From assembly GCA_031459385.1 (NCBI GenBank), contig JAVKIP010000012.1:25432-89431 (forward strand): 64,000 nt of DNA, given 5' to 3'. Source of the stretch: Candidatus Fervidifonticultor secundus. Lineage in GTDB: Bacteria > Sysuimicrobiota > Sysuimicrobiia > Sysuimicrobiales > Humicultoraceae. The translations under genes were made by a program, and so were the position numbers. Shown here in pieces: positions 1 to 64,000 of the stretch; the first letter of the stretch is position 1; each line of letters begins with the position of its first letter. The notes beneath the pieces were generated by a model. That model saw nothing but the letters and a program-made list of their open reading frames with translations, was not told the origin of the DNA and did no database searches.

Positions 1-750
1 CACTGCCCGCGCCAGCGCCGCAGGGGCGGGGCTATCCCAGATGCGGTGAGCGAACATGACGCCGGCGCCACCCGCACGCAGCACACCATCGACGGTGCGC
101 AGCGTGCCTGCGGGTGTTGGGGGCAGCGGGCTCTCCTCGATGATGACCGGGCGCGGACAGGTGGCGACGGCCAGGCCGAACGCCTCGGGCGTCCCAGGGT
201 AGTCGCTCTTGACGAGATCGCCCCCGAGCTCGGCACCAACCCGGCAGACGTACGCCACGCGTTCGGGGTCGAACTGGTGACGCGGGTGCGGATTGACCAG
301 CGGCACCAGCGGCATCCCGTACGCCGCGCACTCCTCCGCGATGCGCCCGAGTTGCATGAGCAGCTCGCCATCGTGCGGGGTGCCCAGGAAGCAGTTCACC
401 GCCACGGCCGAGGCGCCGAGCGCCACCGCGCGGCGGACCGACGTCACCTGCACGCGTCGGGTGCCATCGGCGGTCTCATGTGCGGCGGTCGTGAGCTTCA
501 CGATGAGGCCGGCGCGACCGACAAAGGCCGGCAGGCAGACGTCGACCAGGCCCTCGTGCACGAGCAGCGCGTCGGCGCCTGCGTCCACGAAGAGGCGCGC
601 CGTCGCCACCGGATCGCGCAGACCCGGCAGCAGCCCGCGCGGGATGAAGACGTCTAGCGCGCCGATGAACGTGCGGCCGTCTGGCCGCAGGATGCTGGCC
701 AGCCGGACGGCCTTGCCCGTCTCCAGGGTGCCTACCCCCGCTGCAGCCAC
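1..750 (-). CDS. Divergent class I aldolase, DhnA/FbaB/LsrF-like (3' end runs off the window)
   Basis: Not in the ORF track. Hand translation from GTG 750: ...ETGKAVRLASILRPDGRTFIGALDVF...AGADALLVHEG...GLIVKLT...VRRAVALGASAVAVN...IAEECAAYGMPLV...RVGAELGGDLVKSDYPG..., matching the DhnA-type pattern with the Schiff-base Lys in DLVKSDY. Confidence 0.8.
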   Translation of the reverse strand, partial: MAAAGVGTLETGKAVRLASILRPDGRTFIGALDVFIPRGLLPGLRDPVATARLFVDAGADALLVHEGLVDVCLPAFVGRAGLIVKLTTAAHETADGTRRVQVTSVRRAVALGASAVAVNCFLGTPHDGELLMQLGRIAEECAAYGMPLVPLVNPHPRHQFDPERVAYVCRVGAELGGDLVKSDYPGTPEAFGLAVATCPRPVIIEESPLPPTPAGTLRTVDGVLRAGGAGVMFAHRIWDSPAPAALARAV

Positions 751-2285
751 GGCCAGTCCGCTGGCGGCGTGGCGAATCGGTTCATCTCTGGCACCTCGCG
801 CTGGCACCGTTCGTAGACTTGCCACAGGATGGGCTCGAGCCGGCGGCTGGCGGCGTACGCCCGATCCACCATCGCCGCGAACCCCGGTAGGTGCCCGGCG
901 ATCTCGGCGTAGACCGCCGCCGCATCCACGGTCACCACCCGCCCGCCGTCCACCACCAGGCGGCCGCCGACGAACACCTTGTCCACGTCGCGCCCCGACT
1001 GACAGTAGACCAGGTGGTTGGCGGGCACGTGCCAGGGAATGAACGCCGGCGCATCCAGGCGTAGCAGCACCACGTCGGCGTACGCGCCGGGCGCCAGTAT
1101 CCCCACCTGGCCCTGCAGCAGGGTGCTGCGCGCCCCGCCGCGCAGCGTCGCGTCCAGCACGTCGCGGGCCGACGGCCAGGCCTCCGCCACCGGCGAGGCG
1201 ATCTTGTGGAGGAGGGCCGCGCACTTCATGACCTCGAACATGTTGAACGTGTCGTTGCTGCTGGCACCGTCGGTGCCCAGGCACAGCGGCACGCCGGCCC
1301 GCCGCAGCGCGTGGTACCGCAGGAGGCCGCTGCCGAGTTTGAGGTTGCTGATGGGGTTGTGCGCCACGGCGGTCCCGGCGGCGGCCAGCAGGTCGATGTC
1401 CTGGTCGGTGAGCCAGATGCCGTGCGCGATCGTCAGACGGTCGGACAGCACGCCCAGGTCGGCCAGATAGGCCACCACCGTTTTGCCGTAGAACGCGCGG
1501 CCGGTTGCGACCTGCACCTTGGTCTCCAGCGCATGGGTCAGCAGCGGTACTCGCCACCGCCGCGAGAGGTCGTCCAGGGCGAGGATCAGCTCGGGCGTGC
1601 AGCGCTGCGGGGCAGACGCCGAGAGGGCGATGCGGATGCGTCCGTCGCGGCCGTGCCAGGCCTCCAGCAGCGTCTCGGCCAGGGCGACCAGTTCGCGCGT
1701 CGATTGCACGGGCGCGGCCCCGAGCGCGTCGCGCGCCCAGGCCGGCAGCAGCGCGGCCAGGTACGGGAGCTTCGCCTCGTAGGGCACATCGGTCATGTTG
1801 CAGGCGACGCTGGCCCGCACGCCCACGTCCAGGTAGGCCTGGAGCACCGCCTGACTGCCGGCGACGGTGGCCAGGGGCGCTTCGGACACGTCGTCCTGAA
1901 CCGTGGTCACCCCCGACTGCAGCGCCTCGATGCCCGCCAGGAGCGTGCGCAGGTAGATCAACCGCTCCGGCACCGGGCCGTAGCCCAGGGGCGGGAGCGA
2001 GTACAGCATCCACACTTCCAGCGGCATGCCATCCAGCAGGCCGCGGAAGAGCGTCTCGTCGGAGTGCATGTGGGCGTTGATCAGCCCCGGCATCGCCAGG
2101 CGGCCGCGCGCGTCGACGACCTGCGCCCCTGGCGCCTCGATGCGCGGGCCCACGGCCGCGATCCGCTCGCCGGTGAGCAGCAGGTCGCCCTCGGGGTAGA
2201 CGACATCGTGCCCGTCGCAGGTCACGATGCGCGCGCCGCGGATGAGCGTGCTCGCCGGGCTCCCGCCCGGCGCCGCAGCGGTCAC
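732..2285 (-). CDS. Metal-dependent amidohydrolase, heterocycle deaminase-like (MTA/SAH deaminase, AtzA/TriA group)
   Basis: PGLINAHMHS, THALET (HxxE), AHGIWL, HNPISNLKLGSG and LGTDG motifs. Confidence 0.85.
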   Translation of the reverse strand: MTAAAPGGSPASTLIRGARIVTCDGHDVVYPEGDLLLTGERIAAVGPRIEAPGAQVVDARGRLAMPGLINAHMHSDETLFRGLLDGMPLEVWMLYSLPPLGYGPVPERLIYLRTLLAGIEALQSGVTTVQDDVSEAPLATVAGSQAVLQAYLDVGVRASVACNMTDVPYEAKLPYLAALLPAWARDALGAAPVQSTRELVALAETLLEAWHGRDGRIRIALSASAPQRCTPELILALDDLSRRWRVPLLTHALETKVQVATGRAFYGKTVVAYLADLGVLSDRLTIAHGIWLTDQDIDLLAAAGTAVAHNPISNLKLGSGLLRYHALRRAGVPLCLGTDGASSNDTFNMFEVMKCAALLHKIASPVAEAWPSARDVLDATLRGGARSTLLQGQVGILAPGAYADVVLLRLDAPAFIPWHVPANHLVYCQSGRDVDKVFVGGRLVVDGGRVVTVDAAAVYAEIAGHLPGFAAMVDRAYAASRRLEPILWQVYERCQREVPEMNRFATPPADWPWLQRG

Positions 2286-3121
2286 GACAGGCGCGGCCGG
2301 CGCTCGCCGACCATGCGCATGACCTGACCGACCCCGGCCAGGCGGTGCACGAGGAACAGCACGACGAACGACGCCGCGATCATGGTGGTCGAGACCGCGG
2401 CGACGACCGGGTCGATGTCCGAGACCAGCAGCTGGAAGAGCCGCATCGGCAGCGTCTCCTGCCGCTGCCCGGCCACGAAGATCGACAGGGCCAGGTTGTC
2501 GAACGACTCGATGAACGCGAAACCGGCACCGACGGCCAGGCCCGGGCCCAGCAGCGGCAGCGTTACGTGCCGGAGGATCTGCCAGCGGGTCGCGCCGAGG
2601 TTCGCCGCGGCCTCCTCGAGGGCGGGGTCGACCTGCACCAGGGCCGCGGCGCTGGTGCGGACGACGTAGGGGAAGGTGATCAACATGTGGCTCACCACCA
2701 GCGTGCCCAGCGAGAGCCGCACACCGAGGAAGCCGAAGAAGAACAGCAGCGCGATGCCGAGCACGATCGACGGCAGCATGATGGGCGCCAGGGTGAACGT
2801 GAGGAGGACGTCGCGGCCACGGAAGCGCCCGCGCACCAGCGGGAACGCCGTGAGCACGCCCAGGCCCGCGGCGCCGGCCATGGCCAGCGCGGCCACGACC
2901 AGACTCGTCCGGGCGGCCCGCAGGATCTCCGGGCTGGCTGCCAGCCGGGCGTACCAGCGCAGCGAGAACCCCTCCGGCGGAAAGCTGAGGTACGCGGCGC
3001 TGGTGAAGGACGCCAGCACGACCACCAGGGTCGGCAGGACCAGCAGCACGCCCGCCAGCGCGGCCACCGCCCCCAGGAGGAGCGCGGTGGCGCCATCACC
3101 CACGAGGTGCAGGCGTCTCAC
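2282..3121 (-). CDS. ABC transporter permease, PotC-like
   Basis: FPPEGFSLRWY and an EAA loop (LEEAAANLGA); GTG 3121 overlaps the stop of the upstream gene. Confidence 0.9.
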   Translation of the reverse strand: MRRLHLVGDGATALLLGAVAALAGVLLVLPTLVVVLASFTSAAYLSFPPEGFSLRWYARLAASPEILRAARTSLVVAALAMAGAAGLGVLTAFPLVRGRFRGRDVLLTFTLAPIMLPSIVLGIALLFFFGFLGVRLSLGTLVVSHMLITFPYVVRTSAAALVQVDPALEEAAANLGATRWQILRHVTLPLLGPGLAVGAGFAFIESFDNLALSIFVAGQRQETLPMRLFQLLVSDIDPVVAAVSTTMIAASFVVLFLVHRLAGVGQVMRMVGERRPRLS

Positions 3122-3969
3122 CGCTCGGCCCACCCCAGCCCCAGGCGGCGCACGAGCGCGGTGTAGAGGCCGACCACGACCAGCGAAGTACCCAGCAGCA
3201 CGAGCGAGATCGCCGACAGGATGCCCCAGTCCAGGGACTGCTGGGTCTGCTGGTAGATCAGGGTGGGGAGAATGATGAAGGTCCCCCCACCTACCAGCGC
3301 CGGCGTCGTGAACGAGGCGAAGGCCAGCACGAAGACCAGCGCCGACCCGGCCAGGATGCCCGGCAGGCTCAGGGGCAGGACGACGTGGCGGATGGCCTGG
3401 GCACGCGAGGCCCCGAGCCCCCGCGCCGCATCGTACAGCGACGGATTCTGCCGGACCAGCACGCTGATGATCGGCAGCACCATGAAGGGCAGCATCACCT
3501 GCGCCAGGGCGATCACGACCCCCTGCATGGTGAAGAGGAGGCGCAGCGGCTCGTCGATGATCCCGAGGCCGCGCAGCAGGTCGTTCAGCAACCCCCGGCG
3601 CCCCAGGATCACCAGCCATCCGTACGACCGGACGACCGTGCCGGTGAGAATCGGCGAGAGCACCAGCACCAGCAGCACGGTCTGCCAGGCCGGCGACATC
3701 CGCGTGAAGACGTAGGCGTACGGGAAGCCCAGGACGGCGCACGCCAGGGTGACCGTCGCAGCCATGCCCACCGTCCGCAGCGTGATCCTGAGGTAGAACG
3801 GGTCGGTCACGTAGCGCAGCGGGGGCGCCAGGTTCGGCGCCTCCCAGACGATGGTCCCCCCGCGCACCGGGAAGACGCCGATGGCGGCCAGCAGTACCAG
3901 AGGCAGCACGAACAGCCCCGCCAGCAGCAGCAGCGCCGGTGCGAGCAGCGCCGGTGACCGGCCCACCAT
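3118..3969 (-). CDS. ABC transporter permease, PotB-like
   Basis: VVRSYGWLVILGRRGLLN, LPFMVLPI and an EAA-like loop (YDAARGLGAS). Confidence 0.9.
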   Translation of the reverse strand: MVGRSPALLAPALLLLAGLFVLPLVLLAAIGVFPVRGGTIVWEAPNLAPPLRYVTDPFYLRITLRTVGMAATVTLACAVLGFPYAYVFTRMSPAWQTVLLVLVLSPILTGTVVRSYGWLVILGRRGLLNDLLRGLGIIDEPLRLLFTMQGVVIALAQVMLPFMVLPIISVLVRQNPSLYDAARGLGASRAQAIRHVVLPLSLPGILAGSALVFVLAFASFTTPALVGGGTFIILPTLIYQQTQQSLDWGILSAISLVLLGTSLVVVGLYTALVRRLGLGWAER

Positions 3970-3970
3970 G

Positions 3971-5017
3971 CTAGCGCCCGAACTCCCGGTTGAAGCGGTC
4001 AGTCCAGGCCTGCCGGCTCCGGTTGATGGTCGTCCAGTCCAGAGCCAGCAGCTGCTCCACCTCCTCGGGACGGGTCGGCAGGTAACGGCGCATCGCCGCC
4101 GGCAGGTTCACACCGCTGTTGGTGGGGCCGAAGAAGTACGGCGCCACCGCCGCTTTGAGCTGATAGTCCTTGCTGATGGCTTCGTTGATGAACTGCGCCA
4201 CCAGCTGCGGCTGCCGCGTGTTGGTCACGGCGTTCATGACCGACATGACCACCACCGCGCCTTCCTTCGGCACGACCCAGTCCACGGGCAGCCCCTTCTC
4301 CCGCAGGGTGAGGATCGTGTTGTTCCACAGCGGGCCGATCGCCACCTCATCGCGCTCGAACAGGGCCGCCAGAGCCCCGGGGCGGGGGGCCACCGCCGAG
4401 ACGCTGCCCATCAGGGTCCGGTAGGCGGCGAAGCCGGGCTCGATGTTGTCCTCCCCGCCGCCGTGCAGGCGGGCCAGCATCACCAGGAAGGCGACTCCGA
4501 GGGAGCTGTTGAGGTTCACGGTGCCCACCTGTCCCTTGAACGCGGGCTTGAACAGGTCCCGCCACGACGTGGGCGGCGTCCGCACCTTCCGCGTATTGTA
4601 GGCCAGGCCGACCACCGAGTAGGCCTGCGGCACGCCGTAGCCGCGGGTCACCCGGCGGTACGCGGGGTAGACCTGCGCCAGGTTGGGGATGGTCTTCTCG
4701 TCCAGACCCTGCACGATGCCGTCCGCGGCGGCCTGCAGGTGCGGCCCCTCGTCGAGCACGATGACGTCGAAGGGCGGCGCCGCCGGCGATGCCTTGATCT
4801 TGGCGATCACCTCCAGCGACAGCGACGGGACCAGCGTCACCCGGGCGCCCGTGCGGCGCTCGAACGGGTCGGCCAGGAACCAGCGGAACGGCTCGTCAAG
4901 CTGCCCGCCGTAGGACGACATCACGATCTCGGGGGTTGGCGCCGCGGGTAGCCCCCCGGGCGCGAGGGCCACCCACGCCAGCACCACCACCAGCCCCGCC
5001 AGCAACATCGATCGCAT
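3971..5017 (-). CDS. ABC transporter substrate-binding protein (PotD/SBP_bac_6-8-like)
   Basis: Signal peptide; GLAYNT..PTSWRDL and VVPKEGA motifs; GGAGG RBS 7 nt before ATG 5017. Confidence 0.9.
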   Translation of the reverse strand: MRSMLLAGLVVVLAWVALAPGGLPAAPTPEIVMSSYGGQLDEPFRWFLADPFERRTGARVTLVPSLSLEVIAKIKASPAAPPFDVIVLDEGPHLQAAADGIVQGLDEKTIPNLAQVYPAYRRVTRGYGVPQAYSVVGLAYNTRKVRTPPTSWRDLFKPAFKGQVGTVNLNSSLGVAFLVMLARLHGGGEDNIEPGFAAYRTLMGSVSAVAPRPGALAALFERDEVAIGPLWNNTILTLREKGLPVDWVVPKEGAVVVMSVMNAVTNTRQPQLVAQFINEAISKDYQLKAAVAPYFFGPTNSGVNLPAAMRRYLPTRPEEVEQLLALDWTTINRSRQAWTDRFNREFGR

Positions 5018-5029
5018 CACCGCACCTCC

Positions 5030-6097
5030 TCATGCGTCCCGGCGCGCGCCGGGCGGAGTGCCGTACCGGTACTTGCGCGAGACCTCGTACCGCGCGCTGC
5101 CACGCAGGTGGGACCGCCGGTCGGGATCCAGCCCCCGGGCCCGCGCCGCCCAGTACGCCAGCCACTGAAGCGGCACCGCGGCGACCAGCGGCGAGGCCCA
5201 CGGCGCCACCTCCGGCAGCGAGAGGTGGACGTCCCCCCCCGGCGCCCCGCCGACGAGCCAGACCGGCACGCCCAGCTCGTGCAGGTGCAAGGCCGCGGCC
5301 GCCGCCCGCTGGGACGATGGCGCATCGTGCGCGACCAGGACGACGGGCTGCTCGGTCCGCACCACCCAGTGGTGCTCGTGAAAGAACTCCTCGGTCTCGT
5401 GGGCGATCCCGACGATGTCGGCGACCTCCACCAGCTTGGCCGCGCCGTAGCGCGCCGTGGCCTCCTGGCATCCCATCCCCAGGACATGCCAGATCGCCGT
5501 CGGCGCGTGGGCGCCCACGGCACCCCGAATCGCCCCTTCCAGGGCCAGCGCGGCTGGGAGGGCAGCCACGGCGGCGCGCAGGTCGCCTGCGGGGGCGCTG
5601 TCCGGCACCACCGCCAGCAGCATCAGGACCAGCAGCGAGGCGGTGTAGGTCACGGTGCCGGCCAGGAACGGCGCCGGCTCGGCGATCCCCAGCGCGACGA
5701 CCCGATCGGCTTCCCGCGCCAGCGGGCTCGCCGGCGCGTTGGTCACGGCCAGCACGCGGGCGCCGCGGGTCCGCGCCACACGCGCCGCAGCCACCGACGC
5801 GCCCACGGCGCCGGAGGCAGACAACACGATGACCAGATCGTCGGGCCCCAGGTCGGCGGGCGGATAGGCGGCCAGCTCCTGGGCCAGCAGCGGCTGGTAG
5901 GGCACGCCGGCGTACCGCCGGAACACGTCGGCGGCGGCGAGCGGCGCGAAGTAGGAGTCTCCATGCCCGGTGGCCCAGAGGCGGCGGGCGCCTGCTGCGG
6001 CGACGCCGGCCGTGGCGCGGATCTCGTCGTGGCGCGCGAGCAGGGCCTCCAGCGCGTCGGGCTGGCTCTGGATCTGCGCGCGCATCGGCCCGCTCAC
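5030..6097 (-). CDS. Double-SIS-domain protein (GlmS isomerase domain / FrlB deglycase-like)
   Basis: MRAQIQSQPDAL, TGHGDSYFA, LSASG, AVTNAPASPLA, AAKLVEV and EEFFHE motifs. Confidence 0.85.
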   Translation of the reverse strand: MSGPMRAQIQSQPDALEALLARHDEIRATAGVAAAGARRLWATGHGDSYFAPLAAADVFRRYAGVPYQPLLAQELAAYPPADLGPDDLVIVLSASGAVGASVAAARVARTRGARVLAVTNAPASPLAREADRVVALGIAEPAPFLAGTVTYTASLLVLMLLAVVPDSAPAGDLRAAVAALPAALALEGAIRGAVGAHAPTAIWHVLGMGCQEATARYGAAKLVEVADIVGIAHETEEFFHEHHWVVRTEQPVVLVAHDAPSSQRAAAAALHLHELGVPVWLVGGAPGGDVHLSLPEVAPWASPLVAAVPLQWLAYWAARARGLDPDRRSHLRGSARYEVSRKYRYGTPPGARRDA

Positions 6098-7041
6098 TGC
6101 GTGTGCTCCAGCACCCAGCGCCACCGCCGGTCGCGCTCGGTGGGATCGGCCAGGATCAGGCCCGCGAGGCCGAAGCGCTCCACCGCGAAGGAAGCCGACA
6201 CCGCCCCGCAGGCGGCTGCCTGGACCACGTCGCGGCCATCCAGCAGACCGGCGAGCATCCCGCCACAGAACGCGTCGCCCGCACCAGTGGGATCCCGGGC
6301 GCGCACCGGCACCGCGGGCACGACGTGGCGGCGGCCGGCCCCGTCGCCGACCAGCGCGCCGTGGCGGCCCAGTTTGATCACCGTGGCCCGGCGCGCAAGC
6401 GGCGCCAGCTGCGCCAGCGCCTCGTGGGGCGAGAGCTGCGGATATCGGGCCCGAACTTCCTCCCGGCTGGGCAGGAAGACGGCCACCGGTTCCAGCAGCG
6501 CCCGGAGCGCGTCGGGGCTCGCGTCGCCCATCAGGTGCGGGGACGGGTCCAGGGTGAGCGGGTCCATGTGGGCCAGCGCCCCCACCAGCGCGCGCTGCAC
6601 CTCCGGGGGCAGCGGTGCCAGGTGCGCGGCGCGGGCGCGGAGGTAGCGCGGCGGCAGGTGCGCCGGCGACAGCCGCAGCTGGCGGATCGGCTCGCCGGTG
6701 TCAGCCGGCAGGTAGGGCTGTGGGGCACCCCTGGTATCGGGCGCCCACAGGCGCTGCGTGCGCTCGCCGTCGGCACCATAGAAGAACTCGGTAACCGACG
6801 CCGGCACGTTCACCGGAACGAGCCCCTCGGTGTCGATCTCCAACGCCGCCAGCACGTCGGCCCAGCGCGCGGGCAGGCCCGTGCCGCAAAACGCCACCAC
6901 GCCGGCGCGCAGGCCCCAGATGTGCGCGCCCGCCGCGGCGTAGATCGCGTTGCCGCCCAGCTGGCGCCCGGCGGTCGTGCCGTCGGCCGCGTACACGATG
7001 TCGACCGTGCACCCGCCGGCGGTGATCAGATCGAGCCTCAT
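6094..7041 (-). CDS. PfkB-family carbohydrate kinase
   Basis: GGNAIYAAAG N-terminal motif, VIKLGRHGA and the DPTGAGDAFCGG PfkB signature. Confidence 0.9.
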   Translation of the reverse strand: MRLDLITAGGCTVDIVYAADGTTAGRQLGGNAIYAAAGAHIWGLRAGVVAFCGTGLPARWADVLAALEIDTEGLVPVNVPASVTEFFYGADGERTQRLWAPDTRGAPQPYLPADTGEPIRQLRLSPAHLPPRYLRARAAHLAPLPPEVQRALVGALAHMDPLTLDPSPHLMGDASPDALRALLEPVAVFLPSREEVRARYPQLSPHEALAQLAPLARRATVIKLGRHGALVGDGAGRRHVVPAVPVRARDPTGAGDAFCGGMLAGLLDGRDVVQAAACGAVSASFAVERFGLAGLILADPTERDRRWRWVLEHTQ

Positions 7042-8114
7042 GTCGCGAAGACCGTGCACGCTTGCGGGTCGGCCAGGACCACGCCGACCGCCTCGCCCAG
7101 GGCGAACGTCCGCGCGTCGGGGGAGCGCACCGCGGTGATCTTCAGCCGCACCCCGCTCGTGGCCTCGACCTCGTATTCCAGCAGCGGCCCGATGGGGCGC
7201 ACGAAGCTGACCGCCCCGGGCAGCCCCCCAGGCTCGCCGGCAGAACCCAGGCGGAGGTTCTCGGGCCGCACCACCAGCGTCGCGCGCTGGCCCGGCCGCA
7301 GGTCGCCAGCCAGCGGCACCAGGAACGTGACGCCGGGGTGGCGGAGGCGCACCGCACCCGGCGTGACCTCGACGACCTCCACGGGGATGAAGTTGCTGCC
7401 GCCGACGAAGTCCGCCACGAAGGGATCCCGGGGGTTGTCGTAGATCTCGGTCGGTCCGCCGCTCTGCACGATGCGGCCGGCGCTCATCACGGCGATCAGG
7501 TCGGACATCGTCAGCGCCTCTTCCTGGTCGTGCGTCACGAACACGGTGGTGATGCCCAGCTGCCGGATGATCTTCTTCACGTCCACCTGCATCTGCAGCC
7601 GGAGCTTGCGGTCCAGGGCGCCGAACGGCTCATCCAGCAGCAGCACGCGCGGCTGGATCGCCAGCGCGCGCGCCAGCGCCACACGCTGCTGCTGTCCACC
7701 CGAGAGCTGGTGCGGGTAGCGGTGCCGCAGCTCCTGCAGCCCCACCAGCGCCAGCATCTCGTCGGTGCGGCGCGCCACCAGGTCGGCGGGCGCGTGCCGC
7801 ATCCGCAGGCCGAAGGACACGTTCCGCTCGACGGTCATGTGGGGGAACAGCGCGTAGTTCTGGAAGACCATGCCGACCTGGCGCCGGTTGGAAGGCACGT
7901 GGGTGATCACCTCGCCCCCCAGGAGCACATCGCCCGCATCAGGCATGATGAACCCGGCGACCAGCCGCAGCAGCGTCGTCTTGCCGCAGCCCGAGGGGCC
8001 GAGCAGGGTGACGAACCGACCGGCGGGCACCGTAAACGAAAGATCGTCGAGCGCCGTCGTCTCGCCGAACCGCTTGGTGACCTCCCGCAGTTCCACGTCC
8101 ACGGGTGCGATCAC
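7038..8114 (-). CDS. ABC transporter ATP-binding protein, PotA-like with TOBE domain
   Basis: Walker A GPSGCGKT, LSGGQQQR signature, LLLDEP, VTHDQEEA. Confidence 0.95.
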   Translation of the reverse strand: MIAPVDVELREVTKRFGETTALDDLSFTVPAGRFVTLLGPSGCGKTTLLRLVAGFIMPDAGDVLLGGEVITHVPSNRRQVGMVFQNYALFPHMTVERNVSFGLRMRHAPADLVARRTDEMLALVGLQELRHRYPHQLSGGQQQRVALARALAIQPRVLLLDEPFGALDRKLRLQMQVDVKKIIRQLGITTVFVTHDQEEALTMSDLIAVMSAGRIVQSGGPTEIYDNPRDPFVADFVGGSNFIPVEVVEVTPGAVRLRHPGVTFLVPLAGDLRPGQRATLVVRPENLRLGSAGEPGGLPGAVSFVRPIGPLLEYEVEATSGVRLKITAVRSPDARTFALGEAVGVVLADPQACTVFAT

Positions 8115-8162
8115 TCCCTCCGGCGCGGCTCCTGCCGGCGTGGCACGCCGGCCGCCCCGCGC

Positions 8163-9320
8163 TCAGGCCTGCTGCAGCCCCCGGATGGCGCTGGCGCGGA
8201 TCAGGCGGCCGCCGTCGCGCCGGCGCAGGGGCACCACGGGCTGACCGCGGTGGAGCGCCAGCGCGATGCCCAGCACCTGCAGGGGGACGACGTAGGGGAG
8301 CGGCGCGTAGCCCTCCCACACGTCGCCGTCTACCGCCAGCACCGCGGCCGCCGCGGCGCACACGGCTGTCTCCTGCGGGCTCGTGACGGCAATGGCCACG
8401 CCGCCGTCGGCACGAATCGCCTCCAGGATCTCGGCGCCACGGTCTGTGCTGTCGCCCGGCGGGAGGACGGCGACCGCCCGGGTGCGGGCGCCCTCCACCA
8501 TGGTGAGGAAGTACTCGAGGTGGGCCCACTCTTCCAGGTGCTGGGGCACCCCGCACATCGGCACTTCCTCCACGACTTTGGCCGCGCCGAAGAGCGCCGT
8601 GCCGTAGGCTGGCCCGGCGCCCAGATAGTAAATGCGCTCGGCGTCGCCCACGAGCGCCAGCACCGGGGTCACCGCGTCTTGGGCGATCTGCAGCGTCCGC
8701 TGCGCCAGCACAGCAGCGGCCTCGACCGCCTGCTCCTCCCGCGCGACCTCGCGCTCGGTGAGCCGGCCGCGCGCCAGGCCCAGGGACCAGGCGAGGGCGA
8801 ACAGCGCCACCAGCGTCCCGACGTACTCCCTCAGGTGGCGCGCGACACGGGCCGTGGGCCCCGCTGGCCCGCCGGCGGCGACGACCGGCCGGGCGACGCC
8901 CGCAGCCGCCAGCCGGTGCAGCGGCGAATCGGGCGCACCGGTCAGGGCCAGCGTGCGCGCCCCGGCTCGCGCTGCCAGCGCCACCGACTCCAGGACCCGC
9001 GACGTGGTTCCGGAGTTCGACACGCCTACCACGGCCACGTCAGGCCCGAAGCCTGCAGCCGCATAGCGTCCGCACTCCAGTGCGTCCATCGGCTCGCAGG
9101 GGAGCCCGGCGAAGCGCTCGACGGCGAGCCGCGCGGCTACCGCCGCGAACAGCGAATCGCCGCACCCGCTGATCACCAGGCGTCGGATACTACCCGCGCC
9201 CGCCGCCTGCAGCGCGGTTGCCCACCCTGCGCGCGCGTCCCGGGTTGTCTGACGCACCAGCGCCGGCAGGTCGAAGGCGCGCGCGAATACGGCCAGCCGC
9301 TCCTCTACGCCGCCGGTCAT
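8163..9320 (-). CDS. Second double-SIS-domain protein (sugar-phosphate isomerase/deglycase-like)
   Basis: SGCGDSLFA, VSNSGTTSRV, LGAGPAYGTALFGAAKVVE and EEWAHLEYF motifs; ATG 9320 overlaps the upstream stop. Confidence 0.85.
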   Translation of the reverse strand: MTGGVEERLAVFARAFDLPALVRQTTRDARAGWATALQAAGAGSIRRLVISGCGDSLFAAVAARLAVERFAGLPCEPMDALECGRYAAAGFGPDVAVVGVSNSGTTSRVLESVALAARAGARTLALTGAPDSPLHRLAAAGVARPVVAAGGPAGPTARVARHLREYVGTLVALFALAWSLGLARGRLTEREVAREEQAVEAAAVLAQRTLQIAQDAVTPVLALVGDAERIYYLGAGPAYGTALFGAAKVVEEVPMCGVPQHLEEWAHLEYFLTMVEGARTRAVAVLPPGDSTDRGAEILEAIRADGGVAIAVTSPQETAVCAAAAAVLAVDGDVWEGYAPLPYVVPLQVLGIALALHRGQPVVPLRRRDGGRLIRASAIRGLQQA

Positions 9321-10615
9321 GTGCTCTGCCCCGCCGTCCCTGCCCCAGACCCCTGCGGGGCCAGCGTCCGCGCCGGCACTGCGGCCTCTCGCGGCCAGAC
9401 GCCCACGTCGCGCGGGATGAGCCGGCCGCCCTGCACCACCAGGACCGGCGCGCGCAACACGCGGAGGTCGGCCAGCGGGTCGCCGCGCACCGCGACGACG
9501 TCCGCGAGCCGTCCCGGCTGCAGCGCACCGACCCGGTCCTGCCACCCCAGCACCGCGGCTGCGGCGGCCGTGGCGGCCCGGATCGCCACCGCCGCCGGTA
9601 CGCCGGCCTCGGCCATCAGCCCCAGGCCGTCGGCGAGGTCATCGGGCGAGAGCACCGGCTGGCCGCCGTAGTCGGTGCCGAACGCGATGGGCACGCCGGC
9701 GCTGCAGGCCAGGCGCAGCGTCGCCCTGCCGAGGTCCAGCGCCTCCGCCGCGGCCTGGGCGTCGGCCGGCGCGCAGCCGAGGGCGACGCCGCGGGTGGCG
9801 TAGCGCTCGCGCACCAGGAGGTCGCAGACCAGGGTGGTGCCGCGGCTCGCCATGGTCTCCGCGGTGGAGGCGTCGAGGCCGTAGCCGTGCTCGATGCTGT
9901 CCACGCCGGCGGCCACTGCGCGGCGGATCGCCTCCGCACCCACCGCGTGACAGGCCACGCGCAGTCCCATGCGGTGGGCCTCGTCCACCAGCGCCGCCAG
10001 TTCCTCCGGCGAGAAGTGCGGGACCATCGAGCGCGGCCCGCCCGAGGCCGCGATCTTGATGACGTCGGCGCCGGCCCGCACCATCTCGCGCACCGCCCGC
10101 CGGCAGTCGTCGGGGCCGTCGGCGAGCCGGCAGGACTCCCGCGCCCGCACCAGGCCTGCCGGCAGCCAGGCGCGGTCGCCCTGGCCACCGGTCTGGTAGA
10201 TGCCCTTGACCGCCACCTGCAGGCGCGGGCCCGGCACCTCCCCGGCAGCGATCGCCCGCTTCACGGCGACCGCCGCCTCGCTCCCCAGGTCGCGCGCGCT
10301 GGTGAACCCGGCTGCCAGGATCCGCGCGGCGTCCCGCGCGGCGCCGATGGCCCGCAGGCCGTCGCTCATCAGGACCCAGTCGGTGCGATTCAACGAGCGC
10401 CACCCGTCCAGGTGCAGGTGCGCGTCGATGAGTCCCGGCAGCAGCATGCACCCCGGGAGGTCGATGACGCGGGCGTCAGGCGGCGCCTGGGCGAGCGCCG
10501 TGGCTCCCACGGCAGCGATGCGCTCGCCGGCGACGAGCACGGCGCCCGGCCGCTGCGCCGGCGCGCCGGTGCCGTCCAGGTAGGCCTCGGCCCGCAGCAA
10601 CGTCGTCTCCGTCAC
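9317..10615 (-). CDS. Amidohydrolase-family protein (Xaa-Pro dipeptidase/carboxypeptidase-like)
   Basis: PGLIDAHLH, GFTSARDLG, GADVIKIAASGG, VACHA, SIEHG and FGTD motifs. Confidence 0.85.
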   Translation of the reverse strand: MTETTLLRAEAYLDGTGAPAQRPGAVLVAGERIAAVGATALAQAPPDARVIDLPGCMLLPGLIDAHLHLDGWRSLNRTDWVLMSDGLRAIGAARDAARILAAGFTSARDLGSEAAVAVKRAIAAGEVPGPRLQVAVKGIYQTGGQGDRAWLPAGLVRARESCRLADGPDDCRRAVREMVRAGADVIKIAASGGPRSMVPHFSPEELAALVDEAHRMGLRVACHAVGAEAIRRAVAAGVDSIEHGYGLDASTAETMASRGTTLVCDLLVRERYATRGVALGCAPADAQAAAEALDLGRATLRLACSAGVPIAFGTDYGGQPVLSPDDLADGLGLMAEAGVPAAVAIRAATAAAAAVLGWQDRVGALQPGRLADVVAVRGDPLADLRVLRAPVLVVQGGRLIPRDVGVWPREAAVPARTLAPQGSGAGTAGQST

Positions 10616-11439
10616 GTGACCCTCCGGCTGAGCTGCGCCACGCGCGCCAGGCCCAGCAGCCGGCTGCCCACCAGCAGCACCAGGAGCGCCAGCCCGATCT
10701 CCAGGCTGGAGACCGCGCCCACCAGGGGGTTGATGTCGTAGCGCAGCAGGTAGAAGAGCACGATGGGCAGCGGCCGCAGCCGGTCGCTGGCGGTGAACAG
10801 CGAGACCGTGAAGTTGTCGAAGGACAGCAGGAAAGCGAACGCAGCGCCCGCCGCGATCCCGGGCCAGAGCTGCGGCAGGACCACGTGCACGAACTTCTGG
10901 ACCTGGCTGGCCCCCAGGCCCTGCGCCGCCTCCTCGTAGGTGGGGTCGAGGGTCGCCAGGCGCGCGCTGGTCATGCTCACCACGAACGGCAGCGTGACCA
11001 CCACGTGGCTGACCACCAGCAGGGGGAACGACAGCGCCAGCCCCAGCAGCATGTAGAAGAAGAGCAGCCCGATGCCGATGACGATGCCCGGCAGCATCAG
11101 CGGCGACAAAATGAAGGTCAGCAGGGCCTCCCGGCCACGGAAGCGCGCCCTCGTCAGCGGGAACGCCGCCGGCACGCCCAGGAGCAGGTCGACGGCCACG
11201 ACCAGGGCGGCGAGCTTGAAGCTGAGGGCCGCCGCCTGCCGGACTTCCCAGTTGCCCGCCATCGCCGCATACCAGCGCAGCGACCACCCCTGGGGCGGGA
11301 ACGTGAGGAACTCCGAGGCGTTGAACGACGTGACGACGACCAGTACGCTGGGCGCCACCAGCGCCACCAGCGAGACGCCCGCCAGCAGCCCCAGGACGGC
11401 GGCCAGCAGCGCGTCGGCCGGCACCCGGCGCGCGCGCAT
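10612..11439 (-). CDS. ABC transporter permease, PotC-like
   Basis: FPPQGWSLRWY and an EAA loop (YEEAAQGLGAS). Confidence 0.9.
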   Translation of the reverse strand: MRARRVPADALLAAVLGLLAGVSLVALVAPSVLVVVTSFNASEFLTFPPQGWSLRWYAAMAGNWEVRQAAALSFKLAALVVAVDLLLGVPAAFPLTRARFRGREALLTFILSPLMLPGIVIGIGLLFFYMLLGLALSFPLLVVSHVVVTLPFVVSMTSARLATLDPTYEEAAQGLGASQVQKFVHVVLPQLWPGIAAGAAFAFLLSFDNFTVSLFTASDRLRPLPIVLFYLLRYDINPLVGAVSSLEIGLALLVLLVGSRLLGLARVAQLSRRVT

Positions 11440-11473
11440 CACGGGCGCCGGTCCCCCAGCAGCGCGAACGGCC

Positions 11474-12343
11474 TCACCGCATCCACCGCAGCAGCCGCGC
11501 CGTAGCGCGGTTGAACGCCCACAGCATCACCATGGCTGTCCCCAGCAACAGCGTGGCCAGCACGGCGCCGCTGTTCCACTGCAGCAGCGCCGAGATCTGC
11601 TCGAAGATGAACGTGGGGATGACGGCGAACGACCCGCCGCCCAGCAGTGCGGGCACTGCGAAGTTTGTGTACGAGATGACGAACACCAGCGCCGCGCCCG
11701 TGAGCACGCCGGGCAGGCTCAGGGGGACGATGACGTGGAAGAAGGTCTGGGCCCACGTGGCGCCCAGGCCCGCTGCTGCCTCCGTCAGGCTCCGGTCCTG
11801 CCCCTCCAGCGCCGCGATGATCGGCAAGATCATGAAGGGGAGCTGGATCTGCGTGAGCCCGATCAGCACCGCCGGCATCGTGTAGAGGATCTTCACCGGC
11901 TCGTCGATCACCCCGAGCCGGAGCAGGGCGGCGTTGAGCAGGCCCTTCTGACCGCCCAGGATGATCATCCAGCCGAACGTGCGCACCACCGCGTTGGTCA
12001 GCAGCGGGGCCAGAACCACCACGAGCAGCACCCCTCGGGCGAGGGGGCCCACACGGGTGAACAGATAGGCCACCGGATAGCCGAACAGCAGACACAGGCC
12101 CGTGGCGGCCAGTCCCATCCAGAACGTCCGCAGGAAGATCCGGTAGTAGAACGGATCGCCCAGCACCCGGGCGTAGTGGTCCAGGGTCCACGAGCCGGGT
12201 ACGACTCGCCCGCCGCGGATCTCCACCAGCCCGAACGCGAACAGCAGCACCAGCGGCACGGCCAGGAAGATCACGAGGTAGGCCACGGCCGGGGCGAGCA
12301 GCCCCTGCTGGCCCCACGCCGGGCTGCGCCGCGCGCGCGGCAT
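11474..12343 (-). CDS. ABC transporter permease, PotB-like
   Basis: VVRTFGWMIILG and LTEAAAGLGA motifs. Confidence 0.9.
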   Translation of the reverse strand: MPRARRSPAWGQQGLLAPAVAYLVIFLAVPLVLLFAFGLVEIRGGRVVPGSWTLDHYARVLGDPFYYRIFLRTFWMGLAATGLCLLFGYPVAYLFTRVGPLARGVLLVVVLAPLLTNAVVRTFGWMIILGGQKGLLNAALLRLGVIDEPVKILYTMPAVLIGLTQIQLPFMILPIIAALEGQDRSLTEAAAGLGATWAQTFFHVIVPLSLPGVLTGAALVFVISYTNFAVPALLGGGSFAVIPTFIFEQISALLQWNSGAVLATLLLGTAMVMLWAFNRATARLLRWMR

Positions 12344-12346
12344 CGG

Positions 12347-13396
12347 CTAGCGGGCGAACTCCCGGTTCCAGCGCTCGACGATGGCGGCGCGCCGGGGCAC
12401 CACCACCGGCCAGTTCACGGTCTGGAGCCGACGCACCTCGCCCAGCGTCGTCGGGATGTACTCGGCGGCCTCGGACGGCACCGGCACTTTGACGTTGGTG
12501 GGCCCGAAGAAGTACGGCTTGGCTGCCGCCCGGGTCTGGTACTCGACGCTCAGGACCCGATCGAGCAGCTCGTGCGCCAGCTGCGCGTGCTGGCTGCCCC
12601 GGAGGATGCTCAGGAACGAGATGATGGCGATGGCGCCCGGCTGCGGCTTGACGAACTTGATCGGCAGGCCCTTGCTGGCCAGCACGGCTGCGTCGGTGCT
12701 CCACAGCGGCCCGACCACGATCTCCTCGCGCTCGAACAGCTGGGCGAGGGCCGTGGGGTTGGGCGCGATGACGAACGGCTGCAGCTGCCTGAGCGCCTGC
12801 CAGGCCGGGTCCAGGTTCCCCTCGTCGCCGCCGTTGATCTTGGCGGTGGCGACCAGGAACCCCAGGCCCAGGTTCGAGGCCGTCGACGTGAGCCCCACCT
12901 TGCCCCGGTACGCCGGGTCCCAGAGGTCCTTCCACGAGGTGGGGGCCCTGCTGACCCGCCTGCTGTTGTAGGCGATGCCGATGAGCGAGTAGGTGGCGGG
13001 CACGCCATAGCCCTGACTCTTCTCGACGAACGCCTGGTGCACGTGCTTGAGGTTGGGCACCAGGTCGGGATTCGTCCGCTCCAGCAGGCCGAGCCCGATC
13101 AGGCGCAGGTGCGGCGGCTCCCCGTTCGGCGCCAGGTCCACCGGGGAGGGCCGGCCGGCGGCGACGGCCGCCTGCACCCGCGCCACGTACTCCCCGGCCT
13201 CGTCGGGCACCAGCCGCACGCGCGTGCCGGGATGCGCGCGCTCGAACGGCTCCACCAGGAAGAACCGGTGCGGCTCCTGGGACGGCCCTGCATAGCTGAT
13301 CATTACGATCTCGCCGCCCTGGCCTCGCGCCGGCGGCGTCCCCACTGCGCCGGCGATGGCGACGACGCCCAGCACCAGCAGCGCGCTCTGCCTCAT
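12347..13396 (-). CDS. ABC transporter substrate-binding protein (paralog of 3971..5017)
   Basis: Signal peptide MRQSALLVLGVVAIA; GIAYNS..PTSWKDLW and YFFGPTN; ATG overlaps the gntR stop. Confidence 0.9.
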   Translation of the reverse strand: MRQSALLVLGVVAIAGAVGTPPARGQGGEIVMISYAGPSQEPHRFFLVEPFERAHPGTRVRLVPDEAGEYVARVQAAVAAGRPSPVDLAPNGEPPHLRLIGLGLLERTNPDLVPNLKHVHQAFVEKSQGYGVPATYSLIGIAYNSRRVSRAPTSWKDLWDPAYRGKVGLTSTASNLGLGFLVATAKINGGDEGNLDPAWQALRQLQPFVIAPNPTALAQLFEREEIVVGPLWSTDAAVLASKGLPIKFVKPQPGAIAIISFLSILRGSQHAQLAHELLDRVLSVEYQTRAAAKPYFFGPTNVKVPVPSEAAEYIPTTLGEVRRLQTVNWPVVVPRRAAIVERWNREFAR

Positions 13397-14238
13397 CCGA
13401 CTCCCTCCTCCACGGGGGGCGATAATCCGCCGCCCCTGCGGTCGTCTGACGCGCGGGTCCCGATGAACCGGAACACGTTGGCCACAAACCGGAACCGATC
13501 GCCGCGGAAGATGGCGTCGGTGGCCTCGATGGGCACGTCGCCTTCCAGGAACGTCATGCCCTCCAGGCGGAACAGCGGCGCGCCCCGGGGCACCTCCAGC
13601 AGTCGGGCGAGCCGGCTGGTGGCGACGATGGGCGAAATCCACCGCTCCTCGCGGAACAGGTGCAGCCCCAGGGTGTTCTCCAGCACGTCGTAGAACGACG
13701 CGTGCTCCAGCGGGAGCTGCGCCAGGCGGCGGCCGACGGCCTCGGGGAAGAGCGAGGTCGCCATGCACGCCGGCATGCCGTCCACGAAGCGCAGGCGGGT
13801 GATACGGACGTACCGGGTGGGCTCATCGGGCGCGCGGCCGAACCGCTGATTCAGGGTCGGAGTGCCGGCGATCTCCTGGATGCCCAGGATCCGCGAGCGC
13901 ACCACCAGCCCCTGCCGGGCCATCTCGCGGGTGAACGAGACCAGGTTGGTGAGACGGCGCTCGATGGGCGGCCCGGTCACGAACGTGCCCTTGCCCTGCA
14001 TGCGGGTGACGATGCCATCTCGCGCCAGGTCGTGGAGCGCCTTGGTCACGGTGATGTGGCTGACGCCGAAACGCTCGCAGAGGTCCTGCGTGGGCGGCAG
14101 GCGATCCCCCGGGCGCAGGAGGCCGGTGGCGATCATGCCCGTGATGGACTGCTTGATCTGCTCGTAGAGGGGCCGGCCGATGCCGCGCTTCAACGACGGC
14201 TGTGGGCTGCCAGTGGACACTGATGCGCCTGTTGCCAT
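13393..14238 (-). CDS. GntR-family (HutC/UTRA) transcriptional regulator
   Basis: PLYEQIK, LRPGDRLP, FGVSHITVTKAL and QGKGTFV, followed by a UTRA-like domain (SFTREM...FRGDRFRF). Confidence 0.92.
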   Translation of the reverse strand: MATGASVSTGSPQPSLKRGIGRPLYEQIKQSITGMIATGLLRPGDRLPPTQDLCERFGVSHITVTKALHDLARDGIVTRMQGKGTFVTGPPIERRLTNLVSFTREMARQGLVVRSRILGIQEIAGTPTLNQRFGRAPDEPTRYVRITRLRFVDGMPACMATSLFPEAVGRRLAQLPLEHASFYDVLENTLGLHLFREERWISPIVATSRLARLLEVPRGAPLFRLEGMTFLEGDVPIEATDAIFRGDRFRFVANVFRFIGTRASDDRRGGGLSPPVEEGVG

Positions 14239-14255
14239 GTTTATATGTCAACATG
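14236..14255. promoter_or_regulatory. Candidate GntR operator (AT-rich palindrome)
   Basis: CATGTT-tatatgtc-AACATG inverted repeat over the gntR start, in an otherwise very GC-rich background and just downstream of the candidate promoter at 14273..14300. Confidence 0.55.
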
Positions 14256-14272
14256 AAAACTTCGGTACTGCA

Positions 14273-14300
14273 CTTCCCCGGACCTGGTCCGATCTCCTTC
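14273..14300 (-). promoter_or_regulatory. Candidate sigma-H-like promoter for the gntR-ABC operon
   Basis: GAAGGA-N18-GAAG on the minus strand; the same spaced motif recurs before many genes in the window. Confidence 0.45.
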
Positions 14301-14308
14301 TCTGCCGG

Positions 14309-15688
14309 TCAGGTTGCGCCGTGCGGGCTGGACGGGCCGGCGTGTAGCCACTGGCCGGCGGGCGCGCCCGTCACCGCGCCGTCGCGCACCACCGTCCGGC
14401 CGCGCACCAGGACCCGCTCGACCCAGCCCTGCAGCTCGCGGCCGACGAACGGCGACTGCCGGTGTCGGGACTGCAGCCAGGCCGCCTCCACCCGCCAGCG
14501 CCGGTCCAGGTCCACGAGCACGAGATCGGCGTCGGCCCCGACCTGGATGGCGCCCTTGCGCGGCCATAGGCCGGCGATCCTGGCGGGGTTCGCCGACAGG
14601 AGCGCCGCGAGCTGCTCGAGGGACAGGTGGCGACGGTGGTGGCCCTCGGTCAGCATCAGGGGAAGGAGGGTCTGCACGCCCGTGATCCCGCCCCACGCCT
14701 GCCAGACGTCGTCGGCGCCGCGCGTCTTGTCTTCCACCGGACATGGAGAGTGGTCGGAGGTGATGCAGTCGATCTTCCCGGCGGCCACCGCCTCCCACAG
14801 GCCCTGCTGGCGCGCCGCATCCCTCAGCGGCGGCGCGCACTTGGCCACCGGACCCAGGCGCACGAAGTCCTCCTCCGTCAGCGCCAGGTAATGGGCGCAG
14901 GTTTCGACGGTGACCGCCTGGCCCGCGGCGCGCGCGGCGCCGATCAGTTCCGCGCCCTCGGGAAGGCTCATGTGGACGATGTGCAGCCGGCACCCGGCCT
15001 GCCGCGCCAGGAACAGGGCGCGGTGGATCGCCTCCAGCTCGGCCACGGGCGGCCGCGCCTCGCCCCAGGCCCGACGATCGCGGCGTCCCGAAGCCTGCAG
15101 CCGGCGGGTGCGGTCCTGCGTGATCGCGTTGCTCTCGGCGTGCACGGCCAGGAACCGGCCCAGCGCTGCCAGCCGCTGCAAGCCGTCGAAGAGCACGCCG
15201 TCCTCGACGTGGGTGAACTCCTCGGTGCTGCTGTGGCTCATGAACGCCTTGAACCCGATCACCCCCGCGCCGGCGAGGGCGGTCAGGTGGTCGCGGTTGT
15301 CGGTGATCAGCCCGCCCCAGAGCGCATAGTCCACCATGGACTGCCCCGCAGCCGCAGCGAGCTTGGCCTGCAGGGCGTCGACGGTGGTAACCGGGGGCAG
15401 GCAGTTCAGGGGCATCTCGACCACGGTCGTCACCCCGCCGGCGGCGGCGGCGCGGCTGCCCGGCCCCCAGCCCTCCCAGTGCGTGCGGCCCGGGTCGTTG
15501 AAGTGTACGTGCAGGTCCACAGCGCCGGGCAGGACGACGCGGCCTGCCGCGTCGATCACCTCGTCGCCATCGAGGAGACCCTCGGCGATGGCAGCGATGC
15601 GCCCGCCGGTGACGCCGAGGGTGGCCGAGATCACGCCAGAGGGCAGCACAAGCCGCCCGCCCCGGACGACGAGGTCGTAGCCCATCAC
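14309..15688 (-). CDS. allB: Allantoinase
   Basis: DLHVHFNDPGRTHWEG, VEMPLNCLPP, GFKAFM, ETCAHYL, KCAPPLR, SDHSP and AWGGI motifs; purine catabolism context. Confidence 0.88.
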   Translation of the reverse strand: MMGYDLVVRGGRLVLPSGVISATLGVTGGRIAAIAEGLLDGDEVIDAAGRVVLPGAVDLHVHFNDPGRTHWEGWGPGSRAAAAGGVTTVVEMPLNCLPPVTTVDALQAKLAAAAGQSMVDYALWGGLITDNRDHLTALAGAGVIGFKAFMSHSSTEEFTHVEDGVLFDGLQRLAALGRFLAVHAESNAITQDRTRRLQASGRRDRRAWGEARPPVAELEAIHRALFLARQAGCRLHIVHMSLPEGAELIGAARAAGQAVTVETCAHYLALTEEDFVRLGPVAKCAPPLRDAARQQGLWEAVAAGKIDCITSDHSPCPVEDKTRGADDVWQAWGGITGVQTLLPLMLTEGHHRRHLSLEQLAALLSANPARIAGLWPRKGAIQVGADADLVLVDLDRRWRVEAAWLQSRHRQSPFVGRELQGWVERVLVRGRTVVRDGAVTGAPAGQWLHAGPSSPHGAT

Positions 15689-15714
15689 GCTGCCGTCCTC
15701 AGGCGCGCCCGCAT

Positions 15715-15788
15715 CAGGGCACCCTGGCACCAGGGCTCACGGGCGCAAGGGCTCACCGGCACAAGGGCTCACGGACGCCAGGGCTCAC
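15715..15788. repeat. Intergenic degenerate tandem repeat, 16-bp period, about 4.5 copies
   Basis: cagggcaccctggcac / cagggctcacgggcgc / aagggctcaccggcac / aagggctcacggacgc / cagggctcac. Confidence 0.8.
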
Positions 15789-18190
15789 GTCTCGCCCATC
15801 AGCTCGCCCTGGCCCGCGGCCAGGCCGGCCAGCTTCGGGATCGGGATGGGCCAGGGGACATCAGGCGCCGGCGGCGGGCCTCCAGAGGCGGCCGGCGGAC
15901 TGAGCCCGACCAGGTCGTCGGGCCGCACGGGCACGCGGTTGAGGGTGCGGCCGGTGGCGTCGCGCAGCGCGGCCACGATCGCCGCGGTCGAGACGACGGT
16001 GGACGGCTCCCCCACCCCCTTGGCGCCGAACGGCACGCCGGGCTCGGGCTCTTCCACCAGCACGCTGATCACCGGCGGCATGTCGAGGATGGTGGGGATC
16101 AGGTAGTCGGTGAACGAGGCGTTGCGGATCACCCCGTCGCGCAGCTGGAGCTCCTCCATGAGCGCCAGGCCCAGGCCCTGCGCCGTACCGCCCTCGATCT
16201 GCCCCAGGACGGCCTGGGGGTTGAGAGCGCGGCCGACGTCCTGCGCGGCCGCGATCTGCACCACGCGCACCAGGCCCAACTCCAGATCGACGTCGACCAC
16301 GGCCCGCTGCGCCGCGAACGCGAACGTCACGTGCGGGGAGCCCTGGCCCCGGCGGTCCAGGGGCGTGGTACGCCGGTGATGGTAGGTGCGGGTGGCCGCG
16401 AGGGGTTCGTCGAGGAACGCGGCGATTGGCGCCAGCGGCGCATCCCCAGCCAGGACCATGCCGTCGGCGAGGGCCAAGTCGGCCGGCGCCGCGCGGCCCT
16501 CCGCCTCGAGCCGCGCGCGGACGCGCTGGAAGAGGCCCTCGCGTACCGCCTGACAGGCCAGCTGGACCGCCCCGCCGGACATCATCGTCTGGCGCGATGC
16601 GGAACTGGAGCCGGCCGAGCCGATCCAGGTGTCGGCGGGGTGCAGGACGACGTGTTCTACCCCCAGTTCGGTCCGCGCGATCTGCGCCAGGATCGTGTGC
16701 ACGCCCTGGCCGAGCTCGGCGGCCGCCGTGCGGATCTCGACCACCGGCCCGGCGGAGCCGGCGAAGAGCGTCACCCGCGCCTGGGCGGCGTCGTCGAAGC
16801 CCTCGCTGTAGGCGATGTTCTTGTACCCCACGGCGATGCCGACCCCGCGGCGCACGCTCTCGCCGCGCGAGACGCCGCCGGCGCCGCCGGGCAGCGCCAG
16901 GGGATCCGGGCAGCTGGCCGCCGGTGGGTCCTCCGGCAGCGGGATCGCCATCACCCGCTCGATGAGCTCGCGGACGGGTGCGCTGCCCTGGACGACCTGG
17001 CCGGTCGGCAGCACCGAGCCCGTTCGCAGCGCGTTGCGCAGGCGCAGGGCCACCGGGTCCAGGCCGAGCGCCCGGGCCAGTCTGTCCATCTGGGCCTCGT
17101 GGGCGACGCACACTTGCACCGCGCCGAAGCCGCGCATCGCCCCACACGGCGGGTTGTGGGTGTAGACGGCCGTGCCCTCGATGAGCGCGTTCGGCACCTC
17201 GTAGGGACCGGCGGCGAACGTCGAGGCGTTGCCGATCACCGCCGCCGACGACGACGCGTAGGCGCCGCCATCGATCAGGATGCGCGCGTGGACGCACACC
17301 AGCCTGCCGTCACGGGTCGCGCCGTGCCGCATCCAGATCCGCGCGGGGTGCCGGTGCACGTGGCCGAAGAACGACTCCTGGCGGCTGTACGACATCTTGA
17401 CCGGGCGGCCCGTGCGCAGCGCCAGCAGGCACGCGTGGATGTGCATGCTGACGTCCTCGCGGGCCCCGAAGGCGCCACCCACCCCCGCCAGGTGCAGGCG
17501 GACCTTCTCTAGCGGCAGGCCCAGACACGGCGCGATCTGGTGGCGGTCGACGTGCAGCCACTGCGTCGCCACGTAGAGGTCCACGCCGCCGTCGGCCGCC
17601 GGCATCGCCAGCCCGGCCTCGGGCCCCAGCGGCGCCTGATCCTGCACCCCCATCTCGTAGTAGCCCTCGACCCACACCTCTGCCGGTGCCGCGGGGTCGC
17701 CGTGCTCGATGCGAATGTGCCGCAGGACGTTGCCGAAGTCGTGCACCCGTGGCGCGTCGGCCCGCAGCGCCTGCTCCATGTCGGTGACGGCCGGGAGCAC
17801 CTCGTACTCGACGACGATGCGCTCGGCGGCCCGGCGCGCCGTCTCCAGGTCTGCGGCCGCCAGCACCGCGACCGGCTCGCCGGCGAAGCGCACCCGGTCC
17901 CAGGCCAGGACCGGCTGGTCTGCGAACTCGAGCCCGTAGGTCTTCTTGCCCGGCACGTCGGCGGCCAGGAGCACCGCCGCCACCCCGGGGGCGGCCAGGG
18001 CCCCGGAGATGTCGATCGACCGGATCCGCGCGTGCGGGTGCGGGCTGCGCACCGTGTAGCCCCACAGCATGCCCTCGGCCCACAGGTCGCTGGCGTAGAG
18101 GAACTGGCCCCGGACCTTGGGGACGCCGTCGATGCGGCGCGCGCTGGTCCCGACACCACCGCGGGTGGCGGCAACGGTCCGCACCGTCAT
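15785..18190 (-). CDS. pucD: Xanthine dehydrogenase molybdopterin-binding subunit
   Basis: GVGGAFGAREDVS, AMRGFGAVQ, SSASRQT and GAKGVGE motifs. Confidence 0.9.
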   Translation of the reverse strand: MTVRTVAATRGGVGTSARRIDGVPKVRGQFLYASDLWAEGMLWGYTVRSPHPHARIRSIDISGALAAPGVAAVLLAADVPGKKTYGLEFADQPVLAWDRVRFAGEPVAVLAAADLETARRAAERIVVEYEVLPAVTDMEQALRADAPRVHDFGNVLRHIRIEHGDPAAPAEVWVEGYYEMGVQDQAPLGPEAGLAMPAADGGVDLYVATQWLHVDRHQIAPCLGLPLEKVRLHLAGVGGAFGAREDVSMHIHACLLALRTGRPVKMSYSRQESFFGHVHRHPARIWMRHGATRDGRLVCVHARILIDGGAYASSSAAVIGNASTFAAGPYEVPNALIEGTAVYTHNPPCGAMRGFGAVQVCVAHEAQMDRLARALGLDPVALRLRNALRTGSVLPTGQVVQGSAPVRELIERVMAIPLPEDPPAASCPDPLALPGGAGGVSRGESVRRGVGIAVGYKNIAYSEGFDDAAQARVTLFAGSAGPVVEIRTAAAELGQGVHTILAQIARTELGVEHVVLHPADTWIGSAGSSSASRQTMMSGGAVQLACQAVREGLFQRVRARLEAEGRAAPADLALADGMVLAGDAPLAPIAAFLDEPLAATRTYHHRRTTPLDRRGQGSPHVTFAFAAQRAVVDVDLELGLVRVVQIAAAQDVGRALNPQAVLGQIEGGTAQGLGLALMEELQLRDGVIRNASFTDYLIPTILDMPPVISVLVEEPEPGVPFGAKGVGEPSTVVSTAAIVAALRDATGRTLNRVPVRPDDLVGLSPPAASGGPPPAPDVPWPIPIPKLAGLAAGQGELMGET

Positions 18191-19584
18191 GCGACTGCGC
18201 TCCCCGCGCGGGTCCAAATAGCGCGGCTGACCCGCCGCCCCTCCGCCGCGATGGCCACCTCGTCGGCGGTGACCAGACAGAAGTCGCGCACCACGGCGCG
18301 ACCGTCGACCAACAGGTGCTTGACGCGCCCGGGCGCGCAGTAGACCAGGGCCGCCACCGGATCGCGCTCGCCGCCGGTGTGCGCCAGGTCGGAGACGCTG
18401 AAGAGGGCCACGTCCGCCCGCCGGCCGGGCGTCAGCGCGCCGATGTCGTCGCGCCCCAGGCACGCCGCGCCGCCCCGGGTGGCGATGCGCAGTACCTCAC
18501 GGGCGTCCAGCCACCGCTCGCCGGCGGCCCGCGAGACCAGCAGCCCCATCCGCGCCTCGGCGATCAAGCTCCCGCTGTCGTTGGACGCCGACCCGTCCAC
18601 GCCGAGTCCCACGGGGACGCCGGCCTCCAGCAGTGCGCGCGCCGGCGCGATCCCCGACCCCAGGCGCAGGTTCGAGGTCGGGCACCAGGCCGCGCCGGTC
18701 TGCGTGGCGCCAAGACGCGCAGCGCCGGCGCCCACGTGCACGCAGTGCGCCAGCCACACGTCTCCCCCCAGCCACCCCCAGGCGTCCAGCAGCTCCAGCG
18801 GCCTGCGCCCGAACCTCTGCACGCAGTAGTCATCTTCGTCGCGGGTCTCGGCGATGTGCGTGTGCAGGCGCACGCCCAGGCGCCGGGCCATCGCGGCGGC
18901 CTCCTGCATCAGCCGGGGCGTCACCGAGAACGGCGAGCAGGGTGCGATCGCCATCTGCAGCATGGCGCCCGGCGCGCGCTGGTGATAGCGGCGCACCGCC
19001 GCCTCGATCTGCGCCAGGATCTCGTCGGTGTCCTGGACGATCTCGTCCGGCGGGAGCCCGCCCCGGGAGGCACCGAGATCCATAGCGCCGCGGCAGGGAT
19101 GGAACCGCACGCCGAGCTCGCGCGCCGCGGCGATCTCGGCCTCCAGCACGTCGAATCCGTCGCTGCCGGCGGGGAAGACGTAGTGGTGGTCCGTGGTCGT
19201 CGCGCAGCCGGAGGTGGCGAGCTCCGCCAGCCCCACGCGGGCGGCGGCGTAGACCCACGCCGCGTCCAGGCCGGCCCAGATCGGGTAGAGCAGCCGCAGC
19301 CAGCCGAAGAGCCCCCGGTCGGTGGCGCAGGCGCGGGTCAGGGTCTGGTACAGGTGGTGGTGCGCGTTGACCAGGCCGGGCAACGCCACGCAGCCGCGGC
19401 CGTCGAGCCGCTCGAGCGCTCCGGTGTCGGCGCCGGACGGCCCGAGCACCTCGGCGGGCGGCGCGCCAGCGCCGACCCAGACGATCGCGCCGTCGTCTGC
19501 GAGGATCGAGCCGCCGGGGATCTCGGTGCCGGCGTCGTCCATCGTCACGACCACGTCGCATTCCTCGATCAGCAGGCGCCCCAT
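18187..19584 (-). CDS. 8-oxoguanine deaminase
   Basis: NAHHHLYQTLTRA, TTTDHHYVFP, APCSPFSV, HTHIAET and GVDGSASND motifs characteristic of this family. Confidence 0.85.
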   Translation of the reverse strand: MGRLLIEECDVVVTMDDAGTEIPGGSILADDGAIVWVGAGAPPAEVLGPSGADTGALERLDGRGCVALPGLVNAHHHLYQTLTRACATDRGLFGWLRLLYPIWAGLDAAWVYAAARVGLAELATSGCATTTDHHYVFPAGSDGFDVLEAEIAAARELGVRFHPCRGAMDLGASRGGLPPDEIVQDTDEILAQIEAAVRRYHQRAPGAMLQMAIAPCSPFSVTPRLMQEAAAMARRLGVRLHTHIAETRDEDDYCVQRFGRRPLELLDAWGWLGGDVWLAHCVHVGAGAARLGATQTGAAWCPTSNLRLGSGIAPARALLEAGVPVGLGVDGSASNDSGSLIAEARMGLLVSRAAGERWLDAREVLRIATRGGAACLGRDDIGALTPGRRADVALFSVSDLAHTGGERDPVAALVYCAPGRVKHLLVDGRAVVRDFCLVTADEVAIAAEGRRVSRAIWTRAGSAVA

Positions 19585-19592
19585 CGCCGCCG

Positions 19593-20078
19593 CTAGCCCT
19601 CCGGCCCGGCGGCCGTCGCCCGCATCCGCGCTGCGGCCAGGCGCACTGCGTCCAGGATCTTCGCGTAGCCGGTGCAGCGGCAGAGATTGCCGGCCAGGGC
19701 TTCGCGAATCGTGGGCTCGTCGGGCGCCGGGACGCGCTGGAGCAGATCCACCGTGGCGACGACGAGCCCGGGGGTGCAGAAGCCGCACTGCACCGCGCCG
19801 GCCTCCAGGAACGCTTCCTGGACCGGGTGCAACGCGCCTTCGGGCGCGAGTCCCTCTATGGTGCGGACGTCGCGCTCGTGCGCCTGCGCGGCCAGCACCA
19901 GGCACGCGCACACCAGCTCGCCGTCCAGCCATACCGAGCACGAGCCGCACTCGCCCTGCTCGCAGGCGTTCTTGGACCCGGGCAGCCCCAGCACGTCGCG
20001 CAGCAGGGTGAGCAGGCTCGCGCCCGGCCACACCTGGCCCGTCCGCCACTCGCCGTTGACGCGCGTGCGGATCAGCAC
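19593..20078 (-). CDS. pucE: Xanthine dehydrogenase 2Fe-2S subunit
   Basis: GSKNACEQGECGSC, QCGFCTPG and NLCRCTGY motifs. Confidence 0.92.
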   Translation of the reverse strand: MLIRTRVNGEWRTGQVWPGASLLTLLRDVLGLPGSKNACEQGECGSCSVWLDGELVCACLVLAAQAHERDVRTIEGLAPEGALHPVQEAFLEAGAVQCGFCTPGLVVATVDLLQRVPAPDEPTIREALAGNLCRCTGYAKILDAVRLAAARMRATAAGPEG

Positions 20079-20953
20079 GACGCCTCTCCCCGCCTGCGGT
20101 CGGCCAGCATCCACTGCCACGCGCGCCGCGCCAGCACCGCGCAGGCCCACCGGCGGTAGGCCGCGGTCCCACGGACGTCATCGATCGGCCGCGCGGCCGC
20201 CGCGACCCGCTCCCCGAACTCCTCCGCGGCCAGCGGTGCCACCGCGGCCGCCGGATCGTCCCACCAGCCGGCGGCGGCCAGCGCCTGCTCCGCGTAGCCT
20301 TCGGCGTCGCGGGCGCGCAGGATCGTCGGCCCCACCGAGCCGAGGGCCACCCGGATCCGCCGCCGGTCCACGTCGGCGACCAGGCACAGACTGGCCACGG
20401 CGATGACCATGGCGTTGCGGGGCCCGACCTTGGCGAAGGAGCCCGGCCCGCGTACCGGGCGCCAGCGCGCGCCGAGGATGAGCTCGTCGGGCGCGAGCGT
20501 GGTGCGCTTGGGGCCCACCAGGAAGTCGTGCCAGGGGACGGTGCGGCGCTGCCCGCCTGCCCGGACCAGCACGACCTCGGCGTCACAGGCGGCGAGCACC
20601 GGCAGGGTGTCGCCGGCGGGCGATGCCGTGCCCAGGTTGCCGCCGATCGTCCCGCGGTTGCGGATCTGCGGCGAGCCCACGGTACGCGCCGCCTGGACCA
20701 GCGGGCGGATCGTCGTCAGCTCGCGCAGCATCTGGCTGTACGTGACGCCCGCGCCCACGAAGCAGGCATCGTCGTCGCAGCGCCAGACCCGCAGCTCCTC
20801 CAGCCGCGACACGTCCAGCAGCAGCGGCGGCCGGCGCCGGTCGAAGTTCAACTCGACCATCAGGTCGGTACCGCCGGCGATGGGCACAGCCTCGGGCCGG
20901 CGTGCTTTGACCTCGAGGGCCTCCTCCAGCGTCCGCGCCAGATACACATCCAT
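20072..20953 (-). CDS. pucC: Xanthine dehydrogenase FAD-binding subunit
   Basis: PIAGGTDLMVELN, GSPQIRNRGTIGGNLGTASPAGD and PIDDVRGTAAYR motifs. Confidence 0.92.
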   Translation of the reverse strand: MDVYLARTLEEALEVKARRPEAVPIAGGTDLMVELNFDRRRPPLLLDVSRLEELRVWRCDDDACFVGAGVTYSQMLRELTTIRPLVQAARTVGSPQIRNRGTIGGNLGTASPAGDTLPVLAACDAEVVLVRAGGQRRTVPWHDFLVGPKRTTLAPDELILGARWRPVRGPGSFAKVGPRNAMVIAVASLCLVADVDRRRIRVALGSVGPTILRARDAEGYAEQALAAAGWWDDPAAAVAPLAAEEFGERVAAAARPIDDVRGTAAYRRWACAVLARRAWQWMLADRRRGEASC

Positions 20954-21086
20954 GGTCAGATGCTCGGGAATTCCACGGCCGCGCGCCGTGCCTCCTGCCG
21001 GCGGTGCCCGAGGGAGGCGATGCCACCCCGGCGAACAGTCCCCGCACGCCCGCATCGCGGCTCGCGGGCGGTCCGGGAGCGCCGCC

Positions 21087-21479
21087 GTGGTCCAGAAAGA
21101 GATCGAGTTGATCCTGATGCGCCAGCTGGCGGCGTCTCTCGCCACGCCCATCTTCGTGGTGGATCGCGCGGGCACGCTGGTGTACTTCAACGAACCTGCG
21201 GAGGCGCTGCTGGGGCGGCGCTACGACGAGGCGGGCGAGATGCCCTTCGAGGAGTGGTCCACGATCTTCACGCCGCGGGACGACACTGGCGCGCGGCTGC
21301 CCCCGGAAGTGCTGCCGCTGGCGATCGCCCTGCGCGCGCGGCGGCCGGCACACCGGGGCATCCACATCACCGGCCTGGACGGCGTGGACCGGCAGATCGA
21401 GGTGGTTGCGTTCCCGCTGGAGGGCCAGGCCGGACGCCACCTGGGCGCGGTGGCCATCTTCTGGGAGCGCGCGCCGTGA
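21087..21479 (+). CDS. Stand-alone PAS-domain protein
   Basis: 130 aa; PIFVVDRAGTLVYFNEPAEALLG and a C-terminal FPLEGQAGRHLGAVAIFW PAS-like pattern. Confidence 0.8.
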   Translation: MVQKEIELILMRQLAASLATPIFVVDRAGTLVYFNEPAEALLGRRYDEAGEMPFEEWSTIFTPRDDTGARLPPEVLPLAIALRARRPAHRGIHITGLDGVDRQIEVVAFPLEGQAGRHLGAVAIFWERAP

Positions 21480-22327
21480 GGGTCACGCTCTGGGGCACGC
21501 GGGGATCGCTGCCCAGCCCCGGCCCGGAGACCCAGCGCTACGGCGGCAACACGCCATGCGTGGAGGCCCGCTGCGCCGACGGGACGCTCGTGATCCTCGA
21601 CGGCGGCACCGGAATCCGCCGGCTGGGCGCGGTGCTCTCCCCGGAGATCGCGCGCGTCGACATCCTGCTGACGCACCTCCACATGGATCACATCCAGGGC
21701 CTGGGGTTCTTCGCGCCGCTCTACCGCCCCGGCCTGGACGTGCACATCTGGGGGCCGGCCTCGCCCACGCGCGGGCTGCGCGCGCGCCTGGCGCAGTACC
21801 TCTCCCCGCCGCTCTTCCCCGTGCAGATCCGCGACCTGCCCTGTCGGCTGGCATTCCACGACGTGCCGTTCGAGCCGTTCCGGCTCGGTCGGTTGGAGGT
21901 CCGCGCCGCGCTGGTGTGCCATCCCGGGCCAACGGTGGGCTACCGGATCACCGAGGACCGCACGGTGCTGGCCTACCTGCCCGACCACGAACCGGCGCTG
22001 GGGGCCCGGCGGTTCCCGGGGGCCCCCAACTGGACGTCGGGGTTCGCGTTGGCGGCGGGCGCCGACCTGTTGATCCACGACGCGCAGTTCTCCGACGAGG
22101 AGTACACGCGCCACATCGGCTGGGGTCACAGCGCCATCGGCCACGTGGCGGCGTTCGCGGACCTGGCAGGTGCCCGGCGGGTGGTGCCGTTCCACCACGA
22201 CCCCGCGCACGCCGACGACGTGGTGGACGCGCTGCACGCCCAGCTGCGCGGCAGGGCGTCGTCGTTCGAGGTCGTCGCCGGCATGGAGGGGACGACGGTC
22301 GAGGTCGGCCGGCCCCGCGCCGCATAG
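21476..22327 (+). CDS. MBL-fold metallohydrolase (RNase Z/phosphodiesterase-like)
   Basis: WGTRGSLP, YGGNTPCVE, THLHMDHIQG, HPG, LIHDAQF, GWGHS and FHHDP motifs; coupled to the PAS gene by GTGA overlap. Confidence 0.88.
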   Translation: MRVTLWGTRGSLPSPGPETQRYGGNTPCVEARCADGTLVILDGGTGIRRLGAVLSPEIARVDILLTHLHMDHIQGLGFFAPLYRPGLDVHIWGPASPTRGLRARLAQYLSPPLFPVQIRDLPCRLAFHDVPFEPFRLGRLEVRAALVCHPGPTVGYRITEDRTVLAYLPDHEPALGARRFPGAPNWTSGFALAAGADLLIHDAQFSDEEYTRHIGWGHSAIGHVAAFADLAGARRVVPFHHDPAHADDVVDALHAQLRGRASSFEVVAGMEGTTVEVGRPRAA

Positions 22328-22358
22328 CGGGCTGCTCGGGCGCGCGGGCCGCCGGGGT

Positions 22359-22802
22359 TCAGCGCACGCCGCGCCGGTACCGGTCGACCGCGATAGCCAC
22401 CAGGTCGTCGATGGCCGTCTGCAGTTCCTCTTCGCGGGTGCGACCCAGGCGGGCGCGCAGCACCTCGACGATCGCCCCCCGCGGCCGGCGACCCACGAAG
22501 ACCAGGAAGCGGAACCCGAACTTGGCCTCGTAGCGCGCGTTGAGGCACTCCAGCTCCGCCAGGACGGCCGGATCGTCGTCTGCGCCCTGCTCGGCCGCCG
22601 AGAGTGACGGGAGCTGGCGCGCCCCGATGCGGGGATGGGCGTTGATGGCCTCGATCACCTCGTCCTCGGGCAGCGTGCGCAGCACGTCCCGGGCACGCCC
22701 CAGCGGGTCCTCGTACGCTGCCAGGCGCGCGACGAAGCGGGTGCCCCCGCCGAACAGCGCCGCCAGCGTCTCGACGCTCAGCTGCCCCGGTAGGTCGTGC
22801 AC
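22359..22802 (-). CDS. uraD: OHCU decarboxylase
   Basis: AHPRIG, SAAEQ and LNARYEAKFGFRFLVFV motifs. Confidence 0.85.
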   Translation of the reverse strand: MHDLPGQLSVETLAALFGGGTRFVARLAAYEDPLGRARDVLRTLPEDEVIEAINAHPRIGARQLPSLSAAEQGADDDPAVLAELECLNARYEAKFGFRFLVFVGRRPRGAIVEVLRARLGRTREEELQTAIDDLVAIAVDRYRRGVR

Positions 22803-23080
22803 GCGTAGGGGGCGACCAGCAGAGGGATGTGGTGGTGCCGTCGGGGATCGGTGATCTCCACCTGGAGCTCGACCCGGGTGAAGAACGGCGACGGCGGATA
22901 GAAGACCAGACGGTACGTGCCGGCCTCCAGCGCTCCCGGCAGCAGGTCGGGGATGCGCCCGTCGTCGTCGGTCTCCCGCGCGGACAGCAACGTGCTGCCG
23001 CGGTAGAGTTCGACGCGCACCCCGCGCGCCGGCAGGCCGCGCGCCGCATCGAGCACGTGCGTGGAGAGGGACGGTGCCAC
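22778..23080 (-). CDS. uraH: 5-hydroxyisourate hydrolase
   Basis: LSTHVLD, DGR, HHHIPLL and the diagnostic C-terminal YRGS. Confidence 0.92.
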   Translation of the reverse strand: MAPSLSTHVLDAARGLPARGVRVELYRGSTLLSARETDDDGRIPDLLPGALEAGTYRLVFYPPSPFFTRVELQVEITDPRRHHHIPLLVAPYACTTYRGS

Positions 23081-23084
23081 GGCC

Positions 23085-23663
23085 CTACGGCGTGCCGGCC
23101 TGGGTGGCCTTGAAGATCGGCAGGATCCCGAGGTGCTGGACCCCCGGGCGATCGTCACCCTCCAGTAGGATCGCCGCCCTGGCCACGACGGCGCCGCCGG
23201 CCTGCGCCACCAGCTGGGCCATGGCCTCCAGCGTCTCCCCGGTGCTGACGATGTCGTCGATGATGCCCACCTGCCGGTCGCGGAGTTTCATGGCGTCGCG
23301 GCTGTCCATGTAGAGTTCTTCCTCGGTGCGGGCCGTGATGGGCTTGTACCGCACCGCGAGCGGCGACAGCATGAACGGCCGGATCTCCTTGCGGCAGACC
23401 ACATAGGGCTTGAGGCCCAGGTTGGTGGCCACGGCGTGGGCCAGGGGGATGCCCTTGGTCTCGGTGGTCACGAAGATCTCGCACTGGGCCAGGCGGGGCG
23501 CCAGCAGGCGCGCGGCCCGGTCGATCACCTCGGTGTCGCCCAGGCTGTAGTAGTACGCGATCCAGGTGTCCGGCGCCACCTGGATCAGCGGCAGGGTGCG
23601 GACCGTACCGGCGATCTCCAGGTCGTAGGTCGGCTGGCCCACGAACGGCAACACGTGCGGCAT
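23085..23663 (-). CDS. Purine (adenine-type) phosphoribosyltransferase family protein
   Basis: ETKGIPLAH, VVCRK and the PRPP-binding loop IIDDIVSTGET. Confidence 0.85.
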   Translation of the reverse strand: MPHVLPFVGQPTYDLEIAGTVRTLPLIQVAPDTWIAYYYSLGDTEVIDRAARLLAPRLAQCEIFVTTETKGIPLAHAVATNLGLKPYVVCRKEIRPFMLSPLAVRYKPITARTEEELYMDSRDAMKLRDRQVGIIDDIVSTGETLEAMAQLVAQAGGAVVARAAILLEGDDRPGVQHLGILPIFKATQAGTP

Positions 23664-23810
23664 GCTCCACCTCGGCTCGTCCACCAGACTGGCATGCGAT
23701 CAGCCGGACCGCTGCGCCCGGCTGCCACAGAACAGTTCTGGGGCGGAGGCGGCGACGCCTGCCGCGCGGGAGCAGGGGAAGGCGCACCGGCTGGACGAAC
23801 CTCCGGGCCA

Positions 23811-25526
23811 ATGGACCTGGCGCGGCTCATCCAGGTCGCGCGGGGCCGGCAGCCTGCCGACCTGCTGCTGGCGAACGCGCGCGTGGTGGACCTGTTCACC
23901 CCGGCGGTCCTCGACGCCAACCTGCTGGTTGCCGAGGGGCGGATCGCGGGCATCCGCCCCCGCGGCGCGGCGCCGGCCGCGGTCCAGACGATCGACCTCC
24001 AGGGCGCGTACGTGGCGCCGGGCTTCATCGACGCCCACGTGCACATCGAGAGCAGCCTGTTGGGGGTCCCCGAGTTCGCCGCGGCCGTGGTGCCGCGCGG
24101 CGTCACCACGGTGATCGCTGATCCTCACGAGATCGCCAACGTGCTGGGCGCGAGTGGCATCCGGTACATCCTGCAGGCGGCCCGGTGGAACCCGCTGAGC
24201 GTCTACATCATGGCGCCATCGTGCGTGCCGGCGAGCCCCATGGAGAGCGCCGGCGCCGAGCTCTCGGCCCCCGACCTGGAGACGCTCATGCAGGACCGAT
24301 GGGTCCTGGGCCTCGGCGAGCTCATGAACGTGCCCGGGGTGCTGACCGCCGACCCGGACGTGCTGGCGAAGCTGGCCGTGGCGGGCTCCCGGCCGGTGGA
24401 CGGTCACGCGCCGGGCCTGGTGGGACCCGACCTCGACGCCTACGCGGCGGCGGGCATCGGCTCGGACCACGAATCCACCACGGTCGAGGAGGCGCGGGAG
24501 AAACTGCGGCGTGGCTTCATGGTGCTGATCCGGGAGGCTACCGGCGCGCGCAACCTCGACGCGCTGCTGCCGCTGGTGCACCCCGCCAGCGCCCGGCGTT
24601 TCGCCTTCGCCACCGACGACCGCATGCCGCTGCACCTCCTGGAGGACGGCTCGGTCGACGCCATGGTGCGCCAGGCCATCGCGGGCGGCCTGGACCCGCT
24701 GCTGGCCCTGCAGCTCGCCAGCCTGAACGCCGCCGAGCACTTCGGGCTGCGCGACCGGGGCGCCGTCACCCCCGGCCGCCGTGCCGACCTGGTGGCCTTC
24801 GACGACCTGCGCGCGCCGCGGCCGCGGCTGGTCTTCCGCGGGGGCCGGCTCGTGGCGCGTGACGGCACCCTGCTGCCCTACGAGCGGCCCGACCGGCCGC
24901 CGGCGGTGCGCGGCTCGGTGAACGTCCCGCGCCACACGCTGCACTTCCGGGTACCCGCGCGCGGCCGGCGTCTCCGGGTCATTGACGTGATCGCCGACCA
25001 GATCCTCACCGCCGCCGGGGTGGCCGACGCCCGCGTCACGGCTGGCGAGGTGGTGGCCGATCCCGAGCGCGACGTGCTGAAGCTGGCGGTGATCGAGCGG
25101 CATGCCGGCAGCGGCCGCGTCGGGGTGGGGTTCGTGCGGGGCTTCGGCCTGCGGTTCGGTGCCCTGGCCTCGTCGGTGGCCCACGACGCCCACAACATCG
25201 TCGTCGTGGGCGCCAGCGACGATGCCATGCGGGCGGCGGTGGAGCTCGTGCTGGAGATGCAGGGCGGGCTGGTGGCCACGGCCGGCCGCGAGACCGTCGC
25301 GCTGCCGCTGCCCATCGCGGGGTTGATGTCCGACCGGCCGCTGGCCGAGGTCGCCGCCGCCCAGCGGCGCCTGCTGGCCCTGGCGCGTCGCATGGGGAGC
25401 CGGCTGCCCGATCCGTTCCACACGTTGTCGTTCATGGCGCTGACGGTGATCCCGGCGCTGAGGCTCACCGACCGCGGGCTGCTGGACGTGGCGCGCGGCG
25501 AACTGGTGGACGTCTTTGTGGCCTAA
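23811..25526 (+). CDS. ade: Adenine deaminase
   Basis: FIDAHVHIESS, DPHEIANVLG, DGHAP, SDHES, TDDR and SVAHDAHN motifs. Confidence 0.93.
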   Translation: MDLARLIQVARGRQPADLLLANARVVDLFTPAVLDANLLVAEGRIAGIRPRGAAPAAVQTIDLQGAYVAPGFIDAHVHIESSLLGVPEFAAAVVPRGVTTVIADPHEIANVLGASGIRYILQAARWNPLSVYIMAPSCVPASPMESAGAELSAPDLETLMQDRWVLGLGELMNVPGVLTADPDVLAKLAVAGSRPVDGHAPGLVGPDLDAYAAAGIGSDHESTTVEEAREKLRRGFMVLIREATGARNLDALLPLVHPASARRFAFATDDRMPLHLLEDGSVDAMVRQAIAGGLDPLLALQLASLNAAEHFGLRDRGAVTPGRRADLVAFDDLRAPRPRLVFRGGRLVARDGTLLPYERPDRPPAVRGSVNVPRHTLHFRVPARGRRLRVIDVIADQILTAAGVADARVTAGEVVADPERDVLKLAVIERHAGSGRVGVGFVRGFGLRFGALASSVAHDAHNIVVVGASDDAMRAAVELVLEMQGGLVATAGRETVALPLPIAGLMSDRPLAEVAAAQRRLLALARRMGSRLPDPFHTLSFMALTVIPALRLTDRGLLDVARGELVDVFVA

Positions 25527-25629
25527 CCGGCCGTGCCCGCGGGCGGCCGGCGCGTTGTGGGAGCCCCGGTTCGTGTGGTACATACTCCACTGGTCCACGT
25601 GCAGTTCCACGCAGGTGGGAGGTGACGGT

Positions 25630-26331
25630 ATGCGTGCTCTGGCTGTGCTGGTTCTGGCACTGGCGCTGACGGCCCTGCCCGGCCTCCCCGCCGCAGCCCA
25701 GAACGGACCGTACCAGTGGTGGTTGCAGCTCCGGTACTGGGGCTCGGGGCTCGACTTCGGGAACCCGGCGCCGCCCAGTGCCCACGACAACGGCAACGGA
25801 TGGGGCGGCACGCTGCGCCTCGACCACCGCACCATGCCGTGGTCGCTGTCGTTCCGGTACGATGCACTGAGCGTCACCCCGACCAACTGGGTCTGGGACC
25901 GATTCTCGGTCTGGGACGCCAACGTGCACTACCGGTTCGGGCCGAGCCTCGATACCTTCTTCGGCATCCTCGCCGGGTGGCAGGGGACCAACGTCAACGC
26001 GCCGGGCAGCGCGTTCAACACGGGCTCGGGCTCGGGCCTCCGGCTCGGTGCGGAGGCGTTCCACCGCAACGGCCCCTGGTACTTCACGGGAGAGGCGTCG
26101 TACGCCTGGCTGGGCACCGGCGGGTTCACCGGCGCAGGTCTGGCCAACGGAAACGGTACCGACCTGCGCGCCGCGGTGGGCTACGAGTTCCAGGGCGGCT
26201 GGGGGCTGGAAGTGGGCTGGCGCCAGTACACCTGGCGGATCCCCGAGGCATCCGGGTCGGGCTGCCCCTTCGCGCCGGGGTGCGAGTGGCGGTTTAGCGG
26301 CGTCACGGCCGCGCTGACGTTCAGGAAGTAG
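25630..26331 (+). CDS. Exported aromatic-rich protein, probable outer-membrane beta-barrel
   Basis: Signal peptide ending AAA-Q; alternating amphipathic strands (WDANVHYRF, LRAAVGYEF, LEVGWRQYTW, GVTAALTF); GGAGG RBS. Confidence 0.65.
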   Translation: MRALAVLVLALALTALPGLPAAAQNGPYQWWLQLRYWGSGLDFGNPAPPSAHDNGNGWGGTLRLDHRTMPWSLSFRYDALSVTPTNWVWDRFSVWDANVHYRFGPSLDTFFGILAGWQGTNVNAPGSAFNTGSGSGLRLGAEAFHRNGPWYFTGEASYAWLGTGGFTGAGLANGNGTDLRAAVGYEFQGGWGLEVGWRQYTWRIPEASGSGCPFAPGCEWRFSGVTAALTFRK

Positions 26332-26791
26332 CCGTGGCGGCGCGCGCGGCCTCCACGAGGCCGCGCAGCGCCGCCTCCGCACCGTCTGCCTGCGCCGCGG
26401 GCACCAGCAGGTGCTCGTAGTGGAACGACGTGAGGAGCCGCGCAGTGATACCTGCCCGGGCCAGCGTCTCCACCACGGTCGTAATGTACTCGGGTGCGGC
26501 CGGGTCGCGGCGCGCGTCCAGCACGAGGAGCCGGTAGCCGTCCTCTACCTGCGCACGGGGGAACCGGTGGGCGATCTTGGCCCACTCGTCCGCGGCCAGG
26601 ACCGCGCGCACTTCCCGCGCCGTGACCTCCACGAAGAACGGCGCGAGCAGGCTGGCCAGCGCGAGGCGCAGGCTGGGGCTGAAGGCGGCCCCGACGCGCG
26701 CCACGGCGAACTCGCGCGGATCCACCTCCACCCGCAGCCCGGCCAGCACGGCGGCCAGACGTGGATCGACGGACCCGCCGGGCGGCGGCAC
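26321..26791 (-). CDS. ACT-domain protein (DUF2241/ACT_7-like)
   Basis: C-terminal LARAGITARLLTSFHYEHLLVPAAQADGAEAALRGL matches the ACT_7-type pattern. Confidence 0.65.
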   Translation of the reverse strand: MPPPGGSVDPRLAAVLAGLRVEVDPREFAVARVGAAFSPSLRLALASLLAPFFVEVTAREVRAVLAADEWAKIAHRFPRAQVEDGYRLLVLDARRDPAAPEYITTVVETLARAGITARLLTSFHYEHLLVPAAQADGAEAALRGLVEAARAATATS

Positions 26792-26792
26792 G

Positions 26793-27974
26793 TCAGGCTG
26801 CGGCGCGCAGGGCCTGCTCGAAGTCGGCGATCAGGTCGCCGACGTCCTCGAGGCCCACCGAGACGCGGATCAGGCCGTCGCCGATCCCCGCGCGCCGACG
26901 ATCCTCGGCGGGAATGCCGGCGCTGCTCGTCGACGCGGGATGGGTCACCAGCGTCTCGGGCCCGCCCAGGCTCACCGCCAGCAGGCACGTGCGCAGCGCT
27001 TCGCAGGTGCGCACGCCGGCGTCGAATCCCCCCTGCACCTCGAACGACAGCATGCCGCCGAAGCCCCGCATCTGCCGGACGGCGACCGCGTGCTGCGGGT
27101 GCGTAGACAGCCCCGGGTAGTTGACGCGTGCCACGCGCGGGTGCCCGGCCAGGAACTCAGCCAGGCGCTGGGCGTTGGCGTTGTGGCGCTCCATGCGCAG
27201 GCCCAGCGTCTTCAGGCCGCGCAGCAACAGCCATGCCGCGAACGGGTCCAGCACCGCTCCGTACACACGCAGCAGCCGCCGGGCCCGCGCCACCAGATCG
27301 GCCCGGCCCACGACCACCCCGGCCGAGACGTCGGAGTGCCCGCCCAGGTACTTGGTGGCGCTGTGCACCACCAGGTCCACACCCAGCGCCAGCGGTGTCT
27401 GGTTGTACGGCGAGGCGAAGGTGCTGTCTGCGATGGTGACGGCACCTGCCCGTCGCGCCAGGGCCACGACGGCGGTGAGGTCGGTGACTTCCAGCAGCGG
27501 GTTGTTGGGCGTCTCGACGTAGAGCAGGCGCGTGGTCGGCCGCAGCGCTGCCGCGTACGCGGCCGGGTCGCCGGCGTCGATGAACGTGACCTCGACGCCC
27601 TGCCGGGGCAGCACGTCGCGGGCCAGTTCGAACGTTGCCTGGTAGACGGCCCGGGGCACCACGGCGTGCGTTCCCGGTGCAGCTGCGGCGAGCACCGCCA
27701 CCGTGATGGCCCCCATGCCCGAGGCGGTGGCCAGGGCGTCCTCACCGTCTTCGAGCAGCGCCATGCGCTCCTCGAACAGCCGCGTGGTCGGATTCCCCCA
27801 GCGCGTGTAGTACCACCCGGCGCCACGGTCGGCCCCCAGCGCCGCCCCCTCGGCCATCGTCTCGTACCAGAACGTCGACGTCTGGTAGATCGGCGGGCTC
27901 ACCGCCTTCAGCGGGTCGCGCAGGGTCCCGCCGTGGATCGCGCGGGTCTGGAACCCGCGGGCATCTGGCGTCAT
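26793..27974 (-). CDS. Cys/Met metabolism PLP enzyme (methionine gamma-lyase / cystathionine gamma-synthase family)
   Basis: PPIYQTSTF, YTRWGNPT, ASGMGAI, ETPNNP, HSATKYLGGHSD and IRVSVGLED motifs. Confidence 0.92.
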   Translation of the reverse strand: MTPDARGFQTRAIHGGTLRDPLKAVSPPIYQTSTFWYETMAEGAALGADRGAGWYYTRWGNPTTRLFEERMALLEDGEDALATASGMGAITVAVLAAAAPGTHAVVPRAVYQATFELARDVLPRQGVEVTFIDAGDPAAYAAALRPTTRLLYVETPNNPLLEVTDLTAVVALARRAGAVTIADSTFASPYNQTPLALGVDLVVHSATKYLGGHSDVSAGVVVGRADLVARARRLLRVYGAVLDPFAAWLLLRGLKTLGLRMERHNANAQRLAEFLAGHPRVARVNYPGLSTHPQHAVAVRQMRGFGGMLSFEVQGGFDAGVRTCEALRTCLLAVSLGGPETLVTHPASTSSAGIPAEDRRRAGIGDGLIRVSVGLEDVGDLIADFEQALRAAA

Positions 27975-27993
27975 GCTCCTCGACGCTCCTCCG

Positions 27994-28878
27994 TCATGCA
28001 TCCCGGCTCATCCCTGCAACGATGATGCCGGCCAGGATCAGTCCCGCGCCCCAGGCCTGTCGCGGGGTGAGGACCTCGCCCAGCAGGAGGGCGGCCGCGC
28101 CGGCCGCGGCCACCGGCTCGAACGCGAACATCAGCCCAACGTGGGACGGGCTGGTGAAGCGCTGTGCCCATCCCTGCACCACCAGCGCGGCCACGGTACC
28201 GGTAAGCGCCATGATCCCCACCAGCGCGTAGTCCGTGGCGCCCGCGGCCGCCAGGGCCGCCAGCGGCCGCTCGGCGACGGCCGCCACCGCCGAGAGCGCA
28301 GTGACGGGCAGCACCTGAACCGTGGCCAGCACGGGCGCGGGAGCGCCGGGCGCCAGGCGGTCGACCATCACGATCTGCACCGCAAAGCAGACGGCGCAGG
28401 CCGCCACCAGCACGTCCCCGGGGGTGGGCCCGCCCGGGGCGACCAGCGACAGCAGCGCCAACCCGACCGTCGCCGCGACGACGCCAGCCACCACGCCCGG
28501 CCGCGGACGCCGCCGCAGCCACAGTGCAGTCAGCACCGGGACCAGCGCGACCGACAGCCCCGTGATGAAGCCGGCCGTGGACGCGGTCGTCACGCGCAGC
28601 CCCACGGTCTGGAAGGCATAGCCGCCGAACAGCACGCCGCCCGCCAGCGCGCCGAGCGTCCAGATCCGCGCGCCGGCCGCGCGCAGGTGCGCGCGCTGCC
28701 AGACCAGCAGCACCGCTGCCGCCACCACGAAGCGCAGCGCCAGGTACGTGAAGGGAGGAATCGTCTCGAGCACGCGTTTGCCCAGCGGAAACGTCAGCCC
28801 CCAGGCTCCCGCCACCGCCAGCAGCGCGGCATCGGCGGCCACGGGGCGCGCGCGCCAGACAGTCACGAGTTCCGCCAT
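27994..28878 (-). CDS. DMT/EamA-family transporter
   Basis: WGLTF, LALRF, FQTVGL and FEPV motifs, about 10 TM segments; the true start may be GTG 28866. Confidence 0.9.
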   Translation of the reverse strand: MAELVTVWRARPVAADAALLAVAGAWGLTFPLGKRVLETIPPFTYLALRFVVAAAVLLVWQRAHLRAAGARIWTLGALAGGVLFGGYAFQTVGLRVTTASTAGFITGLSVALVPVLTALWLRRRPRPGVVAGVVAATVGLALLSLVAPGGPTPGDVLVAACAVCFAVQIVMVDRLAPGAPAPVLATVQVLPVTALSAVAAVAERPLAALAAAGATDYALVGIMALTGTVAALVVQGWAQRFTSPSHVGLMFAFEPVAAAGAAALLLGEVLTPRQAWGAGLILAGIIVAGMSRDA

Positions 28879-29016
28879 TTCGCGCCGCCCCGCACCGGCT
28901 CCTGTGCCACCGGCGCTGGCGCTCGTCCGACATGCCGGCCCGCGGGGGGTTGCGCAGGACACAACGGGCAGGCGCGGGCAGGCGCCATGGCGGGCTTAGC
29001 GGAAGATACCGGTCTG

Positions 29017-30810
29017 ATGAGCCAGGACGGCTGGATCGTCACGGGCATCCTGCTGGCGACGGTGGCCGCGTTCGGCTGGGGACGCGCGCGGCCGGAGGTC
29101 ATCACCCTCGCCGCGGTGGGTGCGCTGGGCCTGTCCCGGATCGCCACGCCGACCCAGGCCTTCGCGGGCTTCGGCGATCCCGCGACCGTCACCGTGGCCC
29201 TGGTCTTCGTGCTGAGCGCGGCCATGGAGCGCACCGGGCTGGCATACCGGGCGGCACGCTCGCTCGTCGGCACCGTCGGTGGAGGCGAGGGGCGGCTGCT
29301 GGCGGCGCTGATGCTGCTGGCCGGTGCGCTCACCGGCGTGATGAACAACATCGGGGCGATGGCGGTGCTGATGCCCGTGGCCGTGGCCGTCGCCCGCGAA
29401 GCACAGCTCAGCCCCGCGCGCCTGCTCATGCCGCTGGCCATCGCCATCCGTCAGGGCGGCGCGCTGACGCTGGTCGCCGGGCCGTCGAACCTGGTGGTCA
29501 GCGGGCTGCTGGCCGCCGCGGGCTTCGGAGCCCTCCGCTTCTTCTCGTACCTGCCGGTCGGGCTCGCGCTGCTGGCGGTCACCGTCGCCTTCATGCTGAC
29601 CGCCGGCCGGCGCCTCCTCCCGGTGCGGCCCGCTCCCCCACACACAGGGCGCCTGCGCCGCCGTGACCTGCCAAAGGAGTACCGGCTGGCCGAGCGCCTG
29701 TTCCGGCTGCGCGTGGACGAGGACTCACCGCTGGCGTCGCGCACCCTGGCGCAGACCGCCCTGGGCCACGCGTTCCGCCTGCACGTGCTGGCGATCCAGC
29801 GCGGACGCCGACGCATCGTGGCGCCGCTCCCGACAGAGCAGGTGCTGCCTGGCGACGTGCTCGTGGTCCAGGGGCGCCCCGAGGACCTCGAGCGCCTGCA
29901 GCACCTGGGTCCCATCGAGGTCGTCACGCGGGAGGTCGACCGCTCCGAGCCGTTGGAGACCGAGGCGATCGGCCTGGTCGAGGTGGTCCTGGCACCGCGA
30001 TCCGAGCTGGCCGGGAAGACGCTGCGCGATCTCGAGTTCCGACAGCGCTACGGCCTCAACGTCGTGGCCATCTGGCGCGAGGGCCGTCCCTATCGCACCG
30101 GGCTGGGCGAGCAGGCGCTGCGCTACGGCGACGCCCTGCTGGTCCAGGGGCCGCGCGACCGGCTGCGGGCGCTGCGCGCCGACCCCAGCTTCGTCGTGCT
30201 GGAGGAGCCGGAAGCCCCGCGCACGGCCCGGGTGGGGGTCGCGGCCGGGGCCGTGCTGGTGCTGATCGTGCTGGCCAGCACGGGGGCGGTGCCGGTGGCG
30301 CTGGCCGCGCTGCTGGCCGCGGGCGTCGCCGTCACCGGCGGGGCCGTCACCGTGGAAGAAGCTATCGGCGCCGTGGACTGGCGCACGGTGATCGTCATCG
30401 GGGGGCTGCTGCCCCTGGGCGCCGCGCTCAACGCCACCGGCGCGGCGGCCGCCATCGCGCGCGCGGGCCTGGCGATCGCGGGCTCGTCGCCGCTGTCGGC
30501 GCTGGTGGCCAGCTTCACGGCAGCGATGGTCATCGGCCACGTCGTGCCGAGCATCCCCACGACGATCCTGCTGGCGCCGATCGCGCTGGACCTGGCGCAG
30601 GCCCTGGGCGCTAACCCGGTCCCATTCATGATCGTGATCTCGTGCGCCAGCAGCACGACGCTGCTGACGCCGATCAGCCATCCGGTGAGCCTGATGATCA
30701 TGGGGCCCGGGGACTACCGGTTCGGCGACTACGTCAGAGTGGGCGCGCCGCTGGCCGTGCTGCTCAGCGTCACGCTGGTAGCGGTGGCGGTGCTGGTCTG
30801 GGGGCTCTGA
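29017..30810 (+). CDS. SLC13/CitMHS-like permease with two TrkA-C (RCK_C) domains
   Basis: MNNIGAMAVLMP, two central RCK_C repeats (VLAIQRG, VVAIWRE) and TPISHPVSLMIMGPGDYRFGDY. Confidence 0.88.
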   Translation: MSQDGWIVTGILLATVAAFGWGRARPEVITLAAVGALGLSRIATPTQAFAGFGDPATVTVALVFVLSAAMERTGLAYRAARSLVGTVGGGEGRLLAALMLLAGALTGVMNNIGAMAVLMPVAVAVAREAQLSPARLLMPLAIAIRQGGALTLVAGPSNLVVSGLLAAAGFGALRFFSYLPVGLALLAVTVAFMLTAGRRLLPVRPAPPHTGRLRRRDLPKEYRLAERLFRLRVDEDSPLASRTLAQTALGHAFRLHVLAIQRGRRRIVAPLPTEQVLPGDVLVVQGRPEDLERLQHLGPIEVVTREVDRSEPLETEAIGLVEVVLAPRSELAGKTLRDLEFRQRYGLNVVAIWREGRPYRTGLGEQALRYGDALLVQGPRDRLRALRADPSFVVLEEPEAPRTARVGVAAGAVLVLIVLASTGAVPVALAALLAAGVAVTGGAVTVEEAIGAVDWRTVIVIGGLLPLGAALNATGAAAAIARAGLAIAGSSPLSALVASFTAAMVIGHVVPSIPTTILLAPIALDLAQALGANPVPFMIVISCASSTTLLTPISHPVSLMIMGPGDYRFGDYVRVGAPLAVLLSVTLVAVAVLVWGL

Positions 30811-30887
30811 GGGCGTCCTGTGATGCCGCGGGCCCCGTGCGCCGGACGAGTGCAGGGGCGTACCGGACGCCCACAGAAGAGCACCGC

Positions 30888-31778
30888 GTGCGCATCGGCG
30901 CGCACGTCTCCATCAGCGGCCAGATCGACCGGGCGATCGACCGCGCCGTCGCCCTGGGCTGCGAGTGCCTGCAGATCTTCTGGGGCTCGCCTCGCCAGTG
31001 GCGCCCTGTCGCCTATCCCGATGAGGCCCTGGACCGCTTCGTGGCGCGCCGCCGCCTGGCGCGGATCGACCCGCTGGTGATCCACGCCGCCTACCTGGTC
31101 AACCCGGCGGCCGCCGACCGGGAGCTGCGGGAGCGTTCCATCGCCTCGCTGCTGGCCAGCGCGCGGGGCGCCGAGCGGCTCGACGGTCTCGGCGTCGTGA
31201 CGCACCTCGGCAGCCGCGCGGGCGGGCGCCGCGGTCCGGCCCTGCGCCGGGTGGCCGGGGTCGTGCGCGAGATCCTGGACGCCACGTCGCGGGCGCAGGT
31301 GCTGCTGGAGAACAGCGCAGGCGGCGGCGGGCACCTGGGCGCGTCGCTCGACGACCTGGCCGCGGTCCTCGACCTGCTCGCCGGAGACCCGCGGGTGGGG
31401 ATCTGCCTGGACACCGCGCACCTGTTCGCTGCCGGGTGGGATCTGCGCACGGCCGCGAGCATCGACGCCGTGATCGCGGCCTGCGAGCGCGCGTTCGGCT
31501 GGGCCCGCGTGCGGCTGGTCCACCTGAACGACTCGAAGGCGCCGCTGGGCTCGCGCCTCGACCGGCACGAGAACATCGGCGAGGGAGCCATCGGCATCGA
31601 GGGGTTTCGCGCGCTGCTGCGCCATCCCCGCACGCGGCACCTGGCCGGCGTTATCGAGACGCCCGGCTTCGACCGCACCGGTCCCGACCGGCGCAACCTC
31701 CAGCGTCTGAAGCGCCTGCGTACACCGGGCCGCCACCGGGCGCGACCTGCGGGCACGCGGGCCGGAGGGGCCGCGTGA
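30888..31778 (+). CDS. nfo: Endonuclease IV
   Basis: IGAHVSI, HAAYLVN, LLENSAG, CLDTAHLFAAG, HLNDSK, DRHENIGEG and IETP motifs. Confidence 0.93.
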   Translation: MRIGAHVSISGQIDRAIDRAVALGCECLQIFWGSPRQWRPVAYPDEALDRFVARRRLARIDPLVIHAAYLVNPAAADRELRERSIASLLASARGAERLDGLGVVTHLGSRAGGRRGPALRRVAGVVREILDATSRAQVLLENSAGGGGHLGASLDDLAAVLDLLAGDPRVGICLDTAHLFAAGWDLRTAASIDAVIAACERAFGWARVRLVHLNDSKAPLGSRLDRHENIGEGAIGIEGFRALLRHPRTRHLAGVIETPGFDRTGPDRRNLQRLKRLRTPGRHRARPAGTRAGGAA

Positions 31779-32665
31779 CTCCGGATCGCTACGTGGACGT
31801 GCGGGGTGTGCCGCTGCGCTACCGCCAGCAGGGCGGCGGCCCGCCTGTCCTGCTGCTGCACGGCGTGGGTGCGTCGCTGGAGTTCTGGGACTGGACCACC
31901 CCGGCGCTGCAGGACGCCTTCACCACGCTGGCCGTGGACCTGCCCGGGTTCGGCCGCTCCGCCTTCACCCCGGAGGTCCTCTCCCCGGAGGGTTTCGTCC
32001 GTATCGTGTGGGGGTTCCTCGACGCGGTCGGGGTCGGACGCGCGGCGCTGGTGGGCTCGTCGCTCGGCGGCGCCATCGCGGTCCTGGCCGCCGGCAGCGC
32101 GCCCGAGCGGGTCTGGGCGTTGGCGCTGGCCGCACCGGGGGGCTTCGGTCGTGAGGTGGGACTGTGGCTGCGGCTGGCCACGGTGCCCGGCCTTGGGGAA
32201 GTGCTGGTGGCGCTGGCGCGGCGCGCGCCGCAGGTGGCGCTCCGCCACACCTTCGCCGACCCGCGCCGCATCCCGGCCGCGCTGCTGGCGAGCATGCGGT
32301 GGCACGCGACGCGCCCCGAGCCAGGCCGCGCGTATCTCCAGATCGTGCGCCACGTGCTCGGGCTGCGGGGCGTACGCCCCGCAATGGTGGCCGTGGTGCG
32401 CGCTGCGGCCACCCGCGTGGATGCACCCACCCTGGTGGTTTGGGGCGCGCGCGACCGGGTCGTCCCACCCGCGCACGCGGATGCGGTGGCCGCGAGCATC
32501 CCGCAGGCGCAGGTCAGGCTGCTGGAGGACTGCGGGCACCTGCCGCTGGTCGAGGCTGCGGACGCCTTCACTGGCCTGCTGGTGGCGTTCCTCCGCGATG
32601 CGGCCGCCGGCCGTGCCACCGCCCATGCCGGCGTAGACCCCGCACGCAGGGCTCAGGCCCGATGA
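31775..32665 (+). CDS. Alpha/beta-fold hydrolase
   Basis: LLHG, DLPGFGRS, nucleophile GSSLGG, WGARD and GHLP motifs. Confidence 0.9.
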   Translation: MTPDRYVDVRGVPLRYRQQGGGPPVLLLHGVGASLEFWDWTTPALQDAFTTLAVDLPGFGRSAFTPEVLSPEGFVRIVWGFLDAVGVGRAALVGSSLGGAIAVLAAGSAPERVWALALAAPGGFGREVGLWLRLATVPGLGEVLVALARRAPQVALRHTFADPRRIPAALLASMRWHATRPEPGRAYLQIVRHVLGLRGVRPAMVAVVRAAATRVDAPTLVVWGARDRVVPPAHADAVAASIPQAQVRLLEDCGHLPLVEAADAFTGLLVAFLRDAAAGRATAHAGVDPARRAQAR

Positions 32666-32901
32666 CCGGCATCGCCTGCGCCCACCACCCCGACCGCGCG
32701 GCCCTGGGATACTGCGCCGGTTGCGGCAAACCCCTGTGCAGCCAGTGCGTGGTTCGCCTGCCTGAAGGGAACTACTGCAGCGTCTGCGCCAGTGCGCCCG
32801 ACCACCGCCCGCGGGCGCCCGTGCGCGGCAGCCGCCTCTGGGTATGGGCCGGCGTCGTCGCGCTGGCGGTGGCGCTGTACGTGCTGTCACGCCTGCTGTG
32901 A
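32662..32901 (+). CDS. Small B-box-type zinc-finger protein with C-terminal TM helix
   Basis: CAHHPDRAALGYCAGCGKPLCSQC...YCSVC followed by a hydrophobic tail; ATGA overlap with the upstream gene. Confidence 0.8.
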   Translation: MTGIACAHHPDRAALGYCAGCGKPLCSQCVVRLPEGNYCSVCASAPDHRPRAPVRGSRLWVWAGVVALAVALYVLSRLL

Positions 32902-32946
32902 CCGCGCGCCTGACCGCTGCGCCCGGCACCGCCCGCGGGTGCCCGG

Positions 32947-33288
32947 TCAGGGGCGCGCGGGCAGGCGCACCCAGCGGTCAGCCCACCGCTGCACCTCCGC
33001 CACCACCCGCTCGAGGTCGCGCCCCTTGCCGGTGAGCTCGTACTCGATGCGCACGGGCGTCTGGGGCTGGACGCGCCGGCGGACGATCCCCTCCGCCTCC
33101 AGCTCTTTGAGCCGCTGGGAGAGCAGCCGGTCGTGCAGCCCCGGGACGGCCTCGAGGAGCTCCGAGAAGCGCAGCGGCCGGCGCATGAGGGCGTCGATGA
33201 TGGCGCCGGTCCACTTCTTCCCCACTAGCTCGATGGCGCGGTGGAACCTGGGACAGACCTGCGCGACGGCGTCACGGCCCGCAGTCAC
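32947..33288 (-). CDS. HxlR-family winged-helix regulator
   Basis: CPRFHRAIELVGKKW, RFSEL, LSQRLKELE and EYELTGKG motifs; divergent from the catE-like gene. Confidence 0.9.
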   Translation of the reverse strand: MTAGRDAVAQVCPRFHRAIELVGKKWTGAIIDALMRRPLRFSELLEAVPGLHDRLLSQRLKELEAEGIVRRRVQPQTPVRIEYELTGKGRDLERVVAEVQRWADRWVRLPARP

Positions 33289-33376
33289 TGGCGTTCACCA
33301 TTGCCATACTAACCGAAGAGAAGGCTCTTGACAATGATAAGCCGTCCTGCCAGGATCACACCAGCGTGCGGAACCA

Positions 33377-33469
33377 GTGCTGGCGCTCGGCGCGCTGCTC
33401 GTCGGCGCGCAGGTGCGTGCCGTCACCGGCGCGACAGCCGGCGCGCCGGCTGCGTCCCGAGCGGCCTGA
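33377..33469 (+). pseudogene. Possible remnant of a membrane-protein gene
   Basis: 30-codon hydrophobic frame VLALGALLVGAQVRAV...* with coding-like codon use, lying between the promoter region and the catE-like gene. Confidence 0.3.
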
Positions 33470-33493
33470 GTGCTGATGCGCGAGGAGAACGGG

Positions 33494-34393
33494 ATGCCCG
33501 CGATTCACCCAGCGACCCGGCTCGGCCCGGTTCTGCTGGCGGCGGCCGATCTGGAGCGCTCGCTGGCGTTCTACGGCGAGGTGCTCGGCCTCCAGGTACG
33601 CGACCGCCGGGATGACCTCGCGGTCCTGACCGCCGATGGGGCCGCACCCCTGGTGGTACTCGTGGCGCTGCCGGGTGCGCGGCCCCAGCCGCGCCGCACC
33701 ACGGGCCTGTATCACTTCGCGATCCTCCTCCCCACCCGCCGCGAGCTGGCCCGGGCGCTGGCGCGGCTCGTCCAGGCGCGCTACCCGCTGCACGGCGCCT
33801 CGGATCACCTGGTCAGCGAGGCGCTCTACCTCGCCGACCCCGACGGGCACGGCATCGAGCTCTACGCCGACCGGCCGCGCCAGCAGTGGCCCACCACCGC
33901 CCGGGGCGTGGCCATGGCCACCGCGCCGCTCGACCTGGACAGCCTGCTAGCCGACCTCGACGCCCCGGCCGCTGCTGCCGCGGGCAGCCTGCCGCCGCAG
34001 ACGCGCATCGGACACGTGCACCTGCGCGTGGCCGACCTGGGCGAAGCCGAGGCGTTCTACCACGGCCGGCTGGGCTTCGACGTGACGCAGCGCGACTACC
34101 CTGGGGCGCTGTTCCTGGCGGCCGGCGGCTATCACCACCACATCGGCGTGAACATCTGGGGCAGCCAGGGCGCTCCACCGCCCCCGCGCGACGCGCTCGG
34201 CCTGCGCGCCTTCACCATCGTGCTGCCAGACGCCGCAGCGCTCGCCGCGGTCCTCCGGCGCCTCGACCCACCCCCGCAGGAGGGGCCGGCCGGCTGGTTC
34301 GTGCGCGACCCGTTCGGGATCGGCATCCTCGTGACCCACGAGGGCGCCACTGTCCGCACGGACGACCTGCGCACCGTCGCCACATCGCCCTAG
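33494..34393 (+). CDS. VOC-family protein, catechol 2,3-dioxygenase CatE-like
   Basis: GLYHFAILLP, ASDHLVSEALYLADPDGHGIELYAD, IGHVHL and GGYHHHIGVNIW motifs. Confidence 0.88.
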   Translation: MPAIHPATRLGPVLLAAADLERSLAFYGEVLGLQVRDRRDDLAVLTADGAAPLVVLVALPGARPQPRRTTGLYHFAILLPTRRELARALARLVQARYPLHGASDHLVSEALYLADPDGHGIELYADRPRQQWPTTARGVAMATAPLDLDSLLADLDAPAAAAAGSLPPQTRIGHVHLRVADLGEAEAFYHGRLGFDVTQRDYPGALFLAAGGYHHHIGVNIWGSQGAPPPPRDALGLRAFTIVLPDAAALAAVLRRLDPPPQEGPAGWFVRDPFGIGILVTHEGATVRTDDLRTVATSP

Positions 34394-34405
34394 CGTTCCG
34401 CCGCG

Positions 34406-35596
34406 ATGGCTGCGGAACGCGTCGCCGGCCGGATCCGTCTGACCCCGGCCGGCGAGCGGCGGCTGGCCGCCGGGCACCTGTGGGTCTTCGACGGCGAGGT
34501 TGCCGGCCTCGACGGCCGACCCGCTGCGGGCGACGTGGTCGACGTCGCCTCCAGGCAGGGTCGCTTCCTGGGGCGCGGCGACTACAACCCGCACTCGCGG
34601 ATCCGGGTGCGTCTGCTCACGCGCCGCGACGAGGCGATCGACGACGGCCTGCTCGCGCGGCGCCTGCGCGCGGCGGCGGCGCTGCGCGCCCGCGTGGTCA
34701 GCGCGACGACCGCCTACCGCCTGGTGTTCGGCGAAGGCGACCTGCTGCCCGGCCTGGTGGTGGACCGCTACGGCGACGTGCTGGTCGTGCAGACGCTGAC
34801 CGCCGGCATGGAGCGCCGCCGCTCCGACCTGGCCAGCCTGCTGCAGACGCTCACCGGCGCCCGGGCCGTCTACCTGCGCAACGACGCCCGGGTGCGCGCG
34901 CTGGAAGGCCTGCCGCTCTACCAGCAATTCGCCATCGGGGAGGCGCCCATACGCGTCGAGGTCGCCGAGGGCCCGGCCCGGTTCACGGTGGACATCGCCC
35001 GCGGACAGAAGACCGGGTGGTTCTGCGATCAGCGGGAGAACCGCCTGGCCGTGGCGCCGCTGGCGCGCGGGGCGCGGGTGCTCGACGCGTTCTGCTATAC
35101 GGGGGCGTTCGGCGTGCAGGCGGCGCTGGCCGGCGCCGAGACGGTGCTGGGCGTGGACGCCTCGGCGGACGCGGTGGCCCTGGCCCAGGACCACGCGGCG
35201 CACAACGGCGTCGCCGCGCGCTGCACCTGGCGCACGGGTGACGCCTTCGACGTCATGCGGCAGCTGCGGCGGACGGGTACGCGGTTCGACCTGGTGATCC
35301 TCGACCCCCCGGCGTTCGCGCGCACACGGGACGCGGTACCCAAAGCGCTGGCCGGCTATAAGGAGGTCAACCTGAGCGCGCTGCGCCTGCTGCGCGGCGA
35401 GGGATTCCTGGTGAGCTGCTCGTGCTCGTGGCACGTGGACGAGCAGATGCTCTGGGAGGCGATCTGCGACGCCGCGCGCGACGCCCGCCGCGAGCTGCGC
35501 CTGGTCGAGGTCCGCTCGCAGGCCCGCGACCATCCCATGCTGGCGGCGATGCCGGAGACGCGCTACCTGAAGTGCTTCGTGGTGCAGGCGCTGTGA
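34406..35596 (+). CDS. rlmI: Class I SAM-dependent rRNA methyltransferase, RlmI (m5C1962) family
   Basis: PUA-like N-terminus (GHLWVF), EGDLLPGLVVDRY, GQKTGWFCDQRENR, ILDPPAF, SCS and PETRYLK motifs. Confidence 0.85.
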   Translation: MAAERVAGRIRLTPAGERRLAAGHLWVFDGEVAGLDGRPAAGDVVDVASRQGRFLGRGDYNPHSRIRVRLLTRRDEAIDDGLLARRLRAAAALRARVVSATTAYRLVFGEGDLLPGLVVDRYGDVLVVQTLTAGMERRRSDLASLLQTLTGARAVYLRNDARVRALEGLPLYQQFAIGEAPIRVEVAEGPARFTVDIARGQKTGWFCDQRENRLAVAPLARGARVLDAFCYTGAFGVQAALAGAETVLGVDASADAVALAQDHAAHNGVAARCTWRTGDAFDVMRQLRRTGTRFDLVILDPPAFARTRDAVPKALAGYKEVNLSALRLLRGEGFLVSCSCSWHVDEQMLWEAICDAARDARRELRLVEVRSQARDHPMLAAMPETRYLKCFVVQAL

Positions 35597-35725
35597 GGGA
35601 TGCGGCGCGCCGGGCCAGGAGTGGGCGTCGGCGCCGCGAACTAGAGTTCCCGGCTGGGGCCCGGACGCCGGAGATCGTCGGGACGTCGGTGCCCGAGCGC
35701 AATCTCACCTCGAGGAGGCGAGCAG

Positions 35726-36016
35726 ATGGCGAAGGCAATGACCAAGACGCAGATCGCGGCGCACCTGGCCAACAAGTGCGGCCTCACCAAGAAGACCGCC
35801 GGCCAGTTCCTGGAAGAGCTGGCCAAGCTGGCGTACAAGGAGGCCAAGAACTCGTTCACGCTCCCTGGCCTGGGCAAGCTCGTGCTCGTGAACCGCAAGG
35901 CCCGCATGGGACGGAACCCGCGGACGGGGGAGCCCATCAAGATCCCCGCGCGCCGCGTGCTGCGGTTCCGCGTGGCGAAGGCCGCCAAGGACGCGATCCT
36001 TGGGGGCAGGAAGTAA
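35726..36016 (+). CDS. hup: HU-family DNA-binding protein
   Basis: RKARMGRNPRTGEPIKIPA arm motif; GGAGG RBS. Confidence 0.93.
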   Translation: MAKAMTKTQIAAHLANKCGLTKKTAGQFLEELAKLAYKEAKNSFTLPGLGKLVLVNRKARMGRNPRTGEPIKIPARRVLRFRVAKAAKDAILGGRK

Positions 36017-36058
36017 GCGAGGCACCGCGCCGGCCCAGGCGCTGCCACCGGACGCAGA

Positions 36059-36090
36059 CAGGGCCGGCGCCGCGGGCGGCGCCGGCCCTG
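36059..36090. terminator. Strong hairpin between convergent hup and holB
   Basis: Perfect 14-bp stem CAGGGCCGGCGCCG-cggg-CGGCGCCGGCCCTG; no U-tract. Confidence 0.5.
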
Positions 36091-36157
36091 CGGCCAGCAC
36101 CGGGCCCGTGCGCAGCACCGGCACGCAGTCCGCGCCGGCACCGCCGACGGCGCTGCG

Positions 36158-37201
36158 CTACTTGGCCGGGGCTGCCACAGGTGGAGCGCCGAAGGACAGG
36201 AACAGACGCTCCAGCACCAGCCGCGGATTGGCGTTGCGCCGCAGGGCATCCCGGGCGTCCTCGAACGCGGCGATCCGGCCGCCGAGCCGCGCGTCGTCGT
36301 AGGCTGGGGCCAGGCGCTCGAGCGCCGCCAGGCGGTCGCGGTTCGCCAGCCGCCCGGTCTCCCGCGTCTGGCGGTAGACCAGCAGATCCCGGTACCAGAG
36401 GACGGCCAGGTCGAGCAGGTCGGGCAGCAGGTCAGGGTCCCTCGCCAGCGCCTCGGCCGCGTCGAACCGGACCAGCAGGTCGCCGACCTCCAGCTGCGGC
36501 AGCAGGTCCAGGAGCCGCTCGCGCGCTGCCAGGCGCGTCTCCGACTGCGCCCAGTCCAGCGCGCGTCCCAGCCGGCCGTCGGCCAGCAGGGCCAGCACCC
36601 GGGCGCGTTCGTCGGGCACCCCCCACCGCTCCCGCAGGGCCTGCTCGATCTCGTCGGCGCGCAGGTACGTGCACCGCACCAGCTGGCACCGCGACACGAT
36701 GGTGGGGAGCAGCGCGATCGCCGACTCGGCGATGAGCACGAAGGTCACGCGCGCGGGCGGCTCCTCCAGCGTCTTCAGGAGGCTCGCGGCGGCGCTGGCG
36801 CTCATGCGCTCCGCGTCGGCGATGATGTAGACCTTCCACTTCCCCTCGTAGGGAGGGTACGCGGCGTCCTGCCGCAGCGCGCGGATCTGATCGACCGGGA
36901 TCTCCCTGCCCTTGTAGTGCTGCGGGGGCTGCTCGATGAACCGCTCGTGGGCGATATCGAGCACGCGCACGTCAGGGTGGTTCCCGGCCGCGATCCGCCG
37001 GCACGTCGGGCAGGTACCGCACGCGTCGCTGTCGGCGGGCTGGGCGCAGTTGAGCAGCTGCGCGAACCCCAGCGCCACCTGCCGCCGTCCCACCCCCGGC
37101 GGGCCCACCAGCAGATAGGCGTGCCCCACCCGACCGGTCCGCACCGCGGTGCGCAGCAGCAGGATAGCGTGGCCCTGGTTGACGATGTCCCGGAAGGCCA
37201 T
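36158..37201 (-). CDS. holB: DNA polymerase III subunit delta'
   Basis: HAYLLVGPPGVG, C..ACGTCPTC zinc module, HPDV, LLKTLEEPP and TIVSRCQ motifs. Confidence 0.93.
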   Translation of the reverse strand: MAFRDIVNQGHAILLLRTAVRTGRVGHAYLLVGPPGVGRRQVALGFAQLLNCAQPADSDACGTCPTCRRIAAGNHPDVRVLDIAHERFIEQPPQHYKGREIPVDQIRALRQDAAYPPYEGKWKVYIIADAERMSASAAASLLKTLEEPPARVTFVLIAESAIALLPTIVSRCQLVRCTYLRADEIEQALRERWGVPDERARVLALLADGRLGRALDWAQSETRLAARERLLDLLPQLEVGDLLVRFDAAEALARDPDLLPDLLDLAVLWYRDLLVYRQTRETGRLANRDRLAALERLAPAYDDARLGGRIAAFEDARDALRRNANPRLVLERLFLSFGAPPVAAPAK

Positions 37202-37217
37202 GGGCCGCGTCCTCGGC

Positions 37218-37556
37218 TCAGACTCGCTCCATCCGTTCCACGTCCACGACGAAGACGATGGCGCCGCCGACCTCGACCTTGACGGGATACGTCACGTAGG
37301 AGTCCACAGGCTCCACAACGGGCGGGATGGGAGTCATGAGCTGCTCGCGCCGATGGCACGTGCGGCGGATGATGCCGAGGACGGCGTCGACCTGGTCGTC
37401 TTCCACCACGGTGATGATCGTGGCGTTCCCCTCGCGCAGGAAGCCGCCGGTGCTCGCCAGCATCGTGGACTGGAGGTCGGCCTCGGTCAGCGCCTCCATC
37501 AGCCGCCCCGAGTCCCGACTCTGGACGATGGCCAGCACGAGCTTGATGGGGCTCAC
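37218..37556 (-). CDS. darA: Cyclic-di-AMP receptor, PII-like DarA/PstA (YaaQ)
   Basis: KLVLAIVQSRD, LASTGGFLREGNAT and VEVGGAIVFVVDVE motifs; conserved position between tmk and holB. Confidence 0.88.
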   Translation of the reverse strand: MSPIKLVLAIVQSRDSGRLMEALTEADLQSTMLASTGGFLREGNATIITVVEDDQVDAVLGIIRRTCHRREQLMTPIPPVVEPVDSYVTYPVKVEVGGAIVFVVDVERMERV

Positions 37557-38278
37557 CCCCCTGCCGGCCCGGCACCGCCGGCCCGGGCATCCGGCCCCTC
37601 CACGACCCACCCGCGCGCCGCCAGCGCCCGCCGCACGGCCGCGAACGCCGCCGCAAAGACCGCGTCGGGCGTGGCTGCGCCGTCGATCACGACAAATCGC
37701 GCCGGTTCTTCGCGCGCCAGTTGGAGGAATCCTGCGCGCACGCGCTCGTGGAACGCGAGCGCCTCCTGCTCCAGCCGGTCGCCACGTCCGGGTGCCCCGT
37801 CCTTTCCCCCGGCGGTGCGGGCGCGCGCCAGACCCGCGGCGGGGTCGATGTCGAACAGCAGCGTCAGGTCCGGGAGGAGCCCGCCGGTGGCGAGGTCGTT
37901 CACCTGCCGGACCAGGGCCACCGACAGCCCCCGGCCGAAGCCCTGGTAGGCGAGGGAGGCGTCCACGTACCGCTCCGAGAGCATGCACACCCCGGCGGCC
38001 AGCGCGGGCCGCACGACCTCGGCCACGTACTGTGCGCGGCTGGCGGCGAAGAGCAGCATCTCGGTTTCGGGCCGCATGGTGCGGTACGCCTCGTCGAGCA
38101 GCAGGCGCCGGATCGCCTCGCCGATGGGCGTGCCGCCCGGCTCCCGGGCCAGCCGCACCGGCACCCGCCCGCGCAACGCCTCGTAGAGCCGGCGCGCTAC
38201 CGTCGTCTTGCCCGCGCCCTCGGGCCCCTCGAGGGTGATGAACACCCCCCGCCGCGGCGCTTCTGAAGGGGTGTGCAC
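37553..38278 (-). CDS. tmk: Thymidylate kinase
   Basis: FITLEGPEGAGKTT, REPGGT, ERYVDASLAYQG and DRLEQE motifs. Confidence 0.95.
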   Translation of the reverse strand: MHTPSEAPRRGVFITLEGPEGAGKTTVARRLYEALRGRVPVRLAREPGGTPIGEAIRRLLLDEAYRTMRPETEMLLFAASRAQYVAEVVRPALAAGVCMLSERYVDASLAYQGFGRGLSVALVRQVNDLATGGLLPDLTLLFDIDPAAGLARARTAGGKDGAPGRGDRLEQEALAFHERVRAGFLQLAREEPARFVVIDGAATPDAVFAAAFAAVRRALAARGWVVEGPDARAGGAGPAGG

Positions 38279-38283
38279 GGCCG

Positions 38284-39825
38284 CTACTTGGGGAAGATCA
38301 CCACGCGCCGGAACGGCTCGTCGCCCTTGCTCTCCGACGCGAGCCCGTAGCGCTGGACGAGCTGGTGCTGCAGGCGGCGGATGTAGGCGTTCTGGGGGGA
38401 GAGCTCCACCGGCTTCGCCGATTCGAAGACCGCGGCGATGGCCTGCTCGACCTCGGTCAGCGCCGCCTCGTGCTCGGCCGCCGTTTCCTCGATCTCGAAG
38501 ACCTCGCGGAGGAACTCCTGGATCTGGGTCACGGTGTTGCTGCGCAGGATGTGCACGGGCACCCCGCGGCCCGCGGCCTCCCGCAGGCGCCGGGGCTGGC
38601 GCTTCTCCTGTGACTTCAGCGTCAGGACCAGATCGGCCTCGCCGAGCGAGTCGACCACGTAGGCGGGCACCCGCAGCTCGCGGATCGCCCGCTCCAGCCG
38701 GTTGCGGCTCACGGCGTACGGGTAGATGCGCAGCAGCCGGTGGCCCGGCCGCGTGTGGTCTTCAGCCGGGGCCGGCGCGAAGGGGCCCTCGGGGGCCCAC
38801 CGCGGGGTGGGCGCCGGTGCCGCCGAGATCTCCACCTCACCGCCGGCGGTGCGCACGCGGAGCTCGGGCCGCGGGGCCACGCCCCGCAGGTAGCGGTCCA
38901 CCACCGCCGCGACGTCGTGGTGCACCGCCAAGCGGTCCTGCTCCTGGATCTCGATCACCACATCGAACGTGGGCGGCGCCTTGCGTTCCAACACCGTCTT
39001 CTGCGTGCCGCGTCGGCGCGCTTCCTCGTCGGACAGGGTCACGGCCTGGATGCCGCCCACCAGGTCGGAGAGCGTCGGGTTCTGGAGGAGGTTGTCGAGG
39101 GTGTTGCCATGGGCCGTGGCGATGAGCTGCACGCCGCGCTCGGCGATGGTGCGGGCGGCCAGCGCCTCGGCCTCGGTGCCGATCTCGTCGATGACGATGA
39201 CCTCAGGCATGTGGTTCTCCACCGCCTCGATCATCACCGCGTGCTGAAGCGTGGGCACCGGCACCTGCATCCGGCGCGCGGCGCCGATCCCGGGGTGGGG
39301 GATGTCGCCGTCGCCCGCGATCTCGTTGGAGGTGTCGACGATCACGACGCGCTTGCGCAACTCGTCGGCCAGCACGCGGGCGGCCTCGCGCAGCAGCGTC
39401 GTCTTCCCGACGCCTGGCCGGCCCAGCAGGAGGATCGAGCGGCCCGACTCGATGACGTCCCGGATGATGTCGACGGTGCCGAAGACCGCGCGGCCCACGC
39501 GACAGGTCAACCCGATGATCTCTCCGCGCCGGTTCCGGATGGCGCTGATCCGGTGGAGCGTGCGCTCGATGCCGGCCCGGTTGTCCTTTCCGAACGTCCC
39601 CACGCGCTCGATCACGTAGTCGAGCATCGCGCGGGTGACACCCGCGTCGCTCAGCGGCAGCGCCTCGTTGGGAAAGCGGGCCTCCGGCCGCCGGCCGAGG
39701 TCGAGCACCACCTCCAGCAGGTGGTCCAGGTCGGGCCGCCGTTCCAGGGCCGCGCGCAGCTCCGGCGGCAGGACCTCCAGCAGCAGGTGGAGGTCGTCGG
39801 TGATCTGGATGCGGCGCGCGGTCAC
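38284..39825 (-). CDS. SpoIIIAA/Ycf45-like AAA ATPase with C-terminal R3H domain
   Basis: [55 protein letters not shown] and the R3H motif IRRLQH. Confidence 0.9.
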
Positions 39826-39971
39826 CCGTCCAGAACCTCGACCGGATGCTGGAACGACAAGAGGCCCTGCCGGGCCCCCTGCATCGACGCCAGCGTTATG
39901 CGGCTGTAGCCGTCGTAGACTCGTCACTGCCCCCACGGGCGCGATTCGCTGCCCGTTCACACTACAGTATA

Positions 39972-40342
39972 CTACGCCCACTGCCGGACCGGGAAGCGCG
40001 CCTCGAAGACCCGGCCGGCGGCCGCCACCAGTCCGCCGGCTGGCACGCCGGGCCGCGCGGCAGCCACCGCCGCGCGCAGGGCCCGGTCCACGGCGACGGG
40101 CAGCACGTCGTCGCCGACCAGCCCCAGGGGACCCTCGCCCAGCCCCTTCTCGCGCAGCACCGCCGCGATCGCGGCGGGCAGGTCGGGGAGGGGCCAGCCC
40201 CCCGCGCCGCGCCCCAGAACATGCCGGTGGGGAACGGCGGGAAGTGGTTCGCCAGGTAGGCCACGTTCGCTGGCCGCTCGAAGAAGGGCCGCCCGACCGC
40301 CAACACGCCGCGCAGACCGCGGTCGGCGGCGGTGGCCACCAT
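39972..40342 (-). pseudogene. Collapsed remnant of an M24 (Xaa-Pro peptidase/creatinase-like) gene
   Basis: Frame 1 [36 protein letters not shown]; after a frameshift [29 protein letters not shown]...[17 protein letters not shown]; resembles N-domain and C-domain pieces joined in about 370 nt. Confidence 0.5.
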
Positions 40343-40392
40343 CCGCGAGGCGCCGGAGCGCCTCGCGCGCGCCAGGGGGCGCGCGCCGTCGC

Positions 40393-41658
40393 TCAGAACA
40401 GGCTCGTCTGCGCCGGCTCCGGCGCCCGGGTCGCGCCGGCAGGATGCTCGTCCAGCGGCCCGCCGTCCTTGAAGATGCTGATCTCGCCGAAGACGCCGTC
40501 GTAGCCCGGCGCGATGGCCACGCGCCCCTCGCGCACGCGACGCAGCCCCTCGGCGATGCGCGCGGTGGTCAGGCGCCGGACGTCGTCGATCGGCACGTCG
40601 AGCAGCACGGCGAACTCGCCGCCGAACTCCCTGCAGAGCTTGTAGTACTCCTCCCGGACGGCGACGGTGCCGGGCTGTGCCGCCATGGCTTCGGCGATGA
40701 TCTCTTCCAGCGGCACCAGGTTCCGGTACGGGACGGCGCCTTCGGGCACGAACCCTTCGTCGCGGTCCGCCAGGACCTCCACGCGGTGCAGGACGCCCAC
40801 CGTGGGCGGCTTGCCGCACACCGGACACCGGCCGCCGTGGGCCCTGGTCTCTCTGGGCGTCATGCGCCGGTTGCAGGCGCGGTGGCCGTCGTAGTGATAC
40901 TTCCCCTCCTCGGGGAAGAACTCGATGGTGTAGAGGAACCGCGCGGTGTCCTTCTCGCGCAGCACCCGTACGATCTCGAAGTAGTCCAGCTCGCAGGCGA
41001 AGACGTTGGCCTCCCGGCCCAGCTTCGCGGGCGAGTGCGCGTCGGAGTTGCTCACCAGCGCTATCCGGTCGAGCTCCGACAGGCGCCAGTTCATCGGCGG
41101 GTCGCTGGACAGCCCGGTCTCCACGGCGGCGACGTGCCGCAGCTGGTCGCCGAAGCACTCGGCGATGGTGTCGAAGCCCGAGTTGCTGCCGTAGAGCGAG
41201 AACCACGGCGTCCACGCGTGCGCCGGGATGACCAGGCAGTCGGGCGAGATCTCCATCACGTACTCGACCAGCCGGTCGCTGGGCAGCGTGAGCGTGGGAC
41301 GCCCGTCGGCCAGCAGGTTCCCGAACCGCCCCAGCACGGCGTTGATGCGTTCGGCCACCTCGAACGACGGCGCCAGGATGATGTTGTGGATCTTGCGCAG
41401 CCGCCCGCCGGCCGGGTAGACGTTGGACACTTCCACGGTGAGCATGAAGTGCGCCCCGTCATGGGTGTACAGGCCGCGGTCGGTGGGGCGCAGCTTGCCG
41501 CGCAGTTCGCGCAGCCAGACCGGATGCGTGAAGTCGCCTGTGCCGAGCAACGTGATGCCCTTCAGCCTGGCCCATCGGGCCATGTGCTCGACGTCCATGT
41601 CGCGGCTGGTGGCCCGACTGTACCGCGAGTGCAGGTGCAGGTCGGCGATGATCCGCAC
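40393..41658 (-). CDS. Endonuclease Q family protein (PHP domain, YqxK-like)
   Basis: ADLHLHSRYSRATS, GTGDFTHP, PAHAWTP, ETGLSSD, SNSDAHS, LGRE, GKYHYDGHRAC..CPVCG and PGYDG motifs. Confidence 0.9.
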   Translation of the reverse strand: MRIIADLHLHSRYSRATSRDMDVEHMARWARLKGITLLGTGDFTHPVWLRELRGKLRPTDRGLYTHDGAHFMLTVEVSNVYPAGGRLRKIHNIILAPSFEVAERINAVLGRFGNLLADGRPTLTLPSDRLVEYVMEISPDCLVIPAHAWTPWFSLYGSNSGFDTIAECFGDQLRHVAAVETGLSSDPPMNWRLSELDRIALVSNSDAHSPAKLGREANVFACELDYFEIVRVLREKDTARFLYTIEFFPEEGKYHYDGHRACNRRMTPRETRAHGGRCPVCGKPPTVGVLHRVEVLADRDEGFVPEGAVPYRNLVPLEEIIAEAMAAQPGTVAVREEYYKLCREFGGEFAVLLDVPIDDVRRLTTARIAEGLRRVREGRVAIAPGYDGVFGEISIFKDGGPLDEHPAGATRAPEPAQTSLF

Positions 41659-41687
41659 GGCGGCTCGCCTCCTCATACCTTCAATAT

Positions 41688-42998
41688 CTAGTGGGTCTCC
41701 GGTAGATTCTCCGCGACCTGTAGTAGTTCCTGCCCGGTACGGGCGCCTCCGTCAGCCCCGTCATCCCACAGGGACAGCGCCGCTGCCCCCAGGGCGGCCA
41801 GGACCGCCGGCGTGATGCGGGGATCCCGGATCCCCGCGCGCAGCGCCGCGCCCACGACGGGCCGCAGCAGCCGGGACTGGTACTGCGTGTCACCGTGTTC
41901 CTCAACCGCGCGGCGCAGCCCGGCATCCGACGCCAGCGCCCGGATCACCGCGCTGAGGTGGCGGTCCGGCAGCCGGTTGAGGATCCGGCGCACCACCGAC
42001 GTGAAGCGTACCTCCCGGCCAAACGCCGCCTGCCACGCGCGCTCGTACTCGGCCAGGGCCCGGGCCGACGCCGCCCCGCCGACCAGTCGCGCCGCAGCGC
42101 CGGCTGCGAGGTCGCCCGCGAGCATGGCGAAGTAGATCCCGCCCCCGCTTGTGGCCTTCACGTGCCCGGCGGCATCGCCGACCACGAGCATCCCGGGCGC
42201 ATACGATGGTCGGCGCGGCCCCAGCACGGGGATGCGGCCGGCCAGGCGGCGCACGATGCGGGCGCCGCGCAGCCGGGACGCGACCACCGGGTGCGCGGCC
42301 TTCAGGCGTTCAAGGAAGTAGACGGGCGGCCGCGCCGTCAGCCGGGGGTCGACGGCCACGCCCAGTCGCCCACGGTCGCCGCCGATCGGCATCAGCCAGC
42401 CGAAGAACCCGGGGGCCACGTCGCGGCCGAAGTACAACTCCGGCGTGTCATCGGCGTCGATACGCACGCCCTCGACCTCGTACTGCAGGCCGTGCACGAG
42501 CCGGCGCCGCGGGCGCAGCCCGAGCTGCGCCGGCAGCACGGGGTTCGCCCCTTCGGCGTCGATCACCACCGCCGCGTCGACCGTCAGGCGACCCGAGCGC
42601 CGGTCGGCCACGACGCGCAGACGCCCGCGGTCCCGGTGCACGGCCCGCGCCCTGGCACCGGTGATCACCTCGACACCGGCCGCGGCCGCACGGCCAGCCA
42701 GGAACCGGTCGAACGGGTCGCGATCGACGACGTAGGAGTCGACCGTGGCCCGCCGCACACGGGCGGTGGTCCCGTCAGGCGCGCAGAGGACGGCCGCACG
42801 CAGCGCCGTCTGGACCAGAGACGCGGGCAGGTCGAACCGGCGAAACGCGTGCACCGACAGCTTGCCCGTACAGTGCGTGGGGCAGCCCACGCGGGGATGC
42901 TCTTCCAGCAGGACCACCCGCAGGCCCAGGAGGGCGGCGGCGCGGGCCGCGGTCGAGCCGCCCGGCCCGGCGCCGACCACCAGCACGTCACAACGCAC
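41688..42998 (-). CDS. Geranylgeranyl-reductase-family FAD oxidoreductase
   Basis: VVGAGPGGS, IDAEG, FFGWLMP and VGDAAGHVKATSGGGIYFA motifs. Confidence 0.88.
   Translation of the reverse strand: MRCDVLVVGAGPGGSTAARAAALLGLRVVLLEEHPRVGCPTHCTGKLSVHAFRRFDLPASLVQTALRAAVLCAPDGTTARVRRATVDSYVVDRDPFDRFLAGRAAAAGVEVITGARARAVHRDRGRLRVVADRRSGRLTVDAAVVIDAEGANPVLPAQLGLRPRRRLVHGLQYEVEGVRIDADDTPELYFGRDVAPGFFGWLMPIGGDRGRLGVAVDPRLTARPPVYFLERLKAAHPVVASRLRGARIVRRLAGRIPVLGPRRPSYAPGMLVVGDAAGHVKATSGGGIYFAMLAGDLAAGAAARLVGGAASARALAEYERAWQAAFGREVRFTSVVRRILNRLPDRHLSAVIRALASDAGLRRAVEEHGDTQYQSRLLRPVVGAALRAGIRDPRITPAVLAALGAAALSLWDDGADGGARTGQELLQVAENLPETH
41706..41733 (-). promoter_or_regulatory. Candidate sigma-H-like promoter for endoQ
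   Basis: GCAGGA-N18-GAAT on the minus strand, inside the AT-richer tail of the upstream ORF; matches the B. subtilis sigma-H consensus AGGA...GAAT. Confidence 0.55.
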
Positions 42999-43151
42999 GA
43001 CGGGCTCCTCCAGACCGGGCGCCCTGCGGGCGCCCCGCCTCGGGGTGGGGCGCGCGGGCGCACCGGTCTATGGTACCGTAGTGAGAAAGTCTACCACAGG
43101 CGCCGGGAAGTGCACGCCGGCGCCGCACGCCGGGTGAAGACGGTGAAGACA

Positions 43152-43706
43152 ATGCAAACCAACGCGACGGGCACAGCCCGGGGCGGATGGGGGGCGCCAT
43201 GCCGCCCCCGCGCCGTACGCCGGCAGGGGCTCGTGGCCCTGGCCGCCGTGGCCCTCATCGCAGTCCTGGCCGGCCCGCAGCCGGCCTCCGCCGCCGCGGG
43301 GCCGCAGCCGCGGTTTGGCCGCGGGACGCTCGTGTTCGTCCAGGACGGGCGCCGTGTGCGCCTGGCGGTCGAGATCGCCGACACCCCCGAGGCCCGGGCG
43401 CACGGCCTGATGTACCGCCGGCACCTGGACGAGCATGCCGGGATGCTGTTCGTGTTCGACGAGGACGCCCGCTGGGGCTTCTGGATGAAGAACACGTTCA
43501 TCCCGCTGTCGATCGGCTTCCTCGACCGCACCTGGCGGCTGCTGGAGATCGTGGACATGGCGGTGGCGGCCGACCCCACGCAGGGTCCCTGGCCCGTCTA
43601 CGAGCCATCCCGCGCCTACCGGTACGCGCTCGAGGTCAACCAGGGCTACTTCGCGCGCCGGGGGCTCACCCCGGGCGCGCGGGCCGAGCTCGTCGTGTAC
43701 AAGTAA
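43152..43706 (+). CDS. DUF192-domain exported protein
   Basis: VEIADTPEARAHGLMYR, GMLFVF, FWMKNTFIPLSIGF and ALEVNQG motifs; start uncertain. Confidence 0.88.
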   Translation: MQTNATGTARGGWGAPCRPRAVRRQGLVALAAVALIAVLAGPQPASAAAGPQPRFGRGTLVFVQDGRRVRLAVEIADTPEARAHGLMYRRHLDEHAGMLFVFDEDARWGFWMKNTFIPLSIGFLDRTWRLLEIVDMAVAADPTQGPWPVYEPSRAYRYALEVNQGYFARRGLTPGARAELVVYK

Positions 43707-43723
43707 CAGGAGGACGGTCGGCG

Positions 43724-45394
43724 GTGAGTCTGCGGGCATCCGACATCGAGCAGGCCCAGCGCCTGGCGCGCAAAGAGGCCGAGATCGCGGCGCTACGGGA
43801 GATCAGCCGCGCCATAGGCGCGGCGCTCGACCTGGAGGAGACCCTGCAGCTCATCACACGCACGACGGCCGAAGTCATGAAGATGGACTCGTGCTCCATC
43901 TACCTGCTGGACCCGACCGGGGAGTGGCTGGTGCTGAAGGCCACCACGGGTCTGGCGGCGGAGTCGATCGGGCGCGCCCGCCTGCGTTTCGGCGAGGGGC
44001 TCACCGGGTACGCGGCCCAGGCGCGCACTCCAGTCTACAGCAGCGACGCCGCCAGCGACCCGCGCTTCGTCTACGTGCCTGGCACGCGGGAGTACGCGTT
44101 CCGCTCGCTGCTGGCCGTCCCCCTGCAGACCGCGGGCAAGGTGCTGGGCGCCATGAACGTCCAGACCACGGCCGTCCACGAGTATGGCCCCGACGAGGTC
44201 GAGCTGCTGTCGATCATCGCCGACCTGGCGGCCGGCGCCATCGAGAAGGCCACGCTCTACGACAGCATGCGCCGGCAGATCGCCGAACTCTCTACCCTGG
44301 CCGAGGTGAGCAAGACCATCACCTCGCCGCTCTACCTGGAAGAGATCCTGCGCCTGATCTGCGAGATGGCCGCCGGGCTGCTGGACGCGCGGCTGTGCGC
44401 GCTGATGCTGCTAGACGAGCAGACGGGCGAACTGGTGCTGACGGCCTCCCACCGGGCCGGGGAGCGCTACCAGCGCAAACCCGCGCTGCGCGCCGGCGAG
44501 GGCGTCAGTGGCCTGGTGGCGGCCACGGGGCAGCCGGTGGCGGTACCCGACGTGCTGGAGGACCCGCGCTTCGTGCACAAGGACCTGGCCCGCGCGGAGG
44601 GGCTGCGGGCGCTGCTGGCCGTACCGCTCCAGGTGCGCGACCGGGTCATCGGCGTCTTCAACTGCTACAAGGACCGCCCGCACCAGTTCACCCGCGACGA
44701 GATCTCGCTGCTGTCGACGCTGGCCAACCAGACGGCGCTGGCCATCGAGAACTCGTCGCTGGTGGTGCGCTCCGCCATCGTGCGCGAGATGCACCACCGG
44801 GTCAAGAACAACCTGCAAACGATCGCCATGCTCCTGCGCCTGCAGCTGCGCGACGCGCGTGAGGTCTCAGGGCGCGAGGTGCTCACCGAGACGATCAACC
44901 GTATCCTGAGCATCGCTGCCGTGCACGAGATCCTGTCGGTGGAGGGGTTCCGGCTCGTCAACCTCCGGGACCTGCTCGAGCGCGTGACTCGCACCGTGAG
45001 CCAGACGATGGCGCGGTCGCCGCTGCAGGTGACCATCACCGTGGAAGGGGAAACCCTGTTCCTGCCCTCGCAGCAGGCGACGTCGGTGGCGCTGGCCGTC
45101 ACCGAGCTGGTGCAGAACGCCATGGAGCACGCCTTCCCCGAGCGGACGGCCGGCCGAATCCGCATCGTGCTGGCCCAGACCGAGCGCGACTGGCTGCTGG
45201 AGGTCACCGACGACGGCGTCGGCCTGCCGGCCGGCGCCGACCCCCTGGCCACCGACACCCTGGGGCTGAAGATCGTGCGGGCCCTGGTGACGGAGGACCT
45301 GCAGGGCCGTTTCGATCTGGAGGGCGCGCCGGGCGCCGGCACGCGGGCCCTGCTGGCCGTGCCGCGGGTGCGGGAGGGGGGGCGGCCGCAGTAG
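43724..45394 (+). CDS. Cytoplasmic GAF-GAF sensor histidine kinase (HisKA_2, PdtaS/EutW-like)
   Basis: Two GAF repeats, H-box REMHHRVKNNLQ, ELVQNAMEHAF, DDGVG and LGLKIV; no TM segments. Confidence 0.9.
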   Translation: MSLRASDIEQAQRLARKEAEIAALREISRAIGAALDLEETLQLITRTTAEVMKMDSCSIYLLDPTGEWLVLKATTGLAAESIGRARLRFGEGLTGYAAQARTPVYSSDAASDPRFVYVPGTREYAFRSLLAVPLQTAGKVLGAMNVQTTAVHEYGPDEVELLSIIADLAAGAIEKATLYDSMRRQIAELSTLAEVSKTITSPLYLEEILRLICEMAAGLLDARLCALMLLDEQTGELVLTASHRAGERYQRKPALRAGEGVSGLVAATGQPVAVPDVLEDPRFVHKDLARAEGLRALLAVPLQVRDRVIGVFNCYKDRPHQFTRDEISLLSTLANQTALAIENSSLVVRSAIVREMHHRVKNNLQTIAMLLRLQLRDAREVSGREVLTETINRILSIAAVHEILSVEGFRLVNLRDLLERVTRTVSQTMARSPLQVTITVEGETLFLPSQQATSVALAVTELVQNAMEHAFPERTAGRIRIVLAQTERDWLLEVTDDGVGLPAGADPLATDTLGLKIVRALVTEDLQGRFDLEGAPGAGTRALLAVPRVREGGRPQ

Positions 45395-45450
45395 GGACCA
45401 CGCGCAGGACCGCACACTCGCCGGGCGGGGCCGGCAGATAGGACGCCGGC

Positions 45451-46023
45451 GTGCCGCCCCTGCGCGTGGTGATCGCCGACGACGAAGCCCTGATCCGCAT
45501 GGGCCTGCGGGCCATGCTCACGGAAGCCGGCTACCAGGTGGTCGGCGAGGCGGGCGACGGCCAGCGCACGCTGGACCTGATCCGCAAGCTGGACCCCGAC
45601 CTAGTCTTCCTGGACATCAAGATGCCGCCGCCCGACGGGCTCGCCGTGGCCCGGCAGGTGATGGCCGCCGCGCCGCGCCCCATCATCCTGCTGTCGGCCT
45701 ACGGCGACCGCGACTACGTCGAGCGCGCGCGGGAGGCCGGCGTGATGGCCTATCTCGTCAAGCCCATCAAGGAAGCCGACCTCGTGCCGACGATCGAGCT
45801 GGCCCTGCAGCACTTCCGCACGCAGGATGCCCTCCAGGGCGAGATCCGCAGCCTGGAGGAAGCCCTGGAGACGCGCAAGCTGGTGGAGCGCGCCAAGGGC
45901 GTGCTGATGGAGCGCGACGGGCTGTCGGAGCTCGAGGCGTTCCGGCGCATCCAGCGGGCCAGCCGCGACGAGCGACGGCCCATGAAGGCCATCGCCCAGG
46001 AGATTCTCGAGGGCAAGCGCTAG
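45451..46023 (+). CDS. REC-ANTAR response regulator (PdtaR/EutV-like)
   Basis: IADDE, LDIKMP and YLVKP receiver motifs; ANTAR RKLVERAKGVLM...EAFRRIQRAS. Confidence 0.92.
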   Translation: MPPLRVVIADDEALIRMGLRAMLTEAGYQVVGEAGDGQRTLDLIRKLDPDLVFLDIKMPPPDGLAVARQVMAAAPRPIILLSAYGDRDYVERAREAGVMAYLVKPIKEADLVPTIELALQHFRTQDALQGEIRSLEEALETRKLVERAKGVLMERDGLSELEAFRRIQRASRDERRPMKAIAQEILEGKR

Positions 46024-46874
46024 TCGCGGCGCCCTGCGCGGTCCCGCGCGCCCTCAGCGCGCGGTCGGCTGCTCCGGCTGCCGCGGCCGACGACCGCCGC
46101 CGCCCCGAAGAGCCCCAGCGCCACCAGGACGATGGCGCCGCCTGCGGCTACGTCAAGGTAGAATGCCGCCACCAGCCCCAGGACCACCGCGGCCAGGGCG
46201 AAGACGACCGCGGCGACCACCGTGCCGCGGAACGACGTGGCGACGCGCATGGCGGCCAGGGCCGGGACGACCAGCAGGGCGCTCACCAGGAGGATGCCCA
46301 CGATCCGCATGGACAGCACCACCACCAGCGCGGTGAGCACCGTCAGCACCAGGTTGAGCAGGCCGACCGGCATGCCGCTGGTGCGCGCCGCCTCCTCGTC
46401 CAGCGTCACCGCGAAGAAGTCCTTGTACAGGCGCAGCACGACAGCGGCCGCGACCGCCCCCAGGCCGCCCATCACGCGCAGGTCGGCGGGCCCCACGGTC
46501 GTAATGCTGCCGAACAGGTACGCGAAGAGGTCGACCGTGAAGCCGCGGGCCAGGCTGAGCAGCACGATGGCCACCGCCAGCCCGCCGGAGAGGAACACCG
46601 CCAGGGCCGCGTCGCCGGAGAGGTGCCCGCGCGTGCGCAGCGTCTCGATGCCGACCCCGCCCGCCACCGCCACGACCAGCGCGCCGGCCAGCGGCGGGGC
46701 GCCCGCGAAGAGCCCGAGGGCCACGCCGGCCAGGGCGACGTGCGCCAGCGTATCGGCGATCAGCGCCAGCCGGCGCAGCACCAGGAAGACCCCGATGAGC
46801 GGACAGACCACGGCCGCGATCACGCCGGCCAGCAGCGCCCGCTGCATGAAGCCGTGCTGGAGGATCTCGGGCAT
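46020..46874 (-). CDS. znuB: Zn/Mn ABC transporter permease
   Basis: FMQRALLAG, DTLAHVALAG, YLFGSI and IVGILLVSALLVVP motifs. Confidence 0.9.
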   Translation of the reverse strand: MPEILQHGFMQRALLAGVIAAVVCPLIGVFLVLRRLALIADTLAHVALAGVALGLFAGAPPLAGALVVAVAGGVGIETLRTRGHLSGDAALAVFLSGGLAVAIVLLSLARGFTVDLFAYLFGSITTVGPADLRVMGGLGAVAAAVVLRLYKDFFAVTLDEEAARTSGMPVGLLNLVLTVLTALVVVLSMRIVGILLVSALLVVPALAAMRVATSFRGTVVAAVVFALAAVVLGLVAAFYLDVAAGGAIVLVALGLFGAAAVVGRGSRSSRPRAEGARDRAGRRD

Positions 46875-46881
46875 GCCGGGC

Positions 46882-47724
46882 TCAGCGGGTCAGGTGCTCG
46901 CGGAGCCGGGCGACCGCCGTTGGCAGCACCACGTCCAGCCGGTAGCCCGGGAAGCGCGTGCGCAGCGCCTCGACGATCCCCTCGTCGGTCCAGCCGGCGG
47001 CCAGGCCGTCGCGCACCACCGCCTCGACGGCATCGTGGTAGGCCGCCTGCAGGTCGATGACTTCCGGGCCGGCGACGGGGCCGTGGCCCGGGACGAAGAC
47101 GTCGGCGTCCAGCGAGCGCAGGGCGTCGAGCCCACGCCGCAGCTGGTCCAGCCGCGCGTGCTCGTAGTTGTAGTGGTAGCCGTTGAACACCAAATCACCG
47201 GCGATCGCCACCCGCTCCGCCGGAACGTAGACGAAAGCGTCGCCGGGCGTGTGCACCCATCCCGGGTGCCACACCTCGACCTCGAGCCCCCCGGCGTGTA
47301 CCGTCAGCGTCTCCTCGAAGGTCACCACCGGCGAGACGACCTCGGCGTCGGCGAACAACTCCGCGGTCTCCGCCCGGGCCCGACGCTGGGCGATCAACGC
47401 CGGGTGCTCGGCCAGCATGTGCTCCCGGCACAGGTGGTGGGCGATCACCGCGGCGCCCTGGCGCGCGAACCACGCGGCGCCCAGCGTGTGATCGGTGTGG
47501 TGGTGCGTCAGCACCACGGCCCGCACCGGGGCCGCCGTGTGCGCCCGCAGGGCCAGCTCGACCTGCCGGGCGTGGGCCGGCGCGATCAGCGGGTCCACCA
47601 GCACCACGCCGTCGGTCCCCACGATCGCCGCGCAGTTGGTCCCGTAGGCCGCCTGGATCGCGTCTTCGCCGAACGTCCAGACGAACACGCGGTCTCCGAT
47701 CTGGTATTCCGTCAGTGCGCTCAT
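46882..47724 (-). CDS. MBL-fold metallohydrolase (cyclase-like)
   Basis: THHHTDHTLG, HTPGD, AGDL and VPGHG motifs. Confidence 0.88.
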   Translation of the reverse strand: MSALTEYQIGDRVFVWTFGEDAIQAAYGTNCAAIVGTDGVVLVDPLIAPAHARQVELALRAHTAAPVRAVVLTHHHTDHTLGAAWFARQGAAVIAHHLCREHMLAEHPALIAQRRARAETAELFADAEVVSPVVTFEETLTVHAGGLEVEVWHPGWVHTPGDAFVYVPAERVAIAGDLVFNGYHYNYEHARLDQLRRGLDALRSLDADVFVPGHGPVAGPEVIDLQAAYHDAVEAVVRDGLAAGWTDEGIVEALRTRFPGYRLDVVLPTAVARLREHLTR

Positions 47725-47747
47725 ACTATGGTATTCTGTGTGGGGCC

Positions 47748-48659
47748 ATGAGTCCCTCGGCCGTGCTGCTGATGGCGTACGGAACCCCCGCCGCGCTGGA
47801 CGACGTGGCCGCCTACTACACCCACATCCGCCGGGGCCGGCCGCCGACGCCCGCGGAGGTCGCCCACCTGGTGGAGCGCTACCGCGCCATCGGCGGCACC
47901 TCGCCGTTGCTGGCCATCACCCGCGAGGTGGCGGCTGCGCTCAGCGCGCGCCTGGGCCTCCCGGTCTACGTCGGCATGAAGCACTGGCACCCGTTCATCG
48001 CCGACGTGGTGGCGCAGATGCACCAGGACGGGATCGCCCGGGCTGCGGCGGTGGTGCTGGCGCCGCACTACTCGCGCTTGAGCGTCGGCGCCTACCTGGA
48101 GGCAGCGCAGGAAGCCGCTGCCCGGTGCGGCGGCCCCGCGCTGGCGGCCGTGGAGGCCTGGCACCTGCACCCGGGCCTCGTGGCCGTCCTGGCCGACCGC
48201 GTGCGCACCACGCTGGGCCGCCTGCCTGCGGAGGCGCATCTGCTGTTCACGGCGCACAGCCTGCCCAAGCGCATCCTTGAGTGGGGCGATCCCTACCCGG
48301 CGCAGCTCGTAGCCTCGGCGCGGGCGGTGGCCGCCGCCGCCGGCGCGGCCCGCTGGTCCTTCGCGTTCCAGAGCGCGAGCGCCACCGGCGAGCCCTGGCT
48401 GGGCCCCGACGTGCTGGACGCGCTGCGCGACCTGCAGGCCACGGGGACGCGCGACGTGGTCGTCTGTCCCATCGGCTTCGTCGCCGACCACCTGGAAGTG
48501 CTCTACGACCTGGACGTCGAGGCCGCCGGGCTGGCCGCCGCGCTGGGCATGCGCCTGGTACGCACCCCCTCCCTCAACGCGTCGCCGGCGTTCGTCGAGG
48601 TGCTGGCCGACGTCGCCGCCACGGCGCTGGGGGCTCCGCAGATCGCGTCCCGTCAGTGA
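47748..48659 (+). CDS. hemH: Ferrochelatase (Bacillus-like coproporphyrin ferrochelatase type)
   Basis: LLMAYGTP, YYTHIRRGRPP, GMKHWHP, FTAHSLP, WLGPDV and GFVADHLEVLYDLD motifs. Confidence 0.93.
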   Translation: MSPSAVLLMAYGTPAALDDVAAYYTHIRRGRPPTPAEVAHLVERYRAIGGTSPLLAITREVAAALSARLGLPVYVGMKHWHPFIADVVAQMHQDGIARAAAVVLAPHYSRLSVGAYLEAAQEAAARCGGPALAAVEAWHLHPGLVAVLADRVRTTLGRLPAEAHLLFTAHSLPKRILEWGDPYPAQLVASARAVAAAAGAARWSFAFQSASATGEPWLGPDVLDALRDLQATGTRDVVVCPIGFVADHLEVLYDLDVEAAGLAAALGMRLVRTPSLNASPAFVEVLADVAATALGAPQIASRQ

Positions 48660-49474
48660 ACGTGGGAGACGACCCGCACGCCGGTGTGGTAGAGGGCCCG
48701 GAGCGCGTCGCTTTCCAGGAAGGCCGCGGGCGCGCCGTGATAGACCAGGATCCCGTTGAGGCAGGCCAGCGTCGTCACCTCCGACGCGATCACGCCCACA
48801 TCGTGGGAAACCATGATGAGCGTCACCCCCAGGTCGCGATGGAGGTGCCGCAAGAGTGCGTAGAAGCGCGCCTGGGCGTCGGCATCCACGCCCACGAGCG
48901 GCTCGTCCAGCACCAGCAGCTCCGGCTCGCTGGCCATAGCCCGCGCGATGAACGCCCGCTGCTGCTGGCCCGCGGACAACGTGCCGATGGGGCGGTCGCG
49001 CAGGTCGGCCAGCCCCACCATCTCCAGGGCCCAGTCGACGGCGCGGCGGTCTGCGGGCGAGAAGCTGCGGCCGACGCCCGCCCGCGCCGCCCGGCCGCTC
49101 TGCACGACCTCCGCCACGGTGGCCGGGAAGCGCGCCTCGAGGCTGGCGACCCGCTGCGGCACGTAGCCGACGCGGTGCCACTGGCGAAACCGCGGCAGCG
49201 CCGTACCGAAGAGCCGCACGGTCCCGCACTGCGGCCGGAGCAGCCCCACCACGATCTTGACGAAGGTCGTCTTGCCCGACCCGTTGGGGCCGATGATGCC
49301 CAGGAAGTCGCCGGCGGCGACGGTGAGCGTGATGTCGTGAAGCACCCGCTCGCCGTCGTAGGCGAAGCACACGCCGCGCACCTCCACGACCGGCGCGCGC
49401 TGTCCGGGCGCGCGGCGAGGCCCGGGGGCCGGCTCCGCCGGCCGGGCGGGCCGCGGCGGCTGCGCCCGGCTCAC
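48653..49474 (-). CDS. znuC: Zn/Mn ABC transporter ATP-binding protein
   Basis: GPNGSGKT, GYVPQ, LSAGQQQR, LDEP and VSHD motifs; C-terminal HVH. Confidence 0.9.
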   Translation of the reverse strand: MSRAQPPRPARPAEPAPGPRRAPGQRAPVVEVRGVCFAYDGERVLHDITLTVAAGDFLGIIGPNGSGKTTFVKIVVGLLRPQCGTVRLFGTALPRFRQWHRVGYVPQRVASLEARFPATVAEVVQSGRAARAGVGRSFSPADRRAVDWALEMVGLADLRDRPIGTLSAGQQQRAFIARAMASEPELLVLDEPLVGVDADAQARFYALLRHLHRDLGVTLIMVSHDVGVIASEVTTLACLNGILVYHGAPAAFLESDALRALYHTGVRVVSHVH

Positions 49475-50391
49475 GGCGTGCACCCCAGCTCGGCGCGCAG
49501 CGTGCGCAGGTTGCGCCGCATGACGCGGAAGTAGTCGTCGCCGCCCGCAGGCGCCAGGCTCTCCAGCGGGTCGAGGGACGCCGTGCGTGCGCCGATCTCC
49601 CGCGCCACCGCCTCGGCCACACGCGCGGCGCCCAGCGGCTCGACGAAGACCGTCCGCACGCCGCGCAGCCGCAGGGCACCGGCCAGCACGGCCGCCGAGC
49701 CGGGCGCCGGATCCGCCTCCGGGATCACACCGGCCAGGCCCAGGTGCTCGAGGCTGTAGCGCCGGGCCAGGTATGCGAACGCGGTGTGCGTCGTCACCAG
49801 CATGCGGGTCCCGCACTGCGCCAGCCCGGCCTGGTACTCAGCGTGCAGCCGCTCCAGGTCGGCCCGCGTGCGCGCGGCCCCGTCGCGGTAGACCCTGGCC
49901 CCATCGGGGTCGGCGGCGACCAACGCGAATGCGATGGCTTCGACGATCTGCTGCGCCAGCACCGGGTCGAGCCAGACGTGGGGATCCCACCCGTCCTGGC
50001 CCTGGGCGCCCGGGCGGCCGGCCGCCCGGATGAGCGGCAAGCCGCCGGTCGCCCGCACGACGCCCACGCGGCGCGGCAGGGTCGGCACCACCCGGCCCAC
50101 CCACGGCTCGAACCCGACGCCGACGTAGACGAACAGCCGCGCCCGCGCCACCGCGGCCAGGTCCTGCGGCGAGGGTTCGTAGTCGTGGGCCTCGATCCCC
50201 GGCGGCACCAGCACTCGGGTGGCCACGCGTTCCGCGCCCACGCGCTGCGCGAACTCGGCCAGCGGGGCGATGGTGGCCACGACCGGCACCCGCGCCCTAC
50301 CCTGCCGCCACGCGCCGAGCCGCGTGATCGCCACCAGCGCCACCACCAGCGCGGCGACCACTCCAACGGCCATCACGATGCGACCCAGCAC
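49471..50391 (-). CDS. znuA: Zn ABC transporter substrate-binding protein
   Basis: EAHDYEPSP, DPHVWLDP, HTAFAYLA and LDPLES metal-site motifs. Confidence 0.88.
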   Translation of the reverse strand: MLGRIVMAVGVVAALVVALVAITRLGAWRQGRARVPVVATIAPLAEFAQRVGAERVATRVLVPPGIEAHDYEPSPQDLAAVARARLFVYVGVGFEPWVGRVVPTLPRRVGVVRATGGLPLIRAAGRPGAQGQDGWDPHVWLDPVLAQQIVEAIAFALVAADPDGARVYRDGAARTRADLERLHAEYQAGLAQCGTRMLVTTHTAFAYLARRYSLEHLGLAGVIPEADPAPGSAAVLAGALRLRGVRTVFVEPLGAARVAEAVAREIGARTASLDPLESLAPAGGDDYFRVMRRNLRTLRAELGCTP

Positions 50392-50399
50392 GACTGGCG

Positions 50400-50795
50400 C
50401 TAGCCGCCTGCGGCCTGGCAGGCCGCGCAGACCCCGTAGATCTCCAGCTGGTGTCCGGTGATGCGGAACCCGGCGGGCAGGCGGCGCGGCGCGCGGGGCA
50501 CGACGCAGGGGCGCAGGGCCTGGAAGCGGCCGCAGCGCAGGCAGACAGCGTGGTCGTGGTGCTTGGCGGCCAGCCCGTAGCGGACGCCCCCGTCGGCCAG
50601 GTACGCCGGCTCCACCAGGCCGCTGCGGACGAACAGTTCCACGGCCCGGTAGACCGTGGCCAGCCCGACCCGGTGCCCCCGCCGCCGCAGCCGCCGGTGG
50701 ATCTCCTCCGCCGTCAGGTGACAGCCCGCCCGCTCGAGGATCCGGAGGATGCTCGCGCGCTGGCGTGTCTGTCGGTGGGGCGGACTCAGGCGCAT
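50400..50795 (-). CDS. zur: Fur-family regulator, probably Zur
   Basis: HLTAEEI, GLATVYR, HHDHAVCLRCG and GVCAAC motifs; first gene of the znu unit. Confidence 0.8.
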   Translation of the reverse strand: MRLSPPHRQTRQRASILRILERAGCHLTAEEIHRRLRRRGHRVGLATVYRAVELFVRSGLVEPAYLADGGVRYGLAAKHHDHAVCLRCGRFQALRPCVVPRAPRRLPAGFRITGHQLEIYGVCAACQAAGG

Positions 50796-50806
50796 GCGCG
50801 GCCTAC

Positions 50807-50823
50807 TTGAGAATTGTTTTCAA
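50807..50823. promoter_or_regulatory. Zur/Fur-type box
   Basis: TTGAGAAT-T-GTTTTCAA imperfect palindrome resembling the actinobacterial Zur box (TTGAAAATnATTTTCAA), between the promoter and the zur ATG. Confidence 0.7.
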
Positions 50824-50831
50824 CCCGGTCC

Positions 50832-50861
50832 ATCGTAGGCGTCGGCCTCCGCTGCTGTCAA
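50832..50861 (-). promoter_or_regulatory. Sigma-70-type promoter for zur-znuA-znuC
   Basis: TTGACA-N18-TACGAT on the minus strand. Confidence 0.6.
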
Positions 50862-51171
50862 GCGGCGGCCGGCGCGGCGGCCTGAACCCTGAACCGAGAA
50901 CGATGATGGGCGACGCGCCCTGAGGAAGACGCTGGCGCGGCCGGCCCGGGGGAGGCAAGGGGATGCGACGGTGCGCCCAGTTGCCCGCAGGGCGCCGCGC
51001 AGGGGAAATCAGACCAGGCGCCGGTACGCCGTGCCGGAGTCGGCGACCAACGCGTGCTCCCCGGTGGGCCGACCGCGCCATCTCCAACGTCCTGGCGACG
51101 GCGCGGGCCCTCGAACGGGCCGCCGGGAAACGACGACGCGAGCGCCGGGAAGCACTCGCGTTCGTGGTGCT

Positions 51172-51257
51172 TCCTCTTCGGCAACCCGGCCGACCACCCT
51201 CGGTGGCCCCGTCGGCTTTGCGTCCCCGGATCGCTCCGGGTTTGCCCGTTCGGAGGT
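51172..51257 (-). ncRNA. c-di-GMP-I (GEMM) riboswitch aptamer
   Basis: Minus strand CCUC-CGAAC-GGGCAAA-CCCGGA-GCGA-UCCGGG-GACGCAAA-GCCGACGG-GGCCACC-GAG-GGUGGUC-GGCCGGGUUGCCGAA-GAGG: the GGCAAAC, GGACGCAAAGCC and GUUGCCG hallmarks, a GNRA-capped P2 and a closing P1 are all present. Confidence 0.88.
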
Positions 51258-51286
51258 TCGCCGCGCTATTCGATTGGGTAGAGCTT

Positions 51287-51315
51287 ATGCTAGCGCATTC
51301 GCGCCATTTTGGCAA
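51287..51315 (-). promoter_or_regulatory. Sigma-70-type promoter upstream of the riboswitch
   Basis: TTGCCA-N17-TAGCAT on the minus strand, about 30 nt before the aptamer. Confidence 0.55.
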
Positions 51316-51419
51316 CGCCAGTTCGGCAGAGGTTCATCGGAGGGTCCACAGAACTCCCCTGCCCGGCCAGCGGGCGGACCCGAGGAGGAACTGCGGCGCG
51401 CCGCCAGAACGCAACGCGC

Positions 51420-52154
51420 GTGCAGGATCTGGAGCGCCTGGCCCATCGCCTAGTGGCGTGGCTGCGCGCCCGCGCCGACGATGCCGGCGCGGTGGGCGCG
51501 GTCGTGGGCATCTCCGGGGGCGTCGACTCGGCGACGGCCGCCGCCCTGTGCCTGCGGGCCTTTCCCGATACGACCCTCGGGGTGCTGATGCCGTGCCACT
51601 CGGACGCGCGCCACCTGGACGACGCGCAGGCGGTCTGTGCGGCGCTACGCCTGCCGTGTACGCTCGTGGTCCTCGACGGCGTCTACGACGCGCTGGTGGC
51701 CGCCCTGCAGACGACCGCACAGTTCGTCGACCACCGGCTCGCGCTGGCCAACCTCAAACCCCGCCTGCGCATGACCACGCTCTACTTCTTCGCCAACAGC
51801 CTCAACCGGCTCGTGGTCGGCACCGGCAACCGCAGCGAGCTCGCGGTGGGGTACTTCACCAAGTACGGCGACGGTGGCGTAGACGTCCTGCCGCTCGGCG
51901 GTCTCACCAAGACCGAGGTGCGGGCGCTGGCCCGCTCCCTGGGCATCCCCGAGGCGGTCGTCCACCGTACGCCCACGGCCGGGCTGTGGCCCGGGCAGAC
52001 CGACGAGCAGGAGATGGGTGTGACCTACGCCGTGCTCGACCGGTACCTGCGCACGGGCGAGGCCCCGGAGGACGCGCGCCAGCGCATCGAGCGGCTGCAC
52101 GCCGCGAGCGAGCACAAGCGGCGGCCGCCGCCTATCCCCGACCTGCGCGCCTGA
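51420..52154 (+). CDS. nadE: NH3-dependent NAD+ synthetase
   Basis: GISGGVDS, NLKPRLRM, GTGNRSE, GYFTKYGDG and PTAGLWPGQTDE motifs; no glutaminase domain. Confidence 0.93.
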   Translation: MQDLERLAHRLVAWLRARADDAGAVGAVVGISGGVDSATAAALCLRAFPDTTLGVLMPCHSDARHLDDAQAVCAALRLPCTLVVLDGVYDALVAALQTTAQFVDHRLALANLKPRLRMTTLYFFANSLNRLVVGTGNRSELAVGYFTKYGDGGVDVLPLGGLTKTEVRALARSLGIPEAVVHRTPTAGLWPGQTDEQEMGVTYAVLDRYLRTGEAPEDARQRIERLHAASEHKRRPPPIPDLRA

Positions 52155-52187
52155 CCGCCGGCGTGTCGCGCGGGCTCCCCGCCTGAG

Positions 52188-53274
52188 GTGGCCCAGCCCC
52201 GGCGCGCCTCCGGCGCGCCCACGAGCTGGCTTCTGGCCCTGGCCGCGGTGGAAGTGGCCACGATGCTGCCCTATATGAGCTACTCCGCTGCCCTGCCGCT
52301 GCTCCGGCAGGCGTGGGCGCTGTCGGCCTCGCAGGCCGGCGCGATCTTCGCCTGCCAGCAGATCGGCTACACGCTGGCCGTGCTGGTCCTGGGCAGCCTG
52401 ACCGACCGCCCGCGCCGTGGTCGGTGCAGGCCTGGCGGGAACCTACGTGCCCGGTATGCGGCTCGTGGCGGAGCGCGCGACGCCGGCGCGCCGCGGCGCA
52501 GCCATGGGCATCTACATCGCCGCGTTCAGCATCGGGACCGCCGCCTCGCTCTTCATGACGGGCGGCCTCCTGCGCGCCGGGCTGCGCGTGGCGTTCCTGG
52601 TCACGGCGCTGGGACCGCTGGCCGCCGCGGTGGCCGCTGGCCCGCTGCTGATCGAGCCGGCACGCCGGACCGCCGGCGCGCCCCTGCCGCCGGTCGGCGC
52701 CGTGCTGCGCAATACGCGCGCGATGCGCTTCATCCTGGCCTACGCCGCCCACAACTGGGAGCTGTTCGGCATGCGCACGTGGATGCCGGCGTTCCTGGCG
52801 GCCGCCTGGCAGGCCGCCGGCCGCCCGTTGCAGGACGCCGCAGCCCTGGGCGCGGCGCTGTCCGGGGTGACGCTGCTGGGCAGCGCGGCGTCCAATGCGG
52901 CCGGCGGCTGGGCATCCGACCGCCTGGGGCGGGCGCGCACGATTCGCGCCGTCCTGGCCGCCTCGGCGGGCTGCTCGCTCGCGCTGGGGTGGACGCTGCC
53001 GCTGGGCGTCGCGGCGGTGGTGGCCGTCGCGCTACTGTACGGCGTGCTGGCGACCGGCGAGTCGTCCACGCTGTCTGCGGCGGTGGCGGAGTCGGCCGCG
53101 CCGGGCACGCTGGGCCGGACGCTGGCGGTGCAGTCGTCGCTGGGGTTCGTCGTCACGGCCATCGCGCCGGCCCTGTTCGGCCTGATCCTCGATGTGACCG
53201 GGCAGTGGGGGTGGGCGTTCGCTTCGCTCGGTGTCGCAGCGCTGCTGGGCGTGGCGGTGACCCCGCGGCGCTGA
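52188..53274 (+). pseudogene. MFS transporter disrupted by an internal deletion and frameshift
   Basis: N-terminal frame ends at the MFS motif GSLTDR (about 52410); the protein resumes in another frame as RAVVGAGLAGTYVPGM; the TM3 region expected between them is absent. Confidence 0.75.
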
Positions 53275-53325
53275 CGGCCCGAGGGGCCAGGGTATAATGA
53301 CAGTTACGGTGTTTCCAGAGTTGCT

Positions 53326-56300
53326 GTGGAGAGGTGTGTGCTGACGGGGGTGCTGGCGCTCCTGCGCGGGGCGCCCGAGTACAACCTGGTGCGTGATGCG
53401 CTGCGCGCGGGCGCCTCGCCGGCGGTGCTGGGGCCGACGGCCAGCGCGGCGGCCGCCCTCGTCGCGGCCGTCGTCACCGACCCCTCGCTGCCGACCCGCC
53501 CCGCGCTGGTCATCGCGCCGTCGCAGGACGTGGCCGAGCGGCTGGCCGATGACCTCCGCGCGCTGCTGCACGGCGCGGACCTCCAGGTGCACGTCTTCCC
53601 GGCGGGCCCGGGCCCGCTCTGCGGCGAGGACGACGCTTCTGACGACGCGCGCGCGGCAGCGGATGCCGCGGTGGGCGCGCGGCTCGAGATCCTGGAGGCG
53701 CTCGGACGTCCACCGGGCGGTGACGCGGCTGGCCCCGACCTCGCGCCCTTGCGCTCCGTCGTGGCGATCGCCTCGGTTGAGTCGGCGGTCGAGCCGTTGC
53801 TCCCTCCCGCCGCTCTCCAGGCGGCGACGCTCGTGCTGCAGCCCGGCGCGTACCTCCTCCGCGACCAGCTCGTGGCCGGTCTGCAGGCCGCGGGCTATGA
53901 GCGCGTGAGCCTGGTGGCCGGCCCCGGAGAGTTCGCCGTGCGCGGCGACGTGGTCGACGTGTTCCCGATCGGCGCCTCAGAGCCCATGCGCGCGGACCTG
54001 TGGGGCGACGAGGTCGAACGGTTGCGCGCGCTCGACGTCGCGACGCAGCGCGCGGGCCGCGCGCTGCCGGCCGCGCGCATCTGGCCCGCGCGCATCGCCG
54101 CGACAGCGTCCACCGGCGCGGCGCCGCTGGCCGCCTTCCTGGCGCCAGGCGGCCTGCTGGTGCTCTACGAGCCCGCGGAGAGCGAGACGCGCGCGGCCGA
54201 GCTGGTCGAACGCGCGGCGCGGGCGGGCAGGACGGCGCCCCTGGCATGGGCGGTGGCCAGCGACGGCGGGGCGGGCCGGGCGCGCTTGGCGGTGGCAGGT
54301 GCCCGGTGCGGCCAGGGCGCTTGGACCGAGGTGCGCCTGCCGGCCGGCGGCATTGAGGCCTTCGGCGGACAGACCCACCTGCTGGCGCAGGCCCTGAGCG
54401 GTCTGCTGCGCGAGGGTCTCCGCGTCGTCATCGCCTCGGCCCAGGCCGCCCGCGTCGCCGACATCCTGGCCGACGCTGGCGTAGACGTCGGCCTGGCGGG
54501 GGCGCTGGTCGACCCACCGCCCGCCGGACGCGTGCTGGCGGTGCCCGCGCGCCTGCACCGCGGCTTCCGTCTCGACGCGGCCGGCCTGGCGGTGGTCACC
54601 GACAGCGAGATCGTGGGCTGGCGCCGCCGCCGGGCGCGCATGCGGTACCTGCGCGACGGCGCGCGGCTCACCTCGTGGGCGGACCTCACGCCCGGCGACC
54701 TGGTGGTCCACGTCCACCACGGCATCGGGCGCTACCGGGGGCTGGTGCAGCTGCCCGTGGACGGCTCGACGCGCGAGTACCTGCTCCTCGAGTACGCGCA
54801 GGACGACCGGCTCTACGTGCCGGTGGAGCAGATCCATCTGGTGCAGCGGTACATCGGCGCCGAGGGCGAGCAGCCGCGGCTGCACCGGCTCGGCGGCGCC
54901 GACTGGGAGCGCGAGAAGCGTCGGGTGAAGGATGCCGCGCGGGAGATGGCGGCCGAGCTGCTGACCCTCTACGCCGCGCGTGCCTCCACGCCGGGCCACG
55001 CCTTCGGCCCCGACACGCCCTGGCAGCGCGAGATGGAAGCGGCCTTCCCCTACACCGAGACGCCGCACCAGCTGAAGGCCATCGAGGACGTCAAGCGCGA
55101 CATGGAGGCGCCGCGGCCGATGGACCGGCTCGTGGCCGGGGACGTGGGCTACGGGAAGACCGAGGTCGCGCTGCGGGCGGCGTTCAAGGCGGTGATGGAC
55201 GGCAAGCAGGTGGCCGTCGTCGTCCCCACGACGATCCTGGCCCAGCAGCACTACAGCGTGTTCGCCGAGCGCTTCGCCCCGTTCCCGGTGACGGTGGAGC
55301 TCCTCAGCCGCTTCCGGACGCCCGCCGAGCAGAAGGAGATTCTGGCGCAGACGGCTGCGGGCCTGGTGGACGTGCTCATCGGCACCCACCGGCTGCTGGC
55401 ACGCGACGTGGTGTTCCGGGACCTGGGCCTGGTCATCATCGACGAGGAGCAGCGCTTTGGCGTGCGGCACAAAGAGCACCTCAAGACGCTGCGCAAGCAG
55501 GTGGACGTGCTGACCCTGACGGCCACCCCGATCCCGCGCACGCTGCACATGGCCCTGAGCGGCCTGCGCGACCTCACGGTGATGGAGACGCCACCCGAGG
55601 CCCGGCTGCCGATCCACACCGAGATCCGGCCCGACGACGACGGCCTCCTGGTCGAGGCGATCCGCCGCGAGCTGGGCCGCGGGGGCCAGGTCTACGTCGT
55701 CCACAACCGCGTCGAGACCATCGACCGGGCCGCGCGCCGCATCCGGCACCTGGTGCCCGAGGCCACGGTGGCCGTGGCGCATGGGCAGATGCCCGAAGAG
55801 CGCCTGGAAGGCGTGATGATGGACTTCCTGGGCGGACGCGTCGCCGTGCTGGTCTGCACGACGATCGTCGAGATCGGCCTGGACATCCCGCAGGTCAACA
55901 CCATCATCATCGAAGACGCACACCGGCTGGGGCTGGCGCAGCTCTACCAGCTGCGGGGTCGGGTGGGTCGGGCCGACCGTCAGGCGTACTGCTACCTGCT
56001 CTACCCGCGCCACCTGCCGCTGACCCCGGAGGCCGAGCAGCGGCTGCGCGCCATGGCCGAGTTCGTGGAGCTGGGCTCGGGGCTGGGGCTGGCGATGCGC
56101 GACCTGGAGATCCGCGGCGCCGGGAACCTGCTCGGCCCCGAGCAGCACGGGCACATCGCCGCGGTCGGCTTCGACCTCTACTGCCGGCTGCTCGACGAAG
56201 CCATCCGCGAGGCGAAGGGCGAGATCGTGGAAGAGCCGCGCGATCCCACCCTGGAGCTGGGCGTGGACGCGCGCCTGCCCGCGGCATTCCTGCCGGACGA

Positions 56301-56709
56301 GAAGGAGCGCCTGCGGGTCTACCGGCGGCTGGCCGCCGCGCGCACCCCTGACGAGGTGGACGCGGTCGCCGCCGCGCTGGCCGAGGCAGGCCCGCTCCCC
56401 CCGCCGGTGGAGGCACTGCTGGAGGTGGTCCGGGTGCGCGTGGTCGCGCGCCAGGTGGGGGTGACAAGCATCACGCGCGAGGGCGACCGGTACGTGGTGC
56501 GCCTGACCGGAGCCGGGCACCTGGACGACGCGACCCAACGGCGCCTGCAGCAGGCGCTGGGCCACCGCGCACGGGTGACGGCGGCCGGCCTGACCGTGCA
56601 GGTGACCGGGGCCACGTTCGCCGAGCAGGCCGGCGGGCTGCGCGAGGTCCTGGCGCTCGTGGGATGGGTGGGCGCCGGCGCCGTGCCGGTGCCGGCGGCC
56701 TCGGGGTAG
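53326..56709 (+). CDS. mfd: Transcription-repair coupling factor
   Basis: GEFAVRGDVVDVFP, GDLVVHVHHGIGRY, GDVGYGKTEVA, DEEQRFG, QLRGRVGR and DLEIRGAGNLLG motifs; TATAAT at 53293..53298 upstream. Confidence 0.96.
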   Translation: MERCVLTGVLALLRGAPEYNLVRDALRAGASPAVLGPTASAAAALVAAVVTDPSLPTRPALVIAPSQDVAERLADDLRALLHGADLQVHVFPAGPGPLCGEDDASDDARAAADAAVGARLEILEALGRPPGGDAAGPDLAPLRSVVAIASVESAVEPLLPPAALQAATLVLQPGAYLLRDQLVAGLQAAGYERVSLVAGPGEFAVRGDVVDVFPIGASEPMRADLWGDEVERLRALDVATQRAGRALPAARIWPARIAATASTGAAPLAAFLAPGGLLVLYEPAESETRAAELVERAARAGRTAPLAWAVASDGGAGRARLAVAGARCGQGAWTEVRLPAGGIEAFGGQTHLLAQALSGLLREGLRVVIASAQAARVADILADAGVDVGLAGALVDPPPAGRVLAVPARLHRGFRLDAAGLAVVTDSEIVGWRRRRARMRYLRDGARLTSWADLTPGDLVVHVHHGIGRYRGLVQLPVDGSTREYLLLEYAQDDRLYVPVEQIHLVQRYIGAEGEQPRLHRLGGADWEREKRRVKDAAREMAAELLTLYAARASTPGHAFGPDTPWQREMEAAFPYTETPHQLKAIEDVKRDMEAPRPMDRLVAGDVGYGKTEVALRAAFKAVMDGKQVAVVVPTTILAQQHYSVFAERFAPFPVTVELLSRFRTPAEQKEILAQTAAGLVDVLIGTHRLLARDVVFRDLGLVIIDEEQRFGVRHKEHLKTLRKQVDVLTLTATPIPRTLHMALSGLRDLTVMETPPEARLPIHTEIRPDDDGLLVEAIRRELGRGGQVYVVHNRVETIDRAARRIRHLVPEATVAVAHGQMPEERLEGVMMDFLGGRVAVLVCTTIVEIGLDIPQVNTIIIEDAHRLGLAQLYQLRGRVGRADRQAYCYLLYPRHLPLTPEAEQRLRAMAEFVELGSGLGLAMRDLEIRGAGNLLGPEQHGHIAAVGFDLYCRLLDEAIREAKGEIVEEPRDPTLELGVDARLPAAFLPDEKERLRVYRRLAAARTPDEVDAVAAALAEAGPLPPPVEALLEVVRVRVVARQVGVTSITREGDRYVVRLTGAGHLDDATQRRLQQALGHRARVTAAGLTVQVTGATFAEQAGGLREVLALVGWVGAGAVPVPAASG

Positions 56710-56797
56710 GCCCCGCCTCCGGCACACCGCGTCGGGCTAGCCGCTGCCGCGCGCGCTGGGGTATGCTGGACGCGTTGCCCGAAGGAGGGACAGCATC

Positions 56798-57778
56798 ATG
56801 ACGGTCCGCAGGATCGTAGTGGCGGCCGCGGTGGTGGTCGCCGTGGGCGCCGCCGGCGCGAGCGCCTGGTACCTGTCGACGCAGGCACGCCGCGGCGCCG
56901 CGGTCGCCGCCCGGGTGAACGGCGAGGCGATCTACTGGTCGCAGGTCGACGCCGAGGTTCGGCGCGCCGCGGCGCAGTTCGGGGTGGATCCCTCGACCCC
57001 GGAGTTCGAGAAGCAGCGGGAGCAGATCACCAAGATCATCATCGACCAGATGGTGGCCCAGCGCCTGATCATGCAGGAAGCCCGCAAGCGTCACCTCACG
57101 GCGACGGATCAGGACGTGGAGGCGCAGCTGGTGGAGATCGTCAAGCGCTTCCCGGGCAAGACCGAGTTCGAGCAGGCGCTGCAGCGCAACGATCTCACGC
57201 TGGCCGGCCTGCGCGAGCTGCTCCGCATCCAGCTGACGCAGCGGCGGGTGGCCGAGGCCGTGGTGCGGGTCACCGTCACCGACGACGAGGTGCGCAGGCA
57301 GTTCGACGGCAACCGGCGCCTCTACGACCGGCCTGCGCAGATCCGCGTGAGCCACATCCTCGTGCGCATCGCCGACAAGGGCCAGGAAGCCATAGCGCAG
57401 GCCAAGGTCAAGGTCGTGCAGGCCCGGCTCGCCGATGGGGGGAAGTTCGAGGACCTGGCCAGGCAGTACTCCGAGGACCCCGGCAGCGCGGCGCAGGGCG
57501 GCGACCTCGGGTACGTGAGCAAGGGCACGCTCGTCAGGGAGTTCGAGGAGGCGGCCTGGGCGCTGAAGCCCGGGCAGATCAGCGGGCCCGTCCGCACGCA
57601 GTACGGCCTCCACATCATCAAAGTCGCAGACGTCAAGCCCGCCCAAGCCGCGGACTTCGCCAGGGTCAGGGAGCAGATCCGGCAGGAGCTGCTGGCGTCC
57701 AAGCGCGAGAAGGCGTTCGAGAGCTGGCTGGCCGACGTGCGCAAGGGCGCCGCGGTCGAGCAGTTCCAGCGCATCTAG
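56798..57778 (+). CDS. PrsA/SurA-like parvulin peptidyl-prolyl isomerase
   Basis: N-terminal TM anchor, ARVNGEAI, VSHILV, FEDLARQYSED..GGDLG and TQYGLHIIK motifs. Confidence 0.9.
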   Translation: MTVRRIVVAAAVVVAVGAAGASAWYLSTQARRGAAVAARVNGEAIYWSQVDAEVRRAAAQFGVDPSTPEFEKQREQITKIIIDQMVAQRLIMQEARKRHLTATDQDVEAQLVEIVKRFPGKTEFEQALQRNDLTLAGLRELLRIQLTQRRVAEAVVRVTVTDDEVRRQFDGNRRLYDRPAQIRVSHILVRIADKGQEAIAQAKVKVVQARLADGGKFEDLARQYSEDPGSAAQGGDLGYVSKGTLVREFEEAAWALKPGQISGPVRTQYGLHIIKVADVKPAQAADFARVREQIRQELLASKREKAFESWLADVRKGAAVEQFQRI

Positions 57779-57799
57779 CTGCCGCGCGGGCGCCCGGCG

Positions 57800-58471
57800 A
57801 TGCGGTTCACTTTCGATGACCTCGTGGCCGTGATGGCCCGGCTGCGCAGCGACCAGGGGTGCCCCTGGGACCGGCAGCAGACCCACGCCACGCTGGGCCG
57901 CTACCTCCTGGAAGAGGCCCACGAGACGCTGGAGGCCATCGCCCGCGAGGACGCGGCCGCGCTGCGGGAGGAGCTGGGCGACCTGCTGCTCCAGGTGGTC
58001 TTCCACGGCCAGCTGGGCCGCGAAGCCGGGACGTTCACGGCCGAGGACGTGGTGGACAGCCTGGTGCGCAAGCTCCTGGCCCGCCACCCGCACGTCTTCG
58101 GCGACCTGCGCCTGGGAACCGCGCGCGAGGTCGAGGTCCAGTGGGAAGAACTCAAGCGCCGCGCGGAGCCCGGGCGGGGGCCGCTGGACGGTATCCCGGC
58201 CACGCTGCCGGCGCTGGCGCGCGTGCAGGCGGTGGTCGAGCGCCTGGCCCGCGCCGAAAGCAGCCGCGAGCTGACCGATGCGGCGGCGGCCGCCGCCACG
58301 CTGCGCGCAGCCGCTGACGCGGCCCTGGCTGTGGCGGCAGCGCCGGAGGCGGCGCGCACCCGCGCGGTGGGCGATCTCCTCCTGGCAGCGGTCCGGCTCG
58401 CGACCGCCCTGCAGGTCGACGCGGAGGCGGCGCTGCGCGCAGCGGGCGACCGCATCGCCATCCGGCACTGA
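57800..58471 (+). CDS. mazG: MazG-family NTP pyrophosphohydrolase
   Basis: GCPWDRQQTH, EEAHE, EELGDLLLQVVFH and RHPHVFG motifs; second MazG domain degenerate. Confidence 0.88.
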   Translation: MRFTFDDLVAVMARLRSDQGCPWDRQQTHATLGRYLLEEAHETLEAIAREDAAALREELGDLLLQVVFHGQLGREAGTFTAEDVVDSLVRKLLARHPHVFGDLRLGTAREVEVQWEELKRRAEPGRGPLDGIPATLPALARVQAVVERLARAESSRELTDAAAAAATLRAAADAALAVAAAPEAARTRAVGDLLLAAVRLATALQVDAEAALRAAGDRIAIRH

Positions 58472-58487
58472 CACCCGGCTGCCGCAC

Positions 58488-58748
58488 GTGCGGGTGGACA
58501 AGTTCCTGCAGGTGAGCCGGCTCGTGCGACGCCGCGCGGTGGCCACCCGGCTGTGCGATGCCGGGCGGGTCACCCTGAACGGCCGGCCGGTCAAGGCGGC
58601 GTCGCCGGTGCACGTCGGCGACGTGCTCGGTGTGGCGTTCGGGGCACGCCGGCTGGCGGTGCGCGTGCTGCAGGTGCCGGAGGGCCGGCCGACGGCGCAG
58701 CCGGCCTACGAGGTGCTGGACGACCGGCGCATGCCGGACGTGTGGTAG
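58488..58748 (+). CDS. S4-domain RNA-binding protein (YabO/RqcP/Hsp15 family)
   Basis: RVDKFLQVSRLVRRRAVATRLCDAGRVTLNGRPVK; conserved position after mazG. Confidence 0.88.
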   Translation: MRVDKFLQVSRLVRRRAVATRLCDAGRVTLNGRPVKAASPVHVGDVLGVAFGARRLAVRVLQVPEGRPTAQPAYEVLDDRRMPDVW

Positions 58749-60071
<1,323 letters not shown>

Positions 60072-60075
60072 TGGC

Positions 60076-60621
60076 ATGACAGCGCCTGGAGGCGACCTCC
60101 CCCGCGGCACTGTCACCTTCCTCTTCACGGACATCGAGGGCTCCACGCGCCTGCTGCAGGCCCTGGGAGCACGGTACACCGCTTTGTTGGGAGAATACAT
60201 CTTCCGTGACCGGGACGACCGGTTCAGTCTGGGATGGGCCCACCACTCGCTCGGCCTGGGGGCCAGCAAGACAGGCGACTATGCGGCCGCGCGCGCCGCC
60301 TTCGACGAAGCCATGGGCCTGTTCGCGGAGGCGCGCGACGTCTCGGGGATTGCGCTGCTGCTGCTGGATTTCTCCGGGCTCGCGCTCCTGGAGGGCGAGC
60401 CCGAGCGCGCCGCACGCCTGGCCGGCGGAGCTGCCGCGTTGCAGAAGTCCGGCGGCGTGGACCTGGCTGTGATAGTCGACGCCACCCAGGGGCCCTGGCA
60501 GATCGGCGGGACACTGGACCGCCAGGCCCTCGCAGCGGCCATCGAGGAGGGCCGTGCCATGCCCCTGGACGCGCTCATCGCGTACGCCCTCAGCCGGTCT
60601 CCGCAGGCCGGCGCGAGGTGA
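60076..60621 (+). pseudogene. In-frame internally deleted adenylate cyclase-ATPase-TPR gene (181 aa left)
   Basis: First 41 aa are a class III cyclase start (LPRGTVTFLFTDIEGSTRLLQALG), joined near 60198 directly to a TPR-like C-terminus (GDYAAARAAFDEA...ERAARLAG...EEGRAMPLDALIAYAL). Confidence 0.7.
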
Positions 60622-60689
60622 CGCTGGGGGCTGCGGGCGTCAGCGCCCCGGGCGGACGCCGTGCTCCCGGGCCCCTGCGGGGCAGGCTG

Positions 60690-60716
60690 GCAGGAGTCGC
60701 GCCCCGCCCCGCGAAT
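60690..60716 (+). promoter_or_regulatory. Candidate sigma-H-like promoter for divIC
   Basis: GCAGGA-N17-GAAT. Confidence 0.5.
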
Positions 60717-60760
60717 GGCCCTGTGGTCGACCGGTTCGGGTCCGTCGTCGCAGCGTGTGC

Positions 60761-61147
60761 ATGGCGTCGTCCGCGCCCTTCCTCCCACCCCGCCCGCCCC
60801 GCCGCCCGGCGCCGCGCTGGCTGGGCCCGATCCTGCTCGTGGCGCTGCTGGGCGCTGCCGGGGCAACGGTGGGAGGTGTCTTTTGGGGCGGCTACGAACT
60901 CCGCCGGGAAGCGGCGCGGCTCGCCAGGGAGCGCGACGAACTGCGCCGGCAGAACGCGCAGCTGCGGGAGGAGATCAGGCTGCTGTACCGGCCCGAGTAC
61001 ATCGAGCGCCTGGCCCGGGAGGAGCTGGGACTGGTGCGGCCGGGCGAACTGGCAGTGATCCTGGTCGAACCCATGCCGGCGCCCGCGCAGAAGCCGATGT
61101 CTGCACCACCGCCGGCGCCCGCGCAGAAGCCGGATCGCGTTCGTTGA
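60761..61147 (+). CDS. Septum formation initiator (DivIC/FtsB family)
   Basis: Single TM helix, coiled coil and PEYIERLAREELGLVRPGE motif. Confidence 0.88.
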   Translation: MASSAPFLPPRPPRRPAPRWLGPILLVALLGAAGATVGGVFWGGYELRREAARLARERDELRRQNAQLREEIRLLYRPEYIERLAREELGLVRPGELAVILVEPMPAPAQKPMSAPPPAPAQKPDRVR

Positions 61148-61172
61148 CACCCGCTGATACCGCGGGTACAAT
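61144..61172 (+). promoter_or_regulatory. Sigma-70-type promoter for the S1-domain gene
   Basis: TTGACA-N17-TACAAT, near consensus. Confidence 0.75.
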
Positions 61173-61217
61173 CAGCGCGCGTCAGATCACAGTGGAAGGA
61201 GCGGAGTCCGAACAGGA

Positions 61218-61592
61218 ATGAGCGTGGAGCCGGGAACGGTTGTCGAAGGGACCGTCGTCAAGATCACGCCCTACGGCGCATTCGTCGAGCTCCCCGACGG
61301 CAAGAGCGGCCTCGTCCACATCTCGGAGATCGCCGACACCTACGTCAAGGACGTCAAGGACTACCTGAAAGAACAGGAAAAGGTCCGGGTGAAAGTCCTC
61401 GGGCTGAACGAGAAGGGCAAGCTCGACCTCTCCATCAAGCAGGCGCTCTCCCCCGAAGAGCGCGCCCAGCGCGCCCGCCAGAAGGCCTCGTTCGAGGAGA
61501 AGCTGAAGGCGTTCATGAAGGAGAGCGAGGAGCGGCTGCTGGACCTCAAGCGCAACACCGAGGCCAAGCGCGGCGGCCGACGGCGGCGGTAG
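61218..61592 (+). CDS. S1-domain RNA-binding protein (YabR-like)
   Basis: GTVVKITPYGAFV, GLVHISEIA, LDLSIKQA and FEEKLKAFMKESEER motifs. Confidence 0.92.
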   Translation: MSVEPGTVVEGTVVKITPYGAFVELPDGKSGLVHISEIADTYVKDVKDYLKEQEKVRVKVLGLNEKGKLDLSIKQALSPEERAQRARQKASFEEKLKAFMKESEERLLDLKRNTEAKRGGRRRR

Positions 61593-61645
61593 CGTTTCCC
61601 GATATAGATTCGGTCCCGAGAACCCTCCCGGGCGCGTCCCGAACG

Positions 61646-64000
61646 CTACTGCGGGGGGTCGATGCGGATGGACGCGCCCAGGTCGTAGGTACGCAGCGTC
61701 ATGTAGTGCGCCGGCGCCGCCATCAGCAGGCGGTGGATGCGAAAGTCCGTCCCGATCCAGGCCGCGAAAGCGGCAGTCCGGCCCGGGGCGTCCCAGACGA
61801 CGACCTGACAGGTCTCCTCGCCGCAGGGCAGCTGCCGCCCGAGCCGGGCCGACTGGGCCCCGCGCAGGTAGGCTCGCACGCCCTCGATCGGGCCGAGCCC
61901 GGTCAGGTCGCGTGCGATCCAGGGGCGCCCGGGCTCGCGGACGTACTGACGACGGCCGATGACGACGACCTCTGCCCCGCCCGCGGTGCGCAGCCGGAGC
62001 CGGTCGGGGGGACGGACCTCGTACCAGGTGGTGGCCGCCCCTCCGGCACCGTCGGTGAGGTGTTCTTCCTCGCGCCACGCTGAGACCGCGGCCATCGCCG
62101 CCTGGGCGCGCTCGAGCAGACGCCGCCCCTCAGGCTCGCCGGTGTCTTCCGGCCTGCGGCCTGCCACCAGCGGAAACGTCATGACGGCGTCGGGACGGCC
62201 GCGACGGCGCACGACGACCGTCGCCTCCCACCACCCGGGCACTGCCAGTTCGACACCGTCTCCCTGGGCCCGTCCCGGTCCCCCGGTGCGCAGGGGCGGC
62301 GCGACTGGCGCCACGTCCTCATCCAGCTTGAGGAAGCGCAGCAGCACCCGACTGTCGGGCTCCAGCGGCTGCCCGTCGGTCCGCTGAACGGCGACCTCGT
62401 ACCGGTGCCAGCCGGGACTGCCCGCGGGCGCCACGGTGAGGGCGATGCGCAGGTCGTCGGCCATCCCGGCGAACACCAGCGGCTGGGCCAGCGTGGCCAC
62501 GCCGGCCGCCTGCTCGGCGACGGTGCGTGCAGGCGGCACCACGGCGATGACCACGGCTGCCGCGACGACGGCTGCGGCAACTCCCACCTCGGCGGCTACC
62601 AGACGCACCAGGCGGTGCAGCGGCGCGCCCGTGGCTGAGCGCGCGGCCCGCCGTCCGACCCCAGGCGTTGCGGCCCCTCCCACGACGCGCGGGAGGAACC
62701 AGAAGCGGTTGACCGCGCCCAGGATCACGACCGCCGCCACCAGCGCCATCTTCAGCAACAGCCCGCGGCCGTAGAACGTCTCGACCAGCGCCCGAACGCC
62801 CGGCACGTGCAGCCAAGCGGCGTACAGGCCGGTGAGGATCACCAGGGCCAGCGCGGTGGCCGCCACGCGGGATGCCCGTGGAACCAGCACCGTGGCCAGC
62901 CTCTGGCGATCGTCGGGGGCAGCCGGTACCAGGACCACCAGCAGGGCGCCGAGCCCGCCCAGCCAGGCGGCCGAGGCGATCAGGTGCACCCAGTCGGCCG
63001 CCATCGCAAGCAGCCCGCTGCCTGCGGCGTGCGAGCTCGCCGTGAACCCCGCCAAGAGCAGCCCCGCAGCGGCCACGGGCACCCACGGCATCTCGGGGAT
63101 GCGCACGTCGCGTACCTGGGGCAGCACCACGGCCGCAAGGACGGCCAAGATACCGTAGACGGCCGACGTCAGCACGACCAGCACACCGTGGACGGTGCCC
63201 AGCGCCGGCAGCCCCCCGAGCGCTGCCGTCACGGCGCCGACCAGCACCAACCACCCCGTTCCCGCCACCTGGAGGATCCGCCCGGCCGGCGACGGCGGGA
63301 GCAGCAGCAGCCCGGCCAGGGCGGCCCGGACGAGCGCGCTCTGCCCGGGACGCGCGGACCCCACAAATGTGGCCAGGCTCCCGTCCGCCAGCGCGCGGAG
63401 CACCGGTCGGTCGAACAGCAGGCTGGCCTGGGCCGTTGTCTCCAGAGCCAGGCCGCCGAGGAGCGCGACGGCCGCGACCGTCGCCAGCCGCCCAAGCCTC
63501 GCCACCGCAGCGTCGGCCGCTGCGGCGTCCGCCACATGGACCACGGATCGACGCAGGACGGCCCGGAGCCACAGCGCGCCCAGCAGCTGCATCGCAGCGG
63601 CGGTCGCGATCCACCGGCCGACCGCGGATAGCACGGGCAGGGATGCCGCCGATGCTACCCCGGAGCCAGGGGGAGGAACAACGGCTTCCCCCACCCCGAA
63701 GACGAAGATGCCCCGGGTCGCATGTCCGTCCAGCAGCGACAGCACCTGCCAGCGCACCGTGTACAGGCCCGGGCGCAGTCCCGACAGCGGCACCACCAGT
63801 TCCCGACCGCCGGCCCCCACCTCCGGCGCGCCCGCGCGACGGGCGCCCAGGGCATCGACCACCGTGGCACCGCTGAACGCCGGGTCGATCGGCTCGCTGA
63901 ACCGCAGCACCAGCCGGTCGGGAGGTTCGGACACGCGCCCGTTGGGCGCAGGGGTAGCGCGCTCCAGCACGGCGTGGGCGGCGGCCGGGGCTCCGGCCGC
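61646..64000 (-). CDS. CopC-CopD copper transport fusion with extra C-terminal domains (5' end outside the window)
   Basis: AAA-HAVLERATP (N-terminal His) and LDGH for CopC; SSHAA, DWVHLIASAAWLGG and YGRGLLLK for CopD. Confidence 0.85.
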   Translation of the reverse strand, partial: AAGAPAAAHAVLERATPAPNGRVSEPPDRLVLRFSEPIDPAFSGATVVDALGARRAGAPEVGAGGRELVVPLSGLRPGLYTVRWQVLSLLDGHATRGIFVFGVGEAVVPPPGSGVASAASLPVLSAVGRWIATAAAMQLLGALWLRAVLRRSVVHVADAAAADAAVARLGRLATVAAVALLGGLALETTAQASLLFDRPVLRALADGSLATFVGSARPGQSALVRAALAGLLLLPPSPAGRILQVAGTGWLVLVGAVTAALGGLPALGTVHGVLVVLTSAVYGILAVLAAVVLPQVRDVRIPEMPWVPVAAAGLLLAGFTASSHAAGSGLLAMAADWVHLIASAAWLGGLGALLVVLVPAAPDDRQRLATVLVPRASRVAATALALVILTGLYAAWLHVPGVRALVETFYGRGLLLKMALVAAVVILGAVNRFWFLPRVVGGAATPGVGRRAARSATGAPLHRLVRLVAAEVGVAAAVVAAAVVIAVVPPARTVAEQAAGVATLAQPLVFAGMADDLRIALTVAPAGSPGWHRYEVAVQRTDGQPLEPDSRVLLRFLKLDEDVAPVAPPLRTGGPGRAQGDGVELAVPGWWEATVVVRRRGRPDAVMTFPLVAGRRPEDTGEPEGRRLLERAQAAMAAVSAWREEEHLTDGAGGAATTWYEVRPPDRLRLRTAGGAEVVVIGRRQYVREPGRPWIARDLTGLGPIEGVRAYLRGAQSARLGRQLPCGEETCQVVVWDAPGRTAAFAAWIGTDFRIHRLLMAAPAHYMTLRTYDLGASIRIDPPQ

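Follow-up and report, generated by a model that had tools for sequence, protein, structure and literature searches.

We analysed a window of 64,000 nucleotides with a GC content of about 73%, at which open reading frames stay open in all frames. By codon-position GC all genes of 1-21190 were assigned to the minus strand, and every feature described here lies on that strand. Read from 14238 to 1, Pfam and NCBIfam assignments give 14 co-directional genes, in exactly the order that an initial annotation of this DNA had proposed. With the start codons chosen here, which are inferred and on which all junction figures rest, 8 of the 13 junctions overlap (seven by 4 nt as ATGA or GTGA, one by 19 nt), and the other five are gaps of 1, 3, 9, 31 and, at the largest, 48 nt. 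The 14-gene operon is real and tightly packed, and the operon character and gene content that had been claimed for it hold.

The first gene encodes a GntR/HutC-family regulator with a UTRA effector domain (13393..14238, 281 aa; Pfam GntR 3.3e-21, UTRA 2.8e-28), which aligns with E. coli FrlR at 26% identity (227 aa, E 2e-32) and is not an equivalog, its best NCBIfam match being NF008491 at 124 bits vs a cut-off of 269. Directly 5' of its start codon lies an AT-rich element (14240..14262, CATGTTGACATATAAAC-ATG) holding an ATGT-TG-ACAT inverted repeat; no other AT-rich patch occurs in the 70 nt that separate the gntR ATG from the stop codon of the allantoinase gene, and we infer of this one that it is the probable promoter/operator heading the operon. 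A similar element, CATATTAATATGTAAATC-ATG with the palindrome CATATTAATATG, occupies the same place in a related Armatimonadota MAG (locus L003), where the regulator orthologue is 72% identical. Taken alone the 10-mer of the element was not significant (one match in the window, and at least one in 32 of 100 shuffles), and a sigma-70 scan of 1-16000 returned no promoter.

Purine-catabolism genes had been placed upstream on the same strand, and this holds, as three of their products pass curated cut-offs: allantoinase AllB (14309..15730, 473 aa; TIGR03178 543.7 bits, cut-off 357.85), xanthine dehydrogenase PucD (15785-18463; 880.2 bits, cut-off 783.65) and 8-oxoguanine deaminase (18187-19590; 595.6 bits, cut-off 532). 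The [2Fe-2S] and FAD subunits occupy 19593-21190. The AllB gene is probably a transcription unit apart from the operon.

Importer, kinase and enzyme genes

Gene content, order and family assignments are read directly from the window, as are the intact catalytic motifs given below; none of the operon enzymes reaches a curated NCBIfam equivalog cut-off. Two importer sets are present. The first comprises a PotD/PhnS-like substrate-binding protein, SBP1 (12347..13396, 349 aa; Pfam SBP_bac_8/6/1), with a hydrophobic signal-like segment at its N-terminus, and the permeases 1a (PotB-like, 11474..12343, 289 aa) and 1b (PotC-like, 10612..11442, 276 aa). SBP1 falls below the PotD (55 bits vs 582) and PhnS (51 vs 395) cut-offs, as do permease 1a for PotB (NF007044, 198 vs 348) and permease 1b for PotC (NF007047, 153 vs 326). 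The second set consists of SBP2 (3971..5020, 349 aa; Pfam SBP_bac_8/6/1/11), likewise PotD/PhnS-like and 40% identical to SBP1, together with permeases 2a (PotB-like, 3118..3969, 283 aa) and 2b (PotC-like, 2282..3121, 279 aa), which are 49% and 51% identical to 1a and 1b; all four permeases carry Pfam BPD_transp_1. The operon's only ATPase gene encodes a PotA-like protein with a TOBE domain (7038..8114, 358 aa; Pfam ABC_tran and TOBE_2; PotA NF006987 365.5 bits vs 482), which presumably serves both permease pairs. In the PDB, SBP1 matches 3pu5 (2.4e-20), PotD (about 5e-13) and, marginally, the mannopine-binding protein 5l9s (6e-4). The best-known ligands of PotD-type binding proteins are polyamines, aminoethylphosphonate, iron and thiamine, and we count these, along with the marginal mannopine-binding similarity, against a sugar-amine reading.

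The operon also encodes two double-SIS proteins of the GlmS/FrlB branch. SIS-1 (8163..9320, 385 aa; Pfam SIS) scores 82-84 bits against GlmS models (cut-offs 381-418) and 34.6 against FrlB (cut-off 430), and aligns with the isomerase domain of E. coli GlmS at 26% identity (324 aa, E 4e-15). It has the phosphate-loop motifs CGDS and SNSGTT, and all 26 homologues in the alignment retain its K248, E251 and H267 unchanged. Its family is small: in a set of 1.84 billion representatives, 76 clusters reach E<=1e-30. SIS-2 (5030..6097, 355 aa; Pfam SIS in two stretches, 8.3e-27) is likewise below every cut-off (GlmS 96 bits, NagB-II 52, FrlB 24), shares 25% identity with E. coli GlmS across 359 aa (E 2e-19), and resembles SIS-1 at about 41% identity across just 102 aa. 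Its K221, E224 and H240 are spaced in the canonical way; its phosphate loop reads SASGAV, with Val replacing the usual Thr, which is a point against. For both proteins the nearest relative is the GlmS isomerase domain, with FrlB, NagB-II and AgaS more distant. As reported in PMC10285752, FrlB, FraB and GlmS have in common a catalytic Glu and a catalytic His separated by 16 residues. This pair defines GlmS-type isomerases and Amadori deglycases, and both proteins share it (E251/H267 and E224/H240); it is retained by 82 of 89 SIS segments from 64 related loci. The earlier proposal of a sugar-amine conjugate thus has backing in the sequence.

The gene between SIS-2 and the ATPase encodes a PfkB-family sugar kinase (6094..7041, 315 aa; Pfam PfkB 4.2e-23, C-terminal half only) with an intact DPTGAGD motif at residue 250. 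Its best NCBIfam match is the IolC N-domain (70.8 bits vs 300), and FrlD gives 34.4 vs 247; with the FrlB scores of the two SIS proteins also below the cut-off, these proteins are not orthologues of FrlB and FrlD.

Amidohydrolase A (9317..10615, 432 aa; Pfam Amidohydro_1 1.4e-44) is of the Cc2672 carboxypeptidase/prolidase type, with an HLH metal motif at residue 66; it matches L-arginine carboxypeptidase Cc2672 (3mtw, 4.9e-61) and ochratoxinase (6.9e-36), and the Xaa-Pro dipeptidase model NF051886 at 304 bits vs 500. Amidohydrolase B (732..2285, 517 aa; Pfam Amidohydro_1 5.1e-47) is of the TRZ/ATZ (chlorohydrolase/deaminase) type and retains the HxH and HxxE motifs (HMH at residue 72, HALE at 251). 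Its best NCBIfam models are N-ethylammeline chlorohydrolase and 5'-deoxyadenosine deaminase (258 bits vs 522-609), its PDB matches are 3lnp (7.5e-50), 3hpa (2.8e-45) and the 8-oxoguanine deaminase 7ww2 (5.5e-42), and its relatives in Mycolicibacterium, Streptomyces and others, at 40-50% identity, carry generic names only. The last gene encodes a DhnA/ADH-synthase-type class I aldolase (1..750; Pfam DeoC/LacD family 4.2e-22), cut by the window edge so that the first 250 of about 273 aa are present and some 22 C-terminal residues are absent relative to the 273-aa L003 orthologue. It lies below the cut-offs of PRK07226 (172.9 bits vs 241) and TIGR01949 (143.9 vs 299) and matches MJ0400 (4.3e-37); a Lys aligns to MJ0400 chain position 184 and, as a point against, an Asn to its Tyr153.

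Recurrence in other genomes

We compared 64 related loci, of which 41 were long (at least 18 kb). The Armatimonadota MAG has the entire 14-gene order plus the upstream allantoinase, at 58-86% identity per protein, between different flanks (a pyruvate kinase gene upstream on the opposite strand and a CBS-domain gene downstream), and this recurrence makes the operon more than a chance assembly. Its aldolase orthologue is 83% identical and is likewise the last gene. On the shorter contigs L001, L002 and L004 synteny is partial and the order identical, the identities across all four loci ranging from 55 to 87%; SBP2 is the best-conserved protein in L001-L003 (84-87%). The operon is therefore conserved in related uncultured bacteria. 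We found no literature description of this cluster and no characterised pathway with the same gene set, and the combination recurs in other genomes; neither of the two observations named beforehand as refuting the initial interpretation was made.

A smaller core, consisting of two GlmS/FrlB-type SIS proteins, one or two PfkB kinases and an ABC importer, occurs in at least eight phyla. Cultured bacteria that carry a homologous cluster include Aureimonas sp. Leaf454, Jiella sp. LLJ827, Oceaniglobus roseus and Pseudoruegeria sp. SK021. A PfkB gene accompanies the SIS-1 homologue at 36 of the 41 long loci (49/64 overall), and this co-occurrence, together with a PfkB-SIS fusion protein (P0234), backs a coupling of kinase and SIS activity. 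SIS-1 stands without SIS-2 at 16/41 long loci, hence joint action of the two is not obligatory. Most long loci have an importer with the core (PotD-type binding protein 16/41, Dpp-type 14/41); binding proteins of distant loci match the SBP1 copy at 45-54% identity, and the second importer set is restricted to close relatives.

The 14 genes do not form a single invariant unit. Amidohydrolase A was found in just 3 of the 64 loci (L001-L003) and is absent from L004, L002 has one extra PfkB gene, and the DhnA-type aldolase recurs at 1/64, in L003. Given this variation some of the genes may have been added in particular lineages and serve another purpose. A DeoC-type aldolase above the TIGR00126 cut-off is present at 7/64 loci, so that aldolases which are not orthologous to each other supply this step at different loci.

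A candidate sugar-amine pathway

We lean slightly towards reading the locus as an operon, induced by its substrate, for the catabolism of a sugar-amine conjugate that is small and rich in nitrogen: an N-substituted amino sugar, a compound of the Amadori/Heyns type or a glycosylamine. The aglycone of the conjugate is probably a nitrogen-rich amide, amidine or ureide. The initial interpretation stands in part: gene set, operon and sugar-amine logic are retained, and neither an invariant unit nor orthology to FrlB/FrlD is supported. Similar to the Frl/Fra/Moc fructosamine and the Aga/Nag amino-sugar pathways in how it would work, the operon is a member of none of them. Since none of the enzymes exceeds an equivalog cut-off, each step is drawn by analogy, and substrates, step order and regulation are all inferred. 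The two binding proteins would each work with a separate permease pair, and would share the PotA-like ATPase, to import one or two related ligands. The two metallo-amidohydrolases might then trim the nitrogen-linked part, the carboxypeptidase/prolidase-type enzyme cleaving the amide link to an amino-acid-like group at the C-terminus and the TRZ/ATZ-type enzyme hydrolysing a C-N bond of an amidine, a guanidine or a heterocycle. The PfkB kinase would phosphorylate the sugar, and the two SIS enzymes could carry out ketol isomerisation and Schiff-base hydrolysis, freeing the amine or ammonia and leaving an ordinary sugar phosphate, which the class I aldolase would cleave into pieces for central metabolism. 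The GntR/UTRA protein would act as a repressor, relieved by the binding of a pathway intermediate.

The product of the FrlB deglycase is glucose-6-phosphate, and a deglycase yielding this product would make a dedicated aldolase superfluous; that the operon has one points to an unusual sugar or to chemistry of another kind.

Evidence on the further proposal, that a nucleobase-like heterocycle is the amine set free and that it feeds purine catabolism, is circumstantial. The xanthine dehydrogenase genes do not adjoin the operon in L003, which counters a strict link. An AllB orthologue (78% identity) lies directly upstream of gntR in L003 too, and the AllB gene is possibly linked to the operon in function. 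AllB or allantoicase adjoins SIS-1 homologues at a few loci, and the smaller core often stands beside TRZ/ATZ amidohydrolases (20/41 long loci, near SIS-1 homologues), PuuE-allantoinase-like proteins (21/41) and hydantoin-racemase-family proteins (17/41), and it is this recurrence that speaks for the nucleobase proposal.

Gene content and putative control region of the operon

The window has a GC content of about 73% and long reading frames are open in all six frames; codon-position GC (high at position 3, low at position 2) places all real genes of 1-21190 on the minus strand and rules out a plus-strand reading of this region. Gene starts were taken as the in-frame start codon nearest the preceding stop, and both start codons and operon boundaries are predictions. 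Between 14238 and 1 we defined 14 minus-strand genes, using Pfam and NCBIfam for their identities, which in order of transcription encode a GntR/UTRA regulator (gene 1), a PotD/PhnS-like binding protein with PotB- and PotC-like permeases (genes 2-4), an amidohydrolase of the Cc2672/prolidase type (gene 5, hereafter amidohydrolase A), a double-SIS protein (SIS-1), a PotA-like ATPase and a PfkB kinase (genes 6-8), a second double-SIS protein (SIS-2, gene 9), a second binding protein with its own PotB- and PotC-like permeases (genes 10-12), and finally a TRZ/ATZ-type amidohydrolase (amidohydrolase B) and a DhnA/ADH-synthase-type class I aldolase, the latter cut by the window edge (genes 13-14). 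The content and order proposed in the initial annotation match these assignments exactly. With the chosen starts 8 of the 13 junctions overlap (seven by 4 nt and one by 19 nt), and the remaining five gaps measure 1, 3, 9, 31 and 48 nt. No operon enzyme and no transporter subunit reached an NCBIfam equivalog cut-off.

The stop codon of the allantoinase gene and the gntR start are separated by a 70-nt gap, in which the sole AT-rich patch, CATGTTGACATATAAAC, lies directly before the ATG. A similar AT-rich, partly palindromic element is found at the same position in L003, a locus of an Armatimonadota MAG that carries the full operon, and we infer that this element may be the operon's own promoter/operator. 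The 10-mer upstream of gntR was rejected as a signal in itself, since it is not significant alone; only the position and AT-richness shared with L003 were used. A scan for the sigma-70 consensus returned 0 promoter-like sites, and no Rfam family reached its gathering score within 1-24000. Terminator-like sites numbered 5 against 2.2 expected, with at least 4 of them inside coding regions, and were taken as noise. Because the L003 flank after the 273-aa aldolase consists of a gap and then a CBS-domain gene, the operon probably ends with the aldolase.

Catalytic residues and distance from characterised pathways

Excerpts of PMC10285752 describe for FrlB, FraB and GlmS a Glu that acts as general base and, at a distance of exactly 16 residues, a His that acts as general acid (FrlB E224/H240, GlmS E488/H504, FraB E214/H230), the two coming from different subunits in the active site of the dimer, as well as a Ser/Thr-rich phosphate loop S-x-S-G-x-T with an upstream Ser (FrlB S46, S91, S93, G94 and T96). 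Both SIS proteins of the operon have the Glu-His spacing of this GlmS/FrlB/FraB branch (K248/E251/H267 in SIS-1, K221/E224/H240 in SIS-2). The phosphate loop is complete in SIS-1 (CGDS and SNSGTT) and partly kept in SIS-2 (GHGDS and SASGAV), where the Ser and Gly remain and Val takes the position of the Thr. An alignment of 26 SIS-1 relatives, in all of which (26/26) K248, E251 and H267 are invariant, was used to retrieve 64 related loci from species-representative genomes, and in the SIS segments of these loci both Glu and His are kept in 82 of 89, with Lys in place of Glu in 4 and a gap at the His in 3. The SIS-2-type copies with Lys for Glu lie in four of the retrieved loci (L018 at ~8841, L033 at ~4364, L034 at ~13124 and L038 at ~1543), and each adjoins a SIS-1 with intact Glu and His. 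Since the family active site spans both subunits and these four loci pair a Lys-bearing SIS-2 with an intact SIS-1, the two proteins might form a heterodimer with two unlike active sites; the Lys-for-Glu pairs would fit one in which one site is live and the other dead.

DxxGAGD is the C-terminal catalytic/anion-hole signature of the PfkB family, and the kinase, a member of the PfkB/ribokinase family (PF00294, 4.2e-23), has DPTGAGD at residue 250. The TRZ/ATZ group is marked by a metal-binding HxH and a downstream HxxE, found in amidohydrolase B as HMH at residue 72 and HALE at 251; its PDB neighbours, which include 8-oxoguanine deaminase, and its NCBIfam neighbours all belong to this group (best 258 bits against equivalog cut-offs of 522-609). 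Amidohydrolase A has an HLH motif and scores 304.2 bits against NF051886 (cut-off 500), and its nearest solved relative is the Cc2672 arginine carboxypeptidase (PDB ID 3mtw, 4.9e-61). In the aldolase, whose nearest solved structure is MJ0400, a Lys aligns with MJ0400 position 184 (DLVKSDY versus DIVKTSY), which we take to be the Schiff-base Lys, and Asn occupies the position of MJ0400 Tyr153; its scores fall below the cut-offs of PRK07226 (172.9 versus 241 bits) and TIGR01949 (143.9 versus 299.45 bits).

Because of these family assignments, together with the recurrent coupling of an importer, a kinase and GlmS/FrlB-type SIS proteins, we consider it moderately probable that the operon serves the uptake of a sugar-amine compound, phosphorylation of its sugar and an SIS-catalysed isomerisation with release of amine or ammonia, the amidohydrolases acting as trimming enzymes for the nitrogen-linked part and the aldolase providing the exit to central metabolism. 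Such a scheme follows the Frl, Fra, Moc and Aga/Nag pathways. That an aldolase of its own accompanies the pathway, of the DhnA type here and DeoC in 7 other loci, speaks for a released sugar phosphate other than plain glucose-6-phosphate. Decaying plant matter, processed food and the gut are rich in Amadori compounds and amino sugars, and to our knowledge kinase-plus-SIS-deglycase pathways are the known bacterial way to use these compounds. Muropeptides were rejected as substrate, as the SIS proteins are not MurQ-like (N-acetylmuramate-6-phosphate etherase models at 1e-5 or weaker), and inosamines/rhizopine, streptothricin-like or peptidyl-nucleoside antibiotics, glycation-derived hydroimidazolones and pterin glycosides were not adopted, there being no evidence for any of them.

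In a fructosamine kinase/deglycase pathway the kinase phosphorylates a fructosamine, from which the deglycase then frees glucose-6-phosphate and an amine. With the Frl systems (E. coli FrlABCD-FrlR and B. subtilis frlBONMD-frlP) the operon shares a GntR/UTRA-type regulator, a PfkB kinase and a double-SIS enzyme with Glu-x15-His, and would share the order of phosphorylation and then deglycation; according to excerpts of PMC12632257 and PMC10285752 the B. subtilis frl system is also coupled to an ABC importer. However, the two are not orthologous. The alignment with E. coli FrlB covers no more than 91 aa of SIS-1 (32%, 2e-9), and that with FrlD no more than 106 aa of the kinase (32%, 1.4e-8); SIS-2 matches FrlB at 21% over 302 aa (6.5e-9) and the regulator matches FrlR at 26% over 227 aa (2e-32). 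The nearest solved structures of both SIS proteins are GlmS isomerase domains, and that of E. coli K-12 GlmS is matched at 26% over 324 aa by SIS-1 (4e-15) and at 25% over 359 aa by SIS-2 (2e-19). Against the FrlB equivalog NF008481 (cut-off 430 bits) SIS-1 and SIS-2 score 34.6 and 24.1, and the kinase scores 34.4 against the FrlD equivalog NF007321 (cut-off 247 bits). The gene set of the operon differs as well: SIS proteins, PotD-type importer sets and amidohydrolases are each present twice, an aldolase is included and a FrlC-type epimerase is lacking. In the Salmonella system FraBDAE-FraR, which is under a GntR regulator, the asparaginase FraE trims the amide before the kinase FraD and the SIS deglycase FraB act, and the operon would resemble it in both regulator type and trimming ahead of kinase and deglycase. 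Compared by description rather than with Fra sequences, it differs in that its trimming enzymes are metalloenzymes of the amidohydrolase superfamily and not an asparaginase, in its type of transporter, and in having an extra SIS protein and an aldolase.

MocD is an SIS deglycase and MocE a kinase. A parallel is offered by the Moc/Mot and Soc systems of Agrobacterium plasmids (mannopine/santhopine), by which Amadori-type opines are taken up through ABC importers and degraded in soil and rhizosphere, and for which a PotD-fold mannopine-binding protein exists (PDB ID 5l9s); santhopine is described in excerpts of PMC4231840 as an Amadori compound of decaying plant matter. The nearest solved structures of the first binding protein are, however, the unliganded 3pu5 and then PotD, with 5l9s at only 6e-4, and the operon lacks an oxidoreductase or cyclase of the Moc/Agc type. 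A link to plasmid-borne opine clusters was dropped after searches of plasmid records, in which SIS-1 had no match at E<=1e-20 among 72,556 records and an Aureimonas homologue had only 3 weak matches (30-32% identity).

A different account is that of a plain amino-sugar pathway of the Aga/Nag type, in which an N-acyl-hexosamine would be imported, deacylated by the amidohydrolases, phosphorylated and converted by an AgaS/NagB-II-like SIS deaminase/isomerase to a ketose phosphate, a substrate for the class I aldolase once it is phosphorylated a second time. AgaS with tagatose-bisphosphate aldolase, NagB-II and archaeal GlmD do offer the same parts, namely a GlmS-branch double-SIS enzyme, an amidohydrolase-superfamily deacylase (as NagA and AgaA are), a PfkB-type kinase and a terminal aldolase, and the aldolase here belongs to the archaeal class I FBP-aldolase/DhnA group. 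GlmS and NagB-II models also give the SIS proteins higher scores than the FrlB model does, and SIS-2 matches the solved glucosamine-6-phosphate deaminases 1j5x (4.2e-10) and 8eol (3.2e-9). Two different PfkB kinases, which a scheme with a 6-kinase and a 1-kinase would call for, are present in many of the distant loci, and in L014 one of the two scores best against the tagatose kinase model. Yet there is a single kinase in the window. Import is by an ABC system, not a PTS, and brings in the sugar unphosphorylated, and a bisphosphate aldolase would depend on two phosphorylations. Neither amidohydrolase is NagA/AgaA-like (the NagA model matches only residues 22-68 of amidohydrolase A, 3.7e-7), similarity to E. 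coli AgaS is marginal (E 0.005 for SIS-1, 2e-4 for SIS-2), SIS-2 scores 52.1 bits against the NagB-II model NF046059 (cut-off 430; SIS-1 is not listed for this model), and the aldolase is of the class I DhnA type rather than the class II KbaY type. It also leaves unexplained the recurrent TRZ/ATZ, PuuE-like and racemase neighbours and the DeoC-type aldolases of 7 loci. We regard this pathway as unlikely.

The sugar-amine reading that we favour thus follows Frl/Fra/Moc/Aga-Nag logic, and no characterised gene set in the full-text literature searched matches the operon. No description of the gene combination was found there, in agreement with the earlier claim that known fructosamine systems do not combine PotA-D-like importers, a heterocycle deaminase and a DhnA aldolase. 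Because all components belong to known superfamilies and the overall logic is already known, we do not regard the operon as categorically new. The substrates and the regulation proposed for it are predictions.

Conservation of the operon and of a wider SIS-1/SIS-2/PfkB core

In a collection of 5.8 billion proteins SIS-1 has about 30 close relatives (58-68% identity), nearly all of them metagenomic, and an exhaustive search of 1.84 billion representatives gave 76 clusters at E<=1e-30 and 733 at E<=1e-10. When 19 window proteins were compared by tblastn with all 64 loci, L003 was found to have the allantoinase gene, gntR and 13 further genes in the same order, with 58-86% identity per protein. 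Its flanks are unlike those of the window (an opposite-strand pyruvate kinase gene upstream, a gap and the CBS-domain gene past the aldolase), so the xanthine dehydrogenase genes that lie upstream in the window are no fixed neighbour. Three further relatives (L001, L002 and L004) are short contigs with the same gene order as far as they extend, save that L002 has an extra PfkB gene at about 3572-4520, between the SIS-1 and ATPase genes (38% identical to the window kinase), and that L004 lacks the Cc2672-type amidohydrolase and has the kinase preceding the ATPase; the operon is thus being remodelled even among near relatives. Between the window and L003 the transporter proteins are 79-87% identical and the SIS proteins and kinase 58-68%, the reverse of a frequent pattern for catabolic operons, and the GC content of the window is about 9 points higher (73% versus 64%).

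At 28-41% SIS-1 identity, loci are found in Alpha- and Gammaproteobacteria, Rokubacteria, Chloroflexota, Acidobacteriota, Actinomycetota and one Spirochaetota MAG. Two architectures recur, SIS1-SBP(PotD-like)-SIS2-PfkB-PotA-PotB-PotC-PfkB and DeoR-SIS2-PfkB-chlorohydrolase-DppABCDF-SIS1-PfkB-TRZ/ATZ amidohydrolase-PuuE-like-racemase-PuuE-like, the second of which is carried by cultured Aureimonas, Oceaniglobus and Pseudoruegeria. Among the 41 loci of at least 18 kb (query coverage >50%, E<=1e-8) the SIS-1 homologue is accompanied by PfkB in 36/41, SIS-2 in 25/41, a PuuE-allantoinase-like protein in 21/41, a TRZ/ATZ amidohydrolase in 20/41, an Asp/Glu/hydantoin-racemase-family protein in 17/41, a PotD-type binding protein in 16/41 and a Dpp-type one in 14/41; the Cc2672-type amidohydrolase and the DhnA-type aldolase each occur in 1/41. 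Kinase and SIS protein are even joined in a natural fusion, P0234 (707 aa; PfkB at residues 59-298, SIS-1-like at 365-680), and such a fusion is also represented by an Atlas cluster named 'pfkB family carbohydrate kinase/SIS domain-containing protein', whose members are mostly from Actinomycetota.

Several variants on this core were seen. L010 has three tandem SIS-1 paralogues with a sugar-type (CUT1) ABC importer under a GntR/UTRA regulator, and in L018 a regulator joining a LacI-type DNA-binding domain to an IF-2B/ribose-1,5-bisphosphate-isomerase-like domain (7512-8738) lies directly upstream of SIS2-SIS1-PfkB. In the SIS-1 relatives P0248 (701 aa) and P0274 (486 aa), fusion to an FGE-sulfatase-like or a phosphopantetheine-attachment (carrier protein) domain hints at non-catabolic roles for some members of the family.

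The importer resembles PotABCD/PhnSTUV in subunit architecture, and these are the nearest models for its ATPase, permeases and binding proteins. All subunits, however, score below the equivalog cut-offs (PotA 365.5/482, PotB 198.1/348, PotC 152.8/326 and PotD 55.3/582 bits), and two sets of binding protein and permeases are present per one ATPase, embedded among sugar-phosphate enzymes. The two sets (binding proteins 40%, permease pairs 49% and 51% identical to each other) are old paralogues, set 1 being the one that resembles the importers of distant loci. One could take this likeness to mean that an importer of the polyamine or phosphonate type has come to lie beside stray amidohydrolases and a sugar-phosphate module unrelated to it, with no substrate in common, as could also be argued from the absence of amidohydrolase A, the aldolase and the second importer set from distant loci and from the unequal conservation of enzymes and transporter parts in L003. 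We find such a mosaic highly improbable considering that overlaps join 8/13 junctions with no gap above 48 nt, that the ATPase gene is placed between enzyme genes, that L003 retains the entire order although its genomic surroundings are different, and that SIS-SBP-SIS-kinase-PotABC interleaving recurs across Proteobacteria and Rokubacteria; in addition, Pfam and NCBIfam reveal no polyamine or phosphonate catabolic genes in the operon.

Operon and wider core, read as a sugar-amine pathway, would extend kinase-SIS logic to a new substrate class, probably with a nitrogen-rich aglycone, in lineages made up largely of soil and marine bacteria yet to be cultured (Armatimonadota, Rokubacteria, Chloroflexota and several Proteobacteria). 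All protein names met for the SIS-1 family and the operon proteins are generic, such as the Atlas 'SIS domain-containing protein', so that finding a function for this small subfamily would supply an annotation for an entire orphan family and for the partners that recur with it. Cultured carriers of the core exist (Aureimonas, Jiella, Oceaniglobus and Pseudoruegeria), making the question directly testable.

Upstream purine-catabolic genes and the proposed nature of the aglycone

Upstream of the operon and on the same strand lie genes for an allantoinase (AllB model, 543.7 bits versus a cut-off of 357.85), a three-subunit PucD-type xanthine dehydrogenase (PucD model, 880.2 versus 783.65) and an 8-oxoguanine-deaminase-type amidohydrolase (595.6 versus 532), and the purine-catabolism genes claimed for this position were therefore correctly named. 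The xanthine dehydrogenase FAD subunit is encoded at 20072-21190, the [2Fe-2S] subunit at 19593-20150 and the Mo subunit, as the longest ORF, at 15785-18463, with the 8-oxoguanine deaminase gene (18187-19590) inserted between the latter two, all on the minus strand. The longest Mo-subunit ORF overlaps the deaminase gene by about 277 nt, and its true start therefore probably lies downstream of the one listed; the match to PucD sets in at residue 104.

TRZ/ATZ, PuuE-like, racemase-like and allantoin-pathway genes lie nearby so persistently that the aglycone may have amidine, ureide or hydantoin character. A more specific proposal built on the same genes is a route for an N-glycosyl ureide, hydantoin or amidine, or for a ring-opened or oxidised (deoxy)nucleoside, in which TRZ/ATZ and allantoinase-type enzymes would dismantle the heterocycle, PfkB would phosphorylate the sugar, the SIS proteins would be phospho-glycosylamine deglycases and the aldolase would cleave the product, the nitrogen remains passing to the purine/allantoin route. 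It would be encoded by the conserved core, with its two GlmS-like SIS proteins, one or more PfkB kinases, TRZ/ATZ amidohydrolase, PuuE-like ring hydrolases, hydantoin-racemase-like protein and aldolase, and we rate this route as quite improbable. In its favour, the operon follows the xanthine dehydrogenase, 8-oxoguanine deaminase and allantoinase genes on one strand, with the allantoinase adjacency kept in L003, and across all 64 loci PuuE-allantoinase-like proteins occur in 25, TRZ/ATZ amidohydrolases in 24 and hydantoin-racemase-family proteins in 20, with AllB-like genes in L003, L052, L060 and L061 and allantoicase in L034 and L060. The deoxyribose-phosphate aldolase DeoC is above its cut-off in 7/64 loci (197 and 157 bits versus 117.3), accompanied in L034 and L052 by an adjacent aldehyde dehydrogenase gene, and proteins of the LOG/SLOG family, which includes nucleotide N-glycosidases, also occur in 7/64 (L010, L032, L037, L042, L060, L061 and L062). 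But a common nitrogen regulation could by itself explain why these genes lie together, and in L003 the xanthine dehydrogenase genes do not adjoin the operon. The aldolase of the window is of the DhnA type rather than DeoC, neither a nucleoside hydrolase nor a phosphorylase is encoded in the operon, and the PuuE-like proteins reach 279-323 bits with TIGR03212, the PuuE model, below its curated cut-off of 424.6, hence no substrate can be assigned from that model. GlmS/FrlB-type enzymes are known for 2-amino-aldose and 1-amino-ketose phosphates rather than N-glycosides, we know of no phospho-glycosylamine deglycase activity in this SIS family, and no account of such a compound or pathway was found in the literature examined. 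The LOG/SLOG ('lysine decarboxylase-like') genes adjoin PfkB and SIS genes in Chloroflexota and in one Streptosporangiaceae locus.

A divergent plus-strand gene begins near 21506, beyond the xanthine dehydrogenase genes, and is followed by genes for a phosphoribosyltransferase (23085-23684, minus strand) and an adenine deaminase (ORF 23436-25526, plus strand, domains starting near residue 184), both near the purine-catabolic block. These two ORFs overlap as listed, so at least one of their starts is wrong. The remainder of the window holds ordinary chromosomal housekeeping genes.
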